64,000 nt of DNA, from assembly GCA_038044205.1 (NCBI GenBank), contig JBBTAN010000017.1:30027-94026 (forward strand), written 5' to 3'. The notes under the pieces are model-generated. The model did not search any database. It was not told where the DNA came from and saw nothing but the letters and a program-made list of their open reading frames with translations. Of the stretch, positions 1 to 64,000 are shown in pieces. The first letter of the stretch is position 1. Every line of letters begins with the position of its first letter. A program made the position numbers and the translations under genes. The DNA is from Nanobdellota archaeon. GTDB taxonomy: Archaea > Nanobdellota > Nanobdellia > Pacearchaeales > GW2011-AR1.

Positions 1-13
1 TTTTTATTATCAC

Positions 14-58
14 CCAGCAATTCCTCCCGCCGCTAAAGCAAGCGGGCTTCCTTGCTGG
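14..58 (+). ncRNA. GC-rich nested hairpin with UAAA tetraloop, copy 1 of 3
   Basis: outer stem ccagcaa 14-20 / ttgctgg 52-58; inner stem cccgc 26-30 / gcggg 42-46; apex gc-taaa-gc; same architecture with compensatory changes at 23701-23756. Confidence 0.45.
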
Positions 59-96
59 AAAACCCTGTGAAGAAATATATAAAAGGAATAAATTAA

Positions 97-426
97 ATGT
101 ATAATACAAAAGAAGAAGCAGAAATATCTGCTCAAAAATCAAAGGATATGCTTGATAAATATTGGAAAATAAATATAAAGAAATGTAATAAAGGTTGGTT
201 TTTTGTTCTAACTAATGGATGTAGATCTATATATAAACATTCTAATGGAAAATATTCATGTATGATTACAGATACCCAGAATTATCTTGGCCCTGATGAA
301 GAATGGAGAAATAGAGAATTATTCTATAAACCTGAAAATAGTTTTTCTAAATCTCTTTTAGGAGCTATCAAAAAAGCTGAAAGGATATGGCAAAAATACA
401 TAAAACATATAAATGATTCTTATTAA
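97..426 (+). CDS. hypothetical protein
   Basis: 109-aa ORF with SD-like aaaagga upstream; no family recognised. Confidence 0.6.
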   Translation: MYNTKEEAEISAQKSKDMLDKYWKINIKKCNKGWFFVLTNGCRSIYKHSNGKYSCMITDTQNYLGPDEEWRNRELFYKPENSFSKSLLGAIKKAERIWQKYIKHINDSY

Positions 427-438
427 AAGGAGAAAAGA

Positions 439-624
439 ATGTCACAAGAAGTAAATGATCTACTAAATAAAAAAATTACTTTTCTATTAACAGATGGAAC
501 AACTGTTATAGGTAGGCTAATTAAAGAAAATGTAGATACCGTTGATATGGAATCTTTTGAAGAAAGACCTGCTAATAATTTTAGAATCAGAAAGTCTAAT
601 ATCGTATATTACAAATACGAATAA
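439..624 (+). CDS. small protein, weakly Sm/Hfq-fold-like
   Basis: 61 aa, SD aaaggag; LLNKKITFLLTDGTTVIGRL..VDM resembles an Sm-type strand pattern, weak. Confidence 0.5.
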   Translation: MSQEVNDLLNKKITFLLTDGTTVIGRLIKENVDTVDMESFEERPANNFRIRKSNIVYYKYE

Positions 625-640
625 GAAAGGAGAAAGTAAC

Positions 641-898
641 ATGTTTACCAGAACTAGCTACGCAGTCAAGAGCGGTGATAGGCAAATGATCTTCAACCTC
701 TTTAGGAACAATGATTATAAGGAAACATTTAAGGGACGAGAAGATGATACGGTTGTTAGAATCGAATCTAATGAATATGAGAAAATGGAAAAGGCTGTAC
801 ATGATATGCAGGTACTCAGAGACGGCCTGAAAGAACAGCTTACTTCAATAGATACAGAAGAGGATCTTGATCCAGATGACACCGGAACCGAAAACTAA
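641..898 (+). CDS. hypothetical protein, acidic C-terminus
   Basis: ATG 641 follows SD aaaggagaaag; the track start at 542 lies inside the previous gene. Confidence 0.6.
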   Translation: MFTRTSYAVKSGDRQMIFNLFRNNDYKETFKGREDDTVVRIESNEYEKMEKAVHDMQVLRDGLKEQLTSIDTEEDLDPDDTGTEN

Positions 899-911
899 AG
901 GAAATAATTAA

Positions 912-1151
912 ATGAAAAATAAACTAGATGAACATATTGATAAAACGGCTGAATTAGTTATGGAACGTCTTATTAATCCCAATGTCACAAATGCCACTCC
1001 TATAGAAAGCGATATAATTAATCTTTTATCTTATATTTATCAAGAATTAAAAGAAAAAGATAATGAAATAAAATATCTAGAAGAACAAATATGTAAAATA
1101 GAAAAGAAATTATCTTTTACTGCGAATGTTGTTATGGAAATGGATAGGTAG
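912..1151 (+). CDS. hypothetical coiled-coil protein
   Basis: 79-aa ORF with SD-like aaagga. Confidence 0.55.
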   Translation: MKNKLDEHIDKTAELVMERLINPNVTNATPIESDIINLLSYIYQELKEKDNEIKYLEEQICKIEKKLSFTANVVMEMDR

Positions 1152-1211
1152 TTTTCTAAATCCATAAACTTATTACTATAAAAATATAATCAAATAAGAA
1201 AGGATAACTAT

Positions 1212-1823
1212 ATGAAAGATTATCCCTCTATCGCACGTTCAAATAAAGCTCCTATTGGAGAACATTGTATAGCTTTCTATAAATATGATGGGAGTAATTT
1301 ACGCTGGGAATGGTCCAAGAAAAAGGGATGGAATAAATTCGGAACTAGGAATCATCTATTTGATAAAAATGATCTACAGTTCGGACAAGCTATTCCTCTT
1401 TTTCTTGAAACCATTGCACCTAAATTAGATGATATAATTAAACAAGAATTTAAAAATATTGATATAGTAACTGTATTTACTGAATATTTTGGTCCATCTT
1501 CTTTTGCTGGACAACACCTTCCTGATGAAAAGAAAGAACTTCGTCTTTTTGATGTTTGTCCTCATAAAAAATGTATGATGAATCCTAAAGATTTTATTAA
1601 TATTTTTGGTTCTTTACCATTTGCAGCCCAAGTTGTTTATGAAGGAATACTCGCTGAACAATTTATTGATGATATAAGAAATAATAAATATCCTGTAAAT
1701 GAAGGTGTTGTCTGTAAAGGAGGTGATAGACATAATCTATGGATGGTAAAAATTAAAACAAATATATATAAACAGAAATTAATTGATACTTATGGAAATA
1801 GATGGAACAATTATTGGGAATAA
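1212..1823 (+). CDS. RNA/DNA ligase-family nucleotidyltransferase, short Rnl-like
   Basis: motif I FYKYDGSN (KxDG), then TEYFG, EGVVCKG and WMVKIKT in the order of ligase motifs III, IV and V. Confidence 0.7.
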   Translation: MKDYPSIARSNKAPIGEHCIAFYKYDGSNLRWEWSKKKGWNKFGTRNHLFDKNDLQFGQAIPLFLETIAPKLDDIIKQEFKNIDIVTVFTEYFGPSSFAGQHLPDEKKELRLFDVCPHKKCMMNPKDFINIFGSLPFAAQVVYEGILAEQFIDDIRNNKYPVNEGVVCKGGDRHNLWMVKIKTNIYKQKLIDTYGNRWNNYWE

Positions 1824-1837
1824 ATTATATTTTATAT

Positions 1838-1880
1838 TCAATTGATCCTTTCGTCTCAAAACCTTTATTATTCTATGGTA
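1838..1880 (+). promoter_or_regulatory. degenerate motif-2 element
   Basis: TCAATTGATCCTT followed by ttattc and tatggtAGATGAGAAA; tandem with the full copy at 1919. Confidence 0.4.
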
Positions 1881-1918
1881 GATGAGAAAGAACAAAGAAA
1901 AATAAAATAATTTATATT

Positions 1919-1961
1919 CCAACTGATCCGACATGCTTCTTGTTCCTTCTCATTCTATTAT
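1919..1961 (+). promoter_or_regulatory. motif-2 element (CCAACTGATCCGA-N24-TATTAT)
   Basis: 13-mer shared with 7 other sites; a -10-like hexamer lies 12 nt before ATG 1974. Confidence 0.55.
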
Positions 1962-1973
1962 AGAACAAAGGAA

Positions 1974-2300
1974 ATGACTATGAAACTAGGAGAAATTTTT
2001 ATAATAGTAGCTATTGCAATGATACTTGGTTCTTTATTTTTCTCTTATATAAAAGAATTTAGAGATTCTGTTAAACCTCAATTAGGAAAACAAGTAATTG
2101 AATTGCCAAAAGAAAAACAGATAATATATGAAGAACAAGTAGATAATACAAATATTGGTTTCTTGATAAATATGGCAATAATCTGGTTGGTATTGGATAT
2201 GAAAAGAATTGGATTTATAAAAATATTATTGGAAAAACTTCTTTCGTTGCTTCTCATTTTACTTTGGAACAAAGAAAGAAAACATCATGAAACCAATTGA
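1974..2300 (+). CDS. membrane protein, family T
   Basis: N-terminal TM helix plus IKEFRDSVKPQ, shared with the 2287 gene. Confidence 0.55.
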   Translation: MTMKLGEIFIIVAIAMILGSLFFSYIKEFRDSVKPQLGKQVIELPKEKQIIYEEQVDNTNIGFLINMAIIWLVLDMKRIGFIKILLEKLLSLLLILLWNKERKHHETN

Positions 2301-2601
2301 ACTTGCAATTACTGTTTTTATTATTTCTATTGTTGGCTATATTTTTATTTCAGGTATAAAAGAATTCAGAGACTCTTTAAAACCTCAACCTGTTATAGAA
2401 AAACAAATCCAATCAAAGGAAAATATTCAAGTAAATTATAAAAAAGAAATAGCTAAATTAAATATTATTATTTTAGATATGGAACAAAAAATCAGAGACC
2501 TAGAAAAACTACACGTTGAACAAGAATCTTTTATTTCAGATACAAGGAATATAGAAAAAAGACTGCGACAACTAGAAAAAATTCATTGCGAAAAAGAATA
2601 G
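2287..2601 (+). CDS. membrane-anchored coiled-coil protein, family T
   Basis: TM helix plus IKEFRDSLKPQ; paralog of 1974. Confidence 0.6.
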   Translation: MKPIELAITVFIISIVGYIFISGIKEFRDSLKPQPVIEKQIQSKENIQVNYKKEIAKLNIIILDMEQKIRDLEKLHVEQESFISDTRNIEKRLRQLEKIHCEKE

Positions 2602-2605
2602 AATG

Positions 2606-2614
2606 TTGTATAAT
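2606..2614 (+). promoter_or_regulatory. TTGTATAAT -10-like element upstream of tRNA-Leu
   Basis: gTTGTATAATTAGTTt ends 12 nt before the tRNA 5' end; near-identical strings at 13456 and 47040. Confidence 0.5.
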
Positions 2615-2626
2615 TAGTTTAGAAAT

Positions 2627-2717
2627 GCGGTAGTAGCCGAGCGGCACAGGCAAGGCGCTTAAAACGCCTCGGAAGTAGCAATACTTCTTGTGAGTTCGAA
2701 TCTCACCTACCGCACCA
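2627..2717 (+). tRNA. trnL: tRNA-Leu (anticodon UAA), type II with long variable arm, CCA encoded
   Basis: acceptor gcggtag/ctaccgc; anticodon stem aggcg/cgcct with loop cTTAAaa; variable arm gaagta-gcaa-tacttc; T arm gtgag-ttcgaat-ctcac. Confidence 0.9.
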
Positions 2718-2746
2718 TTTCTTGTTTTTATTAAAGGAAATATAAA

Positions 2747-3532
2747 ATGATAACAAAAGATGAGTTAGTTCAATTATGGAATTCAGATATTACTGTAGTG
2801 AAAGTTAGAGAAAAGTTAGGGAGAATTTCAGAGAGACAATTGTATAAATACCTAAAATTGTACGACATCCCCAAAAGAAAAAGGGGAGGAGTTAGGAAAC
2901 AAACGACATATCCACAAACCATAGAATCTGCTTATGTTATGGGACTTGCTATTGGCGATGGAAATATTTCTAAATTAAAAAGAACTTTAAGACTTAGATT
3001 GTATTGCGATGAAAGATATAAAAAACTTATAGATAAATGGAAGTTATCTTGTGAAAATGTATTTCAAAGAAGAGTGTCTATATCAAATCATCATTGTGGC
3101 AAATGTAAAATCATATCTATACATACTAATGCTCTTTCTACTTTTCCTTGGGAACCAAATAAAGGACATAAATGGAAGCAAAAAGTAAAGATTCCAGATT
3201 GGATAATTGAAAACGAGGAATTTTTACATGCTTGTATGAGAGGTTTGTTTGAAACAGATGGTTGTTAGTATACACAGATAATAAAAACAAAAAATCATGA
3301 ATATTGTTATGAAAGAGCTAATTTTTGCAATTCGTCAAAAGAATTAATAAAACAGGTGATAAATTATCTTAAAAAATATGATATTCATTTTTGCGTATTC
3401 AAAAGAAAATATAGAAAAGGTATCATTAGAATTACTAGACAGAAATTTAAATCTACCTCAACAAATTATGCTATTGCTGTAAATGGATATGAAAAATTAA
3501 AAGAATTGACAGGATTTGTAAAGAAGGAATAA
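2747..3532 (+). pseudogene. LAGLIDADG homing endonuclease interrupted by an in-frame TAG at 3266-3268
   Basis: motifs MGLAIGDGN and RGLFETDGC; after the TAG the same frame stays open for 87 more codons (..FCNSSKELIKQVINYLKKYDIHF..), ending at TAA 3530. Confidence 0.75.
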
Positions 3533-3539
3533 AAAAAAT

Positions 3540-3670
3540 AACAGGTTGCAATGTAGATGACCGATATATTAGGTGGGAAATGGGCCGGAGCGTCATGTCC
3601 TCCGTTATTATCTCCTTAACCGAAAGCTGCCGCCCATGCTGAAGGCTTTCCTTTTACATTGCAACCTGTT
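3540..3670 (+). ncRNA. hairpin-closed GC-rich structured element U1
   Basis: perfect 16-bp closing stem aacaggttgcaatgta 3540-3555 / tacattgcaacctgtt 3655-3670 around a GC-rich core of about 100 nt. Confidence 0.45.
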
Positions 3671-3684
3671 TTTAATTAAAAAAT

Positions 3685-3799
3685 AGAAAATAAATAATGT
3701 CCTTTGTGTGGAGCCAAGCCAGCCGGTGATAAACACACCGTTAGTTTTCTCGGCGTAGTCTGTTGCTGGTAACTGTAGGACTACTATTATTTATTTTCT
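3685..3799 (+). ncRNA. hairpin-closed structured element U2
   Basis: closing arms agaaaataaataatgtcct / aggactactattatttattttct; GC-rich core with gtgtg/cacac and ccagc/gctgg pairings. Confidence 0.4.
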
Positions 3800-3814
3800 T
3801 TTTATTTTTTATTT

Positions 3815-3909
3815 AGAAAAATAATAATATTGCTTATTGCAAACTACTTGGCCAGGATAACATGTATTTTGTTCGGCCAATTCAGTAGAAATACTATTAT
3901 TATTTTTCT
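3815..3909 (+). ncRNA. hairpin-closed structured element U3
   Basis: 15-bp closing stem agaaaaataataata 3815-3829 / tattattatttttct 3895-3909; inner ttggcc/ggccaa stem. Confidence 0.4.
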
Positions 3910-3919
3910 TTTTTATTTT

Positions 3920-4009
3920 GGCAGATGATACCGCATTGTGGCGGATAAATTGGAGCAAAATGCGCGGGATGCAATCTATTTTCCAATTTTAGGATTGTTA
4001 TCATCTGCC
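3920..4009 (+). ncRNA. hairpin-closed structured element U4
   Basis: 11-bp closing stem ggcagatgata / tatcatctgcc followed by a T run; core contains attgtggc and attttccaatt strings. Confidence 0.4.
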
Positions 4010-4024
4010 TTTTTAAATAAAAAA

Positions 4025-4107
4025 AATATATTAGTTCTCTTTTGTGTAGAGTGTCATTTAACCGCCTATAATGACAACAAATTCATCCAATTTGTAGCTA
4101 ATATATT
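4025..4107 (+). ncRNA. hairpin-closed structured element U5
   Basis: closing stem aatatattag / ctaatatatt; inner stem gtcatt/aatgac. Confidence 0.35.
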
Positions 4108-4189
4108 TAAAACAAAGTCACTTGTAGTGAGGGAATGGAACGAATAGATAGTGAACTGCGCTTCCCATCTATCTAAAACCCACAATCCC

Positions 4190-4229
4190 GCCAGATGAAT
4201 CTCCATATAATCTGGCCTTTGTTTTTTTA
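4190..4229 (+). terminator. hairpin plus T-run closing the noncoding array
   Basis: gccagat 4190-4196 / atctggc 4210-4216 followed by ctttgttttttt. Confidence 0.5.
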
Positions 4230-4241
4230 TTAGGGAGAAAA

Positions 4242-4619
4242 ATGAAAAATATAGAAAATAAATCCGTTATTGAGGAGATGAACTTTTATCCACGTAAAAT
4301 GAAATGTTTTAAATGTGGAATTACAATTGTTTTTTATGGAAATAAGAAGCCAAGTATTAGTTATGATGATTGGGATTTGAGGGATAATAAAGAAATATGT
4401 TATAGGTGTGCAACTACTAATTGTAGGTCAATAGATCCAATGAATATGAGTTTACTTCATTATGCTGCTTTAGAAAATAGATTAGAATCATGTAAATTTT
4501 TAATAAATAAAATAGATATAAATATATTAAATGATAGAAATGAAACACCATTAGATTTGGCGAAGGATAAAAAATTAATTTATTTTTTAGAAAGTAAGGG
4601 AGCAAAAAGGAGTAAGTAA
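4242..4619 (+). CDS. zinc-ribbon plus ankyrin-repeat protein, family F N-terminus
   Basis: FKCGITIVFYG..CYRCA Cys pairs; C-terminal LLHYAALENRLESCKFLINK..NETPLDLA ankyrin signature. Confidence 0.75.
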   Translation: MKNIENKSVIEEMNFYPRKMKCFKCGITIVFYGNKKPSISYDDWDLRDNKEICYRCATTNCRSIDPMNMSLLHYAALENRLESCKFLINKIDINILNDRNETPLDLAKDKKLIYFLESKGAKRSK

Positions 4620-4620
4620 A

Positions 4621-4884
4621 ATGAGAGAAGAAACTGTTGTTGAGACAAAAGCATGGAAACTTACTTGTAATGATTGTGGTAGGATAGAATTTTATTATGG
4701 AGATAAATTGCCTACTCATTTTTGGTTAGGATGGAATTTAGATGGAGGTGAACTTTGTTTTACCTGTGCATCAGTAGCAGGTAAACCAACTAACGCATCT
4801 CAGGAATTAGCTCAGAGAAAAGAGGATAAAAAGAATAAAAAAGGAGTAAGTAAACATGGAAAGACACACAAGACCACCTCTTAA
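4621..4884 (+). CDS. zinc-ribbon protein, family F
   Basis: CNDCGRIEFYYG..CFTCA parallels the N-terminus of 4242. Confidence 0.6.
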   Translation: MREETVVETKAWKLTCNDCGRIEFYYGDKLPTHFWLGWNLDGGELCFTCASVAGKPTNASQELAQRKEDKKNKKGVSKHGKTHKTTS

Positions 4885-5170
4885 AGCACCATTTTCAGTT
4901 GGAACTAAACTTAGATATATAGGAGATAGGAAAGTATCTTCTCTTATTGATGGAAAATATGTTCCTATTCTTTTTAATGGAATGGAAACTAAAATTATTT
5001 CCATTAGCCCTGGCTGGCAAGGAACGGGAATGATTATAGATGTAAATGATGAAACAGGTGAGGATATAATTGATTGCACTCATGATGATACTTCAGTATA
5101 TGAAACAGTAAATGGAGAGAAAAGATTGATTCACAATGAAAATAAAAAAGAATGGCAGGTAATAGAATGA
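4856..5170 (+). CDS. hypothetical protein, family E
   Basis: SD aaggagtaagtaaac; PPLKAPFSVGTKLRYIGDR..KKEWQVIE. Confidence 0.65.
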   Translation: MERHTRPPLKAPFSVGTKLRYIGDRKVSSLIDGKYVPILFNGMETKIISISPGWQGTGMIIDVNDETGEDIIDCTHDDTSVYETVNGEKRLIHNENKKEWQVIE

Positions 5171-5478
5171 AAAATACAAATCCACCATTAGAAGCTCCAT
5201 TTCCAGTTGGGACTAAATTAAAATATATTGGAGACAGGAGAAGTTGTGCTTTTATTAATGGAGAATATGTTCCTTGTATGTATAATGGCCTGGAAATAGA
5301 AATTATTTCCATTGACAAAGGAAGACATGGAACAGGACAAGTTCTTTTTGTAGATGAAGAAACAGGCGAAGAAGCATATTATAATACTGTAAATGGAAGC
5401 TCAGTATATGAAAATATAAAAGGTGAGAAGAGGTGTATTTTTCCTGAAAGTAAAAATGAATGGCAAGTAATAGAATAG
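5167..5478 (+). CDS. hypothetical protein, family E
   Basis: ATGA overlap with the 4856 stop; PPLEAPFPVGTKLKYIGDR..KNEWQVIE. Confidence 0.65.
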   Translation: MKNTNPPLEAPFPVGTKLKYIGDRRSCAFINGEYVPCMYNGLEIEIISIDKGRHGTGQVLFVDEETGEEAYYNTVNGSSVYENIKGEKRCIFPESKNEWQVIE

Positions 5479-5492
5479 AAAGGAAAATAAAC

Positions 5493-5915
5493 ATGAACTG
5501 GGACCATAAGGATATTTGGCGGAAACGTGAAGATAAATTTTTAATTGAAATTTCTAGGCATGAAGTGGATTATAAAGAGAAAGATAAAGGATCAAGTAGA
5601 TGGTGTATTTATATTTATATCTATCCTGGATATTTTTTGTTTGAGAAAATTTTAAAAGAAGGAAGACATTCTGATATTATTAATGATATGCCATTGCATG
5701 GTGGAGAGTCTTATTTTCAGAAACATATAAATGAAAAAGGAGAAATAACAAGTATACAAATTGGTGCAGATTACGATCATCTCCATGATGACAGATATTC
5801 ATTCTACAATACAAAAGAAAATGCTTCTTCAGTGTTTGCAGATGCTGATAATCTTTTTAACTGGGCAAAAATAAATAATAAAGAAAAAGAATCAATTGTA
5901 TTTTATGATATTTAA
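5493..5915 (+). CDS. hypothetical protein
   Basis: ATG 5493 after SD gaaaggaaaataaac; the track start at 5460 overlaps the previous gene. Confidence 0.6.
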   Translation: MNWDHKDIWRKREDKFLIEISRHEVDYKEKDKGSSRWCIYIYIYPGYFLFEKILKEGRHSDIINDMPLHGGESYFQKHINEKGEITSIQIGADYDHLHDDRYSFYNTKENASSVFADADNLFNWAKINNKEKESIVFYDI

Positions 5916-5926
5916 AAGGAGTAAAA

Positions 5927-6460
5927 ATGGAAATCATCAATATGTCAGTTGAGTTCAAAGTTATGGAAGAATTAAAAAATAAATTGTGTAGTATTAATAG
6001 TGATTTACATATTTCTTTCTATATAGATAGAAGAAAATCGACAGTTGGTTTAACTTTTGATGAAAAATGTATTGAATGGCAAATTGATGTTAAAGATAGA
6101 GAAAGATTTGTATTGAAAACATATTGTATATCTGAAAATATTATGAGAGGAATAAGAACCAATAGCGACAGTAAAAGATATCCAGATATTCATCCAGAAT
6201 CAGAAGATGTTACATCTGTTGTAAATGATATTCTTTTTATTATAAAAGAATATAATAAAAGTATTAGTGACATGCCAGAGAAGCAACGGAAATTTATAGA
6301 GGATGGAGCTAAGAAATGTCCTTATTGCGATAATTGGTTATTTCTTACTTCTTGTAATTTCCCTTCTATACGTTTTGGAACAGTTGAATTTTATGTTACA
6401 TGTAAATCTTGTAATAAAAATATAAATGTTATATATAAATTGGATCGTTTTGAGGAATAG
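5927..6460 (+). CDS. hypothetical protein with C-terminal zinc ribbon
   Basis: 177 aa, SD aaaggag; CPYCDN..CKSCNK. Confidence 0.65.
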   Translation: MEIINMSVEFKVMEELKNKLCSINSDLHISFYIDRRKSTVGLTFDEKCIEWQIDVKDRERFVLKTYCISENIMRGIRTNSDSKRYPDIHPESEDVTSVVNDILFIIKEYNKSISDMPEKQRKFIEDGAKKCPYCDNWLFLTSCNFPSIRFGTVEFYVTCKSCNKNINVIYKLDRFEE

Positions 6461-6509
6461 GATATGAGCAAATCTACATTAGTTGAGAAAGCATTATTGG
6501 CATTTTAAC

Positions 6510-6586
6510 GAGGGCGTAGCTCAGTTGGCTAGAACAAAAAGCTTTTAACTTTTAGGCCGTGAGTTCGAGCCTCACCGCTCTCACCA
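6510..6586 (+). tRNA. trnK: tRNA-Lys (anticodon UUU), CCA encoded
   Basis: acceptor gagggcg/cgctctc; anticodon stem aaaag/ctttt with loop cTTTTaa; T arm gtgag-ttcgagc-ctcac; one C-A mismatch in the D stem. Confidence 0.85.
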
Positions 6587-6621
6587 TTTTAACAAACAAA
6601 AATATAGAAAGGAGAGTAAAT

Positions 6622-7200
6622 TTGACTCACATTCCTATTGTAATTGAAAAGACTAAAGGCGGAGAACGCGGCTATGATATTTATAGCCGTTTACTCAAAG
6701 ATAGTATTATTTTTATTGGTGATTCAATTGATGATAATTTAGCTAATTCTGTTATTGCGCAAATGTTATTTCTCAGCCTAGAGAAAAAAGAAAAAGAAAT
6801 ATCTATTTATATTAATAGTCCAGGTGGTAATGTTACTTCAGGCATGGCTATATATGATACTATGCGTTATATTTCTAATCCTATTGCGACTTTCTGTCTT
6901 GGACAATGCGCCAGCATGGCTGCTGTTCTTTTAGCGGCTGGAGATAAAGGAAGACGGTTCTCTCTTCCTAATTCAAGAATTATGATTCATCAACCTTGGG
7001 GCGGGGCGTCGGGAAGCGCGTCTGATATTAGAATCCAAGCTAATGAAATTGAACGTCTAAAAAAATCAATTAATAAAATATTAGTAGATCATTCTGGTAA
7101 ACCTATTGAGACTGTAGAAAAAGATACAGATAGGGATTTTTTTATGAGTCCAAAAGAAGCTATTGAATATGGTTTAATTGATACTGTTCTTGGAGAATAA
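6622..7200 (+). CDS. clpP: ATP-dependent Clp protease proteolytic subunit ClpP
   Basis: TTG start after SD aaaggagag; [35 protein letters not shown] (Ser), MIHQPWGG (His), EAIEYGLID; the track ORF start lies inside the tRNA. Confidence 0.9.
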
Positions 7201-7203
7201 TAA

Positions 7204-7530
7204 ATGGATTTCTTACCTAAAAAAAGAATAATTAGAGAATTTTCATTAGGTGTTTTAAAAAATCCACAAGTATGGCCTCAAAATTTTCTTTTTGTTATGA
7301 AAATAAAAAATGATTTACATTTAGAATTATTAGGAGTTGTATTTGCAAATGAATATATTGTTCATGCTATTAAACAAGATAAACCTATCTGGGACTCAAT
7401 AGCAGCAGGAGAAGATGAAATTTATATCTATAAATCCTATGAAGATATGATAGATGATAATTGGTTTGTTAATCCGCATAGCTATAATCAACAATGCTGT
7501 GCAATTAAACTCAAATGGAGTGGAGAATAA
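7204..7530 (+). CDS. hypothetical protein
   Basis: 108-aa ORF, SD ggag 8 nt upstream. Confidence 0.6.
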   Translation: MDFLPKKRIIREFSLGVLKNPQVWPQNFLFVMKIKNDLHLELLGVVFANEYIVHAIKQDKPIWDSIAAGEDEIYIYKSYEDMIDDNWFVNPHSYNQQCCAIKLKWSGE

Positions 7531-7544
7531 TTTTTTTCTATTTT

Positions 7545-7582
7545 CCAATTGATCCGACCATGAACCAAATTTATTTTATTTT
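7545..7582 (+). promoter_or_regulatory. motif-2 element (CCAATTGATCCGA-N19-TATTTT)
   Basis: preceded by tattttCC; 24 nt upstream of ATG 7606. Confidence 0.55.
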
Positions 7583-7605
7583 TATTTTTGAAAAGGAGAA
7601 AATAA

Positions 7606-7935
7606 ATGAAAAAGCAATTTGTTGCTGTATTAAATATTACTGTTTATAATGAAGATAATTATTCAAATGATATATCTGCTATTACTGGAAATTCAATTGA
7701 TGAAATAACAATAAAAATAAAAGAAAATATTAAAAATGGAATTCATTTTAATTCTGTAGAGATCTATGAAGTAAATAATAATCCTATTATTTTAGATTTA
7801 AATGAATTATATAAAGAGATAGAAAAAGAAAGAAAGGCTGAATATAGAAAGAAAAATAAAGAAGCTAAAATTAAACAGGAAGCTAGGGATAAAGAATTAT
7901 ATTTGGAATTAAAAAAGAAATACGAAAAGGAATAA
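7606..7935 (+). CDS. hypothetical protein
   Basis: 109 aa, SD aaaaggag; very rich in AAA, ATA and TTA codons. Confidence 0.65.
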   Translation: MKKQFVAVLNITVYNEDNYSNDISAITGNSIDEITIKIKENIKNGIHFNSVEIYEVNNNPIILDLNELYKEIEKERKAEYRKKNKEAKIKQEARDKELYLELKKKYEKE

Positions 7936-7940
7936 ATAAA

Positions 7941-8453
7941 ATGGGAAAGTTTGAAAATTCAGATATAGATGAGCAAATTATTATTGATCTTGAAAATAAA
8001 ATGAAACAGTGTATGGATGAATATGGGAACATGACTCTGGGGTATCATGATACCTATAAAGCATTGAAATTGGCTAAAAATAGTAAAGATGAAGCAGCTA
8101 TAAAAGAAGCTCAAAGAAATCATCAAAAAACTATTGAAAATGATAATGATAAAAGGATTGAAAACGGTAAGAAATATAATGAATTATATTTAGAATTAAT
8201 TAAAATATTAACATCTATTAGAATACCTAAAACATACCATATTAGAGATGGATGTCACAATTGTGTTTATGGTTTTGATATGGGAGGCGAAACGTCAGGA
8301 GAACAACTTATCTGTACAATTCGCAAGCCAAATATAAAAACTGAAAGACTTTATAGTAATTATGATCATACTAGCTCTGGTACATCAAAAGATATTTTTT
8401 ATTGCAGACAAGTAGAATCATCTGGTTATTGTGATGGGCATAAAAAGGAGTAA
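7941..8453 (+). CDS. hypothetical protein
   Basis: 170 aa with SD. Confidence 0.65.
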   Translation: MGKFENSDIDEQIIIDLENKMKQCMDEYGNMTLGYHDTYKALKLAKNSKDEAAIKEAQRNHQKTIENDNDKRIENGKKYNELYLELIKILTSIRIPKTYHIRDGCHNCVYGFDMGGETSGEQLICTIRKPNIKTERLYSNYDHTSSGTSKDIFYCRQVESSGYCDGHKKE

Positions 8454-8457
8454 AAAT

Positions 8458-9012
8458 ATGAAATATTTTTTTGTTATTGATACTGAACAATATGCTGGAA
8501 ATTTTCAAAGAGAGATGGCTGCTTATATTACAGGAAGATGGGATTTTGAAACTCATGGGGAAAAAGAAGCTGATGCATTTATTAAAGAAGAAGGAGAAGA
8601 GACTTCCAGAAAATTTGATGAGACTATTATAGGTATAAATGATGATGAACATGGATGGTTTGTTGCTGCGCTTATTGCTACTCCAGGTTGGTTTAACAAT
8701 GGTCTAGGAGGCGAGTTTAGGGACGGTCAAGATAAAGAGGCAGAAAAACACTACAATAAAGAATCAAAGAGATGGGAAGGTAAGTATGGAGATAAAGCGG
8801 AAAAATATAATGGGCAAAAATATCCTTCATATCAAAGTATTGGAGTTGTATTCAGCAAGAAACCAACTGATAAAATGATAGAAACTATGAAACGTAGGGC
8901 TAAAGATTATGCTAAAAATTATAAAGATTGTATTGGTAGAAAACAAAAAATAAATATTACTAATTTTAGGCTAGTTACAGAAAAAATTATTAAAAAAGAA
9001 ATTTATATTTAG
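8458..9012 (+). CDS. hypothetical protein
   Basis: ATG 8458 after SD aaaaggagtaaaaat; MKYFFVIDTEQYAGNF.. Confidence 0.65.
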   Translation: MKYFFVIDTEQYAGNFQREMAAYITGRWDFETHGEKEADAFIKEEGEETSRKFDETIIGINDDEHGWFVAALIATPGWFNNGLGGEFRDGQDKEAEKHYNKESKRWEGKYGDKAEKYNGQKYPSYQSIGVVFSKKPTDKMIETMKRRAKDYAKNYKDCIGRKQKINITNFRLVTEKIIKKEIYI

Positions 9013-9024
9013 GAGTAAAAGAAA

Positions 9025-9354
9025 ATGAAAACAGAAACAGATTTTCCTGAAAATATTACTATTGGCGATAAATATGGACCTGCTATGAAAATAACTGATC
9101 AGGATGAAGCTAATATTTATTTTGAGAAGTGTGTTCGTCATCAAATGTGGTTTAATAAATCTAGAGATGAAGCAGTAAGTATTGAGAAACAGAACCTTGG
9201 TTATTTTTCTGGTTATTATGATTCTGAAACTATGGAAAGGGTGCAGAAATTATTTAATTGTTCTCATCCGGTTTTTGGTAAAGTAACAGCAGGTAATCCT
9301 CCTACACCTGAAGAAGCATTTAATGCTGGCGTAAAAATTGGAAAGAAAAAATAA
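9025..9354 (+). CDS. hypothetical protein
   Basis: 109 aa, SD aggag. Confidence 0.65.
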   Translation: MKTETDFPENITIGDKYGPAMKITDQDEANIYFEKCVRHQMWFNKSRDEAVSIEKQNLGYFSGYYDSETMERVQKLFNCSHPVFGKVTAGNPPTPEEAFNAGVKIGKKK

Positions 9355-9366
9355 AAAGAGGAAGAA

Positions 9367-9762
9367 ATGAAAAATGATTCTTCAGTTGAAACAGTTTTTG
9401 AATGCCAGAGATGTAAAGGAACATTTAAAACTAGAGAGGCTTTTAATAAACACCTAAATATTAAATTAAAAGTAGGAGATCTTACTTCCTGTGATGGACT
9501 AGAACTATTTATTATTGAAAGAATAGATGATTGCAAGATAATTGCTAAATTATTTTCTCTAGATGCAGAACTAAAAGAAGATGCTGAAGTATTTGAATTT
9601 GAACATGATCAATTAACTAAAGCAACAAATTGCGAAATTAAAACGGCTATTGAAGAAGCTATTGAAACTATTAAAGATAAAGAATTCACTATAAAAGAAT
9701 TTAAAAATGATATTAATTTTATAAAGAAACAAATTAAATATTTGAAAGCAAGGGGTAAGTAA
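9367..9762 (+). CDS. hypothetical protein, N-terminal CxxC motif
   Basis: 131 aa with SD; FECQRCKGTFKTREAFNKH. Confidence 0.6.
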   Translation: MKNDSSVETVFECQRCKGTFKTREAFNKHLNIKLKVGDLTSCDGLELFIIERIDDCKIIAKLFSLDAELKEDAEVFEFEHDQLTKATNCEIKTAIEEAIETIKDKEFTIKEFKNDINFIKKQIKYLKARGK

Positions 9763-10197
9763 ATGTATAAAAGCGATTCTCCATATTATAAAGTATTGGA
9801 ACTAGCTGGAGCAACTATTAAAAGGTTCGGAGAATTCGGTTCCTATCAAGGTGAATGGTGGGCTGAAGTAATATATAAAGATAAACGTGGTTGGGTAAAT
9901 GGTTTTTATGGATCCTGTACTGGTTGTGATGCACTATTAGCTGAATTTGGTAGAGCCGATCATAACTGTAATGGAGAGGAATACTATGATCCTATTTATA
10001 AAATGAATTTCAGAGAAAATTGCAAAACATGTCAAAATATAAAAAAGAGATTAATTGAATTGGGAGAAAAATACTTAGAAAATATTATGTCTAAAGCAGA
10101 TGCAATCACTCTAGCAAGAAAAAATTCAGATTGGGATGTTGAAGCAGATAAAATGGTTGATTTTATTAAAAATAAACAAAAAGGAATTAAAAAATGA
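9763..10197 (+). CDS. hypothetical Cys-rich protein
   Basis: 144 aa; GSCTGCD and CKTCQ motifs. Confidence 0.65.
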   Translation: MYKSDSPYYKVLELAGATIKRFGEFGSYQGEWWAEVIYKDKRGWVNGFYGSCTGCDALLAEFGRADHNCNGEEYYDPIYKMNFRENCKTCQNIKKRLIELGEKYLENIMSKADAITLARKNSDWDVEADKMVDFIKNKQKGIKK

Positions 10198-10460
10198 AAG
10201 ATGACAAAGTTATAACTGAAGACCCTCTTTTGCCTGCACCTTCTGTTATTATGAAGAAGTATTCTAGCAAACTAAGTTTAGAAGGATACGAAGAAGCAAG
10301 AATCCTTTTATCATTCCTTGATAGAGAAGCTGATAATAAAATGAAAGAAAAATTTATTAAATTTCTAAGAGATATAACTATTAAATATATCGAAAAATGG
10401 GATATAAAAGAACATGTGGAACAAGATTATCTTGACGAGATCAGTGAAATTACTAAATAA
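10194..10460 (+). CDS. hypothetical protein
   Basis: 88 aa, ATGA overlap with the previous stop. Confidence 0.6.
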   Translation: MKDDKVITEDPLLPAPSVIMKKYSSKLSLEGYEEARILLSFLDREADNKMKEKFIKFLRDITIKYIEKWDIKEHVEQDYLDEISEITK

Positions 10461-10477
10461 ACAAAAAGGAAATAAAA

Positions 10478-10978
10478 ATGGACGATGAAAATCTAATCAA
10501 AGAAGAAACAATAACTACAACTACTTATACATTACCAGATGGTAGAAAATATACAGATTACGCTGTAGCTAAATCTTTCCTAAACTCATATAAAAAAGAA
10601 CTTGAAAGACAACAAATAGCACAAAAACAACAAGAAGAAGAAAAGGAAATACTAAAATCTTTATTCTGCGAAGGAAATCCTAAATATGGAGGATTTTGGA
10701 TATATCTCTCTGACAAAGAATCATTTAATAAAATAAAGAAAATTAAATTAGATCATGATAAGCATGATTGGGAAAAAGGTTGGAATTATGTGGAATTTAA
10801 AGAATATAAATCTTGCAATAATGATGATTATGAAGATGAAGACGAAGAAGGGAAACCTGATGGAAATTTTAATGTAACAACTATCGACACAGAAATAGAA
10901 TTAAATAATAAAGCAATTAATTATTATAATAATAAAGCTAAAGAACTAAATGAAAGAAAAAATAATAATCCTGTTTAA
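10478..10978 (+). CDS. hypothetical protein
   Basis: 166 aa with SD. Confidence 0.65.
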   Translation: MDDENLIKEETITTTTYTLPDGRKYTDYAVAKSFLNSYKKELERQQIAQKQQEEEKEILKSLFCEGNPKYGGFWIYLSDKESFNKIKKIKLDHDKHDWEKGWNYVEFKEYKSCNNDDYEDEDEEGKPDGNFNVTTIDTEIELNNKAINYYNNKAKELNERKNNNPV

Positions 10979-11001
10979 TTTTTATATTTTATTTTCACCC
11001 A

Positions 11002-11036
11002 ATGCCCGGAACCATGACACCTGTTCTTTTTATTTT
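11002..11036 (+). promoter_or_regulatory. motif-1 element (ATGCCCGGA-N20-TATTTT)
   Basis: exact 9-mer, copy 1 of 12. Confidence 0.55.
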
Positions 11037-11119
11037 TTACCGTTGACAAATAAAAAACAATAAAGGAATTTATTAATAAATTAAATAATATATATTTATA
11101 TTATTTAAAGAGGAATAAA

Positions 11120-11788
11120 ATGAAAAAAATGTCTAAATGGGAACAATCAATTATTAATAAATTCATAAAACAAGCTGAAGCTGAAGATGATAAAAAATTT
11201 CCTAAACAAAATATGGCGAATGTAAATGATATGAAAAAAGAAGGATTACCTTTGCTTCATTACGAAGTAAAATATCAACAAATAGAGGAAATTAAAAAAT
11301 TGATTGATTTGGGGGCTGACATCAACATTAGCGTACCCCCTGTAAATATGACACCTTTACTTTGGGCAATCTCGTATGGATTTTATGAAATTGCTGAATT
11401 ACTTATCAACAAGGGAGCGGATGTTAATAAAAGTGGTGGAATTGTAAAAACAACTCCACTTCAGTGGGCACTCTCAACTAAACGTACATCCTCACCTAAT
11501 ATACTTCCTGAAAAACGAAGAGAACTTGTTAATATACTTATTACTAATGGTGCTGATGTTAATGCCGTGCATTCTTCAAATGGGTATACCCCACTTCATA
11601 TCGCAGCTTCTCATGGTCACAAGGATGCTGTTGCTATGTTGCTCCTTGCTGGTGCAAATGTTAATATCAAAACATATAATGGAGAAACTCCACTGGACCT
11701 TGCGGTAAAGTTAAACCAGAAAAACAAAAGAAAAGGTAAGGAAGTTATAGAATTAATTAAAAAAGCAATTGATGGTAACAACAAATAA
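11120..11788 (+). CDS. ankyrin-repeat protein
   Basis: TPLLWAISYGFYEIAELLINKGADVN and TPLHIAASHGHKDAVAMLLLAGANVN repeats. Confidence 0.9.
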   Translation: MKKMSKWEQSIINKFIKQAEAEDDKKFPKQNMANVNDMKKEGLPLLHYEVKYQQIEEIKKLIDLGADINISVPPVNMTPLLWAISYGFYEIAELLINKGADVNKSGGIVKTTPLQWALSTKRTSSPNILPEKRRELVNILITNGADVNAVHSSNGYTPLHIAASHGHKDAVAMLLLAGANVNIKTYNGETPLDLAVKLNQKNKRKGKEVIELIKKAIDGNNK

Positions 11789-11809
11789 AGAAATCTATTA
11801 TTTTCCCTG

Positions 11810-11844
11810 ATGCCCGGAACAAAATTACCTACCGTACCCATTCC
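11810..11844 (+). promoter_or_regulatory. motif-1 element (ATGCCCGGA-N20-CATTCC)
   Basis: exact 9-mer preceded by ttttccctg; followed by GC-rich hairpin actgtgg 11848-11854 / ccacagt 11883-11889. Confidence 0.5.
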
Positions 11845-11934
11845 TAGACTGTGGAATATCGCCATTGTCCAGACAAATGCCGCCACAGTGCTTTAAAACA
11901 TCATTTAAATGGCAATGAATAATATATTATATAT

Positions 11935-11977
11935 CCAACTGATCCGACCATTGGATTTTTTATTTTTATTTTATTGT
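11935..11977 (+). promoter_or_regulatory. motif-2 element (CCAACTGATCCGA-N24-TATTGT)
   Basis: followed by AGATGAGAAA, as at 1870 and 28095. Confidence 0.55.
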
Positions 11978-12043
11978 AGATGAGAAATATTTTATATATT
12001 TTATTTTATTTGTTTTGTTCCCAATAATAAAAAGGAATACAAA

Positions 12044-12322
12044 ATGGACAACAAAAACAAAGAAATTACAGATGAAACAGAAATGTTACTAATAAGAGTA
12101 GAAAATGGAAAAGTACACGTAAGTCGTTCTTCTTTTTCCCATCCTATACATATACTTGTTGCTGATTATGATAATCCTAATGATGAAGATATTATCCAAG
12201 AATCAAAATCTTTCTATTTTCCATTAGAAGAAAAGTGTTTAGTTCAACATGTCTGGGAAAGTGTATTAATGCCTAAAGATACAGAAGAATTAAGAAAAAC
12301 TTTTTTCACTAAAAATAAATAA
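12044..12322 (+). CDS. hypothetical protein, family G
   Basis: GKVHVSRSSFSHPIHILVADYDNP..LMPKDTEELRKTFFTKN, shared with the C-terminal half of 12498. Confidence 0.65.
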   Translation: MDNKNKEITDETEMLLIRVENGKVHVSRSSFSHPIHILVADYDNPNDEDIIQESKSFYFPLEEKCLVQHVWESVLMPKDTEELRKTFFTKNK

Positions 12323-12390
12323 ATAATAAAATAATAACTATATATTTTATTTTGTTTTTCAATATAAATAAAATACATTTCCACCCAACC

Positions 12391-12433
12391 CCAACTGATC
12401 CGACAATGAATATTTTTATTTTATTTTTATTGT
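12391..12433 (+). promoter_or_regulatory. motif-2 element (CCAACTGATCCGA-N24-TATTGT)
   Basis: preceded by ccacccaacc. Confidence 0.55.
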
Positions 12434-12497
12434 ATGAGAAAATGAATAATTAATATATTTATATTTTTTTTTGTTTTAAAAATGAAAGGAAACAAAA

Positions 12498-13193
12498 ATG
12501 AAAATCGAATATTATGATTGCATAAATACTATACTCAATTACATAAAAGAAAATATTAAATCTATTTATTATGAGAAACCTATCCGATGCCAATTATTAA
12601 ATCAGAATGATGGAATTTCTAAAGGATTCTCTTTAGATTTTGAAAATGAAAATGTGATTATTTATTGTTATGAAAACCTCTATCCTGAAAAAAGTTTTAA
12701 AATTATTTATGAAATAAAACATGAAATGCCAGAAACAAATATTATTTATGGATTTTCTATGGAATCTTGTAAAAATACAGCTAATGCTATTGTTAATTAT
12801 ATAGAAAATTTCCTAGGTCTTGAAAAATCACAAATACATCCTATTCATCCAGACTATGAAATGAATAATGGAATAGAAATGCTAGTCATTGTGTTTAGTA
12901 ATGGGAAAGTCCAAGGTATAAATCGTTCCAATTTTTCCTATCCTATACATATTTTAGTTGCCGATTATGATAACCCTTATAACGAAAATCGGAAACTAGG
13001 ATCAAAAACATGTTGCATATCAGGATTACAATGTCTAGTTAGACCTGTTTGGGAAGGTTCATTAATGCCTAAAAATACAGAAAAATTAAGAAAAACTTTT
13101 TTCACTAAAAAAGAGCGTATCCTAACTGACGAAGAAAAAGAAGCAATTTATTATCATAACCATCCTGGTGAAATTAATAATGGACCATTTTAA
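12498..13193 (+). CDS. hypothetical protein, family G C-terminal domain
   Basis: 231 aa; GKVQGINRSNFSYPIHILVADYDNP..LMPKNTEKLRKTFFTKK. Confidence 0.7.
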   Translation: MKIEYYDCINTILNYIKENIKSIYYEKPIRCQLLNQNDGISKGFSLDFENENVIIYCYENLYPEKSFKIIYEIKHEMPETNIIYGFSMESCKNTANAIVNYIENFLGLEKSQIHPIHPDYEMNNGIEMLVIVFSNGKVQGINRSNFSYPIHILVADYDNPYNENRKLGSKTCCISGLQCLVRPVWEGSLMPKNTEKLRKTFFTKKERILTDEEKEAIYYHNHPGEINNGPF

Positions 13194-13206
13194 AAAGGAG
13201 AATCGA

Positions 13207-13380
13207 ATGAAACTCAACGAACCTTTTGATGCTTATATTGATTCCGAACATCAGCTAGACCATAAATACGCAGAATCCCTTGGCCTAAAAATTAAAAAGA
13301 AAAATATTATTATTATTGATTCTTTTGCCATACCTGATAAAAATAAAGAAAATAATAATAAAGAAAATGAAAACAAGTAA
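13207..13380 (+). CDS. hypothetical small protein
   Basis: ATG 13207 after SD aaaaaggag. Confidence 0.5.
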   Translation: MKLNEPFDAYIDSEHQLDHKYAESLGLKIKKKNIIIIDSFAIPDKNKENNNKENENK

Positions 13381-13455
13381 TTATATTTATTTTATTTGTT
13401 ATTTATATTTTGTTTTTCTCCAGCCACAGAATAAATGAAGGAATCTAAATAATTA

Positions 13456-13464
13456 TTGTATAAT
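13456..13464 (+). promoter_or_regulatory. TTGTATAAT -10-like element upstream of tRNA-Met
   Basis: ends 13 nt before the tRNA 5' end; same 9-mer as at 2606. Confidence 0.5.
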
Positions 13465-13477
13465 TTAATGAATTCAC

Positions 13478-13556
13478 GGGCCTGTAGCTCAATTGGTTTT
13501 AGAGCATCGGACTCATAATCCGGGGGTTCCAGGATCATGCCCTGGCAGGCCCACCA
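13478..13556 (+). tRNA. trnM: tRNA-Met-type (anticodon CAU; Ile2 not excluded) with atypical T-loop, CCA encoded
   Basis: perfect acceptor gggcctg/caggccc; D stem gctc/gagc; anticodon loop cTCATaa; T stem ccagg/cctgg but T loop atcatgc lacks TTC. Confidence 0.8.
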
Positions 13557-13662
13557 TTTTCAATCTTTCCCAAAAAAGAAAAAATAAATAAAGGAATCCG
13601 TTTCAATAACATACAATTTATATTAGTCCACAATATTGTGGTTTGATATATGGAGGTCCAAT

Positions 13663-14325
13663 ATGAAAGAACAGGAAAAGATTAAAGCTATTGAGTTGAG
13701 AAAACAAGGGTTATCAGTCAATAAAATAGCAAAAGAAGTTGGTGCTTCAAAAGGAACTGTCAGTGTATGGGTTAGAGATATTCAATTAACAAAAGAACAA
13801 AAGATTCAATTAGCTAAAAATAGAAATCCAGGTTATTCAGGATTTAGCACAAAAGAAATATTAGCAGAAGAAAAAGAAAAAAGAATAGAATCACAAAACA
13901 AAGGGAGAGAAATAGTAAAAAGTTGTGAAGAAGGATATAGGTATGGATGTATGTTATACTGGACAAAAGGTGAAAAAAATAAAAATTGTGTTGTATTCTC
14001 GAATACAGATGTAAATATAATGATTCTATTTATTAATTTTTTGAGAAAATATTTTAACTGCAATAATAAAGATTTTTCTATTTCTGTAACCGCTAATGTC
14101 AATAGTGAATATTCTTCTTCAGATATAGAAAATTTTTGGATCCAGAACCTTGGTATTGAAAAAGAATGTTTAAAAAAATCAACATTCAAGAAAAACGATA
14201 AAGAAAATAATGAATATCCTTATGGGAAATGTCGTATAGCTCTAAATAATACAGATGTAATTCAGCAGATTTATGGCTCTATTCAAGAAATTGGTGGATT
14301 CGTCCAGGAAGAATGGCTATATTGA
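13663..14325 (+). CDS. HTH plus LAGLIDADG-like homing-endonuclease-like protein, family H
   Basis: IELRKQGLSVNKIAKEVGASKGTVSVWV (HTH); CMLYWTKGEKNKN..FINFLRKYF..FW resembles a single-motif LAGLIDADG-type domain from memory. Confidence 0.5.
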   Translation: MKEQEKIKAIELRKQGLSVNKIAKEVGASKGTVSVWVRDIQLTKEQKIQLAKNRNPGYSGFSTKEILAEEKEKRIESQNKGREIVKSCEEGYRYGCMLYWTKGEKNKNCVVFSNTDVNIMILFINFLRKYFNCNNKDFSISVTANVNSEYSSSDIENFWIQNLGIEKECLKKSTFKKNDKENNEYPYGKCRIALNNTDVIQQIYGSIQEIGGFVQEEWLY

Positions 14326-14432
14326 TTTTTTATTTTTTAGAAAAAGAAAAATAAATAAAGGAATTTTTATACCCTATGCCGAATCTAAATATATCCAACA
14401 TCATTTCGATGTTTGGTATAAGGAGATTCGGT

Positions 14433-15143
14433 ATGAAAAAAGAAGAAAAAGCCAAAGCTATTGAATTACGCAAGCAAGGGTTTTCATTGCGTACAATATC
14501 AAAACAACTAGGCGCATGTAGAAGTAGTGTAAGTTATTGGGTTAGAAATGTTTTATTAACAGATGCTCAAAAAACACAATTGATAGCTAATAAAAATAAT
14601 AGTGGATATTTAGGATTTGGAGCAAGAGTTGTAGCTGCTAAAGCTAAAGAAAAAAGGATGGAGTATCAAAATATAGGAATAGAAAAAGCTAGTAATTGCG
14701 ATATAGAATATTCAATGGGATGTATGTTGTATTGGGCCGAAGGTAGTAAAAATAAAAATGCTGTAATATTTACAAACACAGATGTTGATATGATGGTATT
14801 TTTTGTGAATTTTATGAGAAAATATTTCAATTGTAATAATGAAGACTTTGCAGTATCTATAAATACTTATTTAGATAATGGCTACACTGAAATTGAAGTG
14901 GAAAATTTTTGGATGGAAAAATTTAAACTTGACAGAACTTGTTTAAGAAAATCAATTTTTAGAAAAGGTGATGGGACAGGTAAATATCCTTATGGAACAT
15001 GTAGAATAAGTATAGGTAGCACAAAAATAGTTCAACAGATATATGGTTCTATACAAAAATTAATTGGTTTTAAAAGGGAATTGTGGTTAAATGGTAGCAG
15101 GGGTTGGAAAGGCCAAAATAAAAATTTAGAATCAATCAAATAA
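14433..15143 (+). CDS. HTH plus LAGLIDADG-like homing-endonuclease-like protein, family H
   Basis: paralog of 13663: IELRKQGFSLRTISKQLGACRSSVSYWV, CMLYWAEGSKNKN, FVNFMRKYF. Confidence 0.5.
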   Translation: MKKEEKAKAIELRKQGFSLRTISKQLGACRSSVSYWVRNVLLTDAQKTQLIANKNNSGYLGFGARVVAAKAKEKRMEYQNIGIEKASNCDIEYSMGCMLYWAEGSKNKNAVIFTNTDVDMMVFFVNFMRKYFNCNNEDFAVSINTYLDNGYTEIEVENFWMEKFKLDRTCLRKSIFRKGDGTGKYPYGTCRISIGSTKIVQQIYGSIQKLIGFKRELWLNGSRGWKGQNKNLESIK

Positions 15144-15151
15144 TAAAAAAT

Positions 15152-15227
15152 GGGCTAGTGGGGATGGTCTCCTCGCAACGTCTTATAAGCGTTGTTTTCT
15201 CAGTTCAATTCTGAGCTAGGCTTACCA
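15152..15227 (+). tRNA. trnI: non-canonical tRNA-like gene, anticodon UAU (Ile, AUA)
   Basis: T arm ctcag-ttcaatt-ctgag; anticodon stem aacgt/gcgtt with loop cTTATaa; acceptor gggctag/ctaggct has a G-G mismatch; crowded D arm; 3' tail t-acca. Confidence 0.55.
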
Positions 15228-15235
15228 TAAAAAAG

Positions 15236-15253
15236 AGATAGTATCAACTATCT
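15236..15253 (+). repeat. hairpin agatag-tatcaa-ctatct, copy 1
   Basis: near-identical hairpin at 15670-15687; the pair brackets gene 15270-15614. Confidence 0.6.
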
Positions 15254-15269
15254 TATTGGAGTAAATGTA

Positions 15270-15614
15270 ATGAGACGGAATTATTTAGTTCCTAAAGAAA
15301 AGTGTTATGATTGCAATGTAAATATAGGTGAGTTTCATGTTGATGGTTGTGATATAGAGATATGTCCAGAGTGTGGTGGTCAATGGATATCCTGTGAATG
15401 TGAAATAGATGAAGATGAACGTATTCCTTACGATGGGTATTTTCCAGGGACATTAGAGGCTATTGAATGTAATTTATATAGTAGATGGGATGAAGAGAAA
15501 AAGAGATGGATTAAGTGTTCAGCAGATGATATGGATGCAGGTCCGGACCTTAATCGTATTAGAGAAATAGGGACATGGGACAAAAAATCAAAAAAGTGGG
15601 TTGTCGTACAGTAA
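15270..15614 (+). CDS. Cys-rich hypothetical protein
   Basis: 114 aa with SD; CYDCNVNIGEFHVDGCDIEICPECGGQWISCEC. Confidence 0.7.
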   Translation: MRRNYLVPKEKCYDCNVNIGEFHVDGCDIEICPECGGQWISCECEIDEDERIPYDGYFPGTLEAIECNLYSRWDEEKKRWIKCSADDMDAGPDLNRIREIGTWDKKSKKWVVVQ

Positions 15615-15669
15615 CTTTAGAAAATAAAAATAAATAATTATTTTTTATTGTTGTGGACCAAAAATAAAA

Positions 15670-15687
15670 AGATAGAATCAACTATCT
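15670..15687 (+). repeat. hairpin agatag-aatcaa-ctatct, copy 2
   Basis: followed by tgtttatattttt; possible weak terminator. Confidence 0.6.
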
Positions 15688-15913
15688 TGTTTATATTTTT
15701 TATAAGTAAAATAAAAAAAGAAAGGAAGTAATATGTTGATTGAAATCAACTGTAAATTTTGAGAAAGTTTATAACAATTAAATAAAAAACAATATATATT
15801 ATATTAAACTGTAAGTGTTTTATAAAAAATAAAAAAATAATATATAAATATACACTCTATAAAAAATAATATATTTATATTTTACGCCCTAAATAAAAAA
15901 AGGAAAAATAAAA

Positions 15914-16087
15914 ATGTTATCATTTATATTATTTAGTTTATATTGTATGATATTATTTGGATTGACAATTTGTTTAGTTGAGAGAATATGTTATTTTTTG
16001 AATATAGGAGATACTATAGCAAAGTGGACTAAAAGGTGGTGGTTATGAGTATGGCAGATATTACATTTGGAATATTTACAGGGATAG
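15914..16087 (+). CDS. small membrane protein
   Basis: 57 codons, SD aaaaggaaaaataaaa, N-terminal TM segment; the 3' end overlaps the next ORF. Confidence 0.4.
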
Positions 16088-16170
16088 GTATATTATTTAT
16101 ACTTGGTCTTATTTTTATGGAATATGAGACATTTGAAGAAACAATGGATAGGTTGGAAAATAAAAAATGA
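16044..16170 (+). pseudogene. small TM protein with a 1-nt frameshift at a G4 run
   Basis: MSMADITFGIFT (frame of ATG 16044, SD aaggtgg) continues as GIGILFILGLIFMEYETFEETMDRLENKK only if gggg at 16080-16083 is read as ggg. Confidence 0.4.
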
Positions 16171-16340
16171 TAGATAATATAAAAGAAGCATTGTCCATAT
16201 TGAGATCAGGTAAGGATAATTATAGTCAAGCATTAGAGTTAAAGGAATTGGCATTGAGGATGAGGCGTGAGATAATTAATGAAATAGGTATAGTTGAATA
16301 TATAAAATTAGAAGAGAGGAATCGTCTAAAAGGAAAATGA
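16167..16340 (+). CDS. hypothetical small protein
   Basis: 57 aa, checked codon by codon. Confidence 0.5.
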   Translation: MIDNIKEALSILRSGKDNYSQALELKELALRMRREIINEIGIVEYIKLEERNRLKGK

Positions 16341-16344
16341 AAAA

Positions 16345-16635
16345 ATGTCATTTATTAAAATTATTTCTTTGGAATATAAGGATAAACAGGAGATCAAGGT
16401 TCATCCACTTTTTAGAGTTATTTCTGTTAATAAAAATGAAAATAATTATTTATATATTTCTGGTATTCATGATGGATATAAAGAAAGTTCAGATGGTTTA
16501 AAAATTGAAACAAGAATAGTATATATTACAAAAGAAGGCGATGTAGACAATGGAGTTATATGTTTTAGAAATCATATAGGTAGTGTAGTACATTTAGGTG
16601 AGATTTACCATATATTTATTAGCAATAAGGGGTAA
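16345..16635 (+). CDS. hypothetical protein
   Basis: 96 aa with SD. Confidence 0.6.
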   Translation: MSFIKIISLEYKDKQEIKVHPLFRVISVNKNENNYLYISGIHDGYKESSDGLKIETRIVYITKEGDVDNGVICFRNHIGSVVHLGEIYHIFISNKG

Positions 16636-16652
16636 AAAAGGAAAATAAAAAA

Positions 16653-16853
16653 ATGAATGAATGGAATAGTTGTATGTCTCATCCTAATAATGATAAAATT
16701 GTTTTGATTCGTCTTGATACTGGAGAATATGTAGTTGGCAGATGTCATAAAGGGGAGTGGCAAAGACCAGATTCGCATGGTAATTATTATATTTTATTTG
16801 GTGCAAGTAAATGGATTGATATACCTGATGAAAGTAATTTTAAAAATAAATAA
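16653..16853 (+). CDS. hypothetical protein
   Basis: 66 aa with SD. Confidence 0.6.
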   Translation: MNEWNSCMSHPNNDKIVLIRLDTGEYVVGRCHKGEWQRPDSHGNYYILFGASKWIDIPDESNFKNK

Positions 16854-16868
16854 AAAGGAAAAATAAAA

Positions 16869-16946
16869 ATGATTACTATGTTATTAGGATTTATTATAGG
16901 TATATGTTTATGTTATTGGATTTTTGGAGATGAAGATGAAAAGTAA
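16869..16946 (+). CDS. very small membrane peptide
   Basis: 25 aa, MITMLLGFIIGICLCYWIFG, SD aaaaggaaaaataaaa. Confidence 0.4.
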   Translation: MITMLLGFIIGICLCYWIFGDEDEK

Positions 16947-16950
16947 TAAA

Positions 16951-16991
16951 AATAAACATATATAATTTATTATTTTATTTTTTAAAAGGAG
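16951..16991 (+). repeat. 41-nt exact repeat, copy 1 (aataaacatatataatttattattttattttttaaaaggag)
   Basis: identical at 17886-17926; contains TATAAT and supplies the SD of the next gene. Confidence 0.8.
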
Positions 16992-16997
16992 AAGTAA

Positions 16998-17360
16998 ATG
17001 AAGGCAGAGAATAGGGTTATACTTGATTGGATAGCTAATGGTCGTGAGGTAATAAAATCAGGTGGATGTAATTATATATTTCATAATAATTCTGATACAG
17101 ATGGTTGGGATATTTTGGAATTTATATTGAAGAACAGAGGGAGGAAGGCAGCTATATATGAACTTGAGAATGCTTATTGTTTTATGAATCATAGGGATTT
17201 AGGAGAGGATAGTTGGGAATTTCATGATTCATATTTTATAAAAAAGAATCAGCCGAATCGTATGAATTTCAGAAAGAAGGATAGTTTCTGGTTAGTTAGG
17301 TTTGAGGAAGTTAAAGTTGAAGATGGAGTAAATAATTCTTTATCTGAATTATTTACATAG
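16998..17360 (+). CDS. hypothetical protein, family I
   Basis: 120 aa; ..NGREVIK..WLVRFEE parallels 17371. Confidence 0.65.
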   Translation: MKAENRVILDWIANGREVIKSGGCNYIFHNNSDTDGWDILEFILKNRGRKAAIYELENAYCFMNHRDLGEDSWEFHDSYFIKKNQPNRMNFRKKDSFWLVRFEEVKVEDGVNNSLSELFT

Positions 17361-17370
17361 GGGAGAAGTA

Positions 17371-17703
17371 ATGAAAAGAAGTAATCAAATATTAATGAAG
17401 AAGATTTCTAATGGAAGGCAAGCTATTAGATTTAATAATTTAGGTGAAGAAGAATATATTTGTCAATTTAATAAAGGATTATGTAATTATGATATTATTT
17501 TGGGGGCTATTTTAAAAAATAATAGGAAAAGGGTTGATGTTATAGAGCTTGAGTGTGCTCATACATTAGTTAGTAGGAAAGAGTTAGAAGAGATGGATGA
17601 TATGGACCAGCGTATATTTTTTAATACATGGTTTATAAAAGAAAAACAGTCGAAGAAAATAGATTTGTCTAAAAGACATGATTGGTTAGTTAGGTTTAAA
17701 TAA
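17371..17703 (+). CDS. hypothetical protein, family I
   Basis: 110 aa; ..NGRQAIR..WLVRFK. Confidence 0.65.
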   Translation: MKRSNQILMKKISNGRQAIRFNNLGEEEYICQFNKGLCNYDIILGAILKNNRKRVDVIELECAHTLVSRKELEEMDDMDQRIFFNTWFIKEKQSKKIDLSKRHDWLVRFK

Positions 17704-17726
17704 TTTAATTTAATTATGGAGGGACA

Positions 17727-17900
17727 ATGAGAGAAGAAGATCGGAATCGACTAATAGAGATAAAAAAGAAGATAAAATTGGGTATTATTTCCAGTCCAAT
17801 TGAGAAGAAATTTTTAGAGCAAATGTGGAACAATTACAGAGTAGAATATTGCGAGATAGAGCAATTGGTAGGGGATTATGGAATAAATAAACATATATAA
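17727..17900 (+). CDS. hypothetical small protein
   Basis: 57 aa, SD ggaggg; the 3' end runs into repeat copy 2. Confidence 0.5.
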   Translation: MREEDRNRLIEIKKKIKLGIISSPIEKKFLEQMWNNYRVEYCEIEQLVGDYGINKHI

Positions 17901-17926
17901 TTTATTATTTTATTTTTTAAAAGGAG
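17886..17926 (+). repeat. 41-nt exact repeat, copy 2
   Basis: identical to 16951-16991. Confidence 0.8.
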
Positions 17927-17933
17927 GAAGTAG

Positions 17934-18119
17934 ATGAAAAAAGAAGAAATTACGCCAGAATCTGCAAAGTTGGAAATGGATGAGATAGTTAAACTTAATG
18001 ATGTTGATCCTGAAGCAGGACATAGTAAAGCAGATGATCTTTTATGTCGTATTGCTAAAAAACATGGTTATGGAGATATTGTTAAATCTTTTAATAAAAT
18101 GGATAGATGGTATGCCTAA
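17934..18119 (+). CDS. hypothetical small protein
   Basis: 61 aa with SD. Confidence 0.6.
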   Translation: MKKEEITPESAKLEMDEIVKLNDVDPEAGHSKADDLLCRIAKKHGYGDIVKSFNKMDRWYA

Positions 18120-18138
18120 TAAAAAATTATATATAATT

Positions 18139-18414
18139 ATGGAATTATTAATCCATGAAATAAAAGAAAAAGGATTGCCTGTAGGTTATATAGTAAAAGA
18201 TATATTTGATATGGATAATTTATTGATTATAGAAGAAGATGAAAAAATTAATTTAGTTACTGATGAAGGTATTGAACCTCAATATGAGGGCAGTAAAAAG
18301 CAAAAGAAATTAGATGATTTAGATTTAGTAGCATTGGCTAAATTTTATTCTTATTCTTTGCGTGGTAAAGAGTTAGAAGAAATTAAAAATAGAATAATTA
18401 ATAATTTATTTTAA
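18139..18414 (+). CDS. hypothetical protein, start uncertain (18112 or 18139)
   Basis: in-frame ATGs at 18112 and 18139; no clear SD. Confidence 0.45.
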   Translation: MELLIHEIKEKGLPVGYIVKDIFDMDNLLIIEEDEKINLVTDEGIEPQYEGSKKQKKLDDLDLVALAKFYSYSLRGKELEEIKNRIINNLF

Positions 18415-18428
18415 TTGGAGACAATTGA

Positions 18429-18815
18429 ATGAAAAAGGGATTTACTTTAGCAGAGTTTTTAGTTGTAGCTGCTATTATAGGTATTTTGAGTGCTTTTTTA
18501 TATCCTGCTTTATATAAGTCAAGAGAAGAATATAGAAAACAAAATAATCCAGATAGTAATTTATGGTTAAGTGTTATCAGTAGAGGAGAAAAAGATATAG
18601 TAGCTTGGGTATCTATATATCCAATCCAAACTGACGTTTCAACTTCTATGGTTGGTTATAATGACAAGCATGAAGTAATATATACAGGCACAGGTCTTTC
18701 TTTTTGTTATTCTATAAAAATAGATGAGGTAGGTAAATATAAAGAAAAGTATAAGGATATATGGATATACACAAGTGATACGGTAGTTGAGAATGTTCCA
18801 GCGGAGAAACAATAA
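18429..18815 (+). CDS. type IV pilin/pseudopilin-like protein
   Basis: N-terminus MKKGFTLAEFLVVAAIIGILSAFLYPAL matches the prepilin cleavage/N-methylation motif G-FTL-E plus a hydrophobic helix. Confidence 0.75.
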   Translation: MKKGFTLAEFLVVAAIIGILSAFLYPALYKSREEYRKQNNPDSNLWLSVISRGEKDIVAWVSIYPIQTDVSTSMVGYNDKHEVIYTGTGLSFCYSIKIDEVGKYKEKYKDIWIYTSDTVVENVPAEKQ

Positions 18816-19087
18816 TGAAAATCAGGTTAAAAATTGATTTAGATTTATGTGATGGGTTTTATGATATAGGTGATAATGAGATGTCGGATATAGAATATGG
18901 CGAGATATTAGATTGTTTAAAAGAAATCTATGTTACAGGTCTTTTAGAATATTATCGTACAGATTTAGAGAATGTTAAAAAAATAGAGGATGCTGGAATA
19001 AGAAACAGATGTTGTGAGTGGAATAGAAAGGTAACAAAGATGATACAGAATTCCAAATTACGTTTTAAAGAAAGGATTGATAAATAA
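18815..19087 (+). CDS. hypothetical protein, family U
   Basis: MKIRLKIDLDLCD.. parallels MKVRLTIDFDLGD.. of 28649. Confidence 0.6.
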   Translation: MKIRLKIDLDLCDGFYDIGDNEMSDIEYGEILDCLKEIYVTGLLEYYRTDLENVKKIEDAGIRNRCCEWNRKVTKMIQNSKLRFKERIDK

Positions 19088-19290
19088 TGGTTAAAATTTT
19101 AGGTAAATGTGAGGACGATTATTCTAAACCAATATGGTATGTTGTTTGGGAGGGAGAAAAAGATAAAGTATTAGATGCTTTAGTTGAGCTAAAAAATAAA
19201 TCTTATTATCCAGATAGGCTTGAACTTGTAGTAGTTGAAGAAATTAATGGTAATCTTGGAGGTGCTGTTGGTCATCCTTGGAATGAGTAA
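19087..19290 (+). CDS. hypothetical protein
   Basis: 67 aa, ATGA-type overlap. Confidence 0.55.
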   Translation: MVKILGKCEDDYSKPIWYVVWEGEKDKVLDALVELKNKSYYPDRLELVVVEEINGNLGGAVGHPWNE

Positions 19291-19311
19291 TAATTTTTAA
19301 AGGAGTAAAAA

Positions 19312-19524
19312 ATGCCAGAGAATGAAGTAGTTGATGATGTTGATAATAGTGTTAAGGATAGTAAATATAAGAAAACATATGTATATAAAACAAGTAAAAA
19401 GGAAAAGTTTTGGAATTTTATGATGAATTATAATAAGGATGGCAGGAAGGGAAAGGATGATAGAAAAGTAGAGAGATTCCATAGACGTAGGCTACATATT
19501 AAAAAATTAAATAATAGGAGTTAA
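19312..19524 (+). CDS. basic hypothetical protein
   Basis: 70 aa, SD aaaggag. Confidence 0.55.
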   Translation: MPENEVVDDVDNSVKDSKYKKTYVYKTSKKEKFWNFMMNYNKDGRKGKDDRKVERFHRRRLHIKKLNNRS

Positions 19525-19527
19525 TTG

Positions 19528-19743
19528 ATGAATTCATCTGATAAATGGCTTGCAGGCACTGTGATAATTATTGTTTTTTTGATTTGCACTTCGCTTGTTA
19601 CTGGTTATATTTATAATTGTAAACATGAGGCAGAAATGGCTGAAAAAGGATATATATATGTTCCATCTTCTACAAATAATTCTCGTTGGGAAAAATTAAA
19701 AGATATAAATAAACAGATAGTTGAAAAGGATATAAATAAATGA
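19528..19743 (+). CDS. membrane-anchored hypothetical protein
   Basis: ATG 19528 lies 8 nt after ggag; TM segment WLAGTVIIIVFLICTSLVTGYIY. Confidence 0.6.
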   Translation: MNSSDKWLAGTVIIIVFLICTSLVTGYIYNCKHEAEMAEKGYIYVPSSTNNSRWEKLKDINKQIVEKDINK

Positions 19744-19988
19744 AAGTAATAAGTTCTAAATTAGTAGAATGTGGTGCTGTTGCGGCTATAAGAGAAGTAG
19801 TAATAGAAGCAAGTGTAGAAGAAAAGAGATTATTAGCTAAATCATTAAAAGTAGTAAATAGTTATCAGAAATTAGCTAAAAAAGAATTAAAAATGGATAA
19901 AGGAAATAAACCAGATTGGAAGATGTTTGAATTTTTTAATGATAATGGAAATATAAAGGTAGTAGTAAAGGATGGTGCTTGCGGTTAA
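19740..19988 (+). CDS. hypothetical protein
   Basis: 82 aa, ATGA overlap. Confidence 0.55.
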   Translation: MKVISSKLVECGAVAAIREVVIEASVEEKRLLAKSLKVVNSYQKLAKKELKMDKGNKPDWKMFEFFNDNGNIKVVVKDGACG

Positions 19989-20400
19989 TAAAAGGAAATT
20001 GATTTTAGATGAAAAAGTAGTTGAAAATAAAAATTTAACTACTTTGCAGAAAACAGATATAAGAAATGAATTCATTAGATCTCGTATTGAGCGTTTAGGA
20101 AATTTATCTAAAGATTTGGTTATAGAAGTTAAATGTAGTGTTACAGATGTTATCCCTATTATTGAGAGTAAGGACGGTAAGCTAATTAGCAATAAGATAG
20201 TAGGGGCAAACATAATTGCTACTGCTCCTGCTATATGGGATATAACTATAACATGCGATATTGATTTATTGAATAAAGTAAGAAAGATAAATAAAAATGA
20301 TAAAATAATTATATTATGTAACACTCCTCATGTTATAAATAGCAATAGGCCAATAAGGAAGATTGCTAGTGCGGTTGCAACTGATATAATCATGAAATAG
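19972..20400 (+). CDS. hypothetical protein, start uncertain
   Basis: 142-aa ORF overlapping the previous gene; TTG at about 20000 is an alternative start. Confidence 0.5.
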   Translation: MVLAVNKRKLILDEKVVENKNLTTLQKTDIRNEFIRSRIERLGNLSKDLVIEVKCSVTDVIPIIESKDGKLISNKIVGANIIATAPAIWDITITCDIDLLNKVRKINKNDKIIILCNTPHVINSNRPIRKIASAVATDIIMK

Positions 20401-20403
20401 TTG

Positions 20404-20438
20404 ATGCCCGGAAGATGGTCGGTTGGGGGTCATATTAT
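20404..20438 (+). promoter_or_regulatory. motif-1 element (ATGCCCGGA-N20-TATTAT)
   Basis: exact 9-mer; motif 2 follows 20 nt later. Confidence 0.6.
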
Positions 20439-20458
20439 TTTACAGATGGATTATTTTC

Positions 20459-20496
20459 CCAATTGATCCGAATAATTCATCTGAATTATTTATTAT
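20459..20496 (+). promoter_or_regulatory. motif-2 element (CCAATTGATCCGA-N19-TATTAT)
   Basis: 24 nt upstream of ATG 20521. Confidence 0.55.
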
Positions 20497-20520
20497 GGAG
20501 TAGGAGGAAAAATATCACTT

Positions 20521-21174
20521 ATGTCTATATGCACAAATAATAAAATAGAAAAGAATGCTGTAGTAAATATAAATGTAAATAATTATAGAGGCCGTATTTC
20601 TAAAAATGAATATTTATATGGAACTGGTTTTATTCTACATACTAAACATGGGCAATTACTAGTTACTGCTTGTCATATAGCTGTAATTCAAGCTATGTCT
20701 ATTTCTATAAAAAATGAGAATGGCCCAGTGGAAATAGAATATAAATCAGAGTTTAAAGTAATAGATAAAACAGATATTTCTTTTGCACAAATTAAAATCA
20801 ATAATATCAGTGGATTACAGGCATATCCTTATCCTATATATGATGGATTGCCTTCTTATTTATATGGATATTATGGATATTCTGATAAACCAGTAAAAAT
20901 AAAAGGAACTGTAATTCATTCAGATCAACCTGATCCTCTTCCTTATTTAAAACGATTACATATAAAAATGAAAAAAAATATATTTGAAAGTGAAATAAAA
21001 AATATCGGAACTAATTTCAAAGTTATTATGAATGATTGTGGTATTGAACATTCTATGCCTGGGATTTCTGGTGGTCCGTTATTGTATAGAGATAAAGTAA
21101 TAGGAGTTGTATTTGGAGATTGTCCACCCAAAATAGCTGCTTTCTCTATTAGACATTTACCTGGAATTAAATAG
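20521..21174 (+). CDS. trypsin-like (chymotrypsin-fold) serine protease
   Basis: GTGFILHTKHGQLLVTACHI (His), TDISFAQI (Asp), MPGISGGPLLYRDKVIGVVFG (GxSGGP Ser). Confidence 0.8.
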   Translation: MSICTNNKIEKNAVVNINVNNYRGRISKNEYLYGTGFILHTKHGQLLVTACHIAVIQAMSISIKNENGPVEIEYKSEFKVIDKTDISFAQIKINNISGLQAYPYPIYDGLPSYLYGYYGYSDKPVKIKGTVIHSDQPDPLPYLKRLHIKMKKNIFESEIKNIGTNFKVIMNDCGIEHSMPGISGGPLLYRDKVIGVVFGDCPPKIAAFSIRHLPGIK

Positions 21175-21243
21175 ATTGATTAATATTATATTTTTTAATA
21201 ATAAATAAATTATATTTATTATTAAACAATGAAAGGAGAAGAA

Positions 21244-21492
21244 ATGTCAGGAATAGGACTAAAAGAAAAAGTAGATAAAGAAACTGATTGTTCCGCATGT
21301 ATTCATGATACAGTTTGCTATAAAGGAAAAGAATTACGATGTATTAATTTTCTCTTTGGCAGGTCCAATAAAAATTTTGGATGTGATCAATGTGTACATA
21401 TTTATCGCAGAGACCCAGTAGAACGTCCATGCTTTAAATGTAATGATTTTAATGTTATATTTGCAGGAAAGTTAAATCTGTTAATAAATTAA
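21244..21492 (+). CDS. Cys-rich hypothetical protein
   Basis: ATG 21244 after SD gaaaggagaagaa; CSACIHDTVCY..CDQC..CFKC. Confidence 0.6.
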   Translation: MSGIGLKEKVDKETDCSACIHDTVCYKGKELRCINFLFGRSNKNFGCDQCVHIYRRDPVERPCFKCNDFNVIFAGKLNLLIN

Positions 21493-21603
21493 CAGAAGAT
21501 GAGGCGATGGGCTTTTTAGTTGTTGCAAATCATTTTATTAATTATTTAGAAAGAACTTATAAAATTAAATTAGAAGAAAACAAAAACAAAAAGGAGACAT
21601 GAA

Positions 21604-22029
21604 ATGGGATGGTGTGGCTATGGTATTTACGATGGAGATGACACCCAAACTTGTCATTTAGATTTCATTAAATGGGCAAAAATTCCAGTTGATGAAGATA
21701 TTGTTTTCGATAACTGGATAAAGTCAGGTATTAAAACTACTATCCCTGCTAAATATAGAAAATTATTTAAAAAAAATATTAATTTTGTTATTAAAAAGAT
21801 ACCTGGAAATAAAAAATTTAATGAAGATACTGCTATTGAGTGGCAAATGCTATTATCTTTATTTTTAGATTCTAACATTGTTCCACCTGTCAATATTAGA
21901 AAAAATGGGATTGCTGCTACTGAATATTTGCTTGGTGAACATGCTGAAGAGTTTGATAAACCTGGAATTAGAAAAAGGATATTAAGAAATTTTATTAAAC
22001 GCGCAGAAAAAACAAAAAAGATAAAGTAA
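21604..22029 (+). CDS. hypothetical protein, N-terminus resembles DUF4259-type MGxWGxGxxDxD
   Basis: MGWCGYGIYDGDDTQT; family assignment from memory, weak. Confidence 0.6.
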   Translation: MGWCGYGIYDGDDTQTCHLDFIKWAKIPVDEDIVFDNWIKSGIKTTIPAKYRKLFKKNINFVIKKIPGNKKFNEDTAIEWQMLLSLFLDSNIVPPVNIRKNGIAATEYLLGEHAEEFDKPGIRKRILRNFIKRAEKTKKIK

Positions 22030-22035
22030 TTAAAA

Positions 22036-22173
22036 TTAGATATATAGTTATTTGTACGAGCTTTGCCACTATATATCTAAACTGTCTATGCTCGACCGAG
22101 GCAGCATTAAAATGGAAAATAGATAACGTTTATTTATTTTTTGTTTCAATGGTGAGTAGGAGGGCGTTTTTTT
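22036..22173 (+). ncRNA. structured tandem repeat unit A
   Basis: 13-bp hairpin ttagatatatagt 22036-22048 / actatatatctaa 22068-22080 with a GC-rich loop; shares order and 3' block aatggtKAGgaRRRGSc with unit B. Confidence 0.45.
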
Positions 22174-22177
22174 AGAA

Positions 22178-22310
22178 TTAAATATATAGTATTGTTAATC
22201 CGCCTCTACTATATATTTAAACCGTCTAATCCGCCTTTTCTGAGACGGCATTAATAAAAATATATAACCCCTTATTTATTTTTATTTAATGGTTAGGAAA
22301 AGGCTTTATT
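22178..22310 (+). ncRNA. structured tandem repeat unit B
   Basis: hairpin ttaaatatatagt 22178-22190 / actatatatttaa 22208-22220 (G-C of unit A replaced by A-T); second hairpin ccgtct/agacgg; aatccgcc occurs in both loops. Confidence 0.45.
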
Positions 22311-22401
22311 ATTTTTATTTCTGTATATTGTTATCATATACAGTGGATTGAAACCAGAAACGCCACTAAACGCATTGTAGACCACGGAGAACCATTTTTC
22401 A

Positions 22402-22437
22402 ATGCCCGGAGGGATTAGACCTACCGCGTCCTATTAT
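22402..22437 (+). promoter_or_regulatory. motif-1 element (ATGCCCGGA-N21-TATTAT-N5-GTGGC)
   Basis: the only copy with a 21-nt spacer. Confidence 0.55.
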
Positions 22438-22486
22438 CGACCGTGGCAATCAATTCTTTTTATTTTCACACAAAAAGGAAAAATTT

Positions 22487-22741
22487 ATGTCAATTAAACA
22501 ATTAAGATCAATATCAAGCAGACAAGTAAGCATGTTATTTTATTACTATAATTTATCTAAAGAAAAAGAAAATTATCCAACTGCTCAACAAGAAATTAAT
22601 TATCTTTGTAGTCTTGGTTATATGAAATTTAATGAAAAAGATAAAAAGTTTGAATTGACGACAGAAGGAAGACAAGAAGTAGATTGGCTTATGTTGGAAG
22701 CCAATGAAGCATTCGAGAAATTTGGAGAGGAGAAGAAGTAG
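22487..22741 (+). CDS. small hypothetical protein, possible winged helix
   Basis: 84 aa; LCSLGYMKFNEKDKKFELTTEGRQEV resembles 26127 (LADQGLIDYGDKNWKITDEGKKEI). Confidence 0.6.
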   Translation: MSIKQLRSISSRQVSMLFYYYNLSKEKENYPTAQQEINYLCSLGYMKFNEKDKKFELTTEGRQEVDWLMLEANEAFEKFGEEKK

Positions 22742-22862
22742 ATGTATGAATTTAGTTTTATTAATCCTGTATATGGGTTAGCATATATAGGTGGGTTGAA
22801 ACTTAAAACATCGAAAATTAAAAAGAATTATGATTGCGATTAACAAAGAAAGGGAGAGGGGA

Positions 22863-23069
22863 ATGTTTAGTTACAAAATTTACGCAATGGATCTTTTCTA
22901 TCCTGATGGTGATAGAGTTTGTGTTCGTTGTGGGAATGGAGATATGAAACACTGTATTGATGAGATTGACACTTGGATGAAAGAACATAAAAATAATAAT
23001 GATTTTAATATTTTTGATGAAAATGGGTTGGCACTTGATTCAGATGAAATTTATTCTTTGGCGAGTTAA
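22863..23069 (+). CDS. small hypothetical protein
   Basis: ATG 22863 after SD agggagagggga. Confidence 0.55.
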   Translation: MFSYKIYAMDLFYPDGDRVCVRCGNGDMKHCIDEIDTWMKEHKNNNDFNIFDENGLALDSDEIYSLAS

Positions 23070-23086
23070 ATGAAAGGAGAAATAAC

Positions 23087-23650
23087 ATGGCACTCAATGA
23101 ACAGTTCAAGACAGAGCGAATTAAGCGTGGATTGAGTCAATGTTTGTTTGCCAGGGCACTTAATACAAATCAGGCTTATATTTCTATGATGGAGAGTGGA
23201 AAGAAACCTATTACTGAATCTGAATTTGTTGATATTCTGAAAAAGTTGACTGAATATGATGAAAGGATTAAAAATCCAGTTACCATTGCTCCAGTTGTTG
23301 AGAAGAAAGAAATTGTAATTGAGAAGGTTGAGAAACCTGATATTGTTGTTCCTATTTCTGAAAATGTTGAAATTGTTTATCATCAAAGAACTATTGAAGA
23401 GATGATAAAAGAATATAAAGACAAGGGGTATACTAATTTGCAGATTATGTGCATTGTCAATTCAAGTCGTTGGATTAAAAAGGCTAATGAATTTAGAAAG
23501 TTGTTGGGTATTGATACTATTGGCGTTGATGAAGCTGTAGAAGTTGAGGATAAGGAAGAAGTTAATGAAATTATTGAAGAAGATGTTTTTAACGAGAGTA
23601 TTGTTGAAGAAAATAACAATGAAATAGAAGAGACAGAGGAAATTGTGTAA
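23087..23650 (+). CDS. XRE/Cro-type helix-turn-helix protein with acidic tail
   Basis: KTERIKRGLSQCLFARALNTNQAYISMMESGKKPI is a classic HTH_3 pattern; no TTA codon seen. Confidence 0.8.
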   Translation: MALNEQFKTERIKRGLSQCLFARALNTNQAYISMMESGKKPITESEFVDILKKLTEYDERIKNPVTIAPVVEKKEIVIEKVEKPDIVVPISENVEIVYHQRTIEEMIKEYKDKGYTNLQIMCIVNSSRWIKKANEFRKLLGIDTIGVDEAVEVEDKEEVNEIIEEDVFNESIVEENNNEIEETEEIV

Positions 23651-23700
23651 GGAGAAATAAAATGAAATGGACTCGTTTCTTTCCTGTGTAATTTTCATTG

Positions 23701-23756
23701 TCAACCGCGATTTCTCCCCACCTAAAGGAAGGGAACTCCTCGCGGGAAGAGGTTGA
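23701..23756 (+). ncRNA. GC-rich nested hairpin with UAAA tetraloop, copy 2
   Basis: outer caacc/ggttg and gcga/tcgc; inner ccc/ggg; apex cc-taaa-gg; 3' ACTCC; covaries with copy 1. Confidence 0.45.
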
Positions 23757-23766
23757 AAATTTTCTA

Positions 23767-23801
23767 ATGCCAGGAAAGGCATAGAGACATGCAAGCATTC
23801 T
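23767..23801 (+). promoter_or_regulatory. degenerate motif-1 element (ATGCCAGGA-N20-CATTCT)
   Basis: one mismatch in the 9-mer. Confidence 0.35.
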
Positions 23802-23849
23802 CTATTGTGGTCCAAATTTTCGTGAAAGTAAAAGAAAAGGAGAAAGAAC

Positions 23850-24440
23850 ATGGAACAGGCTGTTAAATTTGATGCGAACAATATCAATTACACGGTTAAG
23901 CAATTGTGTGATGCTGTAAATGGAGTTTTTGTAAACAATAGTGATAAATATAACATCATTAATCATTTTTTGAATAATGAAATTGAAACTGCTCAATTGC
24001 ACGATATTATTACTGATACTGTTGAAAATGTTATTTCTGATTATAATTTCAGGTCTATCGTTAAAAACGTTATGCGAGATATGCCTACTGAAATAGTTAA
24101 TAGCGATGAAGTTGAATCTATTGTTGATGAAAAGATCAAGGAAATTGTTAACGATAAAAATGAGGCTATTCAGCAGACTATTGAAAATATTGCTGATGCC
24201 ACTCAAGATAATAGTAAAACTGTCAAAGATCTTAATCTTAAACTTGATGCTATCAATATTCGTATTGATAGACTTTATGCTTTGGATGTTATTTCTGCAA
24301 ATAAAACTGTAAAAGAGCTTACGAGTAAGCTTGATGCTGCCAATATGTGTATTGATAGACTCTATGCTTTGCTGAAGGAGAGCTATAAACTTATTGCCCA
24401 CTTCGATATGGAAAATAGTCCCAAGAAGAGGTTTGAGTGA
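23850..24440 (+). CDS. coiled-coil protein with internal repeat
   Basis: 196 aa; LKLDAINIRIDRLYALD / SKLDAANMCIDRLYALL repeat; no TTA, CTA or TCA codons across most of the gene. Confidence 0.7.
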   Translation: MEQAVKFDANNINYTVKQLCDAVNGVFVNNSDKYNIINHFLNNEIETAQLHDIITDTVENVISDYNFRSIVKNVMRDMPTEIVNSDEVESIVDEKIKEIVNDKNEAIQQTIENIADATQDNSKTVKDLNLKLDAINIRIDRLYALDVISANKTVKELTSKLDAANMCIDRLYALLKESYKLIAHFDMENSPKKRFE

Positions 24441-24444
24441 ACTA

Positions 24445-24471
24445 CCCTATGCTAAAGCCACAGGGCTTTCC
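24445..24471 (+). ncRNA. UAAA-tetraloop hairpin, copy 3
   Basis: ccct-at-gc-taaa-gc-cac-aggg followed by CTTTCC. Confidence 0.35.
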
Positions 24472-24490
24472 GGCGCTAAACGTCTGTAAT

Positions 24491-24535
24491 AAAGATCAGG
24501 TGATTTAGAAATTTACCACCTGATCTTTATTTTTA
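24491..24535 (+). terminator. rho-independent terminator-like hairpin
   Basis: 12-bp stem aaagatcaggtg / cacctgatcttt followed by a T-rich tract. Confidence 0.6.
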
Positions 24536-24546
24536 AGGAGTGAAAA

Positions 24547-24918
24547 ATGAGATTAACACCTGTGCAGAAGAAATTTCTTGATAGTTTAGAAGAAGAAATT
24601 ACAGATAAAGAAGATCGTTATGAAGAAGATCGTTACAAATGTAATATTGGCTGCGAAAAACATGAATGGCGCACTGCTGTTAGTTTACAAAAAAAAGGAT
24701 TGATAAAAATTACTTTGTCAGTTGATGATAAAGTTGGTATATATAATTATTTTGAGGTTCAGCTTGTTGATAGAAGAAAAAAGATAGAGTGTAGTTATAT
24801 TAATTCTTTTATTAGAGAACAAAGAGCTAAATCTTATTTAGATGCTGGTAAAAATCATGGCGAATATAATATTGGTGTTTTGGACACATTGAATGCACTT
24901 GAAGATTTCATTAAATAA
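24547..24918 (+). CDS. hypothetical protein, family J
   Basis: MRLTPVQKKFL..EWRTAVSLQKKGL. Confidence 0.65.
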   Translation: MRLTPVQKKFLDSLEEEITDKEDRYEEDRYKCNIGCEKHEWRTAVSLQKKGLIKITLSVDDKVGIYNYFEVQLVDRRKKIECSYINSFIREQRAKSYLDAGKNHGEYNIGVLDTLNALEDFIK

Positions 24919-24933
24919 AAAAGGAGTAAAAAA

Positions 24934-25239
24934 ATGAGATTAACACCTGTGCAGAAGAAATTTCTTAATAGTATAGAATATGAATTTATTAAAAATAATA
25001 CATTAGATACCAATGTTATGGTTGAGTGTTCTGGTTATGAATGGCGAACAGCAGTTAGTCTATCTAAAAAAGGATTGGTTAAACTTGATAGAGAAATCAC
25101 TGATAAAATTAGATCAAAAGATAAATTTAAAGTTAAAGTTGTAGATAATAATAATAATTTAAAAATGAGTCTTATTTTTTATTCTATTAAGGAATTACTT
25201 TCTGAACTTGAAAATATTATTAAAATAAATGGAAAATAA
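24934..25239 (+). CDS. hypothetical protein, family J
   Basis: first 33 nt identical to 24547; EWRTAVSLSKKGL. Confidence 0.65.
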   Translation: MRLTPVQKKFLNSIEYEFIKNNTLDTNVMVECSGYEWRTAVSLSKKGLVKLDREITDKIRSKDKFKVKVVDNNNNLKMSLIFYSIKELLSELENIIKINGK

Positions 25240-25241
25240 AA

Positions 25242-25424
25242 ATGAATATTATTTATAAAATTAAACAACTCATTGAGAAAAAGAGAGAAAATATAAAAAA
25301 CTGGGATGGGATGATTGGTATTGCAGATGATGCTGAAGCTTCTTATTATGAAGGTAAAGTTACTGAAGTTAAATCTTTTATTGAGGAACTAGAAGAAATT
25401 GTTAATGGAGAAAAAAATGGATAA
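25242..25424 (+). CDS. small helical protein, family K
   Basis: ASYYEGKVTEVKSFIEELEEIV. Confidence 0.55.
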   Translation: MNIIYKIKQLIEKKRENIKNWDGMIGIADDAEASYYEGKVTEVKSFIEELEEIVNGEKNG

Positions 25425-25611
25425 TGAAGATAAAATAAATGAAATAAAAAGATTAATTGTTCAGTTTGAAGGTACTCTTGAGTTGATGTCGCAAGTTCGT
25501 ACAGAATTTGATCTACAGCAAAATCTTATTCAAGGATCTTATTATCAAGGGAAAATAGGTGGTGTGGAGTCAGTTATTTCCGACCTGAAAAATATTATTA
25601 ATAAGGAGTAA
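25417..25611 (+). CDS. small helical protein, family K
   Basis: ATG 25417; GSYYQGKIGGVESVISDLKNII. Confidence 0.55.
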   Translation: MDNEDKINEIKRLIVQFEGTLELMSQVRTEFDLQQNLIQGSYYQGKIGGVESVISDLKNIINKE

Positions 25612-25615
25612 GTAA

Positions 25616-25837
25616 ATGGATATAATTAATGAAAATAAAATTAATGAAATTTGGATGGTTATAGGTAAATATAAACAACTTATTGATTGTTGGAAAGAAA
25701 TTAGCGAAGAAACTGAAGATCATGAAAAGGCATCTTATTATGATGGTAAAATCTCTACTGCTGAATCTTTTATTTCAGACCTAAAAGATATTCTAAAAGA
25801 AAATAAGGATATTGAAGAAATTCTGTGTGATGAATAA
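25616..25837 (+). CDS. small helical protein, family K
   Basis: ASYYDGKISTAESFISDLKDIL. Confidence 0.6.
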   Translation: MDIINENKINEIWMVIGKYKQLIDCWKEISEETEDHEKASYYDGKISTAESFISDLKDILKENKDIEEILCDE

Positions 25838-25852
25838 TAAGGAGTAAGTAAA

Positions 25853-26137
25853 ATGAATGGAACAATTGATTATCTTAAACTTTTTGAGGCATTTAAGACT
25901 CTGTGTAGGGATAGGAAACTGAAGAGTGTTAATGTTAAGGCAAGTGAGGATAAGCTTATTGGAGTATCTGTTACAATTAAGGTTGTTTGTAAGGATATGA
26001 ATAAAGCAAAGAGAGTGGTTGATTACGCTTTTAATGAGTCGCTAATGTCTGATTATTTTTGTATGATTAGTGCAAGCCAAATTTTTGCCGATATTTCTTT
26101 TGTCTGTGTGCCAAAGGAAAAGAATAATGACAGTTGA
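25853..26137 (+). CDS. hypothetical protein
   Basis: 94 aa with SD. Confidence 0.6.
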   Translation: MNGTIDYLKLFEAFKTLCRDRKLKSVNVKASEDKLIGVSVTIKVVCKDMNKAKRVVDYAFNESLMSDYFCMISASQIFADISFVCVPKEKNNDS

Positions 26138-26336
26138 CCAATTAATTCTTTTTATTTATAGATATGAAAATATTTATCCGTATATGAAATATCCTTATAG
26201 TGGATTTGAGGAAAATTTTAAATATCTTGCCGATCAGGGATTGATTGATTATGGAGACAAAAATTGGAAAATTACTGATGAAGGTAAAAAAGAAATAGAG
26301 AATATTTTAAATAGTTTTAAAAAGAATAAGGAGTAA
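26127..26336 (+). CDS. small hypothetical protein, possible winged helix
   Basis: ATG 26127; similar C-terminal half to 22487. Confidence 0.5.
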   Translation: MTVDQLILFIYRYENIYPYMKYPYSGFEENFKYLADQGLIDYGDKNWKITDEGKKEIENILNSFKKNKE

Positions 26337-26339
26337 GTA

Positions 26340-26714
26340 ATGAAAATTTACAACAAGAGGGAAATGGCTGATGTTGTTCTTTCTAGTCTTATTTCTATAG
26401 TTAAGAAATATAGAAATAAGAATCATATTGAAATTGGTTCTTATCAGAATGGTCGAGAACAAGGCCATTCTATTATTCTTTGGAATCAGGATAATTTTAA
26501 TAGTAAATGGATTGCTTTTTCTGAATATAGAAATTCAGATGAATTAGTTGTTTATGAAAGTAGACATGATCCTATGCAGGGATTAACTGATTCAGCCTGG
26601 GAAAATAAGAAATTTTATAATTTTGATAAAAAGGGCAAGGGATATAAGAATGCTATTGTTATCTTTGATATGATTAAAGAATTTTATACTGTAAAAGAAG
26701 TTGTGAATAACTAA
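26340..26714 (+). CDS. hypothetical protein
   Basis: 124 aa with SD. Confidence 0.65.
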   Translation: MKIYNKREMADVVLSSLISIVKKYRNKNHIEIGSYQNGREQGHSIILWNQDNFNSKWIAFSEYRNSDELVVYESRHDPMQGLTDSAWENKKFYNFDKKGKGYKNAIVIFDMIKEFYTVKEVVNN

Positions 26715-26730
26715 AAAAGGAGAAAATAAA

Positions 26731-27021
26731 ATGAATCTTAATTTTCAGTCAAACAAGTGCGTTAGTTGTGGTGAGGTTAATTTACCAAAGCATAATGAGT
26801 GTCACAAATGTGGTTTTGATACTGTTAATGGGAATATTAGAAAAATAGGAAAAATTATTAACGGTTATAGTGATGACGTTAATGGTGTTAGAGGATATGT
26901 TACTTACCTTCTTACTGATTTGCACTATTTTTGCAAGCACGAAAATTTAGACTTGAATGAACTTGTTACTGAAGCTGCTAGTAATTTTAATATGGAAATT
27001 TATAGTCAAAACTGTAAATAA
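26731..27021 (+). CDS. zinc-ribbon protein, family L
   Basis: CVSCGE..CHKCG..IRKIGKIINGY parallels 31348. Confidence 0.65.
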   Translation: MNLNFQSNKCVSCGEVNLPKHNECHKCGFDTVNGNIRKIGKIINGYSDDVNGVRGYVTYLLTDLHYFCKHENLDLNELVTEAASNFNMEIYSQNCK

Positions 27022-27042
27022 AAAAAGAAAAGGAGAAGTAAC

Positions 27043-28014
27043 ATGGCGCACGAACTTAGTATTACAAGGGAAGGTATTGTTGAGTTTGCTTGGTCTGGGA
27101 AGACGCCTTGGCATAATCTGGGCGTTAAGGTTGATGGATTGATGGATCCTATTCAGGCGCTTGAACAGGCTCATTTGAACTGGGATGTCAATCTTGTTCC
27201 TCTTACTATGCCTAATGGAAATGTTGTTCCTGATAAGCGGGCAAGTGTTAGGAGTGATACTGGGGCTTATTTGGGTACTGTCGGAACCCAATATACTCCA
27301 CTTCAGAATAAGGAACAGGCTGAGTTTATTAGAGATTTGATCGGAGGGACTGGAACTAAAGTTGAGTGTTGTGGTGCTTTGTTTGGTGGAAGTAAGACTT
27401 TCTGGACTGTTAGGGTTGGTGAAGATATTTATATCAAGCCGGAAGATTCTATTCAGCGTTATCTTATTGTTGCTAATGGCCATGATGGAAGTCTTTCGTT
27501 TAAAGCTTTCTGGTCTCCTATTCGTGTTGTTTGTAACAATACTCTTTCTATGTCTTTGAATAGGAAAGATAATGGTTTTTCTATTCGTCATAAGACTGGG
27601 GTTAAAGACCATGTTGAAGAGGCTAGGGAGATTTTGGGATTGACCGAACTTTATTACAAGAATTTGACTGAAAGTTTTCAGGCTATGGTAAATAAACAAC
27701 TTGATGCGGCTGGATATAAGGAGTATTTGGAATCTATCTTTCCTATTACTGATGGCAAGAAGATTAGTAAGCAACAGGCTGATATGATTCAGGTAATGAA
27801 TGTTAATTTTGAGTCTGGTCGTGGTGCTAATATTGCTGGAAAGACTGTTTGGGGTGCCATGAATAGTGTAACTGAATATATAGATCATCAAAAGAGATTA
27901 AATAAAACTGATGATGTTGTTGATGCTACTTCCCGTCATTTCGAGTCTGTTCTTTATGGACAGGGACAAACTATTAAGCAGAAGGCTTACGATAAGGCGC
28001 TGGCTCTAGTCTAA
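27043..28014 (+). CDS. DUF932 (phage/plasmid-like protein) family
   Basis: MAHELSITREGIVEFAWSGKTPWHNLG..ALEQAHLNWDV..ANGHDGSLSFKAFWSPIRVVCNNTL matches my memory of DUF932/TIGR03299; AAG, CTT and TTG codon bias. Confidence 0.8.
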   Translation: MAHELSITREGIVEFAWSGKTPWHNLGVKVDGLMDPIQALEQAHLNWDVNLVPLTMPNGNVVPDKRASVRSDTGAYLGTVGTQYTPLQNKEQAEFIRDLIGGTGTKVECCGALFGGSKTFWTVRVGEDIYIKPEDSIQRYLIVANGHDGSLSFKAFWSPIRVVCNNTLSMSLNRKDNGFSIRHKTGVKDHVEEAREILGLTELYYKNLTESFQAMVNKQLDAAGYKEYLESIFPITDGKKISKQQADMIQVMNVNFESGRGANIAGKTVWGAMNSVTEYIDHQKRLNKTDDVVDATSRHFESVLYGQGQTIKQKAYDKALALV

Positions 28015-28056
28015 TATATTTAATTTTCCAATTAATAGAAAAGGAGTAAAAAATGG

Positions 28057-28094
28057 ACAATTGATCCGATTGACTTTTTGAAATGTAGTATTGT
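28057..28094 (+). promoter_or_regulatory. motif-2 element (ACAATTGATCCGA-N19-TATTGT)
   Basis: sits directly on an orphan SD plus ATG (aaaaggagtaaaaaATGGACAATTGA); followed by AGAAGAGAAA. Confidence 0.5.
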
Positions 28095-28161
28095 AGAAGA
28101 GAAAAACAAAAATATAATTACATGGTGTTGTTATATTTTTGTAAAGAAAAAGGAGAAGAAA

Positions 28162-28434
28162 ATGGAAAAGAATGCTGTCAACATGTTGCCTCTTGTTATG
28201 TATCCTGAAAATGATATGTATCCTGATGAAAAGTATTCTCATATTATCATGATTGTTGAAACTCATTCTAAAAATAAGAAAGAACTTACAGATAATGCCA
28301 TGAAATTCCTCAAAGAACATAATTTCTTTGATGTTATGAAAAATGGGGATTTGTGCCAAGTTCTTGTAGCTAGTAATAAAATCCAACCTATGCAGTTGCC
28401 TATTAAACTCAAAGATGAAACAACTACTGTCTAA
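28162..28434 (+). CDS. hypothetical protein
   Basis: ATG 28162 after SD aaaaaggagaagaaa. Confidence 0.6.
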   Translation: MEKNAVNMLPLVMYPENDMYPDEKYSHIIMIVETHSKNKKELTDNAMKFLKEHNFFDVMKNGDLCQVLVASNKIQPMQLPIKLKDETTTV

Positions 28435-28491
28435 TATAAAAAATTATAAAATAAATAGGCAATAATATCGTGTCTCGCTGTATTATTGCCG

Positions 28492-28523
28492 ACAACCTCA
28501 TCATTGTGGTGAGGTTGTTTTAT
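28492..28523 (+). terminator. rho-independent terminator-like hairpin
   Basis: acaacctca / tgaggttgt followed by tttt; preceded by a second hairpin ggcaataata / tattattgcc at 28458-28490. Confidence 0.6.
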
Positions 28524-28648
28524 ATATTATTTTTATTTTTATTTTCCAGTCCACGTTTGCCGTAAATATAATATATTTTATTTTTATTATTTTTATTTTA
28601 TTATAATATATATTATTTATTTATATTTAAACAACAAAGGAGAAATAA

Positions 28649-29107
28649 ATGAAAGTGCGTTTGACGATTGATTTTGATTTAGGCGACAAATATAATGAAA
28701 AAGATTTTAATTTTTTGGAAGATAGATTACCTAAATATTATTTTTGTGATCCACATAGTAATCTTGCAGAAATGGCTATGGTTAATGGAATTCCTAAAAA
28801 AGATGAAACTATTGAGGATGTTGCTTGTTGTGAAAGTTCTCAAAAACATTACTTGGAAATGGTGCAAATAGCAGATACTGCTACCTGCAAATTTGAACAA
28901 ATAAAGGAGAAGAAAATGGACGCACAAGAAGCATTAAATATACTACGTAGAATAATCCATAAAGTTGATTATGATCATTCTGATATTTTATTCTATAACG
29001 CTAAAGAAGCTGTTGAAATTCTTACAAAAGAAATAAATAAACCAAAATATAAACCTGTTGATAATATTATTATTTCTACACCTACAACTAAATGGAAGAT
29101 TCCCTGA
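28649..29107 (+). CDS. hypothetical protein, family U N-terminus
   Basis: 152 aa; stop TGA 29105-29107 overlaps the ATG of motif 1. Confidence 0.65.
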   Translation: MKVRLTIDFDLGDKYNEKDFNFLEDRLPKYYFCDPHSNLAEMAMVNGIPKKDETIEDVACCESSQKHYLEMVQIADTATCKFEQIKEKKMDAQEALNILRRIIHKVDYDHSDILFYNAKEAVEILTKEINKPKYKPVDNIIISTPTTKWKIP

Positions 29108-29141
29108 TGCCCGGATAGGCATTTCCCTGCCTACTGATTAT
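29107..29141 (+). promoter_or_regulatory. motif-1 element (ATGCCCGGA-N20-GATTAT)
   Basis: exact 9-mer in a TGATG stop-start overlap. Confidence 0.55.
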
Positions 29142-29186
29142 AGATTGAAAATATAGAAAAGTAAGATAAAGAAAGGAGTAAGTAAC

Positions 29187-29885
29187 ATGTTGTCAGTTGA
29201 TAGTAAACAAGTAAATAATAAATGTATTATTTCTGCTGATTTTACAACTAATTGTCCAAGAAGGAGAAATGGAACTCCATGTAAATATTGTTATGTTGAA
29301 TCAAGTAGAAATAATAAATGGAATCCAAAACCAATTTCAGATTATTTGCCTTACACTGGTTGGGTAAAAAGAATAAGAAATCATACAAAATTTAAATTGA
29401 AAAAGGCTGGAGGATTGAGACTTTTTTCCTATGGCGATTACATGCCAGAACATGACAAAGATATTATTTTATTTTTGGACGACTGTTCCAAGTACAATGT
29501 AGACGTAAAGGTAATCACAAAACAGAGAGATTTTATCAAAAAATATCATAATCATCCAGCTATAAAAGTTATTCATATTAGTATAGATAATCTAAAAGAA
29601 AATGGATCTCATGTAAGTCATAAGTCTGCAAGGTTTTATAGAAATAAATATAAAAAAGTATTAGTTAGGTCTGTTGCTTGTAATTGGGATGATGTAAATA
29701 AATTTGGTAAAGCTAAATGGTGTGATATTATTACTTTGAATCATAAAATTATTCCAGGTAAAAGATTTCATTTATTTAGTAAAAATGAAAGGAAAGAAGC
29801 AAATAATATTTATCCAGGGAAGATATGCTGTATTACTAATCATTGTAATACGTGCAAAATTAAATGTAGAAAAAATAAGGAGTAA
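29187..29885 (+). CDS. Cys-rich protein, possible Fe-S enzyme
   Basis: 232 aa; CPRRRNGTPCKYC (Cx8Cx2C) near the N-terminus and CCITNHCNTCKIKC at the C-terminus; function not established. Confidence 0.65.
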   Translation: MLSVDSKQVNNKCIISADFTTNCPRRRNGTPCKYCYVESSRNNKWNPKPISDYLPYTGWVKRIRNHTKFKLKKAGGLRLFSYGDYMPEHDKDIILFLDDCSKYNVDVKVITKQRDFIKKYHNHPAIKVIHISIDNLKENGSHVSHKSARFYRNKYKKVLVRSVACNWDDVNKFGKAKWCDIITLNHKIIPGKRFHLFSKNERKEANNIYPGKICCITNHCNTCKIKCRKNKE

Positions 29886-29888
29886 AAT

Positions 29889-30140
29889 ATGGATTTAATT
29901 AATCCTAAAGGAGCGTTGAGTAAGGAAGAAATTGCACAAGCTATTGCTATTGGGCGACAATTATGGCAGGTAACTGTTACAATTAAAACTTCTGTCTTTC
30001 CTGAAATCTGGTCCGGTCCTCATGTTAATAGTGTGTGGTATAATTATGACGATGCTGAAACCCATAGAAAGTGGTTAAGTAAATGTGAAATGTGTTGGAA
30101 GACAAAGACAGAAGAATATAAGGAAAAGTTAAATGGATAA
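29889..30140 (+). CDS. hypothetical protein
   Basis: 83 aa with SD. Confidence 0.6.
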   Translation: MDLINPKGALSKEEIAQAIAIGRQLWQVTVTIKTSVFPEIWSGPHVNSVWYNYDDAETHRKWLSKCEMCWKTKTEEYKEKLNG

Positions 30141-30405
30141 TATTATATTTGAGAAAAAAGATAATAATTCATTTAGTTTTCATAGTTCGGTTAGTTCTGT
30201 TTGTGCTTTTCCTTTTATAAATATAGATTTAGGTCATGTAGGAGATAAGGAACATGTATTTGTTGAGATTAGACCTTATGATAGCGAAATAAGAATGAGC
30301 ATCAATCTTAATAAACTTGATTTTTTTAATTTAGTTGATAGCTTTAGTCAATTAAAAGAAAAAATTGAAAGTGGTGAAATTAAATGGAAGGAGAAATTAA
30401 CATGA
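30133..30405 (+). CDS. hypothetical protein, family M
   Basis: FPFINIDLGHVGD..SGEIKWKEK. Confidence 0.6.
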   Translation: MDNIIFEKKDNNSFSFHSSVSSVCAFPFINIDLGHVGDKEHVFVEIRPYDSEIRMSINLNKLDFFNLVDSFSQLKEKIESGEIKWKEKLT

Positions 30406-30680
30406 ATGCAGTTTTGAATCAGAAGGGAAAATTTGAATATCAGTTTTATAAGGTTTATAGTAATAATGTTATGTTGCCATTTATCAATTTTCATGTTGGA
30501 TATATTGATGAGGGAGAAGAATGTATTTATATGGAAACTACTCCTATTTATGGTGGAAATAATTATTCTTGTTTGACAAAGAATGAATTTGATATTTATG
30601 TTAAAAGTTTGAATGAGTTTAAATCCAAGGTCGATAGTGGTGAAATTAAGTGGCCTGAAAAGGAAGAAATAAATGAATGA
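30402..30680 (+). CDS. hypothetical protein, family M
   Basis: ATG 30402; LPFINFHVGYIDE..SGEIKWPEK. Confidence 0.6.
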   Translation: MNAVLNQKGKFEYQFYKVYSNNVMLPFINFHVGYIDEGEECIYMETTPIYGGNNYSCLTKNEFDIYVKSLNEFKSKVDSGEIKWPEKEEINE

Positions 30681-30888
30681 AATAACTGACGAAGTAATTG
30701 AAAAATATATTAAAAATGATGGTAAAAATTGTCCTTACTGTGGAAATGAAAATTTAATATTTGGAGAATTAGAATTAAATTCTACATACAATGTAGTTTA
30801 CAGGGATGTGACATGTGGAAATTGTCATAGAAAATGGAATAATATTTTTACACTCACTAATATTGATTATAATCCAAAACAAAAATAA
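30673..30888 (+). CDS. zinc-ribbon protein, family N
   Basis: CPYCGN..CGNCHRKWNNIFTLTNI parallels 56326. Confidence 0.6.
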   Translation: MNEITDEVIEKYIKNDGKNCPYCGNENLIFGELELNSTYNVVYRDVTCGNCHRKWNNIFTLTNIDYNPKQK

Positions 30889-30902
30889 AAAAGAAATAAT
30901 AA

Positions 30903-31061
30903 ATGAATGAAGAAAATACAGTACGCATGAAGGAAGTAGAAGTTGTAGAGTTAGAAGAAGGTGAAATTGATGAAGTTTACAGCATGAATCCTTACAAGAC
31001 TAGGCGAATAAAAATTAAATATTGGGTTAGAAAAAAGAAATTAGTCCCTGTTTATTTTTGA
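30903..31061 (+). CDS. hypothetical small protein
   Basis: 52 aa, checked codon by codon. Confidence 0.45.
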   Translation: MNEENTVRMKEVEVVELEEGEIDEVYSMNPYKTRRIKIKYWVRKKKLVPVYF

Positions 31062-31075
31062 AAGGAGTAAGTAAA

Positions 31076-31342
31076 ATGAAAAATGAAAATCCGTTGGTTC
31101 TTTCAGAAAACAATTGCAAGAATTTGTATAAAGCTATACAAACTAATTTGGACATTTTATGTACTATGTGCGGAGACATACTTCTTCCTGATGAAATGAA
31201 GTTATCAGATACAAGTGCAGATAATTTTAATATTATTGCAGATAGAGCAGGGAAAGCATTAAGTATTTTTGAGGGAAAAGATGATACTAATAAAATTATT
31301 TGGAATAAAGCTAATAGAATTAGGAAAAATAAAAAGGAGTAA
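31076..31342 (+). CDS. hypothetical protein
   Basis: ATG 31076 after SD aaaggagtaagtaaa. Confidence 0.6.
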   Translation: MKNENPLVLSENNCKNLYKAIQTNLDILCTMCGDILLPDEMKLSDTSADNFNIIADRAGKALSIFEGKDDTNKIIWNKANRIRKNKKE

Positions 31343-31347
31343 GTAAC

Positions 31348-31635
31348 ATGGAAAAAGAAACTTGTTCTTCTTGTGGCGCTATAAATTCTTCTTCTGATGA
31401 ATGTAAGGGTTGTGAAGCTCCTACTGTTGGTAGCAGTATCAGGAGAGTTGCGAAAATTGTTAAAGGTTATTGTGGCACTTGTGAGGATAAAGAATCAGAT
31501 ATTCTTGATCTTTTGATTGATATTATGCTTTACTGTAAGGATGATAAGCTGGATTTTGATAAGGTTCTGAAGTCTGCTAATAGACATTACGATGTCGAGA
31601 GCAAGTTTCAGGATAGTTGTGTTTACAAGGAGTAA
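31348..31635 (+). CDS. zinc-ribbon protein, family L
   Basis: CSSCGA..CKGCE..IRRVAKIVKGY. Confidence 0.65.
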   Translation: MEKETCSSCGAINSSSDECKGCEAPTVGSSIRRVAKIVKGYCGTCEDKESDILDLLIDIMLYCKDDKLDFDKVLKSANRHYDVESKFQDSCVYKE

Positions 31636-31638
31636 AAA

Positions 31639-31866
31639 ATGAAAATTGATTTTATTTTTAAAGGTAACAAGGTTTTCCCTGAAGATATAGATAATAAATC
31701 TATTCCTTTACATGATATGGTCGAATATGGAGTGAGTAAATATACAGGAGCAGGTGGTGAGCAATATGTTATTGCTTTGACAAAAGAGTTTGCTGAACAT
31801 TATTGGAGCACTGGAGATTCAAAAGAAATATATTTTGATGATACAATGAGATTTTACTGGAGATAG
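31639..31866 (+). CDS. hypothetical protein
   Basis: 75 aa with SD. Confidence 0.6.
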   Translation: MKIDFIFKGNKVFPEDIDNKSIPLHDMVEYGVSKYTGAGGEQYVIALTKEFAEHYWSTGDSKEIYFDDTMRFYWR

Positions 31867-31874
31867 TTTTCCCG

Positions 31875-31909
31875 ATGCCCGGAAAGAGCGTAGACGGTTC
31901 AAGTATTAT
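31875..31909 (+). promoter_or_regulatory. motif-1 element (ATGCCCGGA-N20-TATTAT-N5-GTGGC)
   Basis: about 70 percent identical over about 50 nt to the 55205 copy. Confidence 0.6.
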
Positions 31910-31960
31910 ATTTCGTGGCCAAAACAGTTAGAAAGTATAATTTAGCAAGGAGAAAGAAAA

Positions 31961-32758
31961 ATGAAAATGAGTGAATGTAACAAGGTTTTTTATTACAAGA
32001 ATTTCAAGACATATCTTCCTGAAGGTGACTATATTATTATTGTTGCTGGAAGACTCTATAAGGGAAAAGATTTTACCCATGCCAATATCGCTGCAAAGCG
32101 TTATGTTGTTCATGAATTTAAACATTACATGAGAAACTATAAAAAATGGACTGCCAAGCCTGGTGTTAATTATTATTTCGCTATTAGGAAATCTGATATT
32201 GAGATGCTGGAAGGTGATGCTTATTCTTATGTTCCTGTTCTTATTGGCGGAGTGAAAGTTATCCTCAATGTTGGCGGTGGATCTGGATTTGAAAAGGACA
32301 TTTGGGAGAACTGGGTTCGAGATGTAGCTGAAATTAGTGTAAATCATCCTATTAAAGATATAAATAAAATTGCCGATATTGCTATTTCACCTTCCAAGTT
32401 TAAGGAACTTGGTATTCCTGATATTACTTTCAAAACTGATAAAGAATCTCTTGAGTATAGGGAAAGAGAAATAAATCATTTTAATGAATTGGTTGCCAAG
32501 GAACTTATTTCTTCTAAATTGGTTGGAATGAAGGTTTATACTCATAATTGGGCTACTTGGCTCAGACCTGAAGGCTCTACTAATATTGAATACTTTGACA
32601 GGGTTGAACGTCCAAAGAATAAAAGAATATTGAAAGGTTATTTGAATGATTATCCTCATGTTTATCATATTCTAAAATATGATTATATTGATTGGATAAA
32701 GACTTGTGAGATGAATGGAGTTAAATTTAATAAATTGGCTATGGAGGTTACTGTATAA
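31961..32758 (+). CDS. hypothetical protein
   Basis: 265 aa with SD. Confidence 0.7.
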   Translation: MKMSECNKVFYYKNFKTYLPEGDYIIIVAGRLYKGKDFTHANIAAKRYVVHEFKHYMRNYKKWTAKPGVNYYFAIRKSDIEMLEGDAYSYVPVLIGGVKVILNVGGGSGFEKDIWENWVRDVAEISVNHPIKDINKIADIAISPSKFKELGIPDITFKTDKESLEYREREINHFNELVAKELISSKLVGMKVYTHNWATWLRPEGSTNIEYFDRVERPKNKRILKGYLNDYPHVYHILKYDYIDWIKTCEMNGVKFNKLAMEVTV

Positions 32759-32770
32759 GGAGAAATAAAA

Positions 32771-33190
32771 ATGGAAATGGATACAGAGCTAAATTATCAA
32801 TATGTTTCTATAGTAATAGAAAAGAAAAATATAAATAATTGTTGGAAAGCTATAGATAGCCTTGACATTTTTGATGAAGTATATAAAGATATTCGTGATG
32901 CTATTGGACAGTTTAGATATGAAGCTATTTTTGAATATGATGATAACAACAATAGGACTGACAATATTTCTATTATAGCTAAACATAATGATTTCAGCGA
33001 AAAAGATGAAAAGTTATTGTCTGCTATTGCTCCATTTGTAAAACCTGATTCTTATGTTATTTTTATGACAGAAGATCAAGTTGCTTGGAAATATACATTT
33101 GAGAAAGGTAAATTAGTTAAATATGTTAGATCTAATGAATGGAATGAAGTTCCAAAAATATGCGAAGTATTGAAATATTTTAGTTTTTAA
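32771..33190 (+). CDS. hypothetical protein, family O
   Basis: 139 aa; ..AWKYTFEKGKLVKYVRSNEW. Confidence 0.65.
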   Translation: MEMDTELNYQYVSIVIEKKNINNCWKAIDSLDIFDEVYKDIRDAIGQFRYEAIFEYDDNNNRTDNISIIAKHNDFSEKDEKLLSAIAPFVKPDSYVIFMTEDQVAWKYTFEKGKLVKYVRSNEWNEVPKICEVLKYFSF

Positions 33191-33204
33191 AAAAGGAGAA
33201 AGAA

Positions 33205-33588
33205 ATGAGTATTCATGTTAATACTTTTATGAGAGTTGTTATTGAAAATAAAAATATAGAAAAATGTTTGAAGGTTATGTCAAAAATTAAAAATGAATGT
33301 TCCGGTATTGATCCTGCAAAAAACAAATATAATGATATAGAGGAAGCATTCAATACATGGGGATATGATTGTTTTATTGAAGAGAATGGAAATGCTGCTA
33401 TAGGGGAGAGGCTTTCTGAAAAGTGGTGGAATGATGATATTCTATGGAAGAAGATTGCTAAATATGTAACACCTGATTCTTTTATTGAGTTTTCTGGAGA
33501 GGAAGGTGAAGAATGGAAGTATATTTTTGGAAATGGTAAAATGATTGAATATGAACGTTCCAAGGAATGGATTAAAAAGGAGAATTAA
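33205..33588 (+). CDS. hypothetical protein, family O
   Basis: IEEAFNTWGYDCFIEENGN..EWKYIFGNGKMIEYERSKEW. Confidence 0.65.
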   Translation: MSIHVNTFMRVVIENKNIEKCLKVMSKIKNECSGIDPAKNKYNDIEEAFNTWGYDCFIEENGNAAIGERLSEKWWNDDILWKKIAKYVTPDSFIEFSGEEGEEWKYIFGNGKMIEYERSKEWIKKEN

Positions 33589-33591
33589 AAA

Positions 33592-33998
33592 ATGAATATT
33601 AGAATTAAAGAAGGGAAAATGGTTATTCACAAAATATTTGAAGATAGATGTCTCGATATCCTTAGTAGAAACTATGGCCTTATTCTTGTATTGAGGAAGC
33701 TTTCGCATCTTTAGGATATATAATTTTTAGAGATAATGATACGGGGCATATTGTTGTAAACAATAGAATTGTTGGTCCTTGGCGTTCAGATGAGAATATG
33801 TGGCGTATTATTGAGTCATATATCATAAAAGGTAGCTATCTTATTTTTATTGGAGATAATGGGAAAGTATTTCAAATCGCTTATGAGAATGAGAAAATAG
33901 TTGAATATGCACAATATTCTGATTGGGAGAAAATTACAAAAAACTGGCAAAAGAAAATATGGTTTGATTGGAGAGAAAAGTCAACAACTCCTGCCTAG
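33592..33998 (+). pseudogene. family O paralog split by a frameshift
   Basis: the N-terminal 40 codons from ATG 33592 stop at TAG 33712; the homologous remainder IEEAFASLGYIIFRDNDTG..KIVEYAQYSDWE is in the -1 frame, open from 33669. Confidence 0.6.
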
Positions 33999-34048
33999 AG
34001 GTAGATATTTTTTATAGAAAATAATTATTAAAAAAGGAAAATTAAAAA

Positions 34049-34735
34049 ATGCCAACTATAATGAAAAGAAAAGGAAATAAGGTTAGGACTGATGATTATG
34101 TTATCACTGTTCCTAATGATCATTCAGGTATTTCTATTGTATGCGACAATAGAGTTGATGATGGTGATGATTTTAGAACTGATGGTTATGTGTATAATAA
34201 AAATAAAAGAATAAGGAAATGGTTGTCTAATTTGCAACAGTTTAAAATTTGGCATCCAGTATATGAAAATATTGAAACACTGGAACAACGTAGGTATAAA
34301 GTTGCTTGTAGATGTAATATAAAAATGAATACTTCTTGGGCAAATATAAATAAAAAGTTTAAAGGGGATGTAAGTGGTATTTACAATAATAATACTTTTG
34401 TAATTGTTAAACATGATGATTACCTTTCATCTTATTCTTTTGAAAACTATATTTATACTCATAAAAGAATGGCAAAGAAAAATCAAAAGTTAGTTGATGA
34501 GTATTTTGCTGCGGAGATTAATTTTGATAAATGGTCAAGATGGAAGGCAGTATTTAATGTTTCTTTTATTCATGCTATCAATAAAAAATATGAAAATGAA
34601 ATAAGGAAAATGAATAAAGAAGGTAGATTTGTTTGCAAAATGGATATAAATGGTAGAACTTATTGGTTTAATCAAAGAGATAATTATCTTTCTGAATTGG
34701 CTTATCCAGAAAATATTATTAATTTTTCTTTGTAA
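34049..34735 (+). CDS. hypothetical protein
   Basis: 228 aa with SD. Confidence 0.7.
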   Translation: MPTIMKRKGNKVRTDDYVITVPNDHSGISIVCDNRVDDGDDFRTDGYVYNKNKRIRKWLSNLQQFKIWHPVYENIETLEQRRYKVACRCNIKMNTSWANINKKFKGDVSGIYNNNTFVIVKHDDYLSSYSFENYIYTHKRMAKKNQKLVDEYFAAEINFDKWSRWKAVFNVSFIHAINKKYENEIRKMNKEGRFVCKMDINGRTYWFNQRDNYLSELAYPENIINFSL

Positions 34736-34757
34736 CTAAAAGAAAGGAGTAAGTACA

Positions 34758-34982
34758 ATGGTTCCTAATCATATTTGTGAGTATTATAAAGTTACTAATG
34801 AATCTATGCAGAATATTTATAGATCTTATGGAAAAGTTATTGATAGTATTACTGATCTTAATTCTGCAGTTATCAATCATCCAACTATGAGTTGTGGAAG
34901 AAAAAATAAAATTGACAACAATATTGCAGAAGCTATTAAATTACTTCAGGATGTATTTGGAGTGTATTCGAGACAGAAGTAA
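34758..34982 (+). CDS. hypothetical protein
   Basis: 74 aa with SD. Confidence 0.6.
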   Translation: MVPNHICEYYKVTNESMQNIYRSYGKVIDSITDLNSAVINHPTMSCGRKNKIDNNIAEAIKLLQDVFGVYSRQK

Positions 34983-35002
34983 AACAAAAAAGGAGAAATG
35001 TA

Positions 35003-35185
35003 ATGAATAAGTTTCTTTCGTTTGCTGATGCGAAGGCGTTTGTTAGCGGGATGAATCTGAAGAGTAATAAGGAATGGGCTGAGTATTGTAAGTCTGGTAA
35101 TAAGCCTAACAATATCCCCTCTAATCCTAATACTGTGTACAAGGACAATGGATGGACTACTTGGGGTGATTATCTGGCCCAGTAG
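35003..35185 (+). CDS. stand-alone copy of a short KSGxKPxxIPSxPxxxYKxxGWxxWGDYL module
   Basis: FLSFADAKAFVSGMNLKSNKEWAEYCKSGNKPNNIPSNPNTVYKDNGWTTWGDYLAQ; from memory this module is usually fused N-terminally to phage or giant-virus helicases and nucleases. Confidence 0.6.
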   Translation: MNKFLSFADAKAFVSGMNLKSNKEWAEYCKSGNKPNNIPSNPNTVYKDNGWTTWGDYLAQ

Positions 35186-35195
35186 AATATAGGAT

Positions 35196-35236
35196 ATAAG
35201 AGGGAGAAGACACTTATTCTCCCTCTTATATTTTTA
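35196..35236 (+). terminator. rho-independent terminator-like hairpin
   Basis: 13-bp stem ataagagggagaa / ttctccctcttat followed by atttttattt. Confidence 0.65.
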
Positions 35237-35273
35237 TTTATATAGCAAGTAAAATAATATAGAAAGGAAATAA

Positions 35274-35816
35274 ATGAATAGTAAAAATGCTTTTTCTCAT
35301 AGTTGGAACTATATAGAAACAAAGCCGACTATTCTTCCTAATGGCTATAAAATTATGCGGGAATGGCAGGAAGAGGCTTTTAACTTCCTCAACCATCATC
35401 CTAATTGGATTCTTAACGCTCCTATGGCAAGTGGCAAGTCCCTTGAAATTTGTTATTTGGCTACTGAATATCTTCTTCAACATCCTGATAGGAAAGTTGT
35501 CATCTCTGTCCCACAAACCATTATTGCTAGTGGGTTTACAAATAATTATATTCAATTTCCAGACGGTAAACAGGTTAAATTTATCCCTACCGACCTTTGT
35601 AATAATAAAAAGAATGGAGCCAATACACAGGCTCTGATTGATTTTATTACTAAGCCTAATAAAAGGAATGATATAATTAGGGGATTTAATAAAAATTATC
35701 AATTTCATGGTGCTTGGGATACTGGTAGATGGGGATTTGATTATGAATGTTATGAGTATCTTGGAACAGGAAAGAATGTAACAAAAATGGGAACAGTTGT
35801 TTTTTACAAGAAGTAA
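35274..35816 (+). CDS. helicase N-terminal fragment (Walker A only)
   Basis: WQEEAFNFLNHHPNWILNAPMASGKSLEICYLA..VVISVPQTIIASGF resembles SF2 motifs I and Ia; no DExH or later motifs before the stop. Confidence 0.5.
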   Translation: MNSKNAFSHSWNYIETKPTILPNGYKIMREWQEEAFNFLNHHPNWILNAPMASGKSLEICYLATEYLLQHPDRKVVISVPQTIIASGFTNNYIQFPDGKQVKFIPTDLCNNKKNGANTQALIDFITKPNKRNDIIRGFNKNYQFHGAWDTGRWGFDYECYEYLGTGKNVTKMGTVVFYKK

Positions 35817-35838
35817 AACAAAAAAAGGAGTAAGTAAA

Positions 35839-36150
35839 ATGAATGAAAAGAATTATTTGGTTCAGTATGTTAGAGGGAGTCATGGTAGGAAAGTTGGTGT
35901 TGTGGTTGCTACTATTAAAGATGGACTTTTTTGGTTTGGATGGTCATTGTGTAATGAAAAGGATGAATTTAATAGGAAGATTGCTTATGATATTGCTTAT
36001 GGAAGAGCTAATAAGTATAGTAATCCTGTTGAAAAATATGATAGTGGACAATTTTCTAATCTTCCAAATTCGGTAAAAAAGACAGTTAAAAAGATTTACA
36101 GCAGGTGTGTTGCTTATTTTAAACAGCCTGTAAACACTGGAAAGGAGTAA
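35839..36150 (+). CDS. hypothetical protein
   Basis: ATG 35839 after SD aaaaggagtaagtaaa. Confidence 0.65.
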   Translation: MNEKNYLVQYVRGSHGRKVGVVVATIKDGLFWFGWSLCNEKDEFNRKIAYDIAYGRANKYSNPVEKYDSGQFSNLPNSVKKTVKKIYSRCVAYFKQPVNTGKE

Positions 36151-36155
36151 GTACA

Positions 36156-36319
36156 ATGGGAACCAGGAGCATCACTGTTATTGAAGAGGATGGAGAGGCT
36201 CTTGTGAGCATTTACAGACAGATGGATGGATATCCAATGAAGTAGTTGAAGTTGAATATATCGGGAAAGCAAAGGATGGTATGACGGATGGACTTATAGT
36301 TTCTTCTTTTAATGGTTAG
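36156..36319 (+). pseudogene. chimeric gene remnant
   Basis: a 29-codon N-terminus MGTRSITVIEEDGEALVSIYRQMDGYPMK stops at a TAG ending at 36245; an overlapping frame encodes EVVEVEYIGKAKDGMTDGLIVSSFNG, which matches the C-terminus of family A. Confidence 0.55.
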
Positions 36320-36333
36320 AAAAGGAGGGGAAA

Positions 36334-36678
36334 ATGGAAATGGACAGACTTGTAAATAAATATAAAAGATCAACTGGTTGGAATGATACTACTTTTCTTT
36401 ATTTGTTTATGGAATTTCTTGATAGTCAGGATCTGAATATGAAAGTTGATAGATTTCTTAAGATTAAGGCAGATGAGGAATTAGCTTTTAGTAGAGAATC
36501 CGAACCAAATTTTAATCCAGAACAATTTCCTGATAATGTAAATGATCATTTTAATGTAGAAGATTTAAAGACAAAGGTTGGGGACGTTTTAGACGAAAAC
36601 CTGAAAACAAAAATTATTTCCGATACTATTAATAACGGAAATCATCCGGTTTCAGAACATTTAACTGGGAGAAAATAA
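36334..36678 (+). CDS. hypothetical protein
   Basis: 114 aa, SD aaaaggagggg. Confidence 0.65.
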   Translation: MEMDRLVNKYKRSTGWNDTTFLYLFMEFLDSQDLNMKVDRFLKIKADEELAFSRESEPNFNPEQFPDNVNDHFNVEDLKTKVGDVLDENLKTKIISDTINNGNHPVSEHLTGRK

Positions 36679-36980
36679 TGAAAAATAAAAATATTTTCTT
36701 TGGATTGCGTCATAAAAACACTGGAGAGTTTTGTAGTTTTGAGGCTAATACAAGTTTAAGTATTGGAGGTAGAGAAGCTGGTGATATAGAACATTTTCTA
36801 TGCAAATCTGATAGTTATGATAGTCGTATTTGGACAGTAAATAAAAAAGAAATAGCTGAAAACGCTCGTGTTAATAATACTGAATTATATAATGCGGAAT
36901 ATATGACACCACACCATGATTCTAGTTTTATCCCTGATGATTGGGAAGTTGTTGAACTTGAAATTAAAGTAAAAGACTAA
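36678..36980 (+). CDS. hypothetical protein
   Basis: 100 aa, ATGA-type overlap. Confidence 0.6.
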   Translation: MKNKNIFFGLRHKNTGEFCSFEANTSLSIGGREAGDIEHFLCKSDSYDSRIWTVNKKEIAENARVNNTELYNAEYMTPHHDSSFIPDDWEVVELEIKVKD

Positions 36981-36998
36981 CAAAAAGGAGTAAGTAAC

Positions 36999-37730
36999 AT
37001 GGGGATCACTATTCATTACAAAATGAAGTTTACTGGTACTGAAAAGGAGCTTACTGATAAGCTTGGACTTGTTGCTAATTATGCTAATGAACTTATGTTC
37101 AAAGATGTAAAAAAGAATATTTATAAATTTGATTTCAACACAGATATTAATAAAATTGATTCTTTTACTCCTACTATTATTGTTAAAAATGAAGATCTTC
37201 ATAAATATGCTGGTGCTTATCTCAAACCTATTATGGTTGATGGTAAGTATGTTGTTATTGATGAGGATTATCGTTGGGCTAAAATTCAGACTCAACCTTG
37301 GGAAGATAGACGTAATGAAAATGGAGTTATGGTTTCTTCTACAGTGAAAGGTGGTAATGGTATTTGTCTTGATACTTGGTTTGGAGAAGGTTGTGAACCA
37401 ACTAATTTCGGGTTCTATCGTAAAGGAAAGGGTAAGATTTGGAAGGGGAAATCCTTTACTAAAACTCAATACGCTGAAGAGTTTGTAAAAGCTCATATTT
37501 CTGTTTGCCATCTTTTGAAGTTTGCTCAAAAAATTGGTCTTGTTACTAAAGTTAGTGATGAAGGTGATTTTTACGAGACTAATGATATGACTAAATTGGT
37601 TGATAATTCGGAGGAAAATCTTCAACTTATTGCTGGCATGGTTGATATGTTTAAAAAGATGGATATTAATTTTGATGGTAAGGGACTTGAAGCTGATAGG
37701 CTTCTCAAAAATTATCAACTGAAAACCTGA
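36999..37730 (+). CDS. hypothetical protein
   Basis: 243 aa with SD; about 240 consecutive codons without TTA, CTA or TCA. Confidence 0.7.
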   Translation: MGITIHYKMKFTGTEKELTDKLGLVANYANELMFKDVKKNIYKFDFNTDINKIDSFTPTIIVKNEDLHKYAGAYLKPIMVDGKYVVIDEDYRWAKIQTQPWEDRRNENGVMVSSTVKGGNGICLDTWFGEGCEPTNFGFYRKGKGKIWKGKSFTKTQYAEEFVKAHISVCHLLKFAQKIGLVTKVSDEGDFYETNDMTKLVDNSEENLQLIAGMVDMFKKMDINFDGKGLEADRLLKNYQLKT

Positions 37731-37742
37731 AAGGGAAAATAA

Positions 37743-38042
37743 ATGAAAACATTTACTATTACTGGAGTTTTGGAAAAGAGTGATGAACCATATTGTGGAG
37801 ATAATGAAGTTCTATTTGGCTATATTGATGCAGAAGATAAAGATCAGGCATTGAATAATTATTTGGAAGAACTTTATAATAGTTGTGGGTTTAGGGATAA
37901 GGGAAGGGGCATTGTTATTACAGGTATCTTTGAAGGTAAATTGCTTAATCTTTTTACTGATAAAGAACAATGTTTTGCCAATAATGGAGATATGACTAAA
38001 CTTGGATATAAGACTAATAATATTTCTTTGCAATATAAATAA
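37743..38042 (+). CDS. hypothetical protein
   Basis: 99 aa with SD. Confidence 0.6.
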   Translation: MKTFTITGVLEKSDEPYCGDNEVLFGYIDAEDKDQALNNYLEELYNSCGFRDKGRGIVITGIFEGKLLNLFTDKEQCFANNGDMTKLGYKTNNISLQYK

Positions 38043-38114
38043 TTTATTATATTTTTATATAATTTAGTCTTCTATTGTTAAATTTTCAGAAACAAAAGAA
38101 AAGGAGTAATTAAC

Positions 38115-38618
38115 ATGGGAATGGACGTTTATGGACGCAGGAACAAGGAAGCTTACTTTCGTGCTAATTGTTGGTCTTGGAGACCTATTCATTTTCTTAT
38201 TAAAATTGCGGATAATAATATTAATATTTTTGATGAAAAGACTATGAATTTAATAGGATCCAATGATGGCGCTGGCCTTAAAACTCAAAAAGAATGTAAT
38301 TTATTGGCTGATGAACTTGAGAGGTTGCTTGATAATCCTGATTTGATTACCAGAGAAGGTAGTCTTGTTGTTTCGGAATCTAATTGGGATTGTGAAGATG
38401 GAGAAGAAAAATGTCAATGTATTTCTTTTAAACCTATTTATCATAGACCAGATAGATCTGATTTTTGTACTAAAGATGGACATTTTATTAATCTAAATGA
38501 AGCAAAGAAAAAGAATATTCCATTGGATGATTTGTGTTCTCCTTATTCGACTTCATTTCCTCATGTAAAAGAATTTATTGAATTTCTTAGAATTTGTGGA
38601 GGATTTAAAGTATGTTAA
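38115..38618 (+). CDS. hypothetical protein
   Basis: 167 aa with SD. Confidence 0.65.
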   Translation: MGMDVYGRRNKEAYFRANCWSWRPIHFLIKIADNNINIFDEKTMNLIGSNDGAGLKTQKECNLLADELERLLDNPDLITREGSLVVSESNWDCEDGEEKCQCISFKPIYHRPDRSDFCTKDGHFINLNEAKKKNIPLDDLCSPYSTSFPHVKEFIEFLRICGGFKVC

Positions 38619-38642
38619 TTTAACAAAAAAGGAGTAAACAAA

Positions 38643-38933
38643 ATGAGCCACTATCATGGAACAGGAACTATATGTAAAATTATTTCATATAATGATTATT
38701 TTAAAATAAATTCTCATCCGAAAAATCACATACTTATTTTTATTAAAATGAAAGATGGATCATTGTTTTATCGTAATAAAAAATACTGTGTAGATTTTAC
38801 GCCACAAACAGGACAAGTAGTTGATGTTTATTTCGACCCAAGTAAAACAATTCTAATTTCACCGAAATCAGAAATGTCATCTGAAAATTTAAATAAAGAT
38901 CTAAATATATTTTTCACAAAAAATTTAAATTAA
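38643..38933 (+). CDS. hypothetical protein
   Basis: 96 aa with SD. Confidence 0.6.
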   Translation: MSHYHGTGTICKIISYNDYFKINSHPKNHILIFIKMKDGSLFYRNKKYCVDFTPQTGQVVDVYFDPSKTILISPKSEMSSENLNKDLNIFFTKNLN

Positions 38934-38953
38934 ACAAAAAAGGAGTAAGTGAA

Positions 38954-39145
38954 ATGTTTAGGACAGTCTTTCTTGAGGCGACATTTAACGTTAATTTGAC
39001 AGTAGAAGTTGACGAAGGTGTTGATATGGATGAAGTTATGGATTCTATCCATGCTGAATTTTCTAGCGATATGCCATTTGAAAAGTGCGAAGTCACCAAT
39101 CAGAATCTCAATGTAATTGATTATGCAGTTGTCGATTCAAAATAA
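38954..39145 (+). CDS. hypothetical small acidic protein
   Basis: 63 aa with SD. Confidence 0.55.
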   Translation: MFRTVFLEATFNVNLTVEVDEGVDMDEVMDSIHAEFSSDMPFEKCEVTNQNLNVIDYAVVDSK

Positions 39146-39181
39146 AAAAAATAAATATAAATTCTTTTATTTCAAGGACTT

Positions 39182-39219
39182 ACAACTGATCCGAAATAGA
39201 TTTTTCTATTTTCTATTGT
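39182..39219 (+). promoter_or_regulatory. motif-2 element (ACAACTGATCCGA-N19-TATTGT)
   Basis: here it precedes motif 1 (reverse of the usual order). Confidence 0.5.
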
Positions 39220-39242
39220 AATATAGAAGGAAATTTATTTTC

Positions 39243-39277
39243 ATGCCCGGAAGGGGCAAGGAATGGACAATTATTCT
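39243..39277 (+). promoter_or_regulatory. motif-1 element (ATGCCCGGA-N20-TATTCT)
   Basis: its reading frame runs 25 codons and ends in an ATGA overlap with ATG 39317. Confidence 0.55.
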
Positions 39278-39316
39278 CAACTGTCAAGGAATACTTGTTG
39301 GTTGGAAAGGAGAAAA

Positions 39317-39610
39317 ATGAAAAAAGATATTCTAATGTCTGGTATAGATACTCTTCATCCAAGTGATGTTCGAACTAATACTTATTATGTTCTTGCTAAT
39401 GATACTGGTTCGAAAATTAAATTTTTATATTATTTTATAGATAATAAAATTGAATCTGGTAATTTTAATTATTATAAATGTTATATATTCCCTACTATAG
39501 AATCTATTAAAGATTATATTTATGATCCAAAAAATAAGTTGAAGGACTATAAACCAGTGCAAGTTACAGAAGAACAGATTAGAAATTTTTCTTTTAAATG
39601 TAAGGAGTAG
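39317..39610 (+). CDS. hypothetical protein, family P
   Basis: ATG 39317 after SD ggaaaggag; YYVLANDTGSKIKFLYYF..IRNFSFK. Confidence 0.6.
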   Translation: MKKDILMSGIDTLHPSDVRTNTYYVLANDTGSKIKFLYYFIDNKIESGNFNYYKCYIFPTIESIKDYIYDPKNKLKDYKPVQVTEEQIRNFSFKCKE

Positions 39611-39613
39611 GAA

Positions 39614-39883
39614 ATGTTTCAATACATTATTGAAGATGATAGTAAAACTTTTTATGTTTTTATTAATGATAAAGAAGAATTCTTTATTGATCCTGTTCAT
39701 CAATTAGATGGTAAGAGGATATTTACTAAACAGTTTAATTCTAAAATATGTTTTATTTCAACTGATATTAAATATATGAAAAATCTTCGAGATGCGAATA
39801 TGACTCTTGTAAAAGGTTGTAAAATTATTAAAGTAAGAGCAGATTCTACTACAGAATTTAATTTTGACTATAAAATGGAGTAA
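39614..39883 (+). CDS. hypothetical protein, family P
   Basis: FYVFINDKEEFFIDP..TTEFNFD. Confidence 0.6.
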   Translation: MFQYIIEDDSKTFYVFINDKEEFFIDPVHQLDGKRIFTKQFNSKICFISTDIKYMKNLRDANMTLVKGCKIIKVRADSTTEFNFDYKME

Positions 39884-39885
39884 AA

Positions 39886-40125
39886 ATGGACTCTATAGAA
39901 GTCAAACAAAAGCCATTTCAACATTATATTTTAGTCAATGATAAAAATGAATTTTTATATTATTTTGACCCAAAAGATCTGAGTAAAGTTACAACTAAAA
40001 ATATAGAAGATGCTTATTTGCAATCAGATTATGATCGTATTAAAAATTATAAAACAGAAGGATTTAGAATTGTAAAAGTAACTGTTGAAACTATTTTAAA
40101 TTATTCATTTGAGGATGTAAAATGA
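39886..40125 (+). CDS. hypothetical protein, family P
   Basis: HYILVNDKNEFLYYFDP..ILNYSFED. Confidence 0.6.
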   Translation: MDSIEVKQKPFQHYILVNDKNEFLYYFDPKDLSKVTTKNIEDAYLQSDYDRIKNYKTEGFRIVKVTVETILNYSFEDVK

Positions 40126-40490
40126 AAATAAATAAAAATCCTATTTTAAATATCACGACAATGTTGGAGCAAACATTGGAGAAGATGAACTTTGATTATG
40201 ATTTTTTTATTGATGTAGTAAAGTATGAAACAAACCTAGTAATGGAAAATGGAATATTTATTATTATTGAAGATTATAGAATTGGATGGTGCGACGATGA
40301 AGATAAGAACTCAATTTACGTAATAGATAGCGATCCATTAAACTCTGTGGAAGAGTTTAAAAATTGCGATGATAAAGAAGAATTTGAAAATGTTGTTAAT
40401 TTTATTATTTCTTTGATAGAGAATTATATTAAGCACAAAGAAGAACTTAGACGAAAATTCATTGAAAGGAATAAAACCCCTGTTCTTTAG
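40122..40490 (+). CDS. hypothetical protein
   Basis: 122 aa, ATGA overlap. Confidence 0.6.
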   Translation: MKINKNPILNITTMLEQTLEKMNFDYDFFIDVVKYETNLVMENGIFIIIEDYRIGWCDDEDKNSIYVIDSDPLNSVEEFKNCDDKEEFENVVNFIISLIENYIKHKEELRRKFIERNKTPVL

Positions 40491-40508
40491 TTTAGCGGTA
40501 GAAAAATT
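40491..40508 (+). repeat. 18-nt repeat TTTAGCGGTAGAAAAATT, copy 1
   Basis: identical at 40857-40874; both copies are followed by AATGAAAGG and CTTGT boxes. Confidence 0.75.
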
Positions 40509-40551
40509 TCTTTTTAATGAAAGGGAATCATCTAACTGGACTTGTAGGGAC

Positions 40552-40560
40552 TTGTATAAC
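40552..40560 (+). promoter_or_regulatory. TTGTATAAC -10-like element within three tandem CTTGT boxes
   Basis: CTTGT at 40541, 40551 and 40560; 21 nt upstream of ATG 40581. Confidence 0.4.
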
Positions 40561-40580
40561 TTGTGTAAAAAAGAAAGGAA

Positions 40581-40856
40581 ATGAAAATGGAAGATGAACT
40601 TCTTGATACTGTTACGACTGATATTAATCCTAAAGATACTGGTGGGGAAAGTGTTTTGCTTCGCACTAAAATTTACGCAAATGGAGATCCTGGAGGTATT
40701 TTTATCAATCAAGAATTCACTATTAATTCGTATTGTAACAGGGCTACTTTTGATCTTGTTGGCGCAGTTCTGACACCTGATATTTTGCGTAAGATGGCTA
40801 ATGATTTGGAAGAAGCTATGTGTAAAGCCAAAGCTAAAACTATTGTAAATGTTTAA
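40581..40856 (+). CDS. hypothetical protein (start 40581 or 40587)
   Basis: 91 aa with SD aaagaaagga. Confidence 0.65.
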   Translation: MKMEDELLDTVTTDINPKDTGGESVLLRTKIYANGDPGGIFINQEFTINSYCNRATFDLVGAVLTPDILRKMANDLEEAMCKAKAKTIVNV

Positions 40857-40874
40857 TTTAGCGGTAGAAAAATT
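40857..40874 (+). repeat. 18-nt repeat TTTAGCGGTAGAAAAATT, copy 2
   Basis: see 40491. Confidence 0.75.
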
Positions 40875-40999
40875 GCAGTTGGAATGAAAGGAGGAATAAT
40901 ATGTAAATATATATTATTTTTTCAATTGTGTCACTTGTGTAACTAATTTTTTGTAAGTGTAGGTCATAAATGACCTGAAAAATGAAAGGAAAAAGTAAA

Positions 41000-41530
41000 A
41001 TGGACACTAACACTAATCTGACTGTTGAGGAGATTGAGCAGATTGCGGCTGATAAGGCTAAGGCTGAGATTCTTGACCTTGAGAACAAGCGCGAGGAGGT
41101 TATTAGGGCTTCCCTTGTTGCGGTTAAGGAGGTTGAGGATAAGTTTGCTGCTGATGTCAAGGCTATTGAGGCTGTCATTGCTGAAAAGACTGGAAAGGCT
41201 TATACTCGCAAAGGTATTCGCCGGGGGCGCAAGCCTGTTGCTCCTGGTACTGCCAAGGGAACTAGACGTAAGATGGACCTTAAGAAGTCTGTCTACAATG
41301 TCCTTTCTACTTGTGAAGAGCCGATGACTGCTACGGCTGTTGCTGATTGCCTTGTTGCCGATAATTTTGACCTTCAGGGGCTTGAGGTTAAGGCGTTCAA
41401 GGCGCGTATTGCTACTTTGATGGCGTCTAATTCCGTCTTTGCCAAGGCTAAGGACGCCGAGGGTAATGAGCTTCGCGGCAAGTATATTGCCGTTGTTGAG
41501 GCTCCCGCTACCGCCCCTGCTACCACGTAA
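41000..41530 (+). CDS. Lys/Ala/Glu-rich protein, possible DNA-binding (winged-helix or histone-H1-like), likely highly expressed
   Basis: ATG 41000 after SD gaaaggaaaaagtaaa (alternative 40982); basic linker RKGIRRGRKPVAPGTAKGTRRK; by hand count AAG about 20 to 1 over AAA, with no TTA or ATA. Confidence 0.65.
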   Translation: MDTNTNLTVEEIEQIAADKAKAEILDLENKREEVIRASLVAVKEVEDKFAADVKAIEAVIAEKTGKAYTRKGIRRGRKPVAPGTAKGTRRKMDLKKSVYNVLSTCEEPMTATAVADCLVADNFDLQGLEVKAFKARIATLMASNSVFAKAKDAEGNELRGKYIAVVEAPATAPATT

Positions 41531-41550
41531 TTGATCTAATAAAACCTACT

Positions 41551-41580
41551 AGGGGAGAGTTTATTAAACTCTCCCCTTTC
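41551..41580 (+). terminator. terminator-like hairpin
   Basis: 10-bp stem aggggagagt / actctcccct followed by ttt. Confidence 0.6.
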
Positions 41581-41637
41581 CCTATTATAGAGGGACAATT
41601 TATTTTCTAATTTTATGGCCAAGAAAAGGAGAAAAAT

Positions 41638-41880
41638 ATGAATTTATATCTTATTAAAAATCCTTATTATAGTCCTTATTGTTCCGCTGTAGTTTGTGCA
41701 AAGAATGAAAAAAGTGCAAGGTTGATTCATCCTGATGGATATGAATGGCAAAATAATAAAAAAACATGGAATGATATGTCTGCGTGGTGTAATCCAGAAA
41801 ATGTTATAGTGGAATATCTTGGAAAAGCAAGAAAAGGAATGAAATCTGGAGTTATAGAATTTACTTTTGATAATTCATAG
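41638..41880 (+). CDS. hypothetical protein, family A
   Basis: YCSAVVCAKNEKSARLIHPDG..VIVEYLGKARKGMKSGVI. Confidence 0.65.
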   Translation: MNLYLIKNPYYSPYCSAVVCAKNEKSARLIHPDGYEWQNNKKTWNDMSAWCNPENVIVEYLGKARKGMKSGVIEFTFDNS

Positions 41881-41895
41881 TGAAAGGAGAAAAAC

Positions 41896-42363
41896 ATGAG
41901 TAAGTTTGGAAGTGGTTATAGTTGGAATGGTTCTGATGAATTCCCTGTACTTTGTTATTTTGATGATAATAAAAATTTATTTATTGATGACGTTCCTGCC
42001 ACTGTAAATACTCCTGATATTGTTAGAACTATAATAAAATATTTGCTTATTGATAAAAAAAATATTGAAATATGTTTTTATTTTAATTATAAGGGTTATT
42101 ATGATCCAGGAAAACTAAACGATCTACCTGAAAATTGTTACCCACCTGAAAGTGAAGATGAGAGAGAAATAACGGATTTTTATGTATGGGATATTGATAG
42201 TAAAGATATTATTTATATCTCTGATGAAGATAAAAAGACTATTATGGATAATTGGAAATATATTGACAAAAAGCTTTATGAGATTGAAATTGACACTAAA
42301 TCTGATGATTCTTATGATCCGCCTGATGTCGATGATTATGAACCTTCCTATAGAAGCTTCTAA
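41896..42363 (+). CDS. hypothetical protein, family B
   Basis: SGYSWNGSDEFPVLCYFDD..DSYDPPDVDDYEPSYR. Confidence 0.65.
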   Translation: MSKFGSGYSWNGSDEFPVLCYFDDNKNLFIDDVPATVNTPDIVRTIIKYLLIDKKNIEICFYFNYKGYYDPGKLNDLPENCYPPESEDEREITDFYVWDIDSKDIIYISDEDKKTIMDNWKYIDKKLYEIEIDTKSDDSYDPPDVDDYEPSYRSF

Positions 42364-42375
42364 AGGAAATAAAAA

Positions 42376-42897
42376 ATGAAAAGAATATATTTATCAATTG
42401 ATCTTGATTATTTTTATTCTATAGAGTCTGCTGAATATATTATAGATAGTGTACTTGAGATTGAAATTCCAACTGTTTTTGTTGTTATGCACCAGTATTT
42501 AGTTAAACATATAAATAAATTTCATCCAGATGTCCTTATCAATATTGACGCCCATGATGACTGTGCAATTCATGCAGTCAAACATCCTAAAGACTATAAT
42601 TGGGTAAATAAAATTGCTAAAAGTATTAGAAAAAATGGTGTATATAAATGGGTTACTTCAGATGATAGTGGATTTTGTGTTGGAGAGGATGGTTACAATA
42701 ATCAGTGGGAAGACAATCGTATTCCTTGGAAGAAATATTATTCAATCTTTAAATATTCTGATGATTTACATTTTAGTAAAATAGCTAATAAAAAAGAAAT
42801 AGTTGCTTGTGGAATTGCTCTATCACCTGATTTTACTCCTCATCCAATTCGAGAATGGGCGAAGAAAAGATTTAAATTTATTAATAAATATGTTTGA
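42376..42897 (+). CDS. hypothetical protein with SIDLDYF and IDAHDD metal-site-like strings
   Basis: 173 aa with SD; the motif resemblance to ureohydrolases is weak and in the wrong order. Confidence 0.6.
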   Translation: MKRIYLSIDLDYFYSIESAEYIIDSVLEIEIPTVFVVMHQYLVKHINKFHPDVLINIDAHDDCAIHAVKHPKDYNWVNKIAKSIRKNGVYKWVTSDDSGFCVGEDGYNNQWEDNRIPWKKYYSIFKYSDDLHFSKIANKKEIVACGIALSPDFTPHPIREWAKKRFKFINKYV

Positions 42898-43094
42898 ATG
42901 GAATTATTTATCAAACTTTTGATAAAAAGAAAATAAACAATCCAGTTGCAACTATTAATAGTCTTATTCTTTCGCCTGAACAAACTAGGCAAGCATATCA
43001 AGATTCTATGGCTTGCAGGTGTGGAAATTGTATTTGTTGTGTTATTAGAAATAAAATTATAGAAAAGAATATGTATTTTTCTTTTGTGGAGTAA
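42894..43094 (+). CDS. small Cys-rich protein, TTG start
   Basis: 66 aa; CRCGNCICC. Confidence 0.45.
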   Translation: MNGIIYQTFDKKKINNPVATINSLILSPEQTRQAYQDSMACRCGNCICCVIRNKIIEKNMYFSFVE

Positions 43095-43098
43095 ATAA

Positions 43099-43503
43099 AT
43101 GAAAATAGCAATCAGGTTTGGCGATAATGATTTTTATAATACTTTCATTCCTCTGTTAAATATTATTAAAGATGCTTATTTAAAAAATAATACTTTCACA
43201 GAAGATAAAAATAAATTATGTTTTATAATCAGAGAACTTGCTTCTATTACTTATTTAACTCATCAGAATCATTATGACTATAATGGATTAGATAAAATAG
43301 AAAATGGTTTAGAAACTGGTAGCCATAAAGAAATTATATTTATTAAAAAATATTTTAATAAAAAGATAACCCCTGATAGAATTTTAGTAAATGATGAAGT
43401 CGATAAATATATAGAAAAATGTGAAGGAGGGGATAATGGAGATACTTATATACTGGAGATAAATCCTCATCGTGAAGAAGATAGTTATGCTTATAGCATC
43501 TAA
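43099..43503 (+). CDS. hypothetical protein
   Basis: 134 aa, SD ggag. Confidence 0.65.
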   Translation: MKIAIRFGDNDFYNTFIPLLNIIKDAYLKNNTFTEDKNKLCFIIRELASITYLTHQNHYDYNGLDKIENGLETGSHKEIIFIKKYFNKKITPDRILVNDEVDKYIEKCEGGDNGDTYILEINPHREEDSYAYSI

Positions 43504-43729
43504 AAAAGTAAAAAATGTATAATGATGCTTATAATAAGTGGCGTTAAAGTAAAAAACTTACAGATGAAGAATTAAATTATTGACAATATGCAGATTGCTA
43601 TTAAAGCACTTGATAATATAAATAATATGAATCACGAACGAACTATTATTGGTATTAGAAAAGATGTAAGTTGGCTTTATGATATAAAATCAGATAGATC
43701 GTTGACTAAAAAATAAAAAGGAGTAAAAA

Positions 43730-43975
43730 ATGGAACTCATTTCTGTTGTATTGGTTAAATTTGATGAAGTAAATCCATATCTTGAATTTGTTTATTCTTT
43801 TGATTCTACTCATATTAGAAAAGCAGAAAAGTTATTTTGTGAAACTATTAAAAAATATGAGCCTAATATAAATAAAGAACATCTGGATGCGGCTATTGAA
43901 GGTGGATTTTATGATTGTGAAAATTGCGATGCTATTTATATGAAATGGAATACTTTAAATGGCTTTGTAGAATAA
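43730..43975 (+). CDS. small protein, family C
   Basis: MELISVVLVKFDE..YEPNINKEHLDAAIEGGFYDC. Confidence 0.6.
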   Translation: MELISVVLVKFDEVNPYLEFVYSFDSTHIRKAEKLFCETIKKYEPNINKEHLDAAIEGGFYDCENCDAIYMKWNTLNGFVE

Positions 43976-43986
43976 GGAGAAAAAAC

Positions 43987-44238
43987 ATGGACCTTGTTTC
44001 TATTATTTGTGTTCATCTTGAAGGTGGAAATATTGAATTGGATTCTGTTTATAGTTATGACGACAATCCTGCTGATATTGATAAAATTAATGACAAGTTC
44101 TGCGAAATGATTAAGAAAAAGAATCCAGATATATCGGAAGACGATTTGGACGATGCTGTTCTTAATGAGAAGTTTGAATTTTGTGATGGTTCGGTTATTT
44201 ATCTCAAGTCGCATAAAATTAAGAAGTTTTATAGTTAA
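43987..44238 (+). CDS. small protein, family C
   Basis: ATG 43987 after SD aaggagaaaaaac; MDLVSIICVHLEG..NPDISEDDLDDAV. Confidence 0.6.
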   Translation: MDLVSIICVHLEGGNIELDSVYSYDDNPADIDKINDKFCEMIKKKNPDISEDDLDDAVLNEKFEFCDGSVIYLKSHKIKKFYS

Positions 44239-44264
44239 CTTTAAACAAGAAAAGGAAAATAAAA

Positions 44265-44471
44265 ATGAATAAAACTGAATCTACTGATGTTTACAATGGA
44301 GATATAAATATATCTGATATTATTTCTTATATTAGAGCTAATATCCGCTATATTAAAGAAAGTGAATTGCTCGAAAAGGATTATGTCGCTGGATTTGTTG
44401 ATGCGATGGAAGGTATTGAAAAGTATATAAATAAAAGGAGTAATGAAAATGGAACAAAAGAATATAGATGA
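44265..44471 (+). CDS. hypothetical protein
   Basis: 68 aa with SD. Confidence 0.55.
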   Translation: MNKTESTDVYNGDINISDIISYIRANIRYIKESELLEKDYVAGFVDAMEGIEKYINKRSNENGTKEYR

Positions 44472-44643
44472 ACTAAATAAAAATTTTACTATTGCTAAAA
44501 ATGAATTTGATGAAATGTATGTAAAATTTAATAGTTTGAAACATGAGATAGAAACTTCTAAAAGAAATGAACGTATTGGACAAATTATTAGCGCCTGTAT
44601 TGGAGCTATTATTGGTTCTCTTTTTGTTTACTATTATCTATAA
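44449..44643 (+). CDS. tail-anchored membrane protein
   Basis: ATG 44449 lies 9 nt after ggag; C-terminal TM IISACIGAIIGSLFVYYYL. Confidence 0.55.
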   Translation: MEQKNIDELNKNFTIAKNEFDEMYVKFNSLKHEIETSKRNERIGQIISACIGAIIGSLFVYYYL

Positions 44644-44658
44644 GAAAGGAAAATAAAA

Positions 44659-45060
44659 ATGTCTAACGAAGCGAAGGTTTGCAGTCTTCCTAAGTGTGAC
44701 TTTTGCAGGGAAAACAATGTTGATACTGATGCTATTTATGATGGAAAGACTACTATGGGATGTTGGGGTAATATGTGCGAGAAGCATTTTAAACAATATG
44801 GAGTTGGTTTAGGTCTTGGTAAAGGACAGAAACTTGTTGTTAAAACTCCTTCCACTAATAAGAATACAGATAAAGTTGTAAATGCTATTGATAATACTGA
44901 TCCTTCTGATGAAGATTCTATGATGGAACTTCTTATGGATTCTGTTAGGGAAGTTGAGTGTCCACTTTGCCATGAATCTAGGTCTGTTGAGCCTGATGCT
45001 AACTACACTTTTATTTGCGAAGGTTGTGGAGCTAAAGTAAAAGTTAATTCTATTTTCTAA
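44659..45060 (+). CDS. Cys-rich hypothetical protein
   Basis: 133 aa; CSLPKCDFC..GCWGNMCEKH..CPLCH..CEGCG. Confidence 0.65.
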   Translation: MSNEAKVCSLPKCDFCRENNVDTDAIYDGKTTMGCWGNMCEKHFKQYGVGLGLGKGQKLVVKTPSTNKNTDKVVNAIDNTDPSDEDSMMELLMDSVREVECPLCHESRSVEPDANYTFICEGCGAKVKVNSIF

Positions 45061-45069
45061 GGAATACAA

Positions 45070-45225
45070 ATGAAAATAACAGTTTTTACTCATGATTTTC
45101 ACAGTAAATCTTTGGAAGGTAATTATTTACGATATAAAAATATAAATCCCGAACAAGCTGAAGCTTATATGAGATGTTTGGAAGAATATAAAAAGAAAAA
45201 TTCTAAAATCTTTAGTAAGGAATAA
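45070..45225 (+). CDS. small protein, family W
   Basis: 51 aa; INPEQAEAY shared with 45388. Confidence 0.45.
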   Translation: MKITVFTHDFHSKSLEGNYLRYKNINPEQAEAYMRCLEEYKKKNSKIFSKE

Positions 45226-45228
45226 AAA

Positions 45229-45375
45229 ATGAAATTAGGCATTTTTTGTTTTGGATGTTTTGTAGGCGGGATGTTTATGATGGCTGTAAATTATAGCCAA
45301 TTTTTATTGGGTTGGACAGCAATGGCTGGCATTGGAGTTATTGTTGATAGTATTATTAATTATATCAAGAAGTAA
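45229..45375 (+). CDS. small two-TM membrane protein
   Basis: 48 aa, checked codon by codon. Confidence 0.45.
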   Translation: MKLGIFCFGCFVGGMFMMAVNYSQFLLGWTAMAGIGVIVDSIINYIKK

Positions 45376-45387
45376 GGAGTAAATCAA

Positions 45388-45582
45388 ATGACTATTGATC
45401 ACTGTAAGGAAATGATTGAGAAGTATAAGATAATTAATCCTGAGCAGGCTAAGGCTTATCAGGAAGTTATTAATGATGCTAATTTTATTGCTTGTAATGG
45501 TAATAATTTTACTACATTGAATCAGCTTAATACTATTATTGTTAAAAAGTATAATAAGGAGAAAGAAAATGAAGGAATTTAG
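45388..45582 (+). CDS. small protein, family W
   Basis: IINPEQAKAY. Confidence 0.55.
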   Translation: MTIDHCKEMIEKYKIINPEQAKAYQEVINDANFIACNGNNFTTLNQLNTIIVKKYNKEKENEGI

Positions 45583-45772
45583 GGTTAGCTGGGAAATTGA
45601 CATTGATGCTAATAGTCCTTATGAGGCTGCTAAAGAGGCTTTTAAAATTATGCAAGAGCCAGGATCTTCTGCTACATTTTTTGAAGTTACTTCACCTAAA
45701 GGAAATAAATATCAATATGATCTTGAGTATGGTGATGATGATAATAAAGATAATTATGATGAGAATGGTTGA
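45569..45772 (+). CDS. hypothetical acidic protein
   Basis: ATG 45569 after SD aaggagaaagaaa; stop TGA 45770-45772 overlaps the motif-1 ATG. Confidence 0.6.
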   Translation: MKEFRVSWEIDIDANSPYEAAKEAFKIMQEPGSSATFFEVTSPKGNKYQYDLEYGDDDNKDNYDENG

Positions 45773-45806
45773 TGCCCGGAATGATAGAAAACTGGCGTTC
45801 TATTAT
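45772..45806 (+). promoter_or_regulatory. motif-1 element (ATGCCCGGA-N20-TATTAT)
   Basis: followed by hairpin acgccaaa-tgg-tttggcgt (45815-45833) abutting the SD; its frame ends in an ATGA overlap with ATG 45849. Confidence 0.6.
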
Positions 45807-45848
45807 AGTTTGTAAACGCCAAATGGTTTGGCGTAAGGAGAAAGAAGA

Positions 45849-46091
45849 ATGAAAATTTTCAATGTTATTTCTGTTAGTTATGATGCTGACGATAAGCAAC
45901 CTACACTTGAACTTGTTTATCCTTACAGTAGTTTGGAAAATGCTAGAAAGAAGTTTTACGCTCTTGTTAGGGAAAGCGAACCTGATATTTCTGATAACGA
46001 TTTGAAACTTCTTTCCAAAGATCGTAAATATATTTATCAAGATGAAGATTGTGTACTTTTTATTGATTCTAAAACTATTGACCAGTATTAA
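45849..46091 (+). CDS. small protein, family C
   Basis: MKIFNVISVSYDA..SEPDISDNDLKLL. Confidence 0.6.
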   Translation: MKIFNVISVSYDADDKQPTLELVYPYSSLENARKKFYALVRESEPDISDNDLKLLSKDRKYIYQDEDCVLFIDSKTIDQY

Positions 46092-46109
46092 AAGAAAAGG
46101 AGAAAAAAC

Positions 46110-46583
46110 ATGCGTGGTTATAGTTGGAATGGTTCTGATGAATTTGCTGTTCTTTGTTATTTTGATGAAGATAATAAAAATTTACTTATTGATGAAAGTC
46201 CTGCCCCAGTTGATACTCCAGTTGAGATTCTAAATATCATTGCAAATCTTCTTACTGAAGCTCAAAATATTGAAATTTATTTTAAATTTAATTACAACGG
46301 TTATTATGATCCAGGAGAACTAAATGATCTACCTGAAAATTGTCACCCCCCTGAAAATGAAAATGAAGATAAAAGAGAGGTAACTGGTCTTTATGTTAAA
46401 GATGTAGATACAAAGGGACTTATTTATATTACCGATGAAGACAAAAAGACTCTTATGAGTAATTGGAAGTATATCGACGAAAAGCTTTATAGTGTTAAAA
46501 TTGATACTAAATCTGATGATTCTTATGATCCGCCTGATGTCGATACTTATGAACCTTCCTACAGAAAGTTTTATTGGAAATAA
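46110..46583 (+). CDS. hypothetical protein, family B
   Basis: RGYSWNGSDEFAVLCYFDE..DSYDPPDVDTYEPSYR; the 3' end is nearly identical at the nucleotide level to 41896. Confidence 0.65.
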   Translation: MRGYSWNGSDEFAVLCYFDEDNKNLLIDESPAPVDTPVEILNIIANLLTEAQNIEIYFKFNYNGYYDPGELNDLPENCHPPENENEDKREVTGLYVKDVDTKGLIYITDEDKKTLMSNWKYIDEKLYSVKIDTKSDDSYDPPDVDTYEPSYRKFYWK

Positions 46584-46585
46584 AA

Positions 46586-46814
46586 ATGAAAAGAATATAC
46601 TTATATTGAAAGTATTAAAACTTTTAACAGTGCAGAAGAAAATACAGAAAATTTTGTCTATAGTGAAGAATTGTTAGAATTGTTTGAGAGCATAATTAAA
46701 GAAGATGATCCAACTATTACTGATGAAAATTTTGTAAAATATGAACAATATTATGATTTTAAAGATGGGAAAAGGAGTATTCTTATATTTAATCATGATT
46801 TGACACTGTATTAA
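46586..46814 (+). pseudogene. duplication junction: 7-codon stub of the 42376 gene fused to a start-less family C copy
   Basis: ATGAAAAGAATATACTTATATTGA (MKRIYLY-stop) copies the start of 42376; from 46608 another frame encodes ..NFVYSEELLELFESIIKEDDPTITDENF.. with no ATG. Confidence 0.55.
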
Positions 46815-46831
46815 GAAAAGGAGAAAGTAAA

Positions 46832-47035
46832 ATGGACAGTCCAAAGTATCCTCATATCAAGGTTAAGTTGGTTGGTACTGATGGAAATGCTTTTGCCCTT
46901 TTGGGTAAGGTTAAGAATGCTCTTATGAAGAACAATGTTCCGCAAATTGAGATTGATGAATTTCTTAAAACGGCTATGAGTGGAGATTATGATGATCTTC
47001 TTTGTACTTGTATGAACACTGTGGATGTTGACTAA
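46832..47035 (+). CDS. hypothetical small protein
   Basis: 67 aa with SD. Confidence 0.6.
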   Translation: MDSPKYPHIKVKLVGTDGNAFALLGKVKNALMKNNVPQIEIDEFLKTAMSGDYDDLLCTCMNTVDVD

Positions 47036-47037
47036 AA

Positions 47038-47055
47038 ACTTGTAAATAATTAGTT
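47038..47055 (+). promoter_or_regulatory. 18-nt repeat ACTTGTAAATAATTAGTT, copy 1 (-10-like TTGTAAATAAT)
   Basis: identical at 47266-47283; resembles gTTGTATAATTAGTT upstream of tRNA-Leu. Confidence 0.5.
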
Positions 47056-47079
47056 AAAACTAAAAAAGGAGTAAATAGT

Positions 47080-47250
47080 ATAGATGAGATTAATGAATTG
47101 AGCATTGCTGTTATTAAATTACAGAAAAGCACAGAAGGTTTACTAAAAGAAATTGAAATTGGCAAAAAGAGAGATAAAATTATCAATATTATTAGTTGTA
47201 TTATATTTGGACTTTTTGGTTGTATTATAACTTTTCTTCTTTTGCGGTAA
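47080..47250 (+). CDS. tail-anchored small membrane protein with apparent ATA start
   Basis: open frame IDEINELSIAVIKLQ..IISCIIFGLFGCIITFLLLR; no ATG, GTG or TTG between the upstream stop and ATA 47080, which sits 8 nt after ggag. Confidence 0.4.
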   Translation: MDEINELSIAVIKLQKSTEGLLKEIEIGKKRDKIINIISCIIFGLFGCIITFLLLR

Positions 47251-47265
47251 AAGTAGTTAAGTAAA

Positions 47266-47283
47266 ACTTGTAAATAATTAGTT
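47266..47283 (+). promoter_or_regulatory. 18-nt repeat ACTTGTAAATAATTAGTT, copy 2
   Basis: followed by hairpin gttctaa-atagg-ttagaac, then SD and ATG 47324. Confidence 0.5.
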
Positions 47284-47323
47284 CTAAATAGGTTAGAACT
47301 AAAATGTAAAAAAGGAGAATGAA

Positions 47324-47563
47324 ATGGCAAGGGTTAATGCAAGTAGTAAGGTTGTTGTTGATATTATGGAAGGAGTTATTAGAGGATTTTTTACCGGAGG
47401 TGCAACTCCTACAGAGTTTGTTGCTGCTGTTAATAATGCTTTCTTTCATGGGGAGATTATCGAAGAAGACTATAACCTTGGGGAAAAGAATGATGAATAT
47501 CTTGGCGAGTTTTATGACGGGATTGAAAAGATGAGTTCTGCGGCTAAAAAGATGGAAAAGTAA
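47324..47563 (+). CDS. hypothetical protein
   Basis: 79 aa with SD. Confidence 0.6.
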   Translation: MARVNASSKVVVDIMEGVIRGFFTGGATPTEFVAAVNNAFFHGEIIEEDYNLGEKNDEYLGEFYDGIEKMSSAAKKMEK

Positions 47564-47601
47564 TTTATTCTTTTTAGAACTAAAAAAGAAAGGAAGTAAA
47601 A

Positions 47602-48144
47602 ATGATTAATTTCAGGAATTTTGGTAAGTGGGCTAATGATGGAGTTCGTTCTATTGGCCAGAAGATTGTTGCTTATGCTATTATGAATGAACAGAAGAAA
47701 TTGCTTGAGAAGGCTCTTGAGCCTCTTAAAGAGACTATCAAGGAGATTACTACTAATGATGGTATCAAAGACCCCAAAAAGCTTACTTATAGGCTTGACG
47801 GTCAAATGTCTGGCAAGTATCCTCTTGCGTGGTCTACTGTTAGCCTCAAGCCTGATGTTGACGTTGATAAGGCTATTCCTGCCCTTGCCAAGAAGTATGG
47901 TTGTGATGAGGATCTAAAGACTATTGAAGCGGCTATTATTAAAGAGAATAAGTTTGTCAAGGCTGATTTGAAGGCTGCTATTAAGGATATTGAGAATTGG
48001 GAGAAGAAGTATAGCAAGAATATTCCTACTCTCAATGTCTTTGAGAATAGTGAAGCTGTTGATGCTGGTTGTGTTATTACTGTTGATGAAAATGGGGATG
48101 GTTATACCGTTGTGAAGAAGGATGAAGACACCGTTACTGCTTAA
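47602..48144 (+). CDS. hypothetical protein, AAG/CTT-biased codons
   Basis: 180 aa with SD; a strong terminator follows. Confidence 0.7.
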   Translation: MINFRNFGKWANDGVRSIGQKIVAYAIMNEQKKLLEKALEPLKETIKEITTNDGIKDPKKLTYRLDGQMSGKYPLAWSTVSLKPDVDVDKAIPALAKKYGCDEDLKTIEAAIIKENKFVKADLKAAIKDIENWEKKYSKNIPTLNVFENSEAVDAGCVITVDENGDGYTVVKKDEDTVTA

Positions 48145-48149
48145 TTATT

Positions 48150-48188
48150 AAGGGGAGGGGCGCGCACCCCTCCCCTTTTTCTTTTATT
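48150..48188 (+). terminator. strong rho-independent terminator
   Basis: aaggggagggg-cgcgca-cccctcccctt followed by tttttctttt. Confidence 0.85.
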
Positions 48189-48249
48189 TTTAATTTTAAT
48201 ATTATATTAATAAAATGGTAGAGTTTTTATTCAGAATGATTATGGACAA

Positions 48250-48405
48250 ATGCTTATGTTAAATGAAGATAATCTTGAAGAATTTATTACTTGTATCCAT
48301 TGCAATAGAGAAGGATTTGTGTCTGAACTTGAGTATTGCAATAATTGTGAATCCTGTTCAGATTGTTGCGACTGTCCAGAAAAAGATGAAAAAGACAACG
48401 AATAA
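48250..48405 (+). CDS. small Cys-rich zinc-finger-like protein
   Basis: MLMLNEDNLEEFITCIHCNREGFVSELEYCNNCESCSDCCDCPEKDEKDNE; preferred over the overlapping track ORF 48263-48469. Confidence 0.5.
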   Translation: MLMLNEDNLEEFITCIHCNREGFVSELEYCNNCESCSDCCDCPEKDEKDNE

Positions 48406-48453
48406 AGATATAATGATACTGTGGTTTATTCTGAAAAATAAAAGGAGAAAAAA

Positions 48454-48774
48454 TTGTATATTACTTTGATTAAAATAAATACAGAATATTTTATTTTGGC
48501 ATTTGAAACGGGGGCTATATCTGCTAAAAAAACAGAAAAAGAATGGATTGATTATTTAGAAGATCTATTTATGAAAAATAATAATATGAATAATATTTTA
48601 ATTCAGCCTTCGGTTATTAAAATTGAATCAGCAAATGATATTAGAGAAAATCTATGTAAGTCTAAAATTCCTATTATTAAAAAATTTCCTGTGTTTACAG
48701 GTATTGTTGCAGATGGTCCAGAAGTAGAAAATAGATGGAATAATGGAACTAAACCAAAAACAATAAGGGAGTAA
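48454..48774 (+). CDS. hypothetical protein, TTG start
   Basis: SD aaaaggagaaaaaa then TTG. Confidence 0.55.
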   Translation: MYITLIKINTEYFILAFETGAISAKKTEKEWIDYLEDLFMKNNNMNNILIQPSVIKIESANDIRENLCKSKIPIIKKFPVFTGIVADGPEVENRWNNGTKPKTIRE

Positions 48775-48779
48775 GTAAA

Positions 48780-48887
48780 ATGAATCAATTAATATTTATT
48801 TATATTATTAGTTTATCATTGGGACTTTTATTGGGAATTGCAACTAAATATATTTATTTTAAAGTATGTAAATATAAGGAGACATAA
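48780..48887 (+). CDS. very small membrane protein
   Basis: 35 aa, SD aagggagtaagtaaa. Confidence 0.45.
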   Translation: MNQLIFIYIISLSLGLLLGIATKYIYFKVCKYKET

Positions 48888-48888
48888 A

Positions 48889-49086
48889 ATGTATGGATTG
48901 AATGACACTGGTAAAAAGGAAATAAATTATGCAGATCGAGATTCTTCTGTTGAAGAAGCTCTTATTGAACTAGGTAAACTATCTGATGAATTGAAATATT
49001 CGGAAGATTTAGTTGATTCTAGGAAAATGGCAAAAATCTTTGCTGAAATATATAAAAATGGCTATAAAGATGGACAAGAAGCATAA
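48889..49086 (+). CDS. hypothetical small protein
   Basis: ATG 48889 after SD aaggagacataaa; ends ..IYKNGYKDGQEA. Confidence 0.55.
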   Translation: MYGLNDTGKKEINYADRDSSVEEALIELGKLSDELKYSEDLVDSRKMAKIFAEIYKNGYKDGQEA

Positions 49087-49099
49087 TATATTTTTTCTG

Positions 49100-49134
49100 A
49101 TGCCCGGAGACGATTTGGACCCTGTTCTTATTAT
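49100..49134 (+). promoter_or_regulatory. motif-1 element (ATGCCCGGA-N20-TATTAT)
   Basis: the hexamer abuts the ggag of the next gene's SD. Confidence 0.55.
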
Positions 49135-49146
49135 GGAGTAGAAAAC

Positions 49147-49272
49147 ATGGTAGTAAGAACACCAAAAGAAAGAGAATATAAAGGTATAGCAGGTATTATT
49201 GCTCCTATTATATTTTTTGCTTTAGTTATTAGTATGTTTTTTATATCTTTTATTAAAGTTATTTTCACTTAA
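49147..49272 (+). CDS. small membrane protein
   Basis: 41 aa, checked codon by codon. Confidence 0.45.
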   Translation: MVVRTPKEREYKGIAGIIAPIIFFALVISMFFISFIKVIFT

Positions 49273-49289
49273 CAAAAAGGAGAAATCAA

Positions 49290-49466
49290 ATGGCAAAAGA
49301 AATTATCAAAAACAGTCCCAAGGAAAAAGAATTTGCTATTCAATGTTTTATTGATGGTCAAAGAGTTCAAACCCATAAACTAAATAAAGAAGAAGCTGCT
49401 AATTTTATTGTTACTGCAAAGCATTTAATTGATTATTTGTCTAAAGAATATGGAATTGAAAAATAA
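49290..49466 (+). CDS. hypothetical small protein
   Basis: 58 aa, SD aaaaaggag. Confidence 0.5.
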   Translation: MAKEIIKNSPKEKEFAIQCFIDGQRVQTHKLNKEEAANFIVTAKHLIDYLSKEYGIEK

Positions 49467-49598
49467 GTAAATAAAAAGGAAAGTAAAATGAATAGAAAGA
49501 CAAGAGAAGAAATTATATTAAAAATAGCTAAAAGTTTAGGTTTTGATACTTTTGAACCAATTCCTGAAAGATGTTCTGATTCAACAAATGATTATTAA

Positions 49599-49758
49599 AT
49601 GTCAGAAATTTATGCAGATGAAATTAAAAAAAGCATTGGAATCTATTTATGATTTAGGTTATCAAGAAGGTGACAGTGACGGTTATAGATTAGGTTATTT
49701 GGAAGGTAAAGGAGGTTTCCCAGATAGACATAAAATCTACGTTACAGGATATATTTAG
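49599..49758 (+). pseudogene. small protein split at an A7 run
   Basis: MSEIYADEIKK (ATG 49599) joins ALESIYDLGYQEGDSDGYRLGYLEGKGG.. only if aaaaaaa at 49626-49632 is read as six A. Confidence 0.4.
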
Positions 49759-49780
49759 ATATAAATAAAGGAGAATAATT

Positions 49781-49930
49781 ATGCCAGATGAAATTAGTGG
49801 TGCGGATAAAATAAGACCAGATAAAAATAAAATAAATGAACAAGTAAATAAAAAGAAAAGGAAAATATGTAAGGATTTTGAAAATAATTTATTTAATTTA
49901 TTGAAAAAAGTAGATAAGGAGAAAAAATGA
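49781..49930 (+). CDS. hypothetical small basic protein
   Basis: 49 aa with SD; ATGA overlap with the next gene. Confidence 0.45.
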   Translation: MPDEISGADKIRPDKNKINEQVNKKKRKICKDFENNLFNLLKKVDKEKK

Positions 49931-50145
49931 GTGATAGTAAAACTTCTGTAAAATTTAATTTAAGTGGTTCATTTTGCACTTTGCTAACTATTCTTTTTAT
50001 TGGATTAAAATTAACCAATTATATTACATGGAGTTGGATTTGGATTCTTTCTCCTTTATGGATTCCTGTTAGTTTTTGTATATTAATTCTTTGTGTGATT
50101 GGTCTAATTTGTTGGTCAGAGGATAAGAAAGAGAAAAATGAGTAA
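49927..50145 (+). CDS. two-TM membrane protein, family Q
   Basis: LFIGLKLTNYITWSWIWILSPLWIPV. Confidence 0.65.
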   Translation: MSDSKTSVKFNLSGSFCTLLTILFIGLKLTNYITWSWIWILSPLWIPVSFCILILCVIGLICWSEDKKEKNE

Positions 50146-50380
50146 AAAGACAAAAGAATATTCAGTTAGTATTGATTTCTGCGGTCTATTATGTTTACTT
50201 TTTATTGCTCTAAAACTAACTAATTATATTGATTGGTCTTGGATTTGGGTATTGGCCCCTATCTGGATACCAATTACTATTGTATTATCAATTACCGCCA
50301 TGTTCTTTGGAGTAATGGGAATTGTTATATTTTTTGTTTATTTAACTGAAGTTATTGCTAATAATAAAAGGAATAAGTAA
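50138..50380 (+). CDS. two-TM membrane protein, family Q
   Basis: LFIALKLTNYIDWSWIWVLAPIWIPI. Confidence 0.65.
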   Translation: MSKKTKEYSVSIDFCGLLCLLFIALKLTNYIDWSWIWVLAPIWIPITIVLSITAMFFGVMGIVIFFVYLTEVIANNKRNK

Positions 50381-50559
50381 TGAAAGATAGAAAGTGCCCA
50401 AGACAAGGATTTTTAACAACTCCTGAATTATGCGCTCAAAGAAGAGCAAGAGATTTTGATAGATGTAAAATTTGTAAACATAGAAAAGAATATGATGAGG
50501 AAGATGCTAAAATAAGTGCTGAAGTTAAGCCGCAAGAAGAAAACAAAGAAAAGGAGTAA
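50380..50559 (+). CDS. hypothetical small basic protein
   Basis: 59 aa, checked codon by codon. Confidence 0.5.
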   Translation: MKDRKCPRQGFLTTPELCAQRRARDFDRCKICKHRKEYDEEDAKISAEVKPQEENKEKE

Positions 50560-50564
50560 GTAAA

Positions 50565-50813
50565 ATGATTGTTTCTATTGTTCATCTTGATATTAAAAAT
50601 GGTTTTCCTGTAGTTGAAACAATTTATACATATGAAAATAAAAATTTAGAAGATTTAAAAGATAAATTTTTTGCAACAATTAAAAAGGATGACCCAAATA
50701 TAAGCCCTGAAAATTTAGAAAAATGCCTGAACTCTTTATATTACCAATATAAAAATAATAATAAATCTATTTCTTTACATTGGCATTTTGTTGAACAGGA
50801 AGTGCGAACGTAA
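50565..50813 (+). CDS. small protein, family C
   Basis: MIVSIVHLDIKNG..DDPNISPENLEKCL. Confidence 0.6.
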   Translation: MIVSIVHLDIKNGFPVVETIYTYENKNLEDLKDKFFATIKKDDPNISPENLEKCLNSLYYQYKNNNKSISLHWHFVEQEVRT

Positions 50814-50834
50814 CAAAGAAAAGGAGTAAGCAAC

Positions 50835-51071
50835 ATGAAAGTTATTTCTGTTTTTACTATTGGACATTGTGAAGGAAAACCTGTTATTGATAATTTTTAT
50901 TCTTTTGAAAACGATGATATTTACGACGCAGAAAGAATGTTTTTTGATTTATTGAAAAAAGACAATGAAAATATCAGACATGAAGATATTGCTGCACATA
51001 TTAGAAATGGACTTTATGATTGTAAAAATGGTGATACTATTTTTATCAATACATCTTCTATTGAGAAGTAA
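50835..51071 (+). CDS. small protein, family C
   Basis: MKVISVFTIGHCEG..DNENIRHEDIAAHI. Confidence 0.6.
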   Translation: MKVISVFTIGHCEGKPVIDNFYSFENDDIYDAERMFFDLLKKDNENIRHEDIAAHIRNGLYDCKNGDTIFINTSSIEK

Positions 51072-51093
51072 ACAAAGAAAAGGAGTAACTAAC

Positions 51094-51546
51094 ATGGAAG
51101 TCAAGGAACAAGTTAGAAAGTTTGAATGGAATGAATTTGATATTATTCAGAATCAAGCCAAATTCTTGATGGAAGAAGAAAATATTGATGAAAAGAAAGC
51201 ATTTGATATTACTTGCGAAGACCCTGATCTTATTTCTTTTGAATGGGATTCTTTTCTTGATATGGTTACAGAAGAACTAAAAGAAATGAATCCAGGTGGT
51301 GATTGGGCTTGTAATGTTAAGGGGTTTGGTTGGCGTAAACTTGATGGGCATACTTATTTTAATGCCAAGGATGCTAAAGAATTTTTTAGTAAGATTCTTC
51401 CTGATTGCGAATGTAGATTTATTATGAATATTTTTCCTTGTGAAAAAACTATTTCTATTAACAATTTTCACCATGACTCGCCTTATGGTGAAGAATGGTA
51501 TTATTTGGAACCTGTCTTTTTTAGCGAGGAAAGTAAAAATGAATAA
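51094..51546 (+). CDS. hypothetical protein
   Basis: ATG 51094 after SD aaaggagtaactaac. Confidence 0.65.
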   Translation: MEVKEQVRKFEWNEFDIIQNQAKFLMEEENIDEKKAFDITCEDPDLISFEWDSFLDMVTEELKEMNPGGDWACNVKGFGWRKLDGHTYFNAKDAKEFFSKILPDCECRFIMNIFPCEKTISINNFHHDSPYGEEWYYLEPVFFSEESKNE

Positions 51547-51745
51547 AACAGACAATGCGCTCCATCTTGCTAATACAGGGCATTATACAATGGAAATGTT
51601 CTGGGAAAGAATGACAACTAAAGAATGGAAACTTATTCTTTTAGATGGTAATGATAAAATTTGCTGTCATGGAGTTCCTCGACAGTTAGTTGCAAAGAAG
51701 TTAGGTTGTGGCATTGTTGAAGTAAGGAAAGCACCTTTGGAATAA
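51539..51745 (+). CDS. hypothetical small protein
   Basis: ATG 51539 overlaps the previous gene's end. Confidence 0.5.
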   Translation: MNKTDNALHLANTGHYTMEMFWERMTTKEWKLILLDGNDKICCHGVPRQLVAKKLGCGIVEVRKAPLE

Positions 51746-51761
51746 AGAAAGGGAAATAAAT

Positions 51762-52970
51762 ATGTCTTCTTCTCTTATTGTTCCTGTCTGTCGCATTAAA
51801 AATAATAGAGAGCATCCTAATGCTTCCCTATTGGGTATTTGTGATGTCCTCGGATATCAAATGGTCGTCCCGCTCAAAGAGGCTCCTGATGGTCCTATTG
51901 CACGTTATTTTAAAAAGAATATGGTAGATGATAAGGGTAAGAAGATTCCAACTAATCAAGATGATCCTGAAGCTGAAGTTATTAATTTGGATTTTATGTA
52001 CCCAGAAGATAAATTAGTTGTATATTTCCCTTTCGACACTATTCTTTCTTCTGAATGGGCTTGTAAATTTGGTGTTCAATCTCTTCTCAAAGGTGCTAAT
52101 AATGATAGAGTAGGAAAGATTAAACTTAGAGGCGAACCAAGTTTTGGACTTGTTGTTGATATTCCTGAAGGTGTTGACTGGCAAGAAGGAACTAATGTTG
52201 CTGATTACTATGGCGCTATTAAATATGAACCGCCAGTTAGACAAATTTGTGGTGATGCTCATTATGCGGACCCTGATATTGATCCTTTCTTTGAAAAATT
52301 TACTGATGTTCAGAATGGTAGAATTTATACTGATATTTTTGAAGACGGTGAAGAAATCATTGCTACAGAAAAGTTGCATGGGTGCAACGGAAAAGTAGCG
52401 CTTATAAATAATAATTATGTTGCTGGTTCAATGAATCATAGAAGGAAGCGTCCAGTTAGGATGGAAGGTGAAAATGTTATTGAATGTTCTTTTGATGATA
52501 AGGAAATGAAAGAAAATATATATTGGTTTCCTTGGACTGTTTCTACTGTTAGGACAATGATGGAAAGTATAAAAAATATGGGGAATATTGTTCTTTATGG
52601 TGAGATTTATGGAGGGAGTATACAGAGTCTTACTTATGGAATTCCAAAAGGTAAAGGATTAGGATTCAGGGCTTTCGGACTAACAGTAAATGGTAAGTAT
52701 ATGGACTGGGACGATTTTGAATCAACTTGTAAAAAATATGGAGTTGATATTGTTCCTGTTATTTATAGGGGGCCATTTAGCATGGCTATTGCTAAACAAC
52801 ATGCTAATGGAAAAACTACTCTTACTAAAGATGGACAAATTAGAGAAGGAGTAGTTTGCTATCCAGTAAAAGAAAGAACAAATTCAAGGATTGGTAGATG
52901 TATACTGAAATATATTTCGGATGAATATTTACTTTCCAAACATCAAGATAATGACACAAAGGATATTTAA
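51762..52970 (+). CDS. ATP-dependent RNA ligase with N-terminal OB-like domain (Rnl5/DraRnl-like architecture)
   Basis: N-terminal VCRIKNNREHPNASLLGICDVLGYQMVV; motif I TEKLHGCNG (KxHG); later YGEIYGGSIQ, REGVVCYPV and ILKYIS in ligase motif order. Confidence 0.75.
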   Translation: MSSSLIVPVCRIKNNREHPNASLLGICDVLGYQMVVPLKEAPDGPIARYFKKNMVDDKGKKIPTNQDDPEAEVINLDFMYPEDKLVVYFPFDTILSSEWACKFGVQSLLKGANNDRVGKIKLRGEPSFGLVVDIPEGVDWQEGTNVADYYGAIKYEPPVRQICGDAHYADPDIDPFFEKFTDVQNGRIYTDIFEDGEEIIATEKLHGCNGKVALINNNYVAGSMNHRRKRPVRMEGENVIECSFDDKEMKENIYWFPWTVSTVRTMMESIKNMGNIVLYGEIYGGSIQSLTYGIPKGKGLGFRAFGLTVNGKYMDWDDFESTCKKYGVDIVPVIYRGPFSMAIAKQHANGKTTLTKDGQIREGVVCYPVKERTNSRIGRCILKYISDEYLLSKHQDNDTKDI

Positions 52971-52994
52971 ATAAAAAATAATAAATAAATCAAT

Positions 52995-53020
52995 AGGGGG
53001 CTTCTACAGCCCCTTATTTT
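52995..53020 (+). terminator. rho-independent terminator-like hairpin
   Basis: aggggc-ttctaca-gcccct followed by tatttt. Confidence 0.6.
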
Positions 53021-53042
53021 AATTGATAGTATATTTTCTCTC

Positions 53043-53077
53043 ATGCCCGGAGCAAATCGCTCTCAATGCCCTATTAT
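53043..53077 (+). promoter_or_regulatory. motif-1 element (ATGCCCGGA-N20-TATTAT)
   Basis: motif 2 follows 16 nt later. Confidence 0.6.
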
Positions 53078-53093
53078 TCGTTATAGGCCAATT

Positions 53094-53131
53094 CCAATTG
53101 ATCCGAATAAACATAATTTTCTTTTTATTAT
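53094..53131 (+). promoter_or_regulatory. motif-2 element (CCAATTGATCCGA-N19-TATTAT)
   Basis: the hexamer abuts the SD gaaaggag of ATG 53147. Confidence 0.5.
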
Positions 53132-53146
53132 GAAAGGAGAATAAAA

Positions 53147-53518
53147 ATGAAAATTTCAACATGTAATGTAAAATTAAATGGAGTAAGGTCGATAACGAAT
53201 AAAATATTAAAAGAATATGATTTGCCAGACATTAAAAGTATCAATGAAGGAGATTGTTATCGTTGGGCATGGGGATTTTACAAAAAATACGGTGGAACTC
53301 TTTGCACTGTAAGTTTCTATAATTATGGATTTGGTCATGCTTTCATTAAAATAAATAATAAATATTATGATGCGGAAAGTCCTAATGGAGTAAAGGATTG
53401 GAGAAATTTAAAATTATGGCCCAATGCTCCTATATCCGAAAGACAATATAATAATTTAAAAAATAAAAGAGTAATGAGAATGACAGTTGCTGAATATAGA
53501 AAATTTTGGGACTTTTAA
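53147..53518 (+). CDS. hypothetical protein, possible Cys-His peptidase-like fold
   Basis: GDCYRWAWGF..GFGHAFIKINNKYYDAE pattern; weak. Confidence 0.6.
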   Translation: MKISTCNVKLNGVRSITNKILKEYDLPDIKSINEGDCYRWAWGFYKKYGGTLCTVSFYNYGFGHAFIKINNKYYDAESPNGVKDWRNLKLWPNAPISERQYNNLKNKRVMRMTVAEYRKFWDF

Positions 53519-53530
53519 TGGAGGATAAAA

Positions 53531-53983
53531 ATGTCTATTACTTTTGATAAATCTATTGAGAATAAAGTAATAGAAATGTTAGATAGAGGACCAATTGATC
53601 TTATTATTTCAAGGATTTTAGAAGTATGGAATCCTTTTGATATATTAATGAGTAAAAATTTAGAAGAAGTTAAAATTGATGTATTGCACTATATAAAAAA
53701 CAAAGATTTCCAGAGAAAATATTTAGAAAATATATTTGGTTTAAATGAAAATTATATTAGAGATCTTAATTATGATATTCGCAGAATAGCTTGGTTTGTA
53801 TATAACGGTTGGGAAGATGCTGTAGATATTGATGTTGGCATAAATGGATTTGATACCAGATTTATTTGCCATGACGGCAATCATAGGTTGTGTGCGGCAA
53901 TAATAAAAGGAGATAAGACTATTAAAGCAAAAGTTAGTGGAGGTTGTGATATTATTTCTTATTATTGTGGATTAGTTGACTAA
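53531..53983 (+). CDS. ParB/Srx-like nuclease-domain protein
   Basis: FICHDGNHRLCAAIIKGDKTIKAKV matches the DGxHR core of ParB-like nuclease domains. Confidence 0.6.
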   Translation: MSITFDKSIENKVIEMLDRGPIDLIISRILEVWNPFDILMSKNLEEVKIDVLHYIKNKDFQRKYLENIFGLNENYIRDLNYDIRRIAWFVYNGWEDAVDIDVGINGFDTRFICHDGNHRLCAAIIKGDKTIKAKVSGGCDIISYYCGLVD

Positions 53984-53995
53984 AAAGGAGAATAA

Positions 53996-54277
53996 ATGAA
54001 TAAAAATTATTATGATATTCGTATTTCTATTTTATTGGAAAAGAAAAATAATATAAATGATATTATTTTTATATTAAATAGATTTTGTTCTGATTTTTCT
54101 TCAAAGGAGACAGAAGAGGGATTGGTTGTCAATTTTAAATCATTTCCCAGTTATTTAGAAGATAAAGATATTGCCACTGGGTTGAAGGATATTATTTTTG
54201 AGACTAATGGTAAACCTTGTAAAATTGAGATGATTTTTATCCATACTAAACAAGTAGAAAATAATTTCTTTTTCTAA
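53996..54277 (+). CDS. small protein, family D (1 of 6)
   Basis: YYDIRISIL..NGKPCKIEMIFIH. Confidence 0.6.
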   Translation: MNKNYYDIRISILLEKKNNINDIIFILNRFCSDFSSKETEEGLVVNFKSFPSYLEDKDIATGLKDIIFETNGKPCKIEMIFIHTKQVENNFFF

Positions 54278-54287
54278 AGGAGAAAAA

Positions 54288-54581
54288 ATGAATAAATTTT
54301 ATAGAATTCATATTACTGTGAAAGATTTGCCAAAAGATAGAATTTCTATTATTTTTGATAAATTGCAGGAATATCACTGGTCTTTTTGCTTAAACGATGA
54401 TGATATTTATCTTGATAAAGATATTTGTTATATATATTATTATACAGTAGAAGATGTATCTATTGTATATCCTCCTGAAGCTACCGAAGAAACAATTAAA
54501 ACAAGATTGAAAAATATTATAACTAATGATAATAAATATTTTTATGAGATAAATATCGTTTTGGAACAATGCAGTTGTTAA
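54288..54581 (+). CDS. small protein, family D (2 of 6, most divergent)
   Basis: FYRIHITV..; same size and position in the array. Confidence 0.55.
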   Translation: MNKFYRIHITVKDLPKDRISIIFDKLQEYHWSFCLNDDDIYLDKDICYIYYYTVEDVSIVYPPEATEETIKTRLKNIITNDNKYFYEINIVLEQCSC

Positions 54582-54603
54582 AACAAAAAAGGGAATAAAT
54601 AAA

Positions 54604-54888
54604 ATGGACAAAAATGAATATGAAGTTTCTATTGATATAGAATTTGAAGAAAATGATCGCGAAATAAGTATTGGATGTGCTTTAAAAAAGATTAGTAAAA
54701 CTTTTGCTTTTTATGGCGGGAATAATAAATTTAGAGCTTTCTCTATGTATGTAGAATCATATTTACTTGACCATGAACTTGCTGAATCAATTAAAAATGC
54801 TGTTTGGGACGCCAATAGAAGAAAATGTAAAATTGATATTAATATTTCTCATAGAGTATATAATAATTTTTCTTATGAAAGTAAATAA
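54604..54888 (+). CDS. small protein, family D (3 of 6)
   Basis: EYEVSIDI..NRRKCKIDINISH. Confidence 0.6.
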   Translation: MDKNEYEVSIDIEFEENDREISIGCALKKISKTFAFYGGNNKFRAFSMYVESYLLDHELAESIKNAVWDANRRKCKIDINISHRVYNNFSYESK

Positions 54889-54902
54889 AAAGGAAAATAA
54901 AA

Positions 54903-55205
54903 ATGAGAACGACTTTCAATATTGATAATATTCATAATTATGAAATAAGTATTGAAACTAAAGATGATATTCAATTTGACTTTATTTCAGAATCATTGAA
55001 GAAGTTTGGAAAATTTTATAGCAATAAATATAAAGATAATTTTGGAGGAAATTGGTATTCTGAAGGGATTTATACAGATCTTACAAAAGAGAATTTGCTT
55101 AAAGATATACGACAAACTATTTTTACTGCAAATAATCAATCTTTTGCTGTGGATATTATGATTACGTTCAATGTTAGAGAGACATATAGCTTTGATTCTT
55201 GGTGA
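54903..55205 (+). CDS. small protein, family D (4 of 6)
   Basis: NYEISIET..NNQSFAVDIMITF; stop TGA overlaps the motif-1 ATG. Confidence 0.6.
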   Translation: MRTTFNIDNIHNYEISIETKDDIQFDFISESLKKFGKFYSNKYKDNFGGNWYSEGIYTDLTKENLLKDIRQTIFTANNQSFAVDIMITFNVRETYSFDSW

Positions 55206-55239
55206 TGCCCGGAAAGAGTTTGTACAGGGTAAGTATTAT
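55205..55239 (+). promoter_or_regulatory. motif-1 element (ATGCCCGGA-N20-TATTAT-N5-GTGGC) embedded in a coding start
   Basis: exact 9-mer; the same nucleotides encode MPGKSLYRVSIIYCGK of the family D gene. Confidence 0.5.
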
Positions 55240-55525
55240 CTATTGTGGCAAAATTATGGTTAAAGGTGCAGATGAAAAAATGATTGGTGATATTTTTTCT
55301 AATTTGAAAAATTATATTACTTCCATCAATATGAATGAAACTAAATTTGGATTATATTTTTATGCTAATAAGTTCTCTACGGAATTTGATAAAAAACAAT
55401 TGTCTGAACTTCTTTATTGTAGAATCAATAGTATCAATGGAAAACCCTGCGATATTGAATTTTTTATTTCTCATAGTATTACAGATAGGTTTTATTTTCC
55501 TCTCCCTCAAAAGAAAGAAAAATGA
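55205..55525 (+). CDS. small protein, family D (5 of 6), apparently starting on the motif-1 ATG
   Basis: the homologous N-terminal strand LYRVSIIY (compare HYRVSVRII in 55809) lies upstream of the internal ATGs 55256 and 55280; NGKPCDIEFFISH. Confidence 0.55.
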   Translation: MPGKSLYRVSIIYCGKIMVKGADEKMIGDIFSNLKNYITSINMNETKFGLYFYANKFSTEFDKKQLSELLYCRINSINGKPCDIEFFISHSITDRFYFPLPQKKEK

Positions 55526-55794
55526 AAATGAAAAAGAAATTGTATTTGTATAAAATTTGGATGGATGGTGATGCTGGTTGGGACGAATATGATTCTGCTG
55601 TTGTTTGCGCTGAAAATGTAGGTGAAGCTAAAAGAATTCATCCTGGCGGTTATCCTTTTAATAGGCGCACTGACAAGTGGGAACATAATTATGGTTGGAC
55701 AACTGATCCTAATGATGTCCAAGTTCAGTATATTGGAGTTGCAAATAAAGATATGGAACCAGGTGTTGTAGTTGCTTCTTTTAATGCCGGTTAA
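55522..55794 (+). CDS. hypothetical protein, family A
   Basis: YDSAVVCAENVGEAKRIHPGG..VQVQYIGVANKDMEPGVVVASF. Confidence 0.65.
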   Translation: MKMKKKLYLYKIWMDGDAGWDEYDSAVVCAENVGEAKRIHPGGYPFNRRTDKWEHNYGWTTDPNDVQVQYIGVANKDMEPGVVVASFNAG

Positions 55795-55808
55795 AAAAAG
55801 GAGAGAAC

Positions 55809-56099
55809 ATGGAAAGTGAAAATCATTATCGAGTTTCAGTTAGAATTATTAATTTTAATGTAAATAAAGCATTATATATTCTTTCTTTTCTTTATGATTG
55901 TGAATTTACTATTTCTTGTAACACTACCCCTGCTATCTATGGATATAAAGAAGATTATTTTTCTCTTTGTGCAAATGAAAGTAATATTGCTGATAGTATT
56001 AGTAAAGAAATACTTAAAGCAAATAATGGTCAGTGCGATATCGAGATTGATATTTATACAAAGACTGAAAAGAAATATTCTTTTAAGGACAAGGAGTAA
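55809..56099 (+). CDS. small protein, family D (6 of 6)
   Basis: HYRVSVRII..NGQCDIEIDIYT. Confidence 0.6.
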   Translation: MESENHYRVSVRIINFNVNKALYILSFLYDCEFTISCNTTPAIYGYKEDYFSLCANESNIADSISKEILKANNGQCDIEIDIYTKTEKKYSFKDKE

Positions 56100-56102
56100 G
56101 AA

Positions 56103-56306
56103 ATGGAACTTCGCAGGTTAGGCAAGGAAGAAGTAAAAAACGATACTTTTCTTTTAGATCTTCCTATTGTTTGTGAAGGGAATCAAGATGCTATTGAATC
56201 TATGATTAAACAAATGGGTTTGAAGTGGGTGAGTGATAATAGTATTTATGGCGGTTATTGGGTTGATACCCATATCGGAGAGAAAACTTGTTATCTGCCC
56301 ACCTGA
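56103..56306 (+). CDS. hypothetical small protein
   Basis: 67 aa with SD. Confidence 0.55.
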   Translation: MELRRLGKEEVKNDTFLLDLPIVCEGNQDAIESMIKQMGLKWVSDNSIYGGYWVDTHIGEKTCYLPT

Positions 56307-56325
56307 TCTTTTTAAGGAGTAAATA

Positions 56326-56568
56326 ATGAAAGGGATTTCTGCTGAAAAGAAAAAGAAATATATAAAATCAACTGGTGGTTTTTGTATTTATTGTGGAAAG
56401 AAAAAGTTGGTGGTTGGTCCAATTTATTTTTATAGTTATGGAATTTTTAGAACAGTTATTTGTAGTTCTTGTAAAAAATTGTGGGAAGATAAATTTATTT
56501 TATCCAATGTTGTTGATTTGGTGGAAGATGAAAAGAAAGTAAGTAAAAAACAAAAAAGGAGTAAGTAA
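56326..56568 (+). CDS. zinc-ribbon protein, family N
   Basis: CIYCGK..CSSCKKLWEDKFILSNV. Confidence 0.6.
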   Translation: MKGISAEKKKKYIKSTGGFCIYCGKKKLVVGPIYFYSYGIFRTVICSSCKKLWEDKFILSNVVDLVEDEKKVSKKQKRSK

Positions 56569-56569
56569 C

Positions 56570-57286
56570 ATGAACGATGTTGAAATTGATGAGACTGTTG
56601 AGAAGATCAAGGAATTTTCCAATAAGGGTATCCCTTGTTATGTTTGGGGTAGGATTACTGGACCTTATTCTGGTTGTTTTTATCTTAATGTTATTGGTAT
56701 TGTGAAAGATGATAAGTGTTACGTAACCGCTGAACTTAATTCTTATCTTTCTTACAAGCAGTATGTCGCCCCTTCTGATTACAAGTCTGATTATCTTACA
56801 GTTGGTTGTGTAAAAATTGAAAATATTGAGGATGTTTTGGGAAGGGGTTATAGGGAGATTAAAGTTAAGCCCCTTACTGATATTGTTGAGGATGTTCCTT
56901 ATGCTTGTGTTGGACAGGTTATTGATATGATTGATGACCTTGGTTATGATAGGCCGGAAGGATTTGTTTGTAAGTGTTGCGATACCCCTTTTGAGGATAA
57001 GGATGATGTTATGTATCTTGAGGGAGAGTTTAGAGGCAATGGTGGTATTGGTATTGAAGTTGGTGCGCCAGTTTGTCAAAACTGCTATTTGGAACGTCAT
57101 TGTTCTTATTGTGGGGAGGAAATTGAAATTTATCAAGGGGATCTTGATGAGGATAGTCATTGTATTTATTGCTGCAAGGAAAAGATTTGTATTAAGTGTG
57201 GAGAAAAAATTAAAATTGATTGGTATAATAAGGAAAAGGATGTTGAGAATTTTATAAAGGGAATCTGTAGCGATTGCGCGGAGTAA
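56570..57286 (+). CDS. multi-zinc-finger Cys-rich protein
   Basis: 238 aa; CKCCD, CQNC, CSYCG, CIYCC, CIKCG and CSDC pairs; about 197 codons without TTA, CTA or TCA. Confidence 0.7.
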   Translation: MNDVEIDETVEKIKEFSNKGIPCYVWGRITGPYSGCFYLNVIGIVKDDKCYVTAELNSYLSYKQYVAPSDYKSDYLTVGCVKIENIEDVLGRGYREIKVKPLTDIVEDVPYACVGQVIDMIDDLGYDRPEGFVCKCCDTPFEDKDDVMYLEGEFRGNGGIGIEVGAPVCQNCYLERHCSYCGEEIEIYQGDLDEDSHCIYCCKEKICIKCGEKIKIDWYNKEKDVENFIKGICSDCAE

Positions 57287-57298
57287 AGGAGAGAAAAC

Positions 57299-57466
57299 AT
57301 GAAAAAGATTTTTATTGAAGTTAAAGGTGGAGTTGTTACAGGAGTTCTTACTGATATAGATACCAACCTTGATGTTATTGTTGTTGATTATGACAATGAC
57401 GATAAACCTATTCTACAAGTGCGAGAGGATTTTATCAAAGAAAATACAACTCATTATATCTACTAA
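57299..57466 (+). CDS. hypothetical small protein
   Basis: 55 aa, SD aaaggagagaaaac. Confidence 0.5.
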   Translation: MKKIFIEVKGGVVTGVLTDIDTNLDVIVVDYDNDDKPILQVREDFIKENTTHYIY

Positions 57467-57474
57467 CCATAAAG

Positions 57475-57500
57475 GCCAAACTTTAATTAGTTTGGCTTTT
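57475..57500 (+). terminator. rho-independent terminator-like hairpin
   Basis: gccaaact-ttaatt-agtttggc followed by tttt. Confidence 0.6.
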
Positions 57501-57532
57501 AATTATAGAGGCTAAATAAAAAAGGAGAACAA

Positions 57533-57908
57533 ATGCCAGAGAAATGTCTATTTAATAAAAAATATAAATTATATTATGTAAAAGATAATATTATTATCTA
57601 TGGCCCTCATGATAAATTAATAAATACGGATAATATATATGGTGATTGTTCTTTTATTTTTGGAGATGCGAAAAATATATACGGAACAGTTACTAATTTG
57701 ATTGGGGATGTTACAGGTTCTTCTGGAGATGTAACTTATAATTGGAGATGTTACAGGTATTAATGGAGATTTTAGTGGGCTTGAAGGAAAAATTAATTAT
57801 ATTTCTGATGAAGAAAGAAAAAATGGAATATCTGTTGAGGATTTATTGAAAGAAGAAAGAGAAAATAGAAATTGTTTGTCTCAAATAATGAAAGGAGAAA
57901 GTAAATGA
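57533..57908 (+). pseudogene. GD-repeat protein split by a frameshift
   Basis: ..IYGDCSFIFGDAKNIYGTVTNLIGDVTGSSGDVTY then stop; the repeat continues as LIIGDVTGINGDFSGLEGKIN.. in the +1 frame, open from 57735 and ending in an ATGA overlap with 57905. Confidence 0.55.
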
Positions 57909-58111
57909 ATGATAGATTTCTTGAGAAGAGGCTTCAGCTTTACAATAGATATTTAGTTAGAAAGTTACAAGGATTTTATTGGAGAGATGGGTTTTGGGGT
58001 AAAAGATCTTTTAGAAAATTATATCCTGTTGGCAATAAAAATAAAGGAACTCATTGCAGAACTATTAATTTTATTCATATTGAAAAGTATTGGGAATCAA
58101 GGAGTAAGTAA
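57905..58111 (+). CDS. hypothetical basic protein
   Basis: 68 aa. Confidence 0.55.
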   Translation: MNDRFLEKRLQLYNRYLVRKLQGFYWRDGFWGKRSFRKLYPVGNKNKGTHCRTINFIHIEKYWESRSK

Positions 58112-58411
58112 ATGAATTATAGTAATATTAGTAATGATGAATGGTCCGCTACTAAACATATTAGAAATGCTAAATTCAATTATGAATTAGCGGTATTTGA
58201 ATTCATGCGAGATAAATGGATTCTTGATCCTAAATATAAAAATAAATTTATTGCTATTCATAATGGAAAGATAATTGCTATTGGGGATGATTTTGTTGCT
58301 CTTGCTAGAGAAGTAAGAGATTTATCAGAGATAGAAGGACCAATTCCTATTTGTTTTGTTGAGGAAAAGAATAATATAGAACATTTTGATGGAACAGTAT
58401 TGTCGAATTAA
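58112..58411 (+). CDS. hypothetical protein (DUF5678-like pattern, weak)
   Basis: NKFIAIHNGKIIAIGDDFVALAREV. Confidence 0.6.
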   Translation: MNYSNISNDEWSATKHIRNAKFNYELAVFEFMRDKWILDPKYKNKFIAIHNGKIIAIGDDFVALAREVRDLSEIEGPIPICFVEEKNNIEHFDGTVLSN

Positions 58412-58433
58412 AAATAGTGAAAGGAGTAAGTGA

Positions 58434-58727
58434 ATGAATAAAAGTGATTTTCTTGGTCTTGTTTCTTCTTCTGTGGACAATAATCCTGATTGGGTGAAGG
58501 ATATTATGTCGGCTATATCTCTTGCTATTACAGATAAATATGAGAAAGAAATGAATAAAAAAGCAATTGCTGATGTTGCTATTTGTCATTTGATGAATGA
58601 AAAAATTAACTCTGAAAAGATCAATGCTTGGGGTCGAAGAGTTATTGTTAAAGCTATTAATGATGGTAGTTTTGGCGGGACTGAATGGGCAACTGAAATA
58701 ATTGAAAAGTTGACTAAAAAGGAATAA
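58434..58727 (+). CDS. hypothetical protein
   Basis: 97 aa with SD. Confidence 0.6.
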   Translation: MNKSDFLGLVSSSVDNNPDWVKDIMSAISLAITDKYEKEMNKKAIADVAICHLMNEKINSEKINAWGRRVIVKAINDGSFGGTEWATEIIEKLTKKE

Positions 58728-58730
58728 AAA

Positions 58731-59051
58731 ATGAACGATTATAAGACTGTTGTTGTATTTAGAAAGTTGAAAGATAGTGGAGATATTCTTGCTTTGTTCC
58801 CACAGGAGTATTCTGATATTACTGGAAATCTTTGTTCTTCTTTTGAACATGTAGGCGGTCATGGTGGGGCTGATTATTCTCATTGTATTAAGCAAACTCT
58901 TCCTTGTAATCCTGCTGAATATGAAGATACCAAAAACGAACTAGAAAAAATTGGATATGATCTTATTATTAAAAATAGTTCTCGGCCAAATAGAGATAAA
59001 AAGATCAGGTTGAGGGAATTGAAAGAATTGGACCTTAATAGGAGTAAGTAA
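58731..59051 (+). CDS. hypothetical protein
   Basis: 106 aa with SD. Confidence 0.6.
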   Translation: MNDYKTVVVFRKLKDSGDILALFPQEYSDITGNLCSSFEHVGGHGGADYSHCIKQTLPCNPAEYEDTKNELEKIGYDLIIKNSSRPNRDKKIRLRELKELDLNRSK

Positions 59052-59336
59052 ATGAATAATAATTATATTATTAGACTGAAAGATCTTTACAATGAAACTG
59101 TAGTGGCTATTGCAAAGAAATGTATGAATACTACTGATAATGTTTTCCCTGAAGTGCGAAACTATATTGGAGGTTCTAAAATGACAGCATTGGTAGTTCT
59201 TGCTTGTTGTATGAATAATAATTACTCTGATGTTTATGATGATATTGATCGTGCTATCTATTCTATGTCCACTGATGTAATGCAATCTATAGCCAATTGT
59301 TATTCTAATTCTATTGTTTGTTTTGGAAAGGAGTAA
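59052..59336 (+). CDS. hypothetical protein, family R
   Basis: LKDLYNETVVAIAKKCM..MTALVVLACCMNNN. Confidence 0.6.
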   Translation: MNNNYIIRLKDLYNETVVAIAKKCMNTTDNVFPEVRNYIGGSKMTALVVLACCMNNNYSDVYDDIDRAIYSMSTDVMQSIANCYSNSIVCFGKE

Positions 59337-59340
59337 ATAA

Positions 59341-59613
59341 ATGAATAATACAACTATCCGAGAACTAAAAGAACTTTATATTCTTGAGGTTGAAAGAATT
59401 GCGAATAAATGTTTATATAAATACGATATTCCACAAGAGGTAAAAGAATATATTGATTCTCCATTGACAGCTTTAGTTGTTATTCTTTGTACAGATAGTG
59501 ATTATTGGAGAAAAAATAATGATGCAGTTAATGCTATGTGTTCTGATGTAATGAAATGTATGTCTAATAATTTATCTGAATCTGTTCTTTGTTTTGAATA
59601 TAGCGAAGAATAA
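59341..59613 (+). CDS. hypothetical protein, family R
   Basis: LKELYILEVERIANKCL..LTALVVILCTDSD. Confidence 0.6.
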   Translation: MNNTTIRELKELYILEVERIANKCLYKYDIPQEVKEYIDSPLTALVVILCTDSDYWRKNNDAVNAMCSDVMKCMSNNLSESVLCFEYSEE

Positions 59614-59630
59614 AAAAAAGGAGAAAGTAA

Positions 59631-59942
59631 ATGAAAAAGAATAAGTTGAATTTGTATAGACTTTGGGTTGATGAAAAAGATTATTATCCTGGTTTTTTTG
59701 ATTTTTGTGGGAAATATGAATCTGTTATTGTTTGTGCGAAGAATGAAAAGGAAGCTAAATTAATTACCCCTACTAAAGAAGATCAAAAATTACAAGATGA
59801 TGGAACATGGTTTTATGATCATGGATGGGTCACATCTCCAGATAAAGTTCATATCCAACATATTGGAGTTGCTAATGAAAATATAAAACCAGGTATTGTA
59901 GTTGCTTCTCTTGTTGGAGAAAGTGATATATATCCAGATTGA
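59631..59942 (+). CDS. hypothetical protein, family A
   Basis: YESVIVCAKNEKEAKLITP..VHIQHIGVANENIKPGIVVASL. Confidence 0.65.
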   Translation: MKKNKLNLYRLWVDEKDYYPGFFDFCGKYESVIVCAKNEKEAKLITPTKEDQKLQDDGTWFYDHGWVTSPDKVHIQHIGVANENIKPGIVVASLVGESDIYPD

Positions 59943-59964
59943 CATAAAATAAAGGAATAAGTAA

Positions 59965-60256
59965 ATGACAGATAAAGAAAAAGAAATTATTGATTCAGTA
60001 ACAATTAATTTTTATAGTTCTATAAAACATAAATATTGTTTAGATATAGAAAATATTGCTAAAAGTCTTCCGCCAAGCGATAGAGCAATACAATGCACGA
60101 AATATAGATAAATCATCTATTATTTCTCTTTTTATTCTTGCTTGTAGTAACAATAGAAAAGATTATGGAAGTGGTAATTTTAGATATGATATTTCTGATA
60201 TAGCTTTTGATACTATGTATGGGGACATTCTAAAAAAGGAGAAAGAAAATGAGTGA
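59965..60256 (+). pseudogene. family R paralog split by a frameshift
   Basis: the N-terminal part from ATG 59965 (..CLDIENIAKSL..) stops at 60111; the homologous remainder AIEQYNARNIDKSSIISLFILACSNN.. is in the +1 frame. Confidence 0.55.
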
Positions 60257-60527
60257 TGATGAAATGAGTGATGTTAAACCTGATTCCTTTTATGTTAATG
60301 GAAATATTGATGATATGAGGACTATTTATTTGAAGGATTTGGCAGAAATTGTAAAGAAAAGCCTTAATACTCCAATTCAGAATGTTGTAGAGGATTATAT
60401 TTATTCTCCATTTATGGCTTTATTTGTTATTGTTTGTAGCGAAACCAAAGATTATAGTAAAAATAATGTTGTTGAGGTTGCTCGCAATATTATTTATGAA
60501 GATGTGAAAAATTGGATAACCGAATAA
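60249..60527 (+). CDS. hypothetical protein, family R
   Basis: IYLKDLAEIVKKSL..FMALFVIVCSETKD. Confidence 0.6.
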   Translation: MSDDEMSDVKPDSFYVNGNIDDMRTIYLKDLAEIVKKSLNTPIQNVVEDYIYSPFMALFVIVCSETKDYSKNNVVEVARNIIYEDVKNWITE

Positions 60528-60542
60528 AAAAGGAAAAAGAAA

Positions 60543-60740
60543 ATGAATAATATTGATAGCATTAAACGTATTATTAAATATTTGTCAGGTAATGAAGATA
60601 TTGATTTAATTAGTACTCAAATAGAACTAAAAAATGCTTTGTCTTTTATTTGTAATGAATTTGAGGAAATTAGAAAATTGATTGAGAACAAAGATACCGG
60701 AGGTTTTAGTAGAACTGAATGGTCAGAAAAAAATAAGTAA
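60543..60740 (+). CDS. hypothetical small protein
   Basis: 65 aa with SD. Confidence 0.55.
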   Translation: MNNIDSIKRIIKYLSGNEDIDLISTQIELKNALSFICNEFEEIRKLIENKDTGGFSRTEWSEKNK

Positions 60741-60751
60741 GGAGAAAGAAA

Positions 60752-61279
60752 ATGACAAGTGTTGATCTTTGTCCAAGGATATATGTTGCTTCTCTTGCTG
60801 ATTACAATAATGGTAATCTTCATGGAATTTGGATTGATCTTGATGAAAATACTGATGTTGATGAAGTTTTTGAGAAGATTAATAAAATGCTAAGTGAATC
60901 TAAATATCCTGTTGCAGAAGAGTTTGCTATACATGATTATGATGATTTTGGAGGTATGGAAATTAATGAAAATGAATCAATTGAAAATGTAGTTGAAATG
61001 GCTAATTATCTTACTAAACATGGTGAAGCCTTTGCTCTTTGGTCTAATAATGTTGGGTTTGAAGGAGCTAAAGATAATTTTGAAGAGGCTTATGTTGGAC
61101 ATTATGATTCTAAAAAGCAATATGCTGAACAGTTTGCTGATGATATTTATTCAGCAAAGGATTTGGGAGAATTAGCTATTTATATTGATTGGGAAAAGTA
61201 TGCTGATGATTTGTTTAGTAATGATTATTGCGATATAGAAGGTAATAGATCTGGTATTTATGTCTTTCGTAACATCTAA
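60752..61279 (+). CDS. ardA: ArdA antirestriction protein (DNA mimic, anti type I R-M)
   Basis: CPRIYVASLADYNNGNLHGIWIDLDENTDVDEV..VAEEFAIHDYDDFGG..YIDWEKYADDLF..IYVF matches the ArdA family signature closely; highly acidic. Confidence 0.9.
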   Translation: MTSVDLCPRIYVASLADYNNGNLHGIWIDLDENTDVDEVFEKINKMLSESKYPVAEEFAIHDYDDFGGMEINENESIENVVEMANYLTKHGEAFALWSNNVGFEGAKDNFEEAYVGHYDSKKQYAEQFADDIYSAKDLGELAIYIDWEKYADDLFSNDYCDIEGNRSGIYVFRNI

Positions 61280-61285
61280 AAAATA

Positions 61286-61315
61286 AGGGCCAACATTAAG
61301 TTGGCCCCTATTTTA
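61286..61315 (+). terminator. rho-independent terminator-like hairpin
   Basis: agggccaac-attaa-gttggcccct followed by atttta. Confidence 0.6.
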
Positions 61316-61334
61316 ATAGAAGACAAATTTTCCC

Positions 61335-61369
61335 ATGCCCGGAGACAAATCTATAGCCATTCCTATTAT
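61335..61369 (+). promoter_or_regulatory. motif-1 element (ATGCCCGGA-N20-TATTAT)
   Basis: preceded by attttccc. Confidence 0.6.
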
Positions 61370-61413
61370 ATAGTAGAAATAAAACAATATACTTGTCAAA
61401 AAGGAGAAAGAAA

Positions 61414-61671
61414 ATGATTAATTCTTTAAATTCAAAGTTTGAATGTATTCTTATGGCGCCATCATTTGGTTGGTTTAGGCCAACATGTAGGCGTCCACAA
61501 TCGCCTTGGAAAATTGCACATTGGTATCTTAATAAATTGATTGAAAGAGGAGAACGTTTAGAAGAAGGTATTGATATTGTTATTCGCAAAATAAATAATG
61601 ATTTAGAAACACGTTTTACTATTGTAAAAAGTAAATGGAATAATAAATGGACTCTAAAAAAAAGAGAATAA
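61414..61671 (+). CDS. hypothetical basic protein
   Basis: ATG 61414 after SD aaaaaggagaaagaaa. Confidence 0.6.
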   Translation: MINSLNSKFECILMAPSFGWFRPTCRRPQSPWKIAHWYLNKLIERGERLEEGIDIVIRKINNDLETRFTIVKSKWNNKWTLKKRE

Positions 61672-61674
61672 AAA

Positions 61675-62091
61675 ATGAATAGAATTTCTGTTCCCGATAC
61701 TAATGTTAATATTGAATCAGAAACAATAGAGGCTTATTCTATTGTAACTAATCTTGGTCCTGATTTTGTTAAGAAGAGGTTGGATGAGACAAATGAAACT
61801 ATTAATGAATGGCAAAATAAACAAAAATATCATATTAAATGTATTAAAATAAATATAATTGTTGGTCTTATTGCTACTGGTTTGGCTTATCTATCCTATT
61901 ATTGGGCGCAAGATATTTGGATTACTATTGCTTTCTTTATTTTTGCCTGCCCTATGTCTATTTATTTTATTATTACAGATTATTATTTATATAAAATACT
62001 TGAGAATGGGATAAAAGTTCAGGCTGAATATAAAGACAAATGGTTGTATTATGATAGAATAATTAATAATTATATAACCAAGAGAAACTAA
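61675..62091 (+). CDS. two-TM membrane protein
   Basis: 138 aa; IIVGLIATGLAYLSYYW and ITIAFFIFACPMSIYFIIT. Confidence 0.65.
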   Translation: MNRISVPDTNVNIESETIEAYSIVTNLGPDFVKKRLDETNETINEWQNKQKYHIKCIKINIIVGLIATGLAYLSYYWAQDIWITIAFFIFACPMSIYFIITDYYLYKILENGIKVQAEYKDKWLYYDRIINNYITKRN

Positions 62092-62102
62092 AGGAGTAAA
62101 AA

Positions 62103-62444
62103 ATGGAGCAAGTCAATAAAGAAATTTTGGGAATGTGGAAGAATAAGGCTTTTCAAGTAATTGATTCTTTTTCTAAAATGGGAGATGATAGTTCAAATAG
62201 AAAAAGTTTTAGAGGAAAACTTGGTATTATCAAATCAAGACTTCAAGATATAGTAAATGGTAATTCTCGTGATGATAATAATGATTCTATGGAAATTCTA
62301 TCTGATCTACTTATTGACACTTCATGGGGACTATCTGAACCTATACACCTTGCTTTCTTTTTGTTTATAGGAATGAATGTTAGTCCAAAAACATTTATTA
62401 GTTATTGCCGAGCTATTAAAAATAATATTTATTCAATGAAATAA
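62103..62444 (+). CDS. hypothetical protein
   Basis: 113 aa with SD. Confidence 0.6.
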   Translation: MEQVNKEILGMWKNKAFQVIDSFSKMGDDSSNRKSFRGKLGIIKSRLQDIVNGNSRDDNNDSMEILSDLLIDTSWGLSEPIHLAFFLFIGMNVSPKTFISYCRAIKNNIYSMK

Positions 62445-62453
62445 GGAGTTACA

Positions 62454-62771
62454 ATGTATATTGCAAGCGTCAAATCACCTTGTGGACTTGGTAATTTTTC
62501 TATTAGTGGAGATGAAAAAGGTATTGCTAGAGCTATATATTATTTTCTTGGTTTTCTTATTGAGGAAAAGGAATTAGAACCCCATGTTATTACTATAGCT
62601 GATGGAGAAGGAAATTATTTTGAAGTGCGTTCTGAAAATAATTTGTCTAGGATAACTAAAGATATATCTACATATTTTGATGGACATGGAAGGGAAATAA
62701 CAAAAGAAGAATATTTTAAATATATGGAAAATGAAAATTTGTTCGTCATTCAAAGAATAAGGAGTAGATAA
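62454..62771 (+). CDS. hypothetical protein, family S
   Basis: GDEKGIARAIYYFLGFLIEEKELEPHVITIADGEGNYFE. Confidence 0.6.
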   Translation: MYIASVKSPCGLGNFSISGDEKGIARAIYYFLGFLIEEKELEPHVITIADGEGNYFEVRSENNLSRITKDISTYFDGHGREITKEEYFKYMENENLFVIQRIRSR

Positions 62772-62965
62772 TGGAACATGAATATAAAGAAATTAGGCAA
62801 ATGTGGGCAAGAAAAGAGAATGGTGAATTTATTAAACATGCAGATTGTAGAATTAGAACTTGGTCACATTCTTATAGTATTAGCATTGCCTTTCCTAATG
62901 AAATTGTAATTCCTATTCCTGTTGAAGTTACTACCATAATTAAAGAAACAAGAAGAAAGGAATAA
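62771..62965 (+). CDS. hypothetical small protein
   Basis: 64 aa, ATGA-type overlap. Confidence 0.55.
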   Translation: MEHEYKEIRQMWARKENGEFIKHADCRIRTWSHSYSISIAFPNEIVIPIPVEVTTIIKETRRKE

Positions 62966-62969
62966 TTTA

Positions 62970-63293
62970 ATGCTTATGTTGAAAGTGGAAAACTACTTTG
63001 ATGAAGAAATTGTTATTTGTGGAGATGAGTATGCAGTAGCAAAAAGTTTTTATTTTATTGCTTTGGGGATGAAAGAGAAAGATAGATTCCCTATGAAAGT
63101 TACTATAACTGACAATAAGGGGTATTATTACGAAGCTCTTATGACAGAAGAATTAGATGATAAAGGTACTTTACAATTTACACTATACGTAGTTGATGAA
63201 GATGGTCCTATTTATTATGGAAAGTCAGGAGAAAAGATTACGGAAGAACAATATGAAACTAATGAGTATGGATACGAAAAGGAGCAAAAATAA
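62970..63293 (+). CDS. hypothetical protein, family S
   Basis: GDEYAVAKSFYFIALGMKEKDRFPMKVTITDNKGYYYE. Confidence 0.6.
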   Translation: MLMLKVENYFDEEIVICGDEYAVAKSFYFIALGMKEKDRFPMKVTITDNKGYYYEALMTEELDDKGTLQFTLYVVDEDGPIYYGKSGEKITEEQYETNEYGYEKEQK

Positions 63294-63626
63294 ATGTCTT
63301 TTATGGAAAAGCAAGTTGAATATGGAACTTGGATTGAAGTTAATACTAACTGCGGTATTTCTTTTTTCCCGGCCGATCTACTCGATAATAAAGATATTAT
63401 TTATCTGAAAAACAATCCTGATGTTGATGATATTCCTAATCAACTAATAGATAAGATAAAGCAATATATTGAAGGTAATGAAATCTGGACTGTTGAAGTT
63501 ACTGATGGTTATGGCGCTAGGCTTTCCGCACCAGGTTATATGGATTGCACGGAATGGTCTGTCTTTGAGACAGAACAAGAAGCTATTGATTACATTGACG
63601 AATTTTATGGAGATGATGAAGAATAG
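63294..63626 (+). CDS. hypothetical acidic protein
   Basis: 110 aa with SD. Confidence 0.6.
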   Translation: MSFMEKQVEYGTWIEVNTNCGISFFPADLLDNKDIIYLKNNPDVDDIPNQLIDKIKQYIEGNEIWTVEVTDGYGARLSAPGYMDCTEWSVFETEQEAIDYIDEFYGDDEE

Positions 63627-63777
63627 ATAAAAATTTATTTAAATTTTGAATATCGGAATTTTGTTATGGTGATATAGTTAAGGTTGAAGTTAAAGCTCAA
63701 ATTGAACCGTTGAATAAAGAAATTATTGGTCTTAAAAATAGAATCGAAAAACTGGAAAAGAATAAGGAGTAAGTGAA

Positions 63778-64000
63778 ATGGGATACTGCGTTACTTGTGA
63801 TTGCAACGTTACTATTAATTCCGATAATATTAAGAATGTTCTTTCTATTATCAACAAAACTAATGGTGGTTTTTATAGAGATGACAATGAACCTTTTACT
63901 TCTATTATTAAAGCATTTTCCGTATGGGGATATTTGGCAGACATTGATGAAAATATGAATATTATCATTAATGAAAGAAATGCTGAAAAATGGATAGATG
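63778..64000 (+). CDS. family O paralog, partial at the window edge
   Basis: ATG 63778 after SD aaggagtaagtgaa; IIKAFSVWGYLADIDENMNIIINERNAEKW parallels IEEAFNTWGYDCFIEENGN.. of 33205; preferred over track ORF 63773. Confidence 0.55.
   Translation, partial: MGYCVTCDCNVTINSDNIKNVLSIINKTNGGFYRDDNEPFTSIIKAFSVWGYLADIDENMNIIINERNAEKWID

Follow-up and report, generated by a model that had tools for sequence, protein, structure and literature searches.

Why does one region of a megaphage genome carry its own tRNAs together with two enzymes of the ATP-dependent RNA ligase superfamily? The initial annotation of this locus had proposed a T4-like answer, in which a tRNA-Lys(UUU) replaces, and two ligases reseal, tRNAs cut by anticodon nucleases of the PrrC/RloC type. 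The general idea that phage tRNAs and RNA ligases oppose tRNA-cutting defences has already been published, as a prediction (PMC7824862, PMC13282480, PMC10264068), and jumbo phages with tRNAs and several RNA ligases have been predicted to reverse tRNA cleavage (PMC7824862; PMC13282480). In the jumbo-phage RNA-repair literature that we examined, a stand-alone ligase clade of about 200 aa, and its place inside tRNA arrays, is not singled out.

Genomic setting and tRNAs

The window, that is the whole stretch of 64,000 nucleotides analysed here, comes from a groundwater contig of 499,814 bp. NCBI bins this contig with Nanoarchaeota, yet its relatives are huge phages; the window is an accessory region of a megaphage of about 500 kb. 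Its genes are almost all small and lie on the + strand (157 + strand ORFs), and the standard genetic code is valid. The genome has a GC content of 29%. In the window, AAA is the commonest codon (75 per 1000), TTA and TTG make up 52% of the Leu codons, and ATA 28% of the Ile codons. An ArdA anti-restriction DNA mimic is also encoded there; ArdA-type DNA mimics are the protein class that triggers PARIS. The elements on which the initial annotation had been built, namely a short nucleotidyltransferase, a longer ligase, two tRNAs and no visible Pnkp, were all recovered (Table 1).

Table 1. Features of the window discussed in the text (positions counted from its first nucleotide).
Feature	Position	Strand	Identification
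Predicted ligase-type nucleotidyltransferase, 203 aa, stand-alone	1212..1823	+	ORF; NCBI MEK6832572.1
tRNA-Leu(UAA), CCA encoded	2627..2717	+	ARAGORN; Rfam 54.9 bits
tRNA-Lys(UUU), CCA encoded	6510..6586	+	ARAGORN; Rfam 59.6 bits
tRNA-Met(CAU) call	13478..13556	+	ARAGORN; Rfam 61.6 bits
Two ORFs with weak HNH-like similarity	13636-14325, 14376-15143	+	Between tRNA(CAU) and putative tRNA-Ile
Doubtful tRNA-Ile(UAU)	15152..15223	+	ARAGORN only
Predicted Rnl5-clade (DraRnl/NgrRnl-type) ATP-dependent RNA ligase, 402 aa	51762..52970	+	NCBI MEK6832699.1; Pfam PF09414 1.2e-25

ARAGORN and Rfam agree on tRNA-Leu(UAA) and tRNA-Lys(UUU), and both are canonical. The former follows the short ligase gene at a distance of 0.8 kb, in the same orientation. 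The latter has a canonical CUUUUAA anticodon loop on an A-U-rich anticodon stem (AAAAG/CUUUU), and a ClpP gene follows directly downstream. The tRNA(CAU) should be an elongator Met or Ile2-type tRNA rather than an initiator because of its G1-C72 pair. The putative tRNA-Ile(UAU) has a G.G mismatch in its acceptor stem, lacks CCA and was not found by Rfam even at E<=0.1. The two ORFs between these last tRNAs were matched in tblastn searches with HNH clusters of related loci (14448-14546, 8e-5; 13690-13791, 3e-4), and appear to resemble the homing endonucleases that interleave the tRNA arrays of related phages.

A divergent Rnl5-type enzyme

In the 402-aa enzyme an N-terminal OB domain, correctly recognized in the initial annotation, precedes a nucleotidyltransferase (NTase) domain with K204-L-H-G207, E281, F305, E362-G and K383. 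K204, G207, E281, F305, E362 and G363 are invariant and K383 nearly so in an alignment of 37 homologs. The essential NTase residues of DraRnl are K165, E230, F281, E305 and the motif V lysine, and the residues essential to Rnl5 are present here. The two-domain plan of Rnl5 was also found, with the OB at the N-terminus, the adenylyltransferase at the C-terminus and no C-domain beyond it; the OB fold gave a weak match to PHA02142, and homologs combine PF09414 with the PF21189 OB. A profile search against PDB aligned NgrRnl across both domains (6e-16, chain residues 37-321). The AF2 model (pLDDT 90.7) was matched by Foldseek to NgrRnl (3e-18, TMt 0.72-0.75, ~410 columns), to T4 Rnl2 over the NTase only (1.5e-9), and to capping enzyme only at E > 5e-3 (TM 0.23-0.26). 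Sequence and fold place the enzyme in the Rnl5 clade. Its match to TIGR02306 (RNA_lig_DRB0094; 5.5e-38, 130.7 bits) is under the equivalog cut-off of 151.15, a scoring threshold and no structural criterion, and marks a divergent subclade. The enzyme shares its two-domain plan, NTase motifs and overall fold with DraRnl of Deinococcus radiodurans (DR_B0094) and NgrRnl of Naegleria gruberi, at about 20% identity to the latter, but differs from both in a β-hairpin insertion of about 40 aa in the OB domain (about residues 38-80) that is common to a subclade. Rnl1 is marked by an N-subdomain of its own type and a C-terminal tRNA-specificity domain; an assignment to it was rejected, as T4 Rnl1 matches the NTase core only (E 6e-4) and the extra C-terminal domain is lacking. 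By sequence and fold, this is a predicted nick-sealing RNA ligase of the Rnl5 type. The family is already known in phages such as Aeromonas phage 44RR2.8t (PMC1807946) and CcrColossus.

A bare adenylyltransferase core

The 203-aa enzyme carries motifs I (K24-Y-D-G27, within K24-Y-D-G-S-N), III (FTE91-YFG), IIIa (LRLFDV), IV (E164-G-V-V-C-K169) and V (K180-I-K182-T) on an NTase fold, the hallmarks of the covalent lysine nucleotidyltransferase (ligase/capping) superfamily. K24, D26, G27, E91, F113-D114, E164-G165, K169, K180 and K182 are invariant or nearly so among 46 homologs. The chain stops about 20 residues past motif V, with no appended domain. It is a bare adenylyltransferase core in which no catalytic motif is missing. 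At the sequence level we found no match in Pfam, NCBIfam or PDB; phrog_548 RNA ligase was matched at 1.9e-7. The folds closest to its AF2 model (pLDDT 95.2) are TbREL1, the T4 Rnl2 NTase, Rnl1, Rnl5 and Rnl3 (E 4e-8 to 1e-6), with DNA ligases at ~1e-4. In fold searches with both enzymes, the scores of DNA ligases trailed those of RNA ligases by three or more orders of magnitude, and neither protein has the C-terminal OB after motif V of DNA ligases and mRNA capping enzymes. Motifs, profiles and folds thus agree that both belong to the RNA ligase superfamily and that neither is a DNA ligase or a capping enzyme.

The best structural matches of the short enzyme are kinetoplastid REL1 and T4 Rnl2 (TbREL1, 3.7e-8; T4 Rnl2 1-249, 1.6e-7), and it has the motif set of their adenylyltransferase domain; unlike Rnl2, it lacks the C-terminal helical domain, which is required for nick adenylylation in Rnl2 (PMC1807946). 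TM is only 0.63-0.68. A jumbo-phage survey assigns such paralogs, of which XacN1 has three, to the Rnl2 family (PMC7824862). We rejected this assignment for lack of the all-helical domain, a length of 195-225 aa among members and no match to TIGR02307. Rnl1 was rejected since T4 Rnl1 matches the NTase core only (TMt 0.37-0.39) and the extra C-terminal domain is missing, and Rnl5 since its signature N-terminal OB is absent: motif I starts at residue 24, and hhalign aligned only the NTase part of the Rnl5-like profile. The family counts 979 homologs (738 representatives at 50% identity), nearly always of 195-225 aa, and because almost all members have about 200 aa, it has no place in any of the clades Rnl1-6. 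The short enzyme can therefore be placed, from profiles and length, in a large uncharacterised stand-alone family outside Rnl1-6.

Association with phage tRNA arrays

tRNAs occur within 10 kb of family members at 47 of 80 viral loci (547 tRNAs in total) and within 500 bp at 22 of 71 loci, co-oriented with the family member in 542 cases and opposed in 5. Lak-A2 and LR745206 likewise have the gene with a tRNA array. After dereplication, at least five tRNAs were present at 28 of 62 family loci compared with 6 of 80 ClpP control loci, which come from a partly different phage set (Fisher p = 2e-7); tRNA density was 3.7 per 10 kb around family members and 0.82 at the controls. Nearby tRNAs are lacking at 25 of the 62 loci, and there are none near the gene in XacN1, LR756511 and all Planctomycetota genomic copies. 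Recurrent neighbours are RF-1/ArfB-like proteins, a second PF09414 ligase, Metallophos_2, 2H-SAK and RtcB, with at least one RNA-related neighbour at 30 of the 62 loci. That the short family keeps so closely to phage tRNA arrays and to genes of RNA repair favours a tRNA-related role for it.

Mobile endonucleases of the HNH and GIY-YIG families also recur in related tRNA arrays. Such arrays, crowded with homing endonucleases, are known hot spots for insertion, so that the co-location could be passive. This leads to the alternative that survives best, a real although doubtful possibility: the tRNAs only boost decoding of the abundant AAA, UUA/UUG and AUA codons, the Rnl5-like enzyme acts in DNA/RNA-hybrid nick repair or replication, and the short enzyme is an insertion at a permissive site. 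The low GC content and the codon usage given above are in line with it, as are the copies away from tRNAs. The sole known Rnl5 phenotype, radiation sensitivity and delayed genome reassembly after DraRnl knock-out, points to DNA repair (PMC5397189), and in the window the Rnl5-like gene is 36 kb from the nearest tRNA. Against this alternative stand the large enrichment over the control, the tight adjacency and near-perfect co-orientation, and the other recurrent neighbours, which are RNA-repair and translation genes rather than random cargo.

A proposed role in tRNA maintenance

We consider, at a probability of roughly one half, that the region carries part of a megaphage toolkit for maintaining the translation apparatus. 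Its few tRNAs would serve the commonest A/U-rich codons of the phage, and the two ATP-dependent enzymes would also belong to the toolkit. By homology, the Rnl5-type enzyme would form a Lys204-AMP adduct, pass the AMP to a 5'-phosphate and seal 3'-OH/5'-PO4 nicks in duplexes, provided that the strand with the 3'-OH is RNA. The short enzyme, apparently kept by jumbo- and megaphages in tRNA arrays, co-transcriptionally oriented, beside RNA-repair and ribosome-rescue genes, would most likely join or adenylylate broken tRNA ends. To our knowledge, all characterised RNA ligases carry a substrate-binding domain. As T4 Rnl2 and DraRnl, when cut down to their NTase domains, fail at the complete sealing reaction (PMC1807946), an enzyme of about 200 aa may not be a full ligase alone; the nicked tRNA itself in its folded state, or a protein partner in trans, would stand in for the missing domain. 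The same partial reactions, the lack of a nucleic-acid-clamping domain and the orientation shared with the tRNAs, as if co-transcribed, could suggest a different job for the short enzyme: it might process tRNA or adenylylate RNA 5' ends, much as in capping, in transcripts of the phage's own arrays, or be an NTase with a regulatory or decoy function. This is the least probable explanation, given that every residue needed for the three ligase steps is invariant (K180/K182 of motif V and E164/K169 of motif IV among them), that the nearest folds are sealing ligases rather than capping enzymes, and that we know of no requirement for ligation in bacterial tRNA maturation.

The T4-like proposal fared in part: the RNA ligase superfamily and the association with tRNA arrays stood, while the specific link between PrrC and tRNA-Lys(UUU) did not, and we regard the proposal as improbable. 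As in T4, where Pnkp and Rnl1 act against PrrC, RNA ligases are encoded in a phage genome that deals with tRNA, and they are proposed to rebuild a tRNA pool that the host attacks. T4, however, repairs the tRNA-Lys of its host and encodes none. PrrC-type cuts leave 2',3'-cyclic-P/5'-OH ends, so that a kinase is needed. In line with the initial annotation, which saw no Pnkp, a Pfam scan of the 157 + strand ORFs gave no kinase, phosphatase or phosphoesterase (for the first half, among the best 25 of 35 families), tblastn with partner families gave no healing enzyme, RtcB or ArfB in the window, and no Pnkp-type kinase/phosphatase was found in the window, 8.8 kb upstream or 10 kb downstream (18.8 kb of flanks). 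About 7 kb past the downstream end of the window lies a metallophosphoesterase of generic type (PF00149), which could take off a 3' phosphate. Coliphages with tRNA-Lys(UUU) also carry rnl1/rnl2 (PMC10264068), but neither enzyme here has the Rnl1 C-terminal domain, which confers anticodon-loop specificity (PMC6379707). The genes are also dispersed: 50 kb separate the two ligases in the window and 19-274 kb in related genomes, so that they do not form a module. Arrays around family members show no lysine bias (Lys(UUU), 13 of 547 tRNAs), the sequence of the anticodon loop shows no alteration, and with AAA as the top codon, codon supply accounts for the tRNA-Lys just as well.

Two other systems invite comparison. 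Loci related to ours hold the ingredients of jumbo-phage RNA-repair islands (Iyer et al. 2021, PMC7824862; Burroughs & Aravind): tRNA arrays, several RNA ligases, RtcB, a 2H 'Swiss-army-knife' phosphoesterase, metallophosphoesterase, NADAR, R2K ATP-grasp and NAD+ salvage genes. Unlike these islands, the window has ligases and tRNAs only. T5 tRNAs bypass cleavage, tRNA-Lys against PARIS and tRNA-Tyr against retron effectors; the window likewise has a phage tRNA-Lys(UUU), and ArdA. Nuclease-resistant phage tRNAs (van den Berg) depart from the host tRNA in the anticodon stem-loop, at the site that the nuclease recognizes or cuts; the loop of the tRNA-Lys here is the canonical one.

PARIS AriB is a TOPRIM enzyme that cuts tRNA-Lys in the anticodon stem. 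It is tempting to ask whether giant phages keep the short enzyme in their tRNA arrays to reseal tRNAs in which metal-dependent nucleases of defence systems (PIN/VapC, or TOPRIM such as AriB) have made a nick, a narrower reading that we hold to be rather unlikely. Such cuts should leave 3'-OH/5'-PO4 ends, so that no kinase or phosphatase would be needed, which could account for the missing Pnkp beside the ligases. If true, it would also make sense of finding a PARIS trigger of the ArdA type, a tRNA-Lys(UUU) and two ligases of the nick-sealing type together in the same accessory region. More broadly, we infer from its place in giant-phage tRNA arrays that the short family may act on tRNA, a position that fits the proposed repair or replacement of tRNAs cut by host defences.

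Two RNA ligases of different kinds

The two ligase ORFs and the tRNAs named in the initial annotation were all recovered, and two further tRNA calls were added (see table). Classification separates the two enzymes: by its TIGR02306 match and by profile and structural similarity to NgrRnl, the 402-aa protein (MEK6832699.1) is a new member of the known Rnl5 clade, and the 203-aa protein (MEK6832572.1) belongs to a family outside all named RNA ligase clades. These assignments, and the integrity of both active sites, leave us in little doubt.

The 402-aa protein matches Pfam RNA_ligase (1.2e-25) and TIGR02306, the DRB0094 family (5.5e-38 versus 2.5e-7 for the Rnl2 model), although its TIGR02306 score lies below the NCBIfam equivalog cut-off. 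The N-terminal OB-like domain that had been proposed for it is borne out by the family profile, which aligns with NgrRnl over both the OB and the nucleotidyltransferase (NTase) domains (6e-16) and with T4 Rnl2 over the NTase domain only (1e-8); a PHA02142 OB match is weak, and PF09414 and PF21189 are present in homologs. The predicted model (pLDDT 90.7) superposes on full-length NgrRnl (E 3e-18, TMt 0.72-0.75), every other structural match being weaker by nine or more orders of magnitude. K204, G207, E281, F305 and E362-G363 are invariant in the alignment and K383 is nearly so. Compared with the Rnl5 prototypes, the protein carries an insertion of about 40 residues in the OB domain, common to a subclade. 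Rnl5 enzymes join 3'-OH/5'-PO4 nicks in duplexes with RNA as the 3'-OH strand; their physiological role has been called uncharted, the sole known phenotype being radiation sensitivity in Deinococcus (PMC5397189, PMC1807946).

At the sequence level, the 203-aa protein had no match in Pfam, NCBIfam or the PDB (the last searched by single sequence and by profile), and its match to the PHROG 'RNA ligase' family is only partial. Its own family comprises 979 close homologs and at least 738 representatives at 50% identity, nearly all of 195-225 aa, with invariant motifs I (K24-x-D-G-S-N), III (E91), IIIa (F-D), IV (E164-G-x-x-x-K169) and V (K180-x-K182). The AlphaFold model (pLDDT 95.2) is closest to the NTase domains of TbREL1, T4 Rnl2, T4 Rnl1, NgrRnl and Rnl3 enzymes (E 4e-8 to 1e-6, TM 0.6-0.7), with DNA ligases far weaker. 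A viral structure library contained one true member of the short family (204 aa, TM 0.85), the remaining matches being longer Rnl1- or Rnl2-type ligases, and profile-profile comparison with the Rnl5-like family aligned motifs I to IV at an E-value of only 4e-4. By sequence and model the protein is a stand-alone adenylyltransferase core, an uncharacterised, domain-less variant of the RNA ligase kind.

Members of the short family are found in human-gut Lak phages, 600-kb environmental megaphages, the cultured phage XacN1 and Planctomycetota. The chromosomal copies in Planctomycetota (loci L197 in Ca. Uabimicrobium, L198 in Planctopirus hydrillae JC280, and L199-L210) share 35-45% identity and are a little longer, their ORFs running to about 240-260 aa.

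Features of the window and its immediate upstream flank
Feature	Position	Strand	Remarks
TnpB/IS605 OrfB-like gene	7629-8711 of L001 (the contig region with flank)	-	directly upstream of window start; PF01385 and PF07282 (Cas12f1-like TNB)
Short ligase, 203 aa	1212-1823	+	NTase
Ankyrin-repeat protein	4242-4619	+	
tRNA-Lys(UUU)	6510-6586		
ClpP protease	6622-7200	+	PF00574 1.1e-80; starts 36 bp past tRNA-Lys
Ankyrin-repeat protein	11120-11788	+	Ank_2 6.4e-35
tRNA(CAU)	13478-13556		solid call; not initiator
tRNA-Ile(UAU)	15152-15223		ARAGORN alone; acceptor-stem mismatch; undetected by Rfam at E<=0.1
323-aa ORF	27043-28011		alternative control gene
Rnl5-like ligase, 402 aa	51762-52970	+	
ArdA anti-restriction DNA mimic	60752-61279	+	PF07275 7.5e-35

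The short ligase family in viral tRNA arrays

In the window, three to four tRNAs are thinly scattered over 13 kb. The short ligase marks one end of this series, with tRNA-Leu(UAA) 0.8 kb downstream of it; the tRNA(CAU) is not an initiator because of its G1-C72 pair. Neither hidden RNAs nor additional tRNAs were found in the first 24 kb. Weak HNH-like ORFs lie between the last two tRNAs, which matches the habit of the short-ligase family.

We examined 80 viral loci of the family (gene +/- 10 kb). tRNAs were present in 47 of the 80 and numbered 547 altogether, 542 of them in the same orientation as the ligase gene, which is often flanked directly by a tRNA on both sides (a tRNA lies within 500 bp in 22/71 loci). 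The Lak-A2 copy has 17 co-oriented tRNAs immediately upstream, and an 11-tRNA array is located 3 kb upstream of the LR745206 copy. Suppressor-type tRNAs (CUA anticodon, called 'Pyl', and one UUA 'Stop') occur in the arrays of loci L008, L009, L012, L028 and L078/L079, suggesting stop-codon recoding in those relatives; the window gave no sign of it.

Under the main rival explanation, which we consider rather unlikely, the arrays are insertion hot spots, the tRNAs are there for codon supply and the ligases do unrelated work. AAA is the commonest codon in the window (75 per 1000), and the other tRNAs of the window likewise decode A/U-rich codons. No tRNAs were detected in the neighbourhoods of the LR756511 and XacN1 copies, and the Planctomycetota neighbourhoods showed neither nearby tRNAs nor recognisable conserved neighbours. 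After dereplication at 95% identity, 37 of 62 short-ligase loci held at least one tRNA versus 26 of 80 ClpP control loci (Fisher p 0.002), and 28/62 versus 6/80 held at least five (p 2e-7), with densities of 3.7 against 0.82 tRNAs per 10 kb (1.5 for ClpP when only contigs of 100 kb or more are counted). A tRNA was within 1 kb in 19 of the 62. The 323-aa ORF had no relatives when tried as an alternative control. The Rnl5-like family is also associated with tRNAs, albeit more weakly (9/22 loci, 2.1 per 10 kb), and apart from these scattered tRNAs no conserved neighbours of its genes were found.

Recurrent neighbours and healing enzymes

Clustering of the neighbouring proteins of the short-ligase loci revealed as recurrent partners GIY-YIG and HNH homing endonucleases, an RF-1-domain (ArfB-like) protein, R2K ATP-grasp, NADAR, a 2H 'Swiss-army-knife' phosphoesterase, RtcB and NAD+-salvage enzymes, together with two often adjoining families, Metallophos_2 and a second PF09414 ligase of about 234 aa. 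Of the 62 dereplicated loci, 30 held one or more RNA-repair or translation partners; the window itself contains none of the recurrent families. The second small ligase (PF09414 6e-24, EKIDGAN motif) lies 0.6-2 kb from the 200-aa ligase in L061-L064, L071 and L073, suggesting a pairing of minimal ligases, each with its own role. NAD+-salvage genes and NADAR lie near the arrays and ligases in L012, L016, L033, L040, L041 and others, in four to six loci each (NAMPT-like, PRPP synthetase and NadM-Nudix assigned by eye from sequence, NADAR by Pfam at 1.8e-19). In XacN1, a gene annotated as NAD+ synthetase lies two genes downstream of ORF354.

The window's two ligases do not form a linked module: they lie 50 kb apart, the Rnl5-like gene being 36 kb from the nearest tRNA; in related genomes the distance is 19 to 274 kb, and the two families come within 10 kb of one another at just 3 of the 80 loci. 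As the initial annotation had stated for polynucleotide kinase/phosphatase, a Pfam scan of every ORF (for the first half of the window, the best 25 of 35 families) found no kinase, phosphatase or phosphoesterase. Extending the search 8.8 kb upstream and 10 kb downstream yielded no Pnkp and, some 7 kb beyond the end of the window, a single metallophosphoesterase (PF00149), generic (phrog_1649) and with only faint similarity to Dbr1. It was rejected as a conserved partner, a single relative being found near one Rnl5-like locus.

The window and its contig

The window (29-31% GC, strong positive GC skew) carries about 157 small, tightly packed ORFs on the + strand in the standard code. Skew peaks at 0.52 in the 4-kb interval 16001-20000, against 0.14-0.39 in the rest. 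Stop-codon reassignment as in Lak phages was unsupported by ORF coverage. No nucleotide-level similarity to known phages was found, and a promoter and terminator scan to delimit operons gave counts at the shuffle level. Across all ORFs, Pfam detected ArdA, ClpP, DUF932, HTH proteins, one RNA_ligase match and ankyrin repeats, a domain uncommon in phages. With more than 560 confirmed matches, ClpP homologs abound in viral contigs. The 8.8 kb upstream encode the TnpB-like gene, opposite in strand to the otherwise uniform gene orientation, a HATPase and a deaminase.

Both ligase proteins are labelled 'MAG: RNA ligase family protein [Nanoarchaeota archaeon]' at NCBI and are recorded at 100% identity on a 499,814-bp Hainich groundwater contig from the 0.1-um fraction (Hain_H43_01um_R3_3_length_499814; ENA ERZ1292626). 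The closest phage-database relatives of the short protein belong to 485-642-kb uncultured phages, Lak megaphages and Xanthomonas phage XacN1, and the contig is therefore a megaphage and not an archaeon; gene content and nearest relatives identify it as mis-binned in the 'Nanoarchaeota archaeon' MAG under which NCBI holds it.

Discussion

The initial annotation had linked tRNA-Lys(UUU) and the two ligases to PrrC-type anticodon nucleases. Its observation is confirmed and its interpretation partly supported: the tie between tRNA and the short ligase family is strengthened, whereas the specific PrrC/tRNA-Lys story is weakened. The arrays favour no tRNA type (Lys(UUU) accounts for 13 of 547), AAA is the window's top codon, the anticodon loop of tRNA-Lys is canonical (CUUUUAA), neither ligase has an Rnl1-type specificity domain, and no kinase was found in the window or the flanks searched. 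From general enzymology, metal-dependent tRNases should produce 3'-OH/5'-PO4 ends, which an ATP-dependent ligase can seal with no healing step.

From the genomic association, we estimate the probability that the short family acts on tRNA at about 0.5-0.6; that counter-defence is its purpose goes a step further and is, in our estimate, somewhat less likely than not. Rnl2 and DraRnl, when reduced to their NTase domains, carry out partial reactions only (PMC1807946), and the short enzyme would therefore need one of three routes: it may depend on a nicked tRNA being structurally pre-organised, work with a partner in trans, or perform adenylylation or step 3 only.

The PARIS effector cuts tRNA-Lys(UUU). 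As anti-restriction DNA mimics trigger PARIS (PMC11464382), one may speculate that the window's ArdA and tRNA-Lys(UUU) are tied to this system.

The idea that phages oppose tRNA-cleaving defences with tRNAs and RNA ligases is already published. Comparative genomics of jumbo phages predicted tRNA-repair counter-defence with RtcB, Rnl1, Rnl2 and healing enzymes (PMC7824862), a 2026 review (PMC13282480) remarks on the same idea, and tRNA-Lys(UUU) co-occurs with rnl1/rnl2 in coliphages (PMC10264068). The home of the short family in giant-phage tRNA arrays is striking and apparently unreported.

What defines each RNA ligase clade is the domain appended to a shared catalytic core; substrate recognition and part of the chemistry are held to require this domain. 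The rule would be put to the test by a very large family whose cores naturally lack one, and such a family could yield a minimal ligase scaffold for biotechnology. If the association with tRNA arrays is passive, the finding shrinks to two more annotated megaphage RNA ligases. The short family is a clean, testable entry point to a concept that is itself already known, and its consistent placement in tRNA arrays provides a concrete means of approaching the repeatedly made proposal that giant phages, under host attack on translation, repair tRNAs as well as replace them.

Follow-up and report, generated by a model that had tools for sequence, protein, structure and literature searches.

A dispersed intergenic motif as the candidate upstream block of a two-block promoter class in a presumed phage of about 500 kb

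What is the function of a short, asymmetric sequence that recurs between genes and always points the way they are read? We address this question for CCAAYTGATCCGA (motif 2) in a stretch of 64,000 nucleotides, here called the window, from a contig of 499,814 bp; a preliminary description, made from the letters of the window, had proposed it as the second of two related dispersed elements, the first being ATGCCCGGA (motif 1). The contig's proteins bear the NCBI name 'Nanoarchaeota archaeon', a label which, if right, would make a bacterial -35/-10 reading inapplicable. The source is most likely an uncultivated groundwater phage of about 500 kb. The genes of the window and its flanks are bacterial-phage-like (ArdA, DUF932, ClpP, RNA ligase, the anti-Pycsar protein Apyc1, R2K ATP-grasp, DNA methylases and an N_methyl pilin motif), and strong, stereotyped SD sequences precede nearly every one of them.

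A mismatch search of the window recovered all eight full copies of motif 2 previously listed (at most one mismatch, all on the + strand), together with the degenerate copy at 1838 (Table 1). When two mismatches are allowed, CCAAYTGATCCGA has 11 matches against 1.54 +/- 1.27 in shuffled sequences, and none of 100 shuffles reached 11; the remaining three (3941 on the - strand, 53591 and 55699, the last in a paralogous gene repeat) fall within ORFs and lack the hexamer described below. The full copies are intergenic, as had been reported: 8/8 fall in the 11.8% of the window left non-coding by a crude + strand gene call (p about 4e-8), 15-150 nt past the upstream stop and 21-110 nt ahead of the next SD and start codon. 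A further 40 kb of the contig, which extends the survey to 104 kb, contains five more sites, and in all 14 the motif has the direction of the local genes; for example, the site at window coordinate -8875 is on the - strand, as is the block of genes around it, and two others (L221:97 and L221:10804) are co-oriented with the genes of an oppositely transcribed arm. In a PWM scan the 12 training sites scored 16-39 bits and nothing else exceeded 14 bits. Motif 2 is a discrete family, with neither a consensus RNA structure nor an Rfam family; its sequence is new, and the feature is ordinary in kind.

Table 1. Positions in the window of motif-2 units, motif-1 units and neighbouring features
Feature	Positions	Strand	Sequence and context
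Degenerate motif-2 unit	1838-1874	+	TCAATTGATCCTT-N18-TATTCT, then ATGG-TAGA
Motif-2 unit	1919-1961	+	CCAACTGATCCGA-N19-CATTCT-ATTA-TAGA; +24 TATTAT at 1956-1961; gene start 1974 or 1980
Motif-2 unit	7545-7582	+	CCAATTGATCCGA-N19-TATTTT; gene start 7606
Motif-1 unit	11002-11036	+	ATGCCCGGA-N20-TATTTT
Motif-1 unit	11810-11844	+	ATGCCCGGA-N20-CATTCC; paired with 11935
Motif-2 unit	11935-11977	+	CCAACTGATCCGA-N19-TATTTT-ATTG-TAGA; +24 TATTGT at 11972-11977; gene start 12044
Motif-2 unit	12391-12433	+	CCAACTGATCCGA-N18-TATTTT; +24 TATTGT at 12428-12433; gene start 12498
Motif-1 unit	20404-20438	+	ATGCCCGGA-N20-TATTAT; paired with 20459
Motif-2 unit	20459-20496	+	CCAATTGATCCGA-N19-TATTAT-GGAG-TAGG; gene start 20521; tandem, 55 nt past motif 1 at 20404
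Motif-1 unit	22402-22437	+	N21-TATTAT-N5-GTGG
Motif-1 variant	23767-23801	+	ATGCCAGGA-N20-CATTCT
Three-codon ORF	28053-28064	+	ATG GAC AAT TGA; full SD ahead; stop is the TGA of motif 2
Motif-2 unit	28057-28094	+	ACAATTGATCCGA-N19-TATTGT-AGAA-GAGA; gene served starts at 28163, with its own SD
Motif-1 unit	29107-29141	+	N20-GATTAT; TGA is the stop of an upstream 152-aa ORF
Motif-1 unit	31875-31909	+	N20-TATTAT
Motif-2 unit	39182-39219	+	ACAACTGATCCGA-N19-TATTGT-AATA-TAGA; then motif 1 at 39243
Motif-1 unit	39243-39277	+	ATGCCCGGA-N20-TATTCT; paired with 39182
Motif-1 unit	45772-45806	+	N20-TATTAT; TGA is the stop of the upstream ORF
Intrinsic terminator	48150-48177	+	strong 11-bp GC hairpin + TTTCTTTT
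Motif-1 unit	49100-49134	+	N20-TATTAT-GGAG-TAGA
Bacterial-type intrinsic terminator	52997-53013	+	GC-rich hairpin + TTATTTT; just 5' of promoter pair 53043/53094
Motif-1 unit	53043-53077	+	ATGCCCGGA-N20-TATTAT; paired with 53094; directly 3' of terminator 52997-53013
Motif-2 unit	53094-53131	+	CCAATTGATCCGA-N19-TATTAT-GAAA-GGAG; gene start 53147; hexamer adjoins SD; tandem, 51 nt past motif 1 at 53043
Motif-1 unit	55205-55239	+	N20-TATTAT; TGA is the stop of the upstream ORF
GC-rich hairpin	61287-61307	+	followed by CTATTTT; just 5' of motif 1 at 61335
Motif-1 unit	61335-61369	+	N20-TATTAT-ATAG-TAGA; directly 3' of terminator 61287-61307

The full unit extends well beyond the motif and reads (A/T-rich)-TTYC-CAAYTGATCCGA-N19-yATTnT-N4-TAG(A), with a T-rich lead-in; this anatomy leads us to read motif 2 as the upstream half of a promoter-like unit with two blocks. 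The hexamer yATTnT lies 18 or 19 nt downstream in 13/13 non-degenerate sites (background 0.033 per site) and N4-TAG follows it in 8/13 (background 0.0016), a pattern that was set after the data had been viewed, so that the p-values of the uniform spacing are optimistic. The A at hexamer position 2 and the T at position 6 are invariant, and the sites at 1919 and L221:97 have CATTCT-N4-TAGA independently of each other; the hexamers of 7545 and 72068 are within a T-rich run, where TATTTT comes cheap. AGAnGAGAAA-like continuations, also noticed earlier, are seen at 1838, 11935, 12391 and 28057.

The preliminary description had distinguished two spacings, of 19 and 24 nt. At 19 nt its account was accurate, with TATTAT or TATTGT at 20459, 28057, 39182 and 53094 and TATTTT at 7545; TATTRT at this distance in 4/8 full copies has a p of about 1e-7 against an intergenic background of 0.006 per position. 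TATTAT or TATTGT is indeed present at 24 nt in the copies at 1919, 11935 and 12391, but these also have weaker hexamers at +18/19 (CATTCT, TATTTT and TATTTT, respectively), and one rigid reader would hardly accommodate a spacer change of 5 bp; the separate 24-nt class is probably not real and a single spacing of 18-19 nt would take its place. The warning that a start just past the hexamer would remove the SD applies at 53094, where a start 6-7 nt downstream falls inside the SD, but not at 20459, where such a start retains GGAGG. The orphan SD and ATG described at the 28057 copy are present, with the coordinate corrected from 28054 to 28053; what may be an overwritten gene start, as had been proposed there, is an ORF of just three codons.

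The window has 13 copies of motif 1, each on the + strand, in units of the form TTTYCYnATGCCCGGA-N20-yATTnT; yATTnY occurs at +20/21 in 13/13 of them, followed by N4-Y-R. It is not purely intergenic; at 29107, 45772 and 55205 the upstream gene ends in the TGA of the motif. Both motifs have a T/C-rich lead-in, CCGA or CGGA at the -35 position, and an identical -10 and start region. The gapped alignment of their cores proposed earlier is suggestive in its shared TGAT, CC and GA and goes no further than that, but the reported pairings are all correct: motif 1 comes first at 11810/11935, 20404/20459 and 53043/53094, and the order is reversed at 39182/39243. It is plausible that the two motifs belong to one recognition system as variants of different specificity, perhaps as temporal promoter classes. 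This reading is the best one because motif 2 is intergenic, co-oriented with genes and at a fixed distance from its hexamer, and because the motifs share their downstream half and are frequently in tandem. Two such classes would also fit the regional split of the sites, since the other arm (20.8 kb) has two motif-2 and no motif-1 sites and the window arm (83.5 kb) has 17 motif-1 sites.

A scan of 185,579 species genomes with the composite pattern gave single matches only, in 68 stretches of which no two share an assembly, and IMG/VR gave five, likewise single; a metagenome scan gave at least 115 stretches, and among the matches listed the sole notable one was another part of the same contig. 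Other scanned genomes never have more than one motif-2 match each, at chance level, and for this reason the specificity factor is probably phage-encoded. Population copies are all 100% identical, and both motifs are absent from the nearest protein-level relatives (29-52% GC). The 150 window proteins and the precomputed Pfam matches for about 40 kb of flanks, together about a fifth of the contig, yielded no gene for a sigma factor, AsiA, MotA or RNA polymerase. The suggestion that HTH proteins of the window are the readers finds no support: the HTH_23 pair (13636 and 14376) are paralogues with 51% identity, their family is widespread in motif-free cellular metagenomes, and their protein model had no fold match.

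The architecture, placement, orientation, spacing and lineage specificity of motif 2 are direct observations; we consider it likely that motif 2 serves a phage-specific, bacterial-type class of two-block promoters as their upstream recognition block, in an uncultivated phage of about 500 kb. The hexamer would be a sigma-70-family -10 element at -12/-7, its invariant A and T matching -11A and -7T, and transcription would start at a purine 6-7 nt past it. The CCGA would then be at -35 to -32, in the place of the TTGA of a -35 hexamer and with a normal 17-nt spacer, and the rest of motif 2 would reach upstream to about -43 or -47. Motif 1 would define a sister class that shares the -10 and start region and is set apart by its upstream block. 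One candidate reader is a phage sigma (region 4); another is an activator, or a sigma-remodelling pair, that uses the host sigma's -10 recognition. With presumably one factor per class, genes could be driven by either class or by both in tandem. We infer the polymerase type and the timing of motif-2 promoters in the same manner.

The strongest alternative, which we think unlikely, is that motif 2 is an operator, bound by a phage repressor or regulator beside a host-type promoter that it modulates, and not needed by the holoenzyme. The conserved block (12-16 bp plus the T/C-rich lead-in) exceeds the usual sigma region-4 site, and the window has genes for HTH proteins. In class II activator-dependent promoters the activator overlaps the -35 and is centred near -41.5; the block here, at about -32 to -47 from the predicted start, is similarly over the -35 and upstream, beside a good -10. 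Unlike such activator sites and most dimeric repressor sites, however, motif 2 is asymmetric and has no dyad, and an activator is hypothetical here. A weak host-type -35 could exist in subclass 'a', where CCGACA or CCGACC is a partial TTGACA with a 17-nt spacer, but 6/12 full copies (CCGA-A/T) have nothing like TTGACA at -35 apart from the motif's own GA, which leaves nothing else to supply upstream recognition. Moreover, the hexamer spacing, constant within 1 nt (13/13), is tighter than operators usually require, and sigma-70 consensus promoters are unenriched in the window (122 vs 126 expected, and 114 vs 119).

It is very improbable that the core of motif 2 is itself the -10 of an alternative sigma, with the start within the 'spacer' and yATTnT inside the transcript. 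The sigma-28/sigma-D -10 is GCCGATAA, which TCCGAATAA resembles, and 20459, 53094, 39182 and 72068 read TGATCCGA-ATAA or TGATCCGA-AATA; the likeness nevertheless requires a 1-nt insertion, fails in subclass 'a' (CCGACCAT, CCGACAAT) and is accompanied by no TAAA-like -35 15 nt upstream. The fixed-distance hexamer and TAG would also be unexplained, and motif 1 has both with a core unrelated to GCCGATAA.

We give equally little credence to an archaeal or archaeal-virus contig, on which TATTAT would be a TATA box and motif 2 an upstream activator site, with starts about 25 nt downstream and leaderless mRNAs at 1919, 20459 and 53094. The NCBI name, a hexamer-to-ATG distance of 21-30 nt at five sites, weak matches between the HTH proteins and archaeal HTH families, and a TFIIB-type zinc ribbon match agree with it. 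Nonetheless, no purine-rich BRE adjoins the hexamer, the bases before it being mostly T or C, and the conserved block is 19-20 nt off rather than adjacent; N4-TAG or N4-Y-R is conserved 10-12 nt past the hexamer start, where archaeal promoters are blank. The terminators with a GC hairpin and T-run, the bacterial-phage-like genes and the strong SDs are likewise against it.

Least probable of all is a non-transcriptional role (recombination or homing target, miniature mobile element, iteron or partition site, RNA-level signal), which the dispersal and high conservation of motif 2, its palindromic GATC, the CAATTG of some copies and the HNH, other selfish and TnpB genes of the contig might suggest, but which the anatomy largely refutes, there being no inverted or direct terminal repeats, unrelated flanks, no RNA structure or Rfam match, a GATC neither avoided nor special (176 observed vs about 214 expected), and a strict gene co-orientation and fixed-distance hexamer that it leaves unexplained.

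The preferred reading, a phage-specific two-block promoter, has precedents. Middle promoters of T4 combine a sigma-70 -10 with a MotA box of the form (a/t)(a/t)(a/t)TGCTTtA, which has its centre at -30 and is separated from the -10 by 12 +/- 1 bp, and depend on sigma appropriation by AsiA and MotA (PMC2988021). T4, too, has several promoter classes with one -10 logic, the class being set by the upstream block (PMC2988021). In both cases a phage-specific block stands in place of the host -35 or lies over it, and a host-like -10 is retained (TAtaaT in T4, tATTaT here); unlike in T4, the block is CAAYTGATCCGA and ends 19 bp from the hexamer, and the DNA surveyed here yielded no AsiA or MotA homologue. 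The Bacillus phage SPO1 has middle (AGGAGA-N17/18-TTTNTTT) and late (CGTTAGA-N18-GATATT) promoters, with the phage sigmas gp28 and gp33/34. Its sequences are unrelated to ours, both blocks differ between its classes whereas one -10 is common to both here, and no phage sigma was found in the surveyed DNA. The likeness to SPO1 lies in two phage-specific two-block classes whose -35/-10 geometry is normal, in a phage that is AT-rich and has a strong-SD host, with class identity coming from the block at -35.

Motif 2, the repeated block studied here, probably forms the upstream part of a second class of phage-specific promoters. Within the window, the string CCAAYTGATCCGA with at most one mismatch is found at 1919, 7545, 11935, 12391, 20459, 28057, 39182 and 53094, always on the + strand, and these are precisely the eight positions of the preliminary description. 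When two mismatches are tolerated there are 11 matches against 1.5 expected, a number reached by none of 100 shuffles; the three additional matches lie inside ORFs and have no downstream hexamer. The eight full copies are, as had been claimed, all intergenic, although only 11.8% of the window is non-coding (p about 4e-8). The scan of the contig was then extended to the 10 kb flanking the window on either side and to a 20.8-kb piece of the other arm (here L221; record 283,995-304,804), which had been reached through a metagenome pattern match and proved to be part of the same genome. These ~104 kb in total added five further sites, bringing the number to 14. In 14 of 14 the orientation of the motif is that of the local genes, even across the strand switch, and a Shine-Dalgarno (SD) sequence and start codon follow 21-110 nt downstream. 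In a position-weight scan of the 104 kb the 12 training sites score 16-39 bits and no other position exceeds 14 bits, so that the family can be considered a discrete one. Apart from the SD sequence, the only over-represented GC-containing words are motif 2 and its sister element, motif 1.

Features of the contig that bear on the motif-2 sites (window coordinates unless prefixed L221)
Feature	Position	Strand	Context
Motif-2 site	72068	+	extended contig scan
Motif-2 site, degenerate	65535	+	extended contig scan; abuts a motif 1
Motif-2 site	-8875	-	inside block of - strand genes
Motif-2 site	L221:97	co-oriented with genes there	other arm
Motif-2 site	L221:10804	co-oriented with genes there	other arm
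Terminator-like GC-rich hairpin + T run	28492-28518
Terminator-like GC-rich hairpin + T run	48150-48177
Terminator-like GC-rich hairpin + T run	52997-53013		directly before promoter unit
Terminator-like GC-rich hairpin + T run	61287-61307		directly before promoter unit
HTH_23 paralogue	13636-14325		tRNA-Met 13478-13556 upstream
HTH_23 paralogue	14376-15143		tRNA-Ile 15152-15223 downstream

When aligned on its core, the motif-2 unit consists of a T/C-rich lead-in, CAAYTGATCCGA, a non-conserved 19-nt spacer, the hexamer yATTnT, N4 and finally TAG(A). Two distances between motif and hexamer, 19 and 24 nt, had originally been distinguished. The TATTRT hexamers do stand where they had been placed, including those at +24, but a separate 24-nt class is disfavored since the three copies concerned also have hexamers at +18/19 (CATTCT at 1919, TATTTT at 11935 and 12391). 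In this register 1919 and 11935 read hexamer-N4-TAGA, as do 39182, -8875, 1838 (a degenerate copy) and L221:97; 20459 and L221:10804 have TAG only. The complete CATTCT-N4-TAGA recurs independently at 1919 and L221:97. All 13 non-degenerate sites have a yATTnT at +18/19 (background rate, 0.033 per site), and N4-TAG follows it at 8 of 13 against a background of 0.0016; both patterns were set post hoc and the corresponding p-values are generous. One spacing of 18-19 nt is a simpler model than two.

The downstream half of this unit (hexamer, N4 and start-like bases) is common to the two motifs and it is their upstream blocks that differ. Motif 1 has the form ATGCCCGGA-N20(21)-yATTnY in 13/13 window copies, with N4 and a pyrimidine-purine step thereafter. 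Position 2 of the hexamer is invariably A in both classes, which fits a -10 of the sigma-70 family, and position 6 is invariably T except in the CATTCC of the motif-1 site at 11810. With the hexamer placed at -12 to -7 as the predicted -10, the CCGA of motif 2 would fall at -35 to -32 with a 17-nt spacer, and the CGGA of motif 1 at -36 to -33 with an 18-nt spacer. The geometry would be that of an ordinary -35/-10 promoter in which a phage-specific block takes the place of the -35 and reaches farther upstream. The hexamers CCGAnn (17-nt spacer) and CGGAnn (18-nt spacer) have the geometry of a -35, but share only GA with TTGACA (GACA in the subclass of motif-2 copies continuing CCGACA or CCGACC) and do not fit the housekeeping consensus; five motif-2 copies continue CCGAC(A/C), a partial TTGACA. 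Judging from the sequence, the conserved N4-TAG and N4-Y-R are compatible with a transcript 5' end 6-8 nt past the -10. The earlier objection that at 20459 and 53094 the hexamer abuts the SD is valid for 53094, but transcription beginning 6-7 nt past the hexamer at 20459 would keep GGAGG at the 5' end. Similarly, the SD and ATG reported at 28054 are indeed present before the copy at 28057, but they start at 28053 and yield an ORF of three codons, and the gene served starts at 28163. The TGA within motif 1 is at the same time the stop codon of the upstream gene at 29105-29107, 45770-45772 and 55203-55205, and that within motif 2 is the stop codon of the R2K gene on the other arm (L221:10808-10810); those putative promoters therefore begin inside the preceding gene.

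Class-specific promoters are the means by which large phages time their genes and, as a kind of feature, belong to the textbooks; to our knowledge, almost nothing beyond gene lists bears on such timing in uncultivated huge phages. Here the two motifs were located, exactly as had been described, in the same gaps at 11810/11935, 20404/20459 and 53043/53094 (motif 1 then motif 2) and in reverse order at 39182/39243, and there is a fifth tandem pair, motif 2 then motif 1, at 65535/65556; such sharing of a gap is only marginally above chance (p = 0.07). The 83.5 kb around the window contain 17 motif-1 sites and 12 motif-2 sites, two of the latter being degenerate, and the 20.8 kb of the other arm contain 0 and 2, respectively. 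By analogy, this regional difference in density fits two regulatory classes like the early and middle promoters of T4 (PMC2988021). At roughly one site per 4-8 kb, two discrete promoter families would map out the transcription units of a 500-kb phage, most of whose genes have no known function. An AT-rich repeat of ~45 nt (AATAAA.AAACATATATAATTTATTATTTTATTTTTTAAAAGGAG), found at 16940-16990 and 17875-17925 directly before a gene start in each case, could be a third, AT-rich promoter type.

Several other identities for motif 2 were considered. A standard promoter with TTGATC as its -35 would leave the hexamer 22 nt away, a -10-like hexamer lies 17 nt from TTGATC at 7545 only, and the C-variant copies read CTGATC. 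Promoters of the sigma-70 consensus are not enriched in the window (122 against 126 expected, and 114 against 119). An archaeal BRE/TATA promoter is contradicted by the bases before the hexamer, which are mostly T or C with no adjacent purine-rich BRE, by the conserved block 19-20 nt from the hexamer, and by conserved start-like bases 10-12 nt after the start of the hexamer and not ~25 nt downstream. A mobile repeat of the REP or MITE type is at odds with the nine-copy alignment, which is conserved only in the core and hexamer, and a repeat finder detected no longer repeat family around the motif-2 sites. For a structured cis-regulatory RNA, RNAalifold predicts 0 pairs, the spacer hairpins seen by eye at 20459 and 39182 are not shared by the other copies, and Rfam at its gathering threshold recognizes only tRNAs in the window. 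Control linked to GATC or Dam can be dismissed, GATC being neither depleted nor otherwise special.

Among characterized systems, the T4 middle promoters and the phage-sigma promoters of SPO1 resemble the proposed promoter in that a phage-specific block at or near -35 is combined with a -10. The MotA box of T4 is (a/t)(a/t)(a/t)TGCTTtA at 12 +/- 1 bp from the -10 (PMC2988021), whereas the motif-2 block stands 19 bp from its hexamer; since both sequence and spacing differ, motif 2 does not belong to the MotA-box family. Publications on huge phages and phage G mention only genes for sigma and anti-sigma factors or generic predictions of promoters, and a literature search for the motif strings returned only unrelated primers. 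Nor did a close relative turn up when 10 kb were compared by megablast with 50,697 phage records, or when IMG/VR was scanned with the RNA ligase and DUF932 proteins as anchors. The closest RNA ligase homologues (54-59% identity) are on contigs of 52% GC without the motifs, a ligase of 45% identity is encoded on a 507-kb contig of 51% GC, and relatives of the R2K ATP-grasp protein (50-53% identity) are on contigs of 48% and 29% GC, both again without the motifs; none of these nearest homologues' contigs (29-52% GC) shares the motif. The GATTGGTTT that abounds in the contig of 29% GC belongs to a tandem repeat within coding sequence. All other assemblies of the phage are 99.95-100% identical and, for that reason, such population copies carry no information on the motif.

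The composite pattern of block and hexamer gave single chance-level matches in 185,579 species-representative genomes, with no assembly hit twice, and the same was true of IMG/VR; in the metagenome collection, the matches listed were chance-level singles and one elsewhere on the same contig. Motif 2 is therefore not the host-type promoter of any represented organism and, given these chance-level results in the represented genomes and in IMG/VR, its specificity is probably phage-encoded. In the ~104 kb of the ~500-kb contig, no sigma, AsiA, MotA or polymerase gene was found (for AsiA and MotA, the 150 window proteins were searched against Pfam at E <= 1e-3 and the flanks via precomputed Pfam matches). 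A more ambitious scheme, to which we give little credence, is that each of the two motifs has its own phage-encoded specificity factor, the two factors being related and of an undescribed kind. Each would recognize an asymmetric block of 12-18 bp, from -32 to about -50, and the host sigma would go on reading the common -10. Such a T4-like "sigma appropriation" would have arisen a second time, independently, and its two interchangeable adaptors would set a two-tier program. The cognate factors, if found, would provide orthogonal pairs of promoter and factor.

The window's tandem HTH_23 paralogues (see table) are 51% identical and combine an N-terminal HTH_23 with a conserved alpha/beta domain (invariant GCMLYW.EG). 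Tempting as it is to pair them with the two motifs, they are doubtful candidates as readers, their family being widespread in cellular metagenomes that lack the motifs and their model matching no solved fold. The family is large and occurs for the most part on very short metagenome contigs with many member sequences, as might be expected of a multi-copy or mobile gene. The conserved AGCMLYWAEGSK had raised the idea of LAGLIDADG-like homing enzymes, but there is no PDB fold match and the topology is different; the AlphaFold model is confident (pLDDT 89.8), its best PDB match has E = 0.44, and no solved fold was matched.

At NCBI the proteins of this contig are named "MAG: ... [Nanoarchaeota archaeon]". 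Exact protein look-ups place the window, in reverse orientation, at ~154-218 kb of ENA contig ERZ1292626 (Hain_H43_01um_R3_3_length_499814), from the 0.1-um filter fraction of Hainich groundwater. With a GC content of 29% and a strongly positive GC skew, the window has essentially all of its genes on the + strand; a crude gene call gives 166 ORFs, mostly small, and there are 4 tRNA genes. Phage-like genes within it encode ArdA, DUF932, ClpP, RNA ligase and ankyrin proteins, and those elsewhere on the contig include the anti-Pycsar Apyc1, the R2K ATP-grasp protein, DNA methylases and HNH genes; tRNAs and strand-coherent arms are likewise seen in the 104 kb read. To judge from these ~104 kb, the contig most likely represents a bacterial phage of ~500 kb and the archaeal label is probably a binning error, because it has the gene complement of a bacterial phage, a stereotyped SD sequence precedes nearly every gene, and terminators of the GC-hairpin and T-run type are present. 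Relabeling it as a bacterial phage would be a database correction relevant to users of that bin.

The ribosome-binding region is highly stereotyped: AAGGAGTAAGTAA(A/C)ATG, much longer than a plain SD, occurs 21-25 times on the + strand and 0 times on the - strand (for example at 29170-29190, 35822-35842, 50548-50568 and 56553-56573). About 5 kb upstream of the window there is a strand switch with divergent genes (L032, the upstream flank piece, 5051-5497; window ~-4850 to -4400), where a motif-1 copy at -4679 heads the + strand block, and, immediately ahead of the window, a TnpB/IS605 OrfB gene lies on the opposite strand (L032 8744-9826). Long non-coding stretches of 200-450 nt interrupt the otherwise tight packing at 3533-3937, 15615-15913, 22030-22400 and 28435-28648, some with GC-richer segments such as 3585-3740. 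Another GC-richer example is the 125 nt that separate the motif 1 at 11810 from the motif 2 at 11935 and contain CTGTGG...CCACAG. These stretches, which have no Rfam match, and the 11810/11935 gap could encode small RNAs. The tRNA-Ile gene at 15152-15223 has the anticodon TAT according to ARAGORN and is below the Rfam tRNA gathering score. Local gene duplications of 70-83% DNA identity are present at 12120-12315/12919-13111, 4868-5167/5176-5475 and 41952-42375/46157-46586, and in one of these cases the ORF of 92 aa that follows motif 2 at 11935 partially duplicates the C-terminal portion of the 231-aa ORF that follows the motif-2 copy at 12391.
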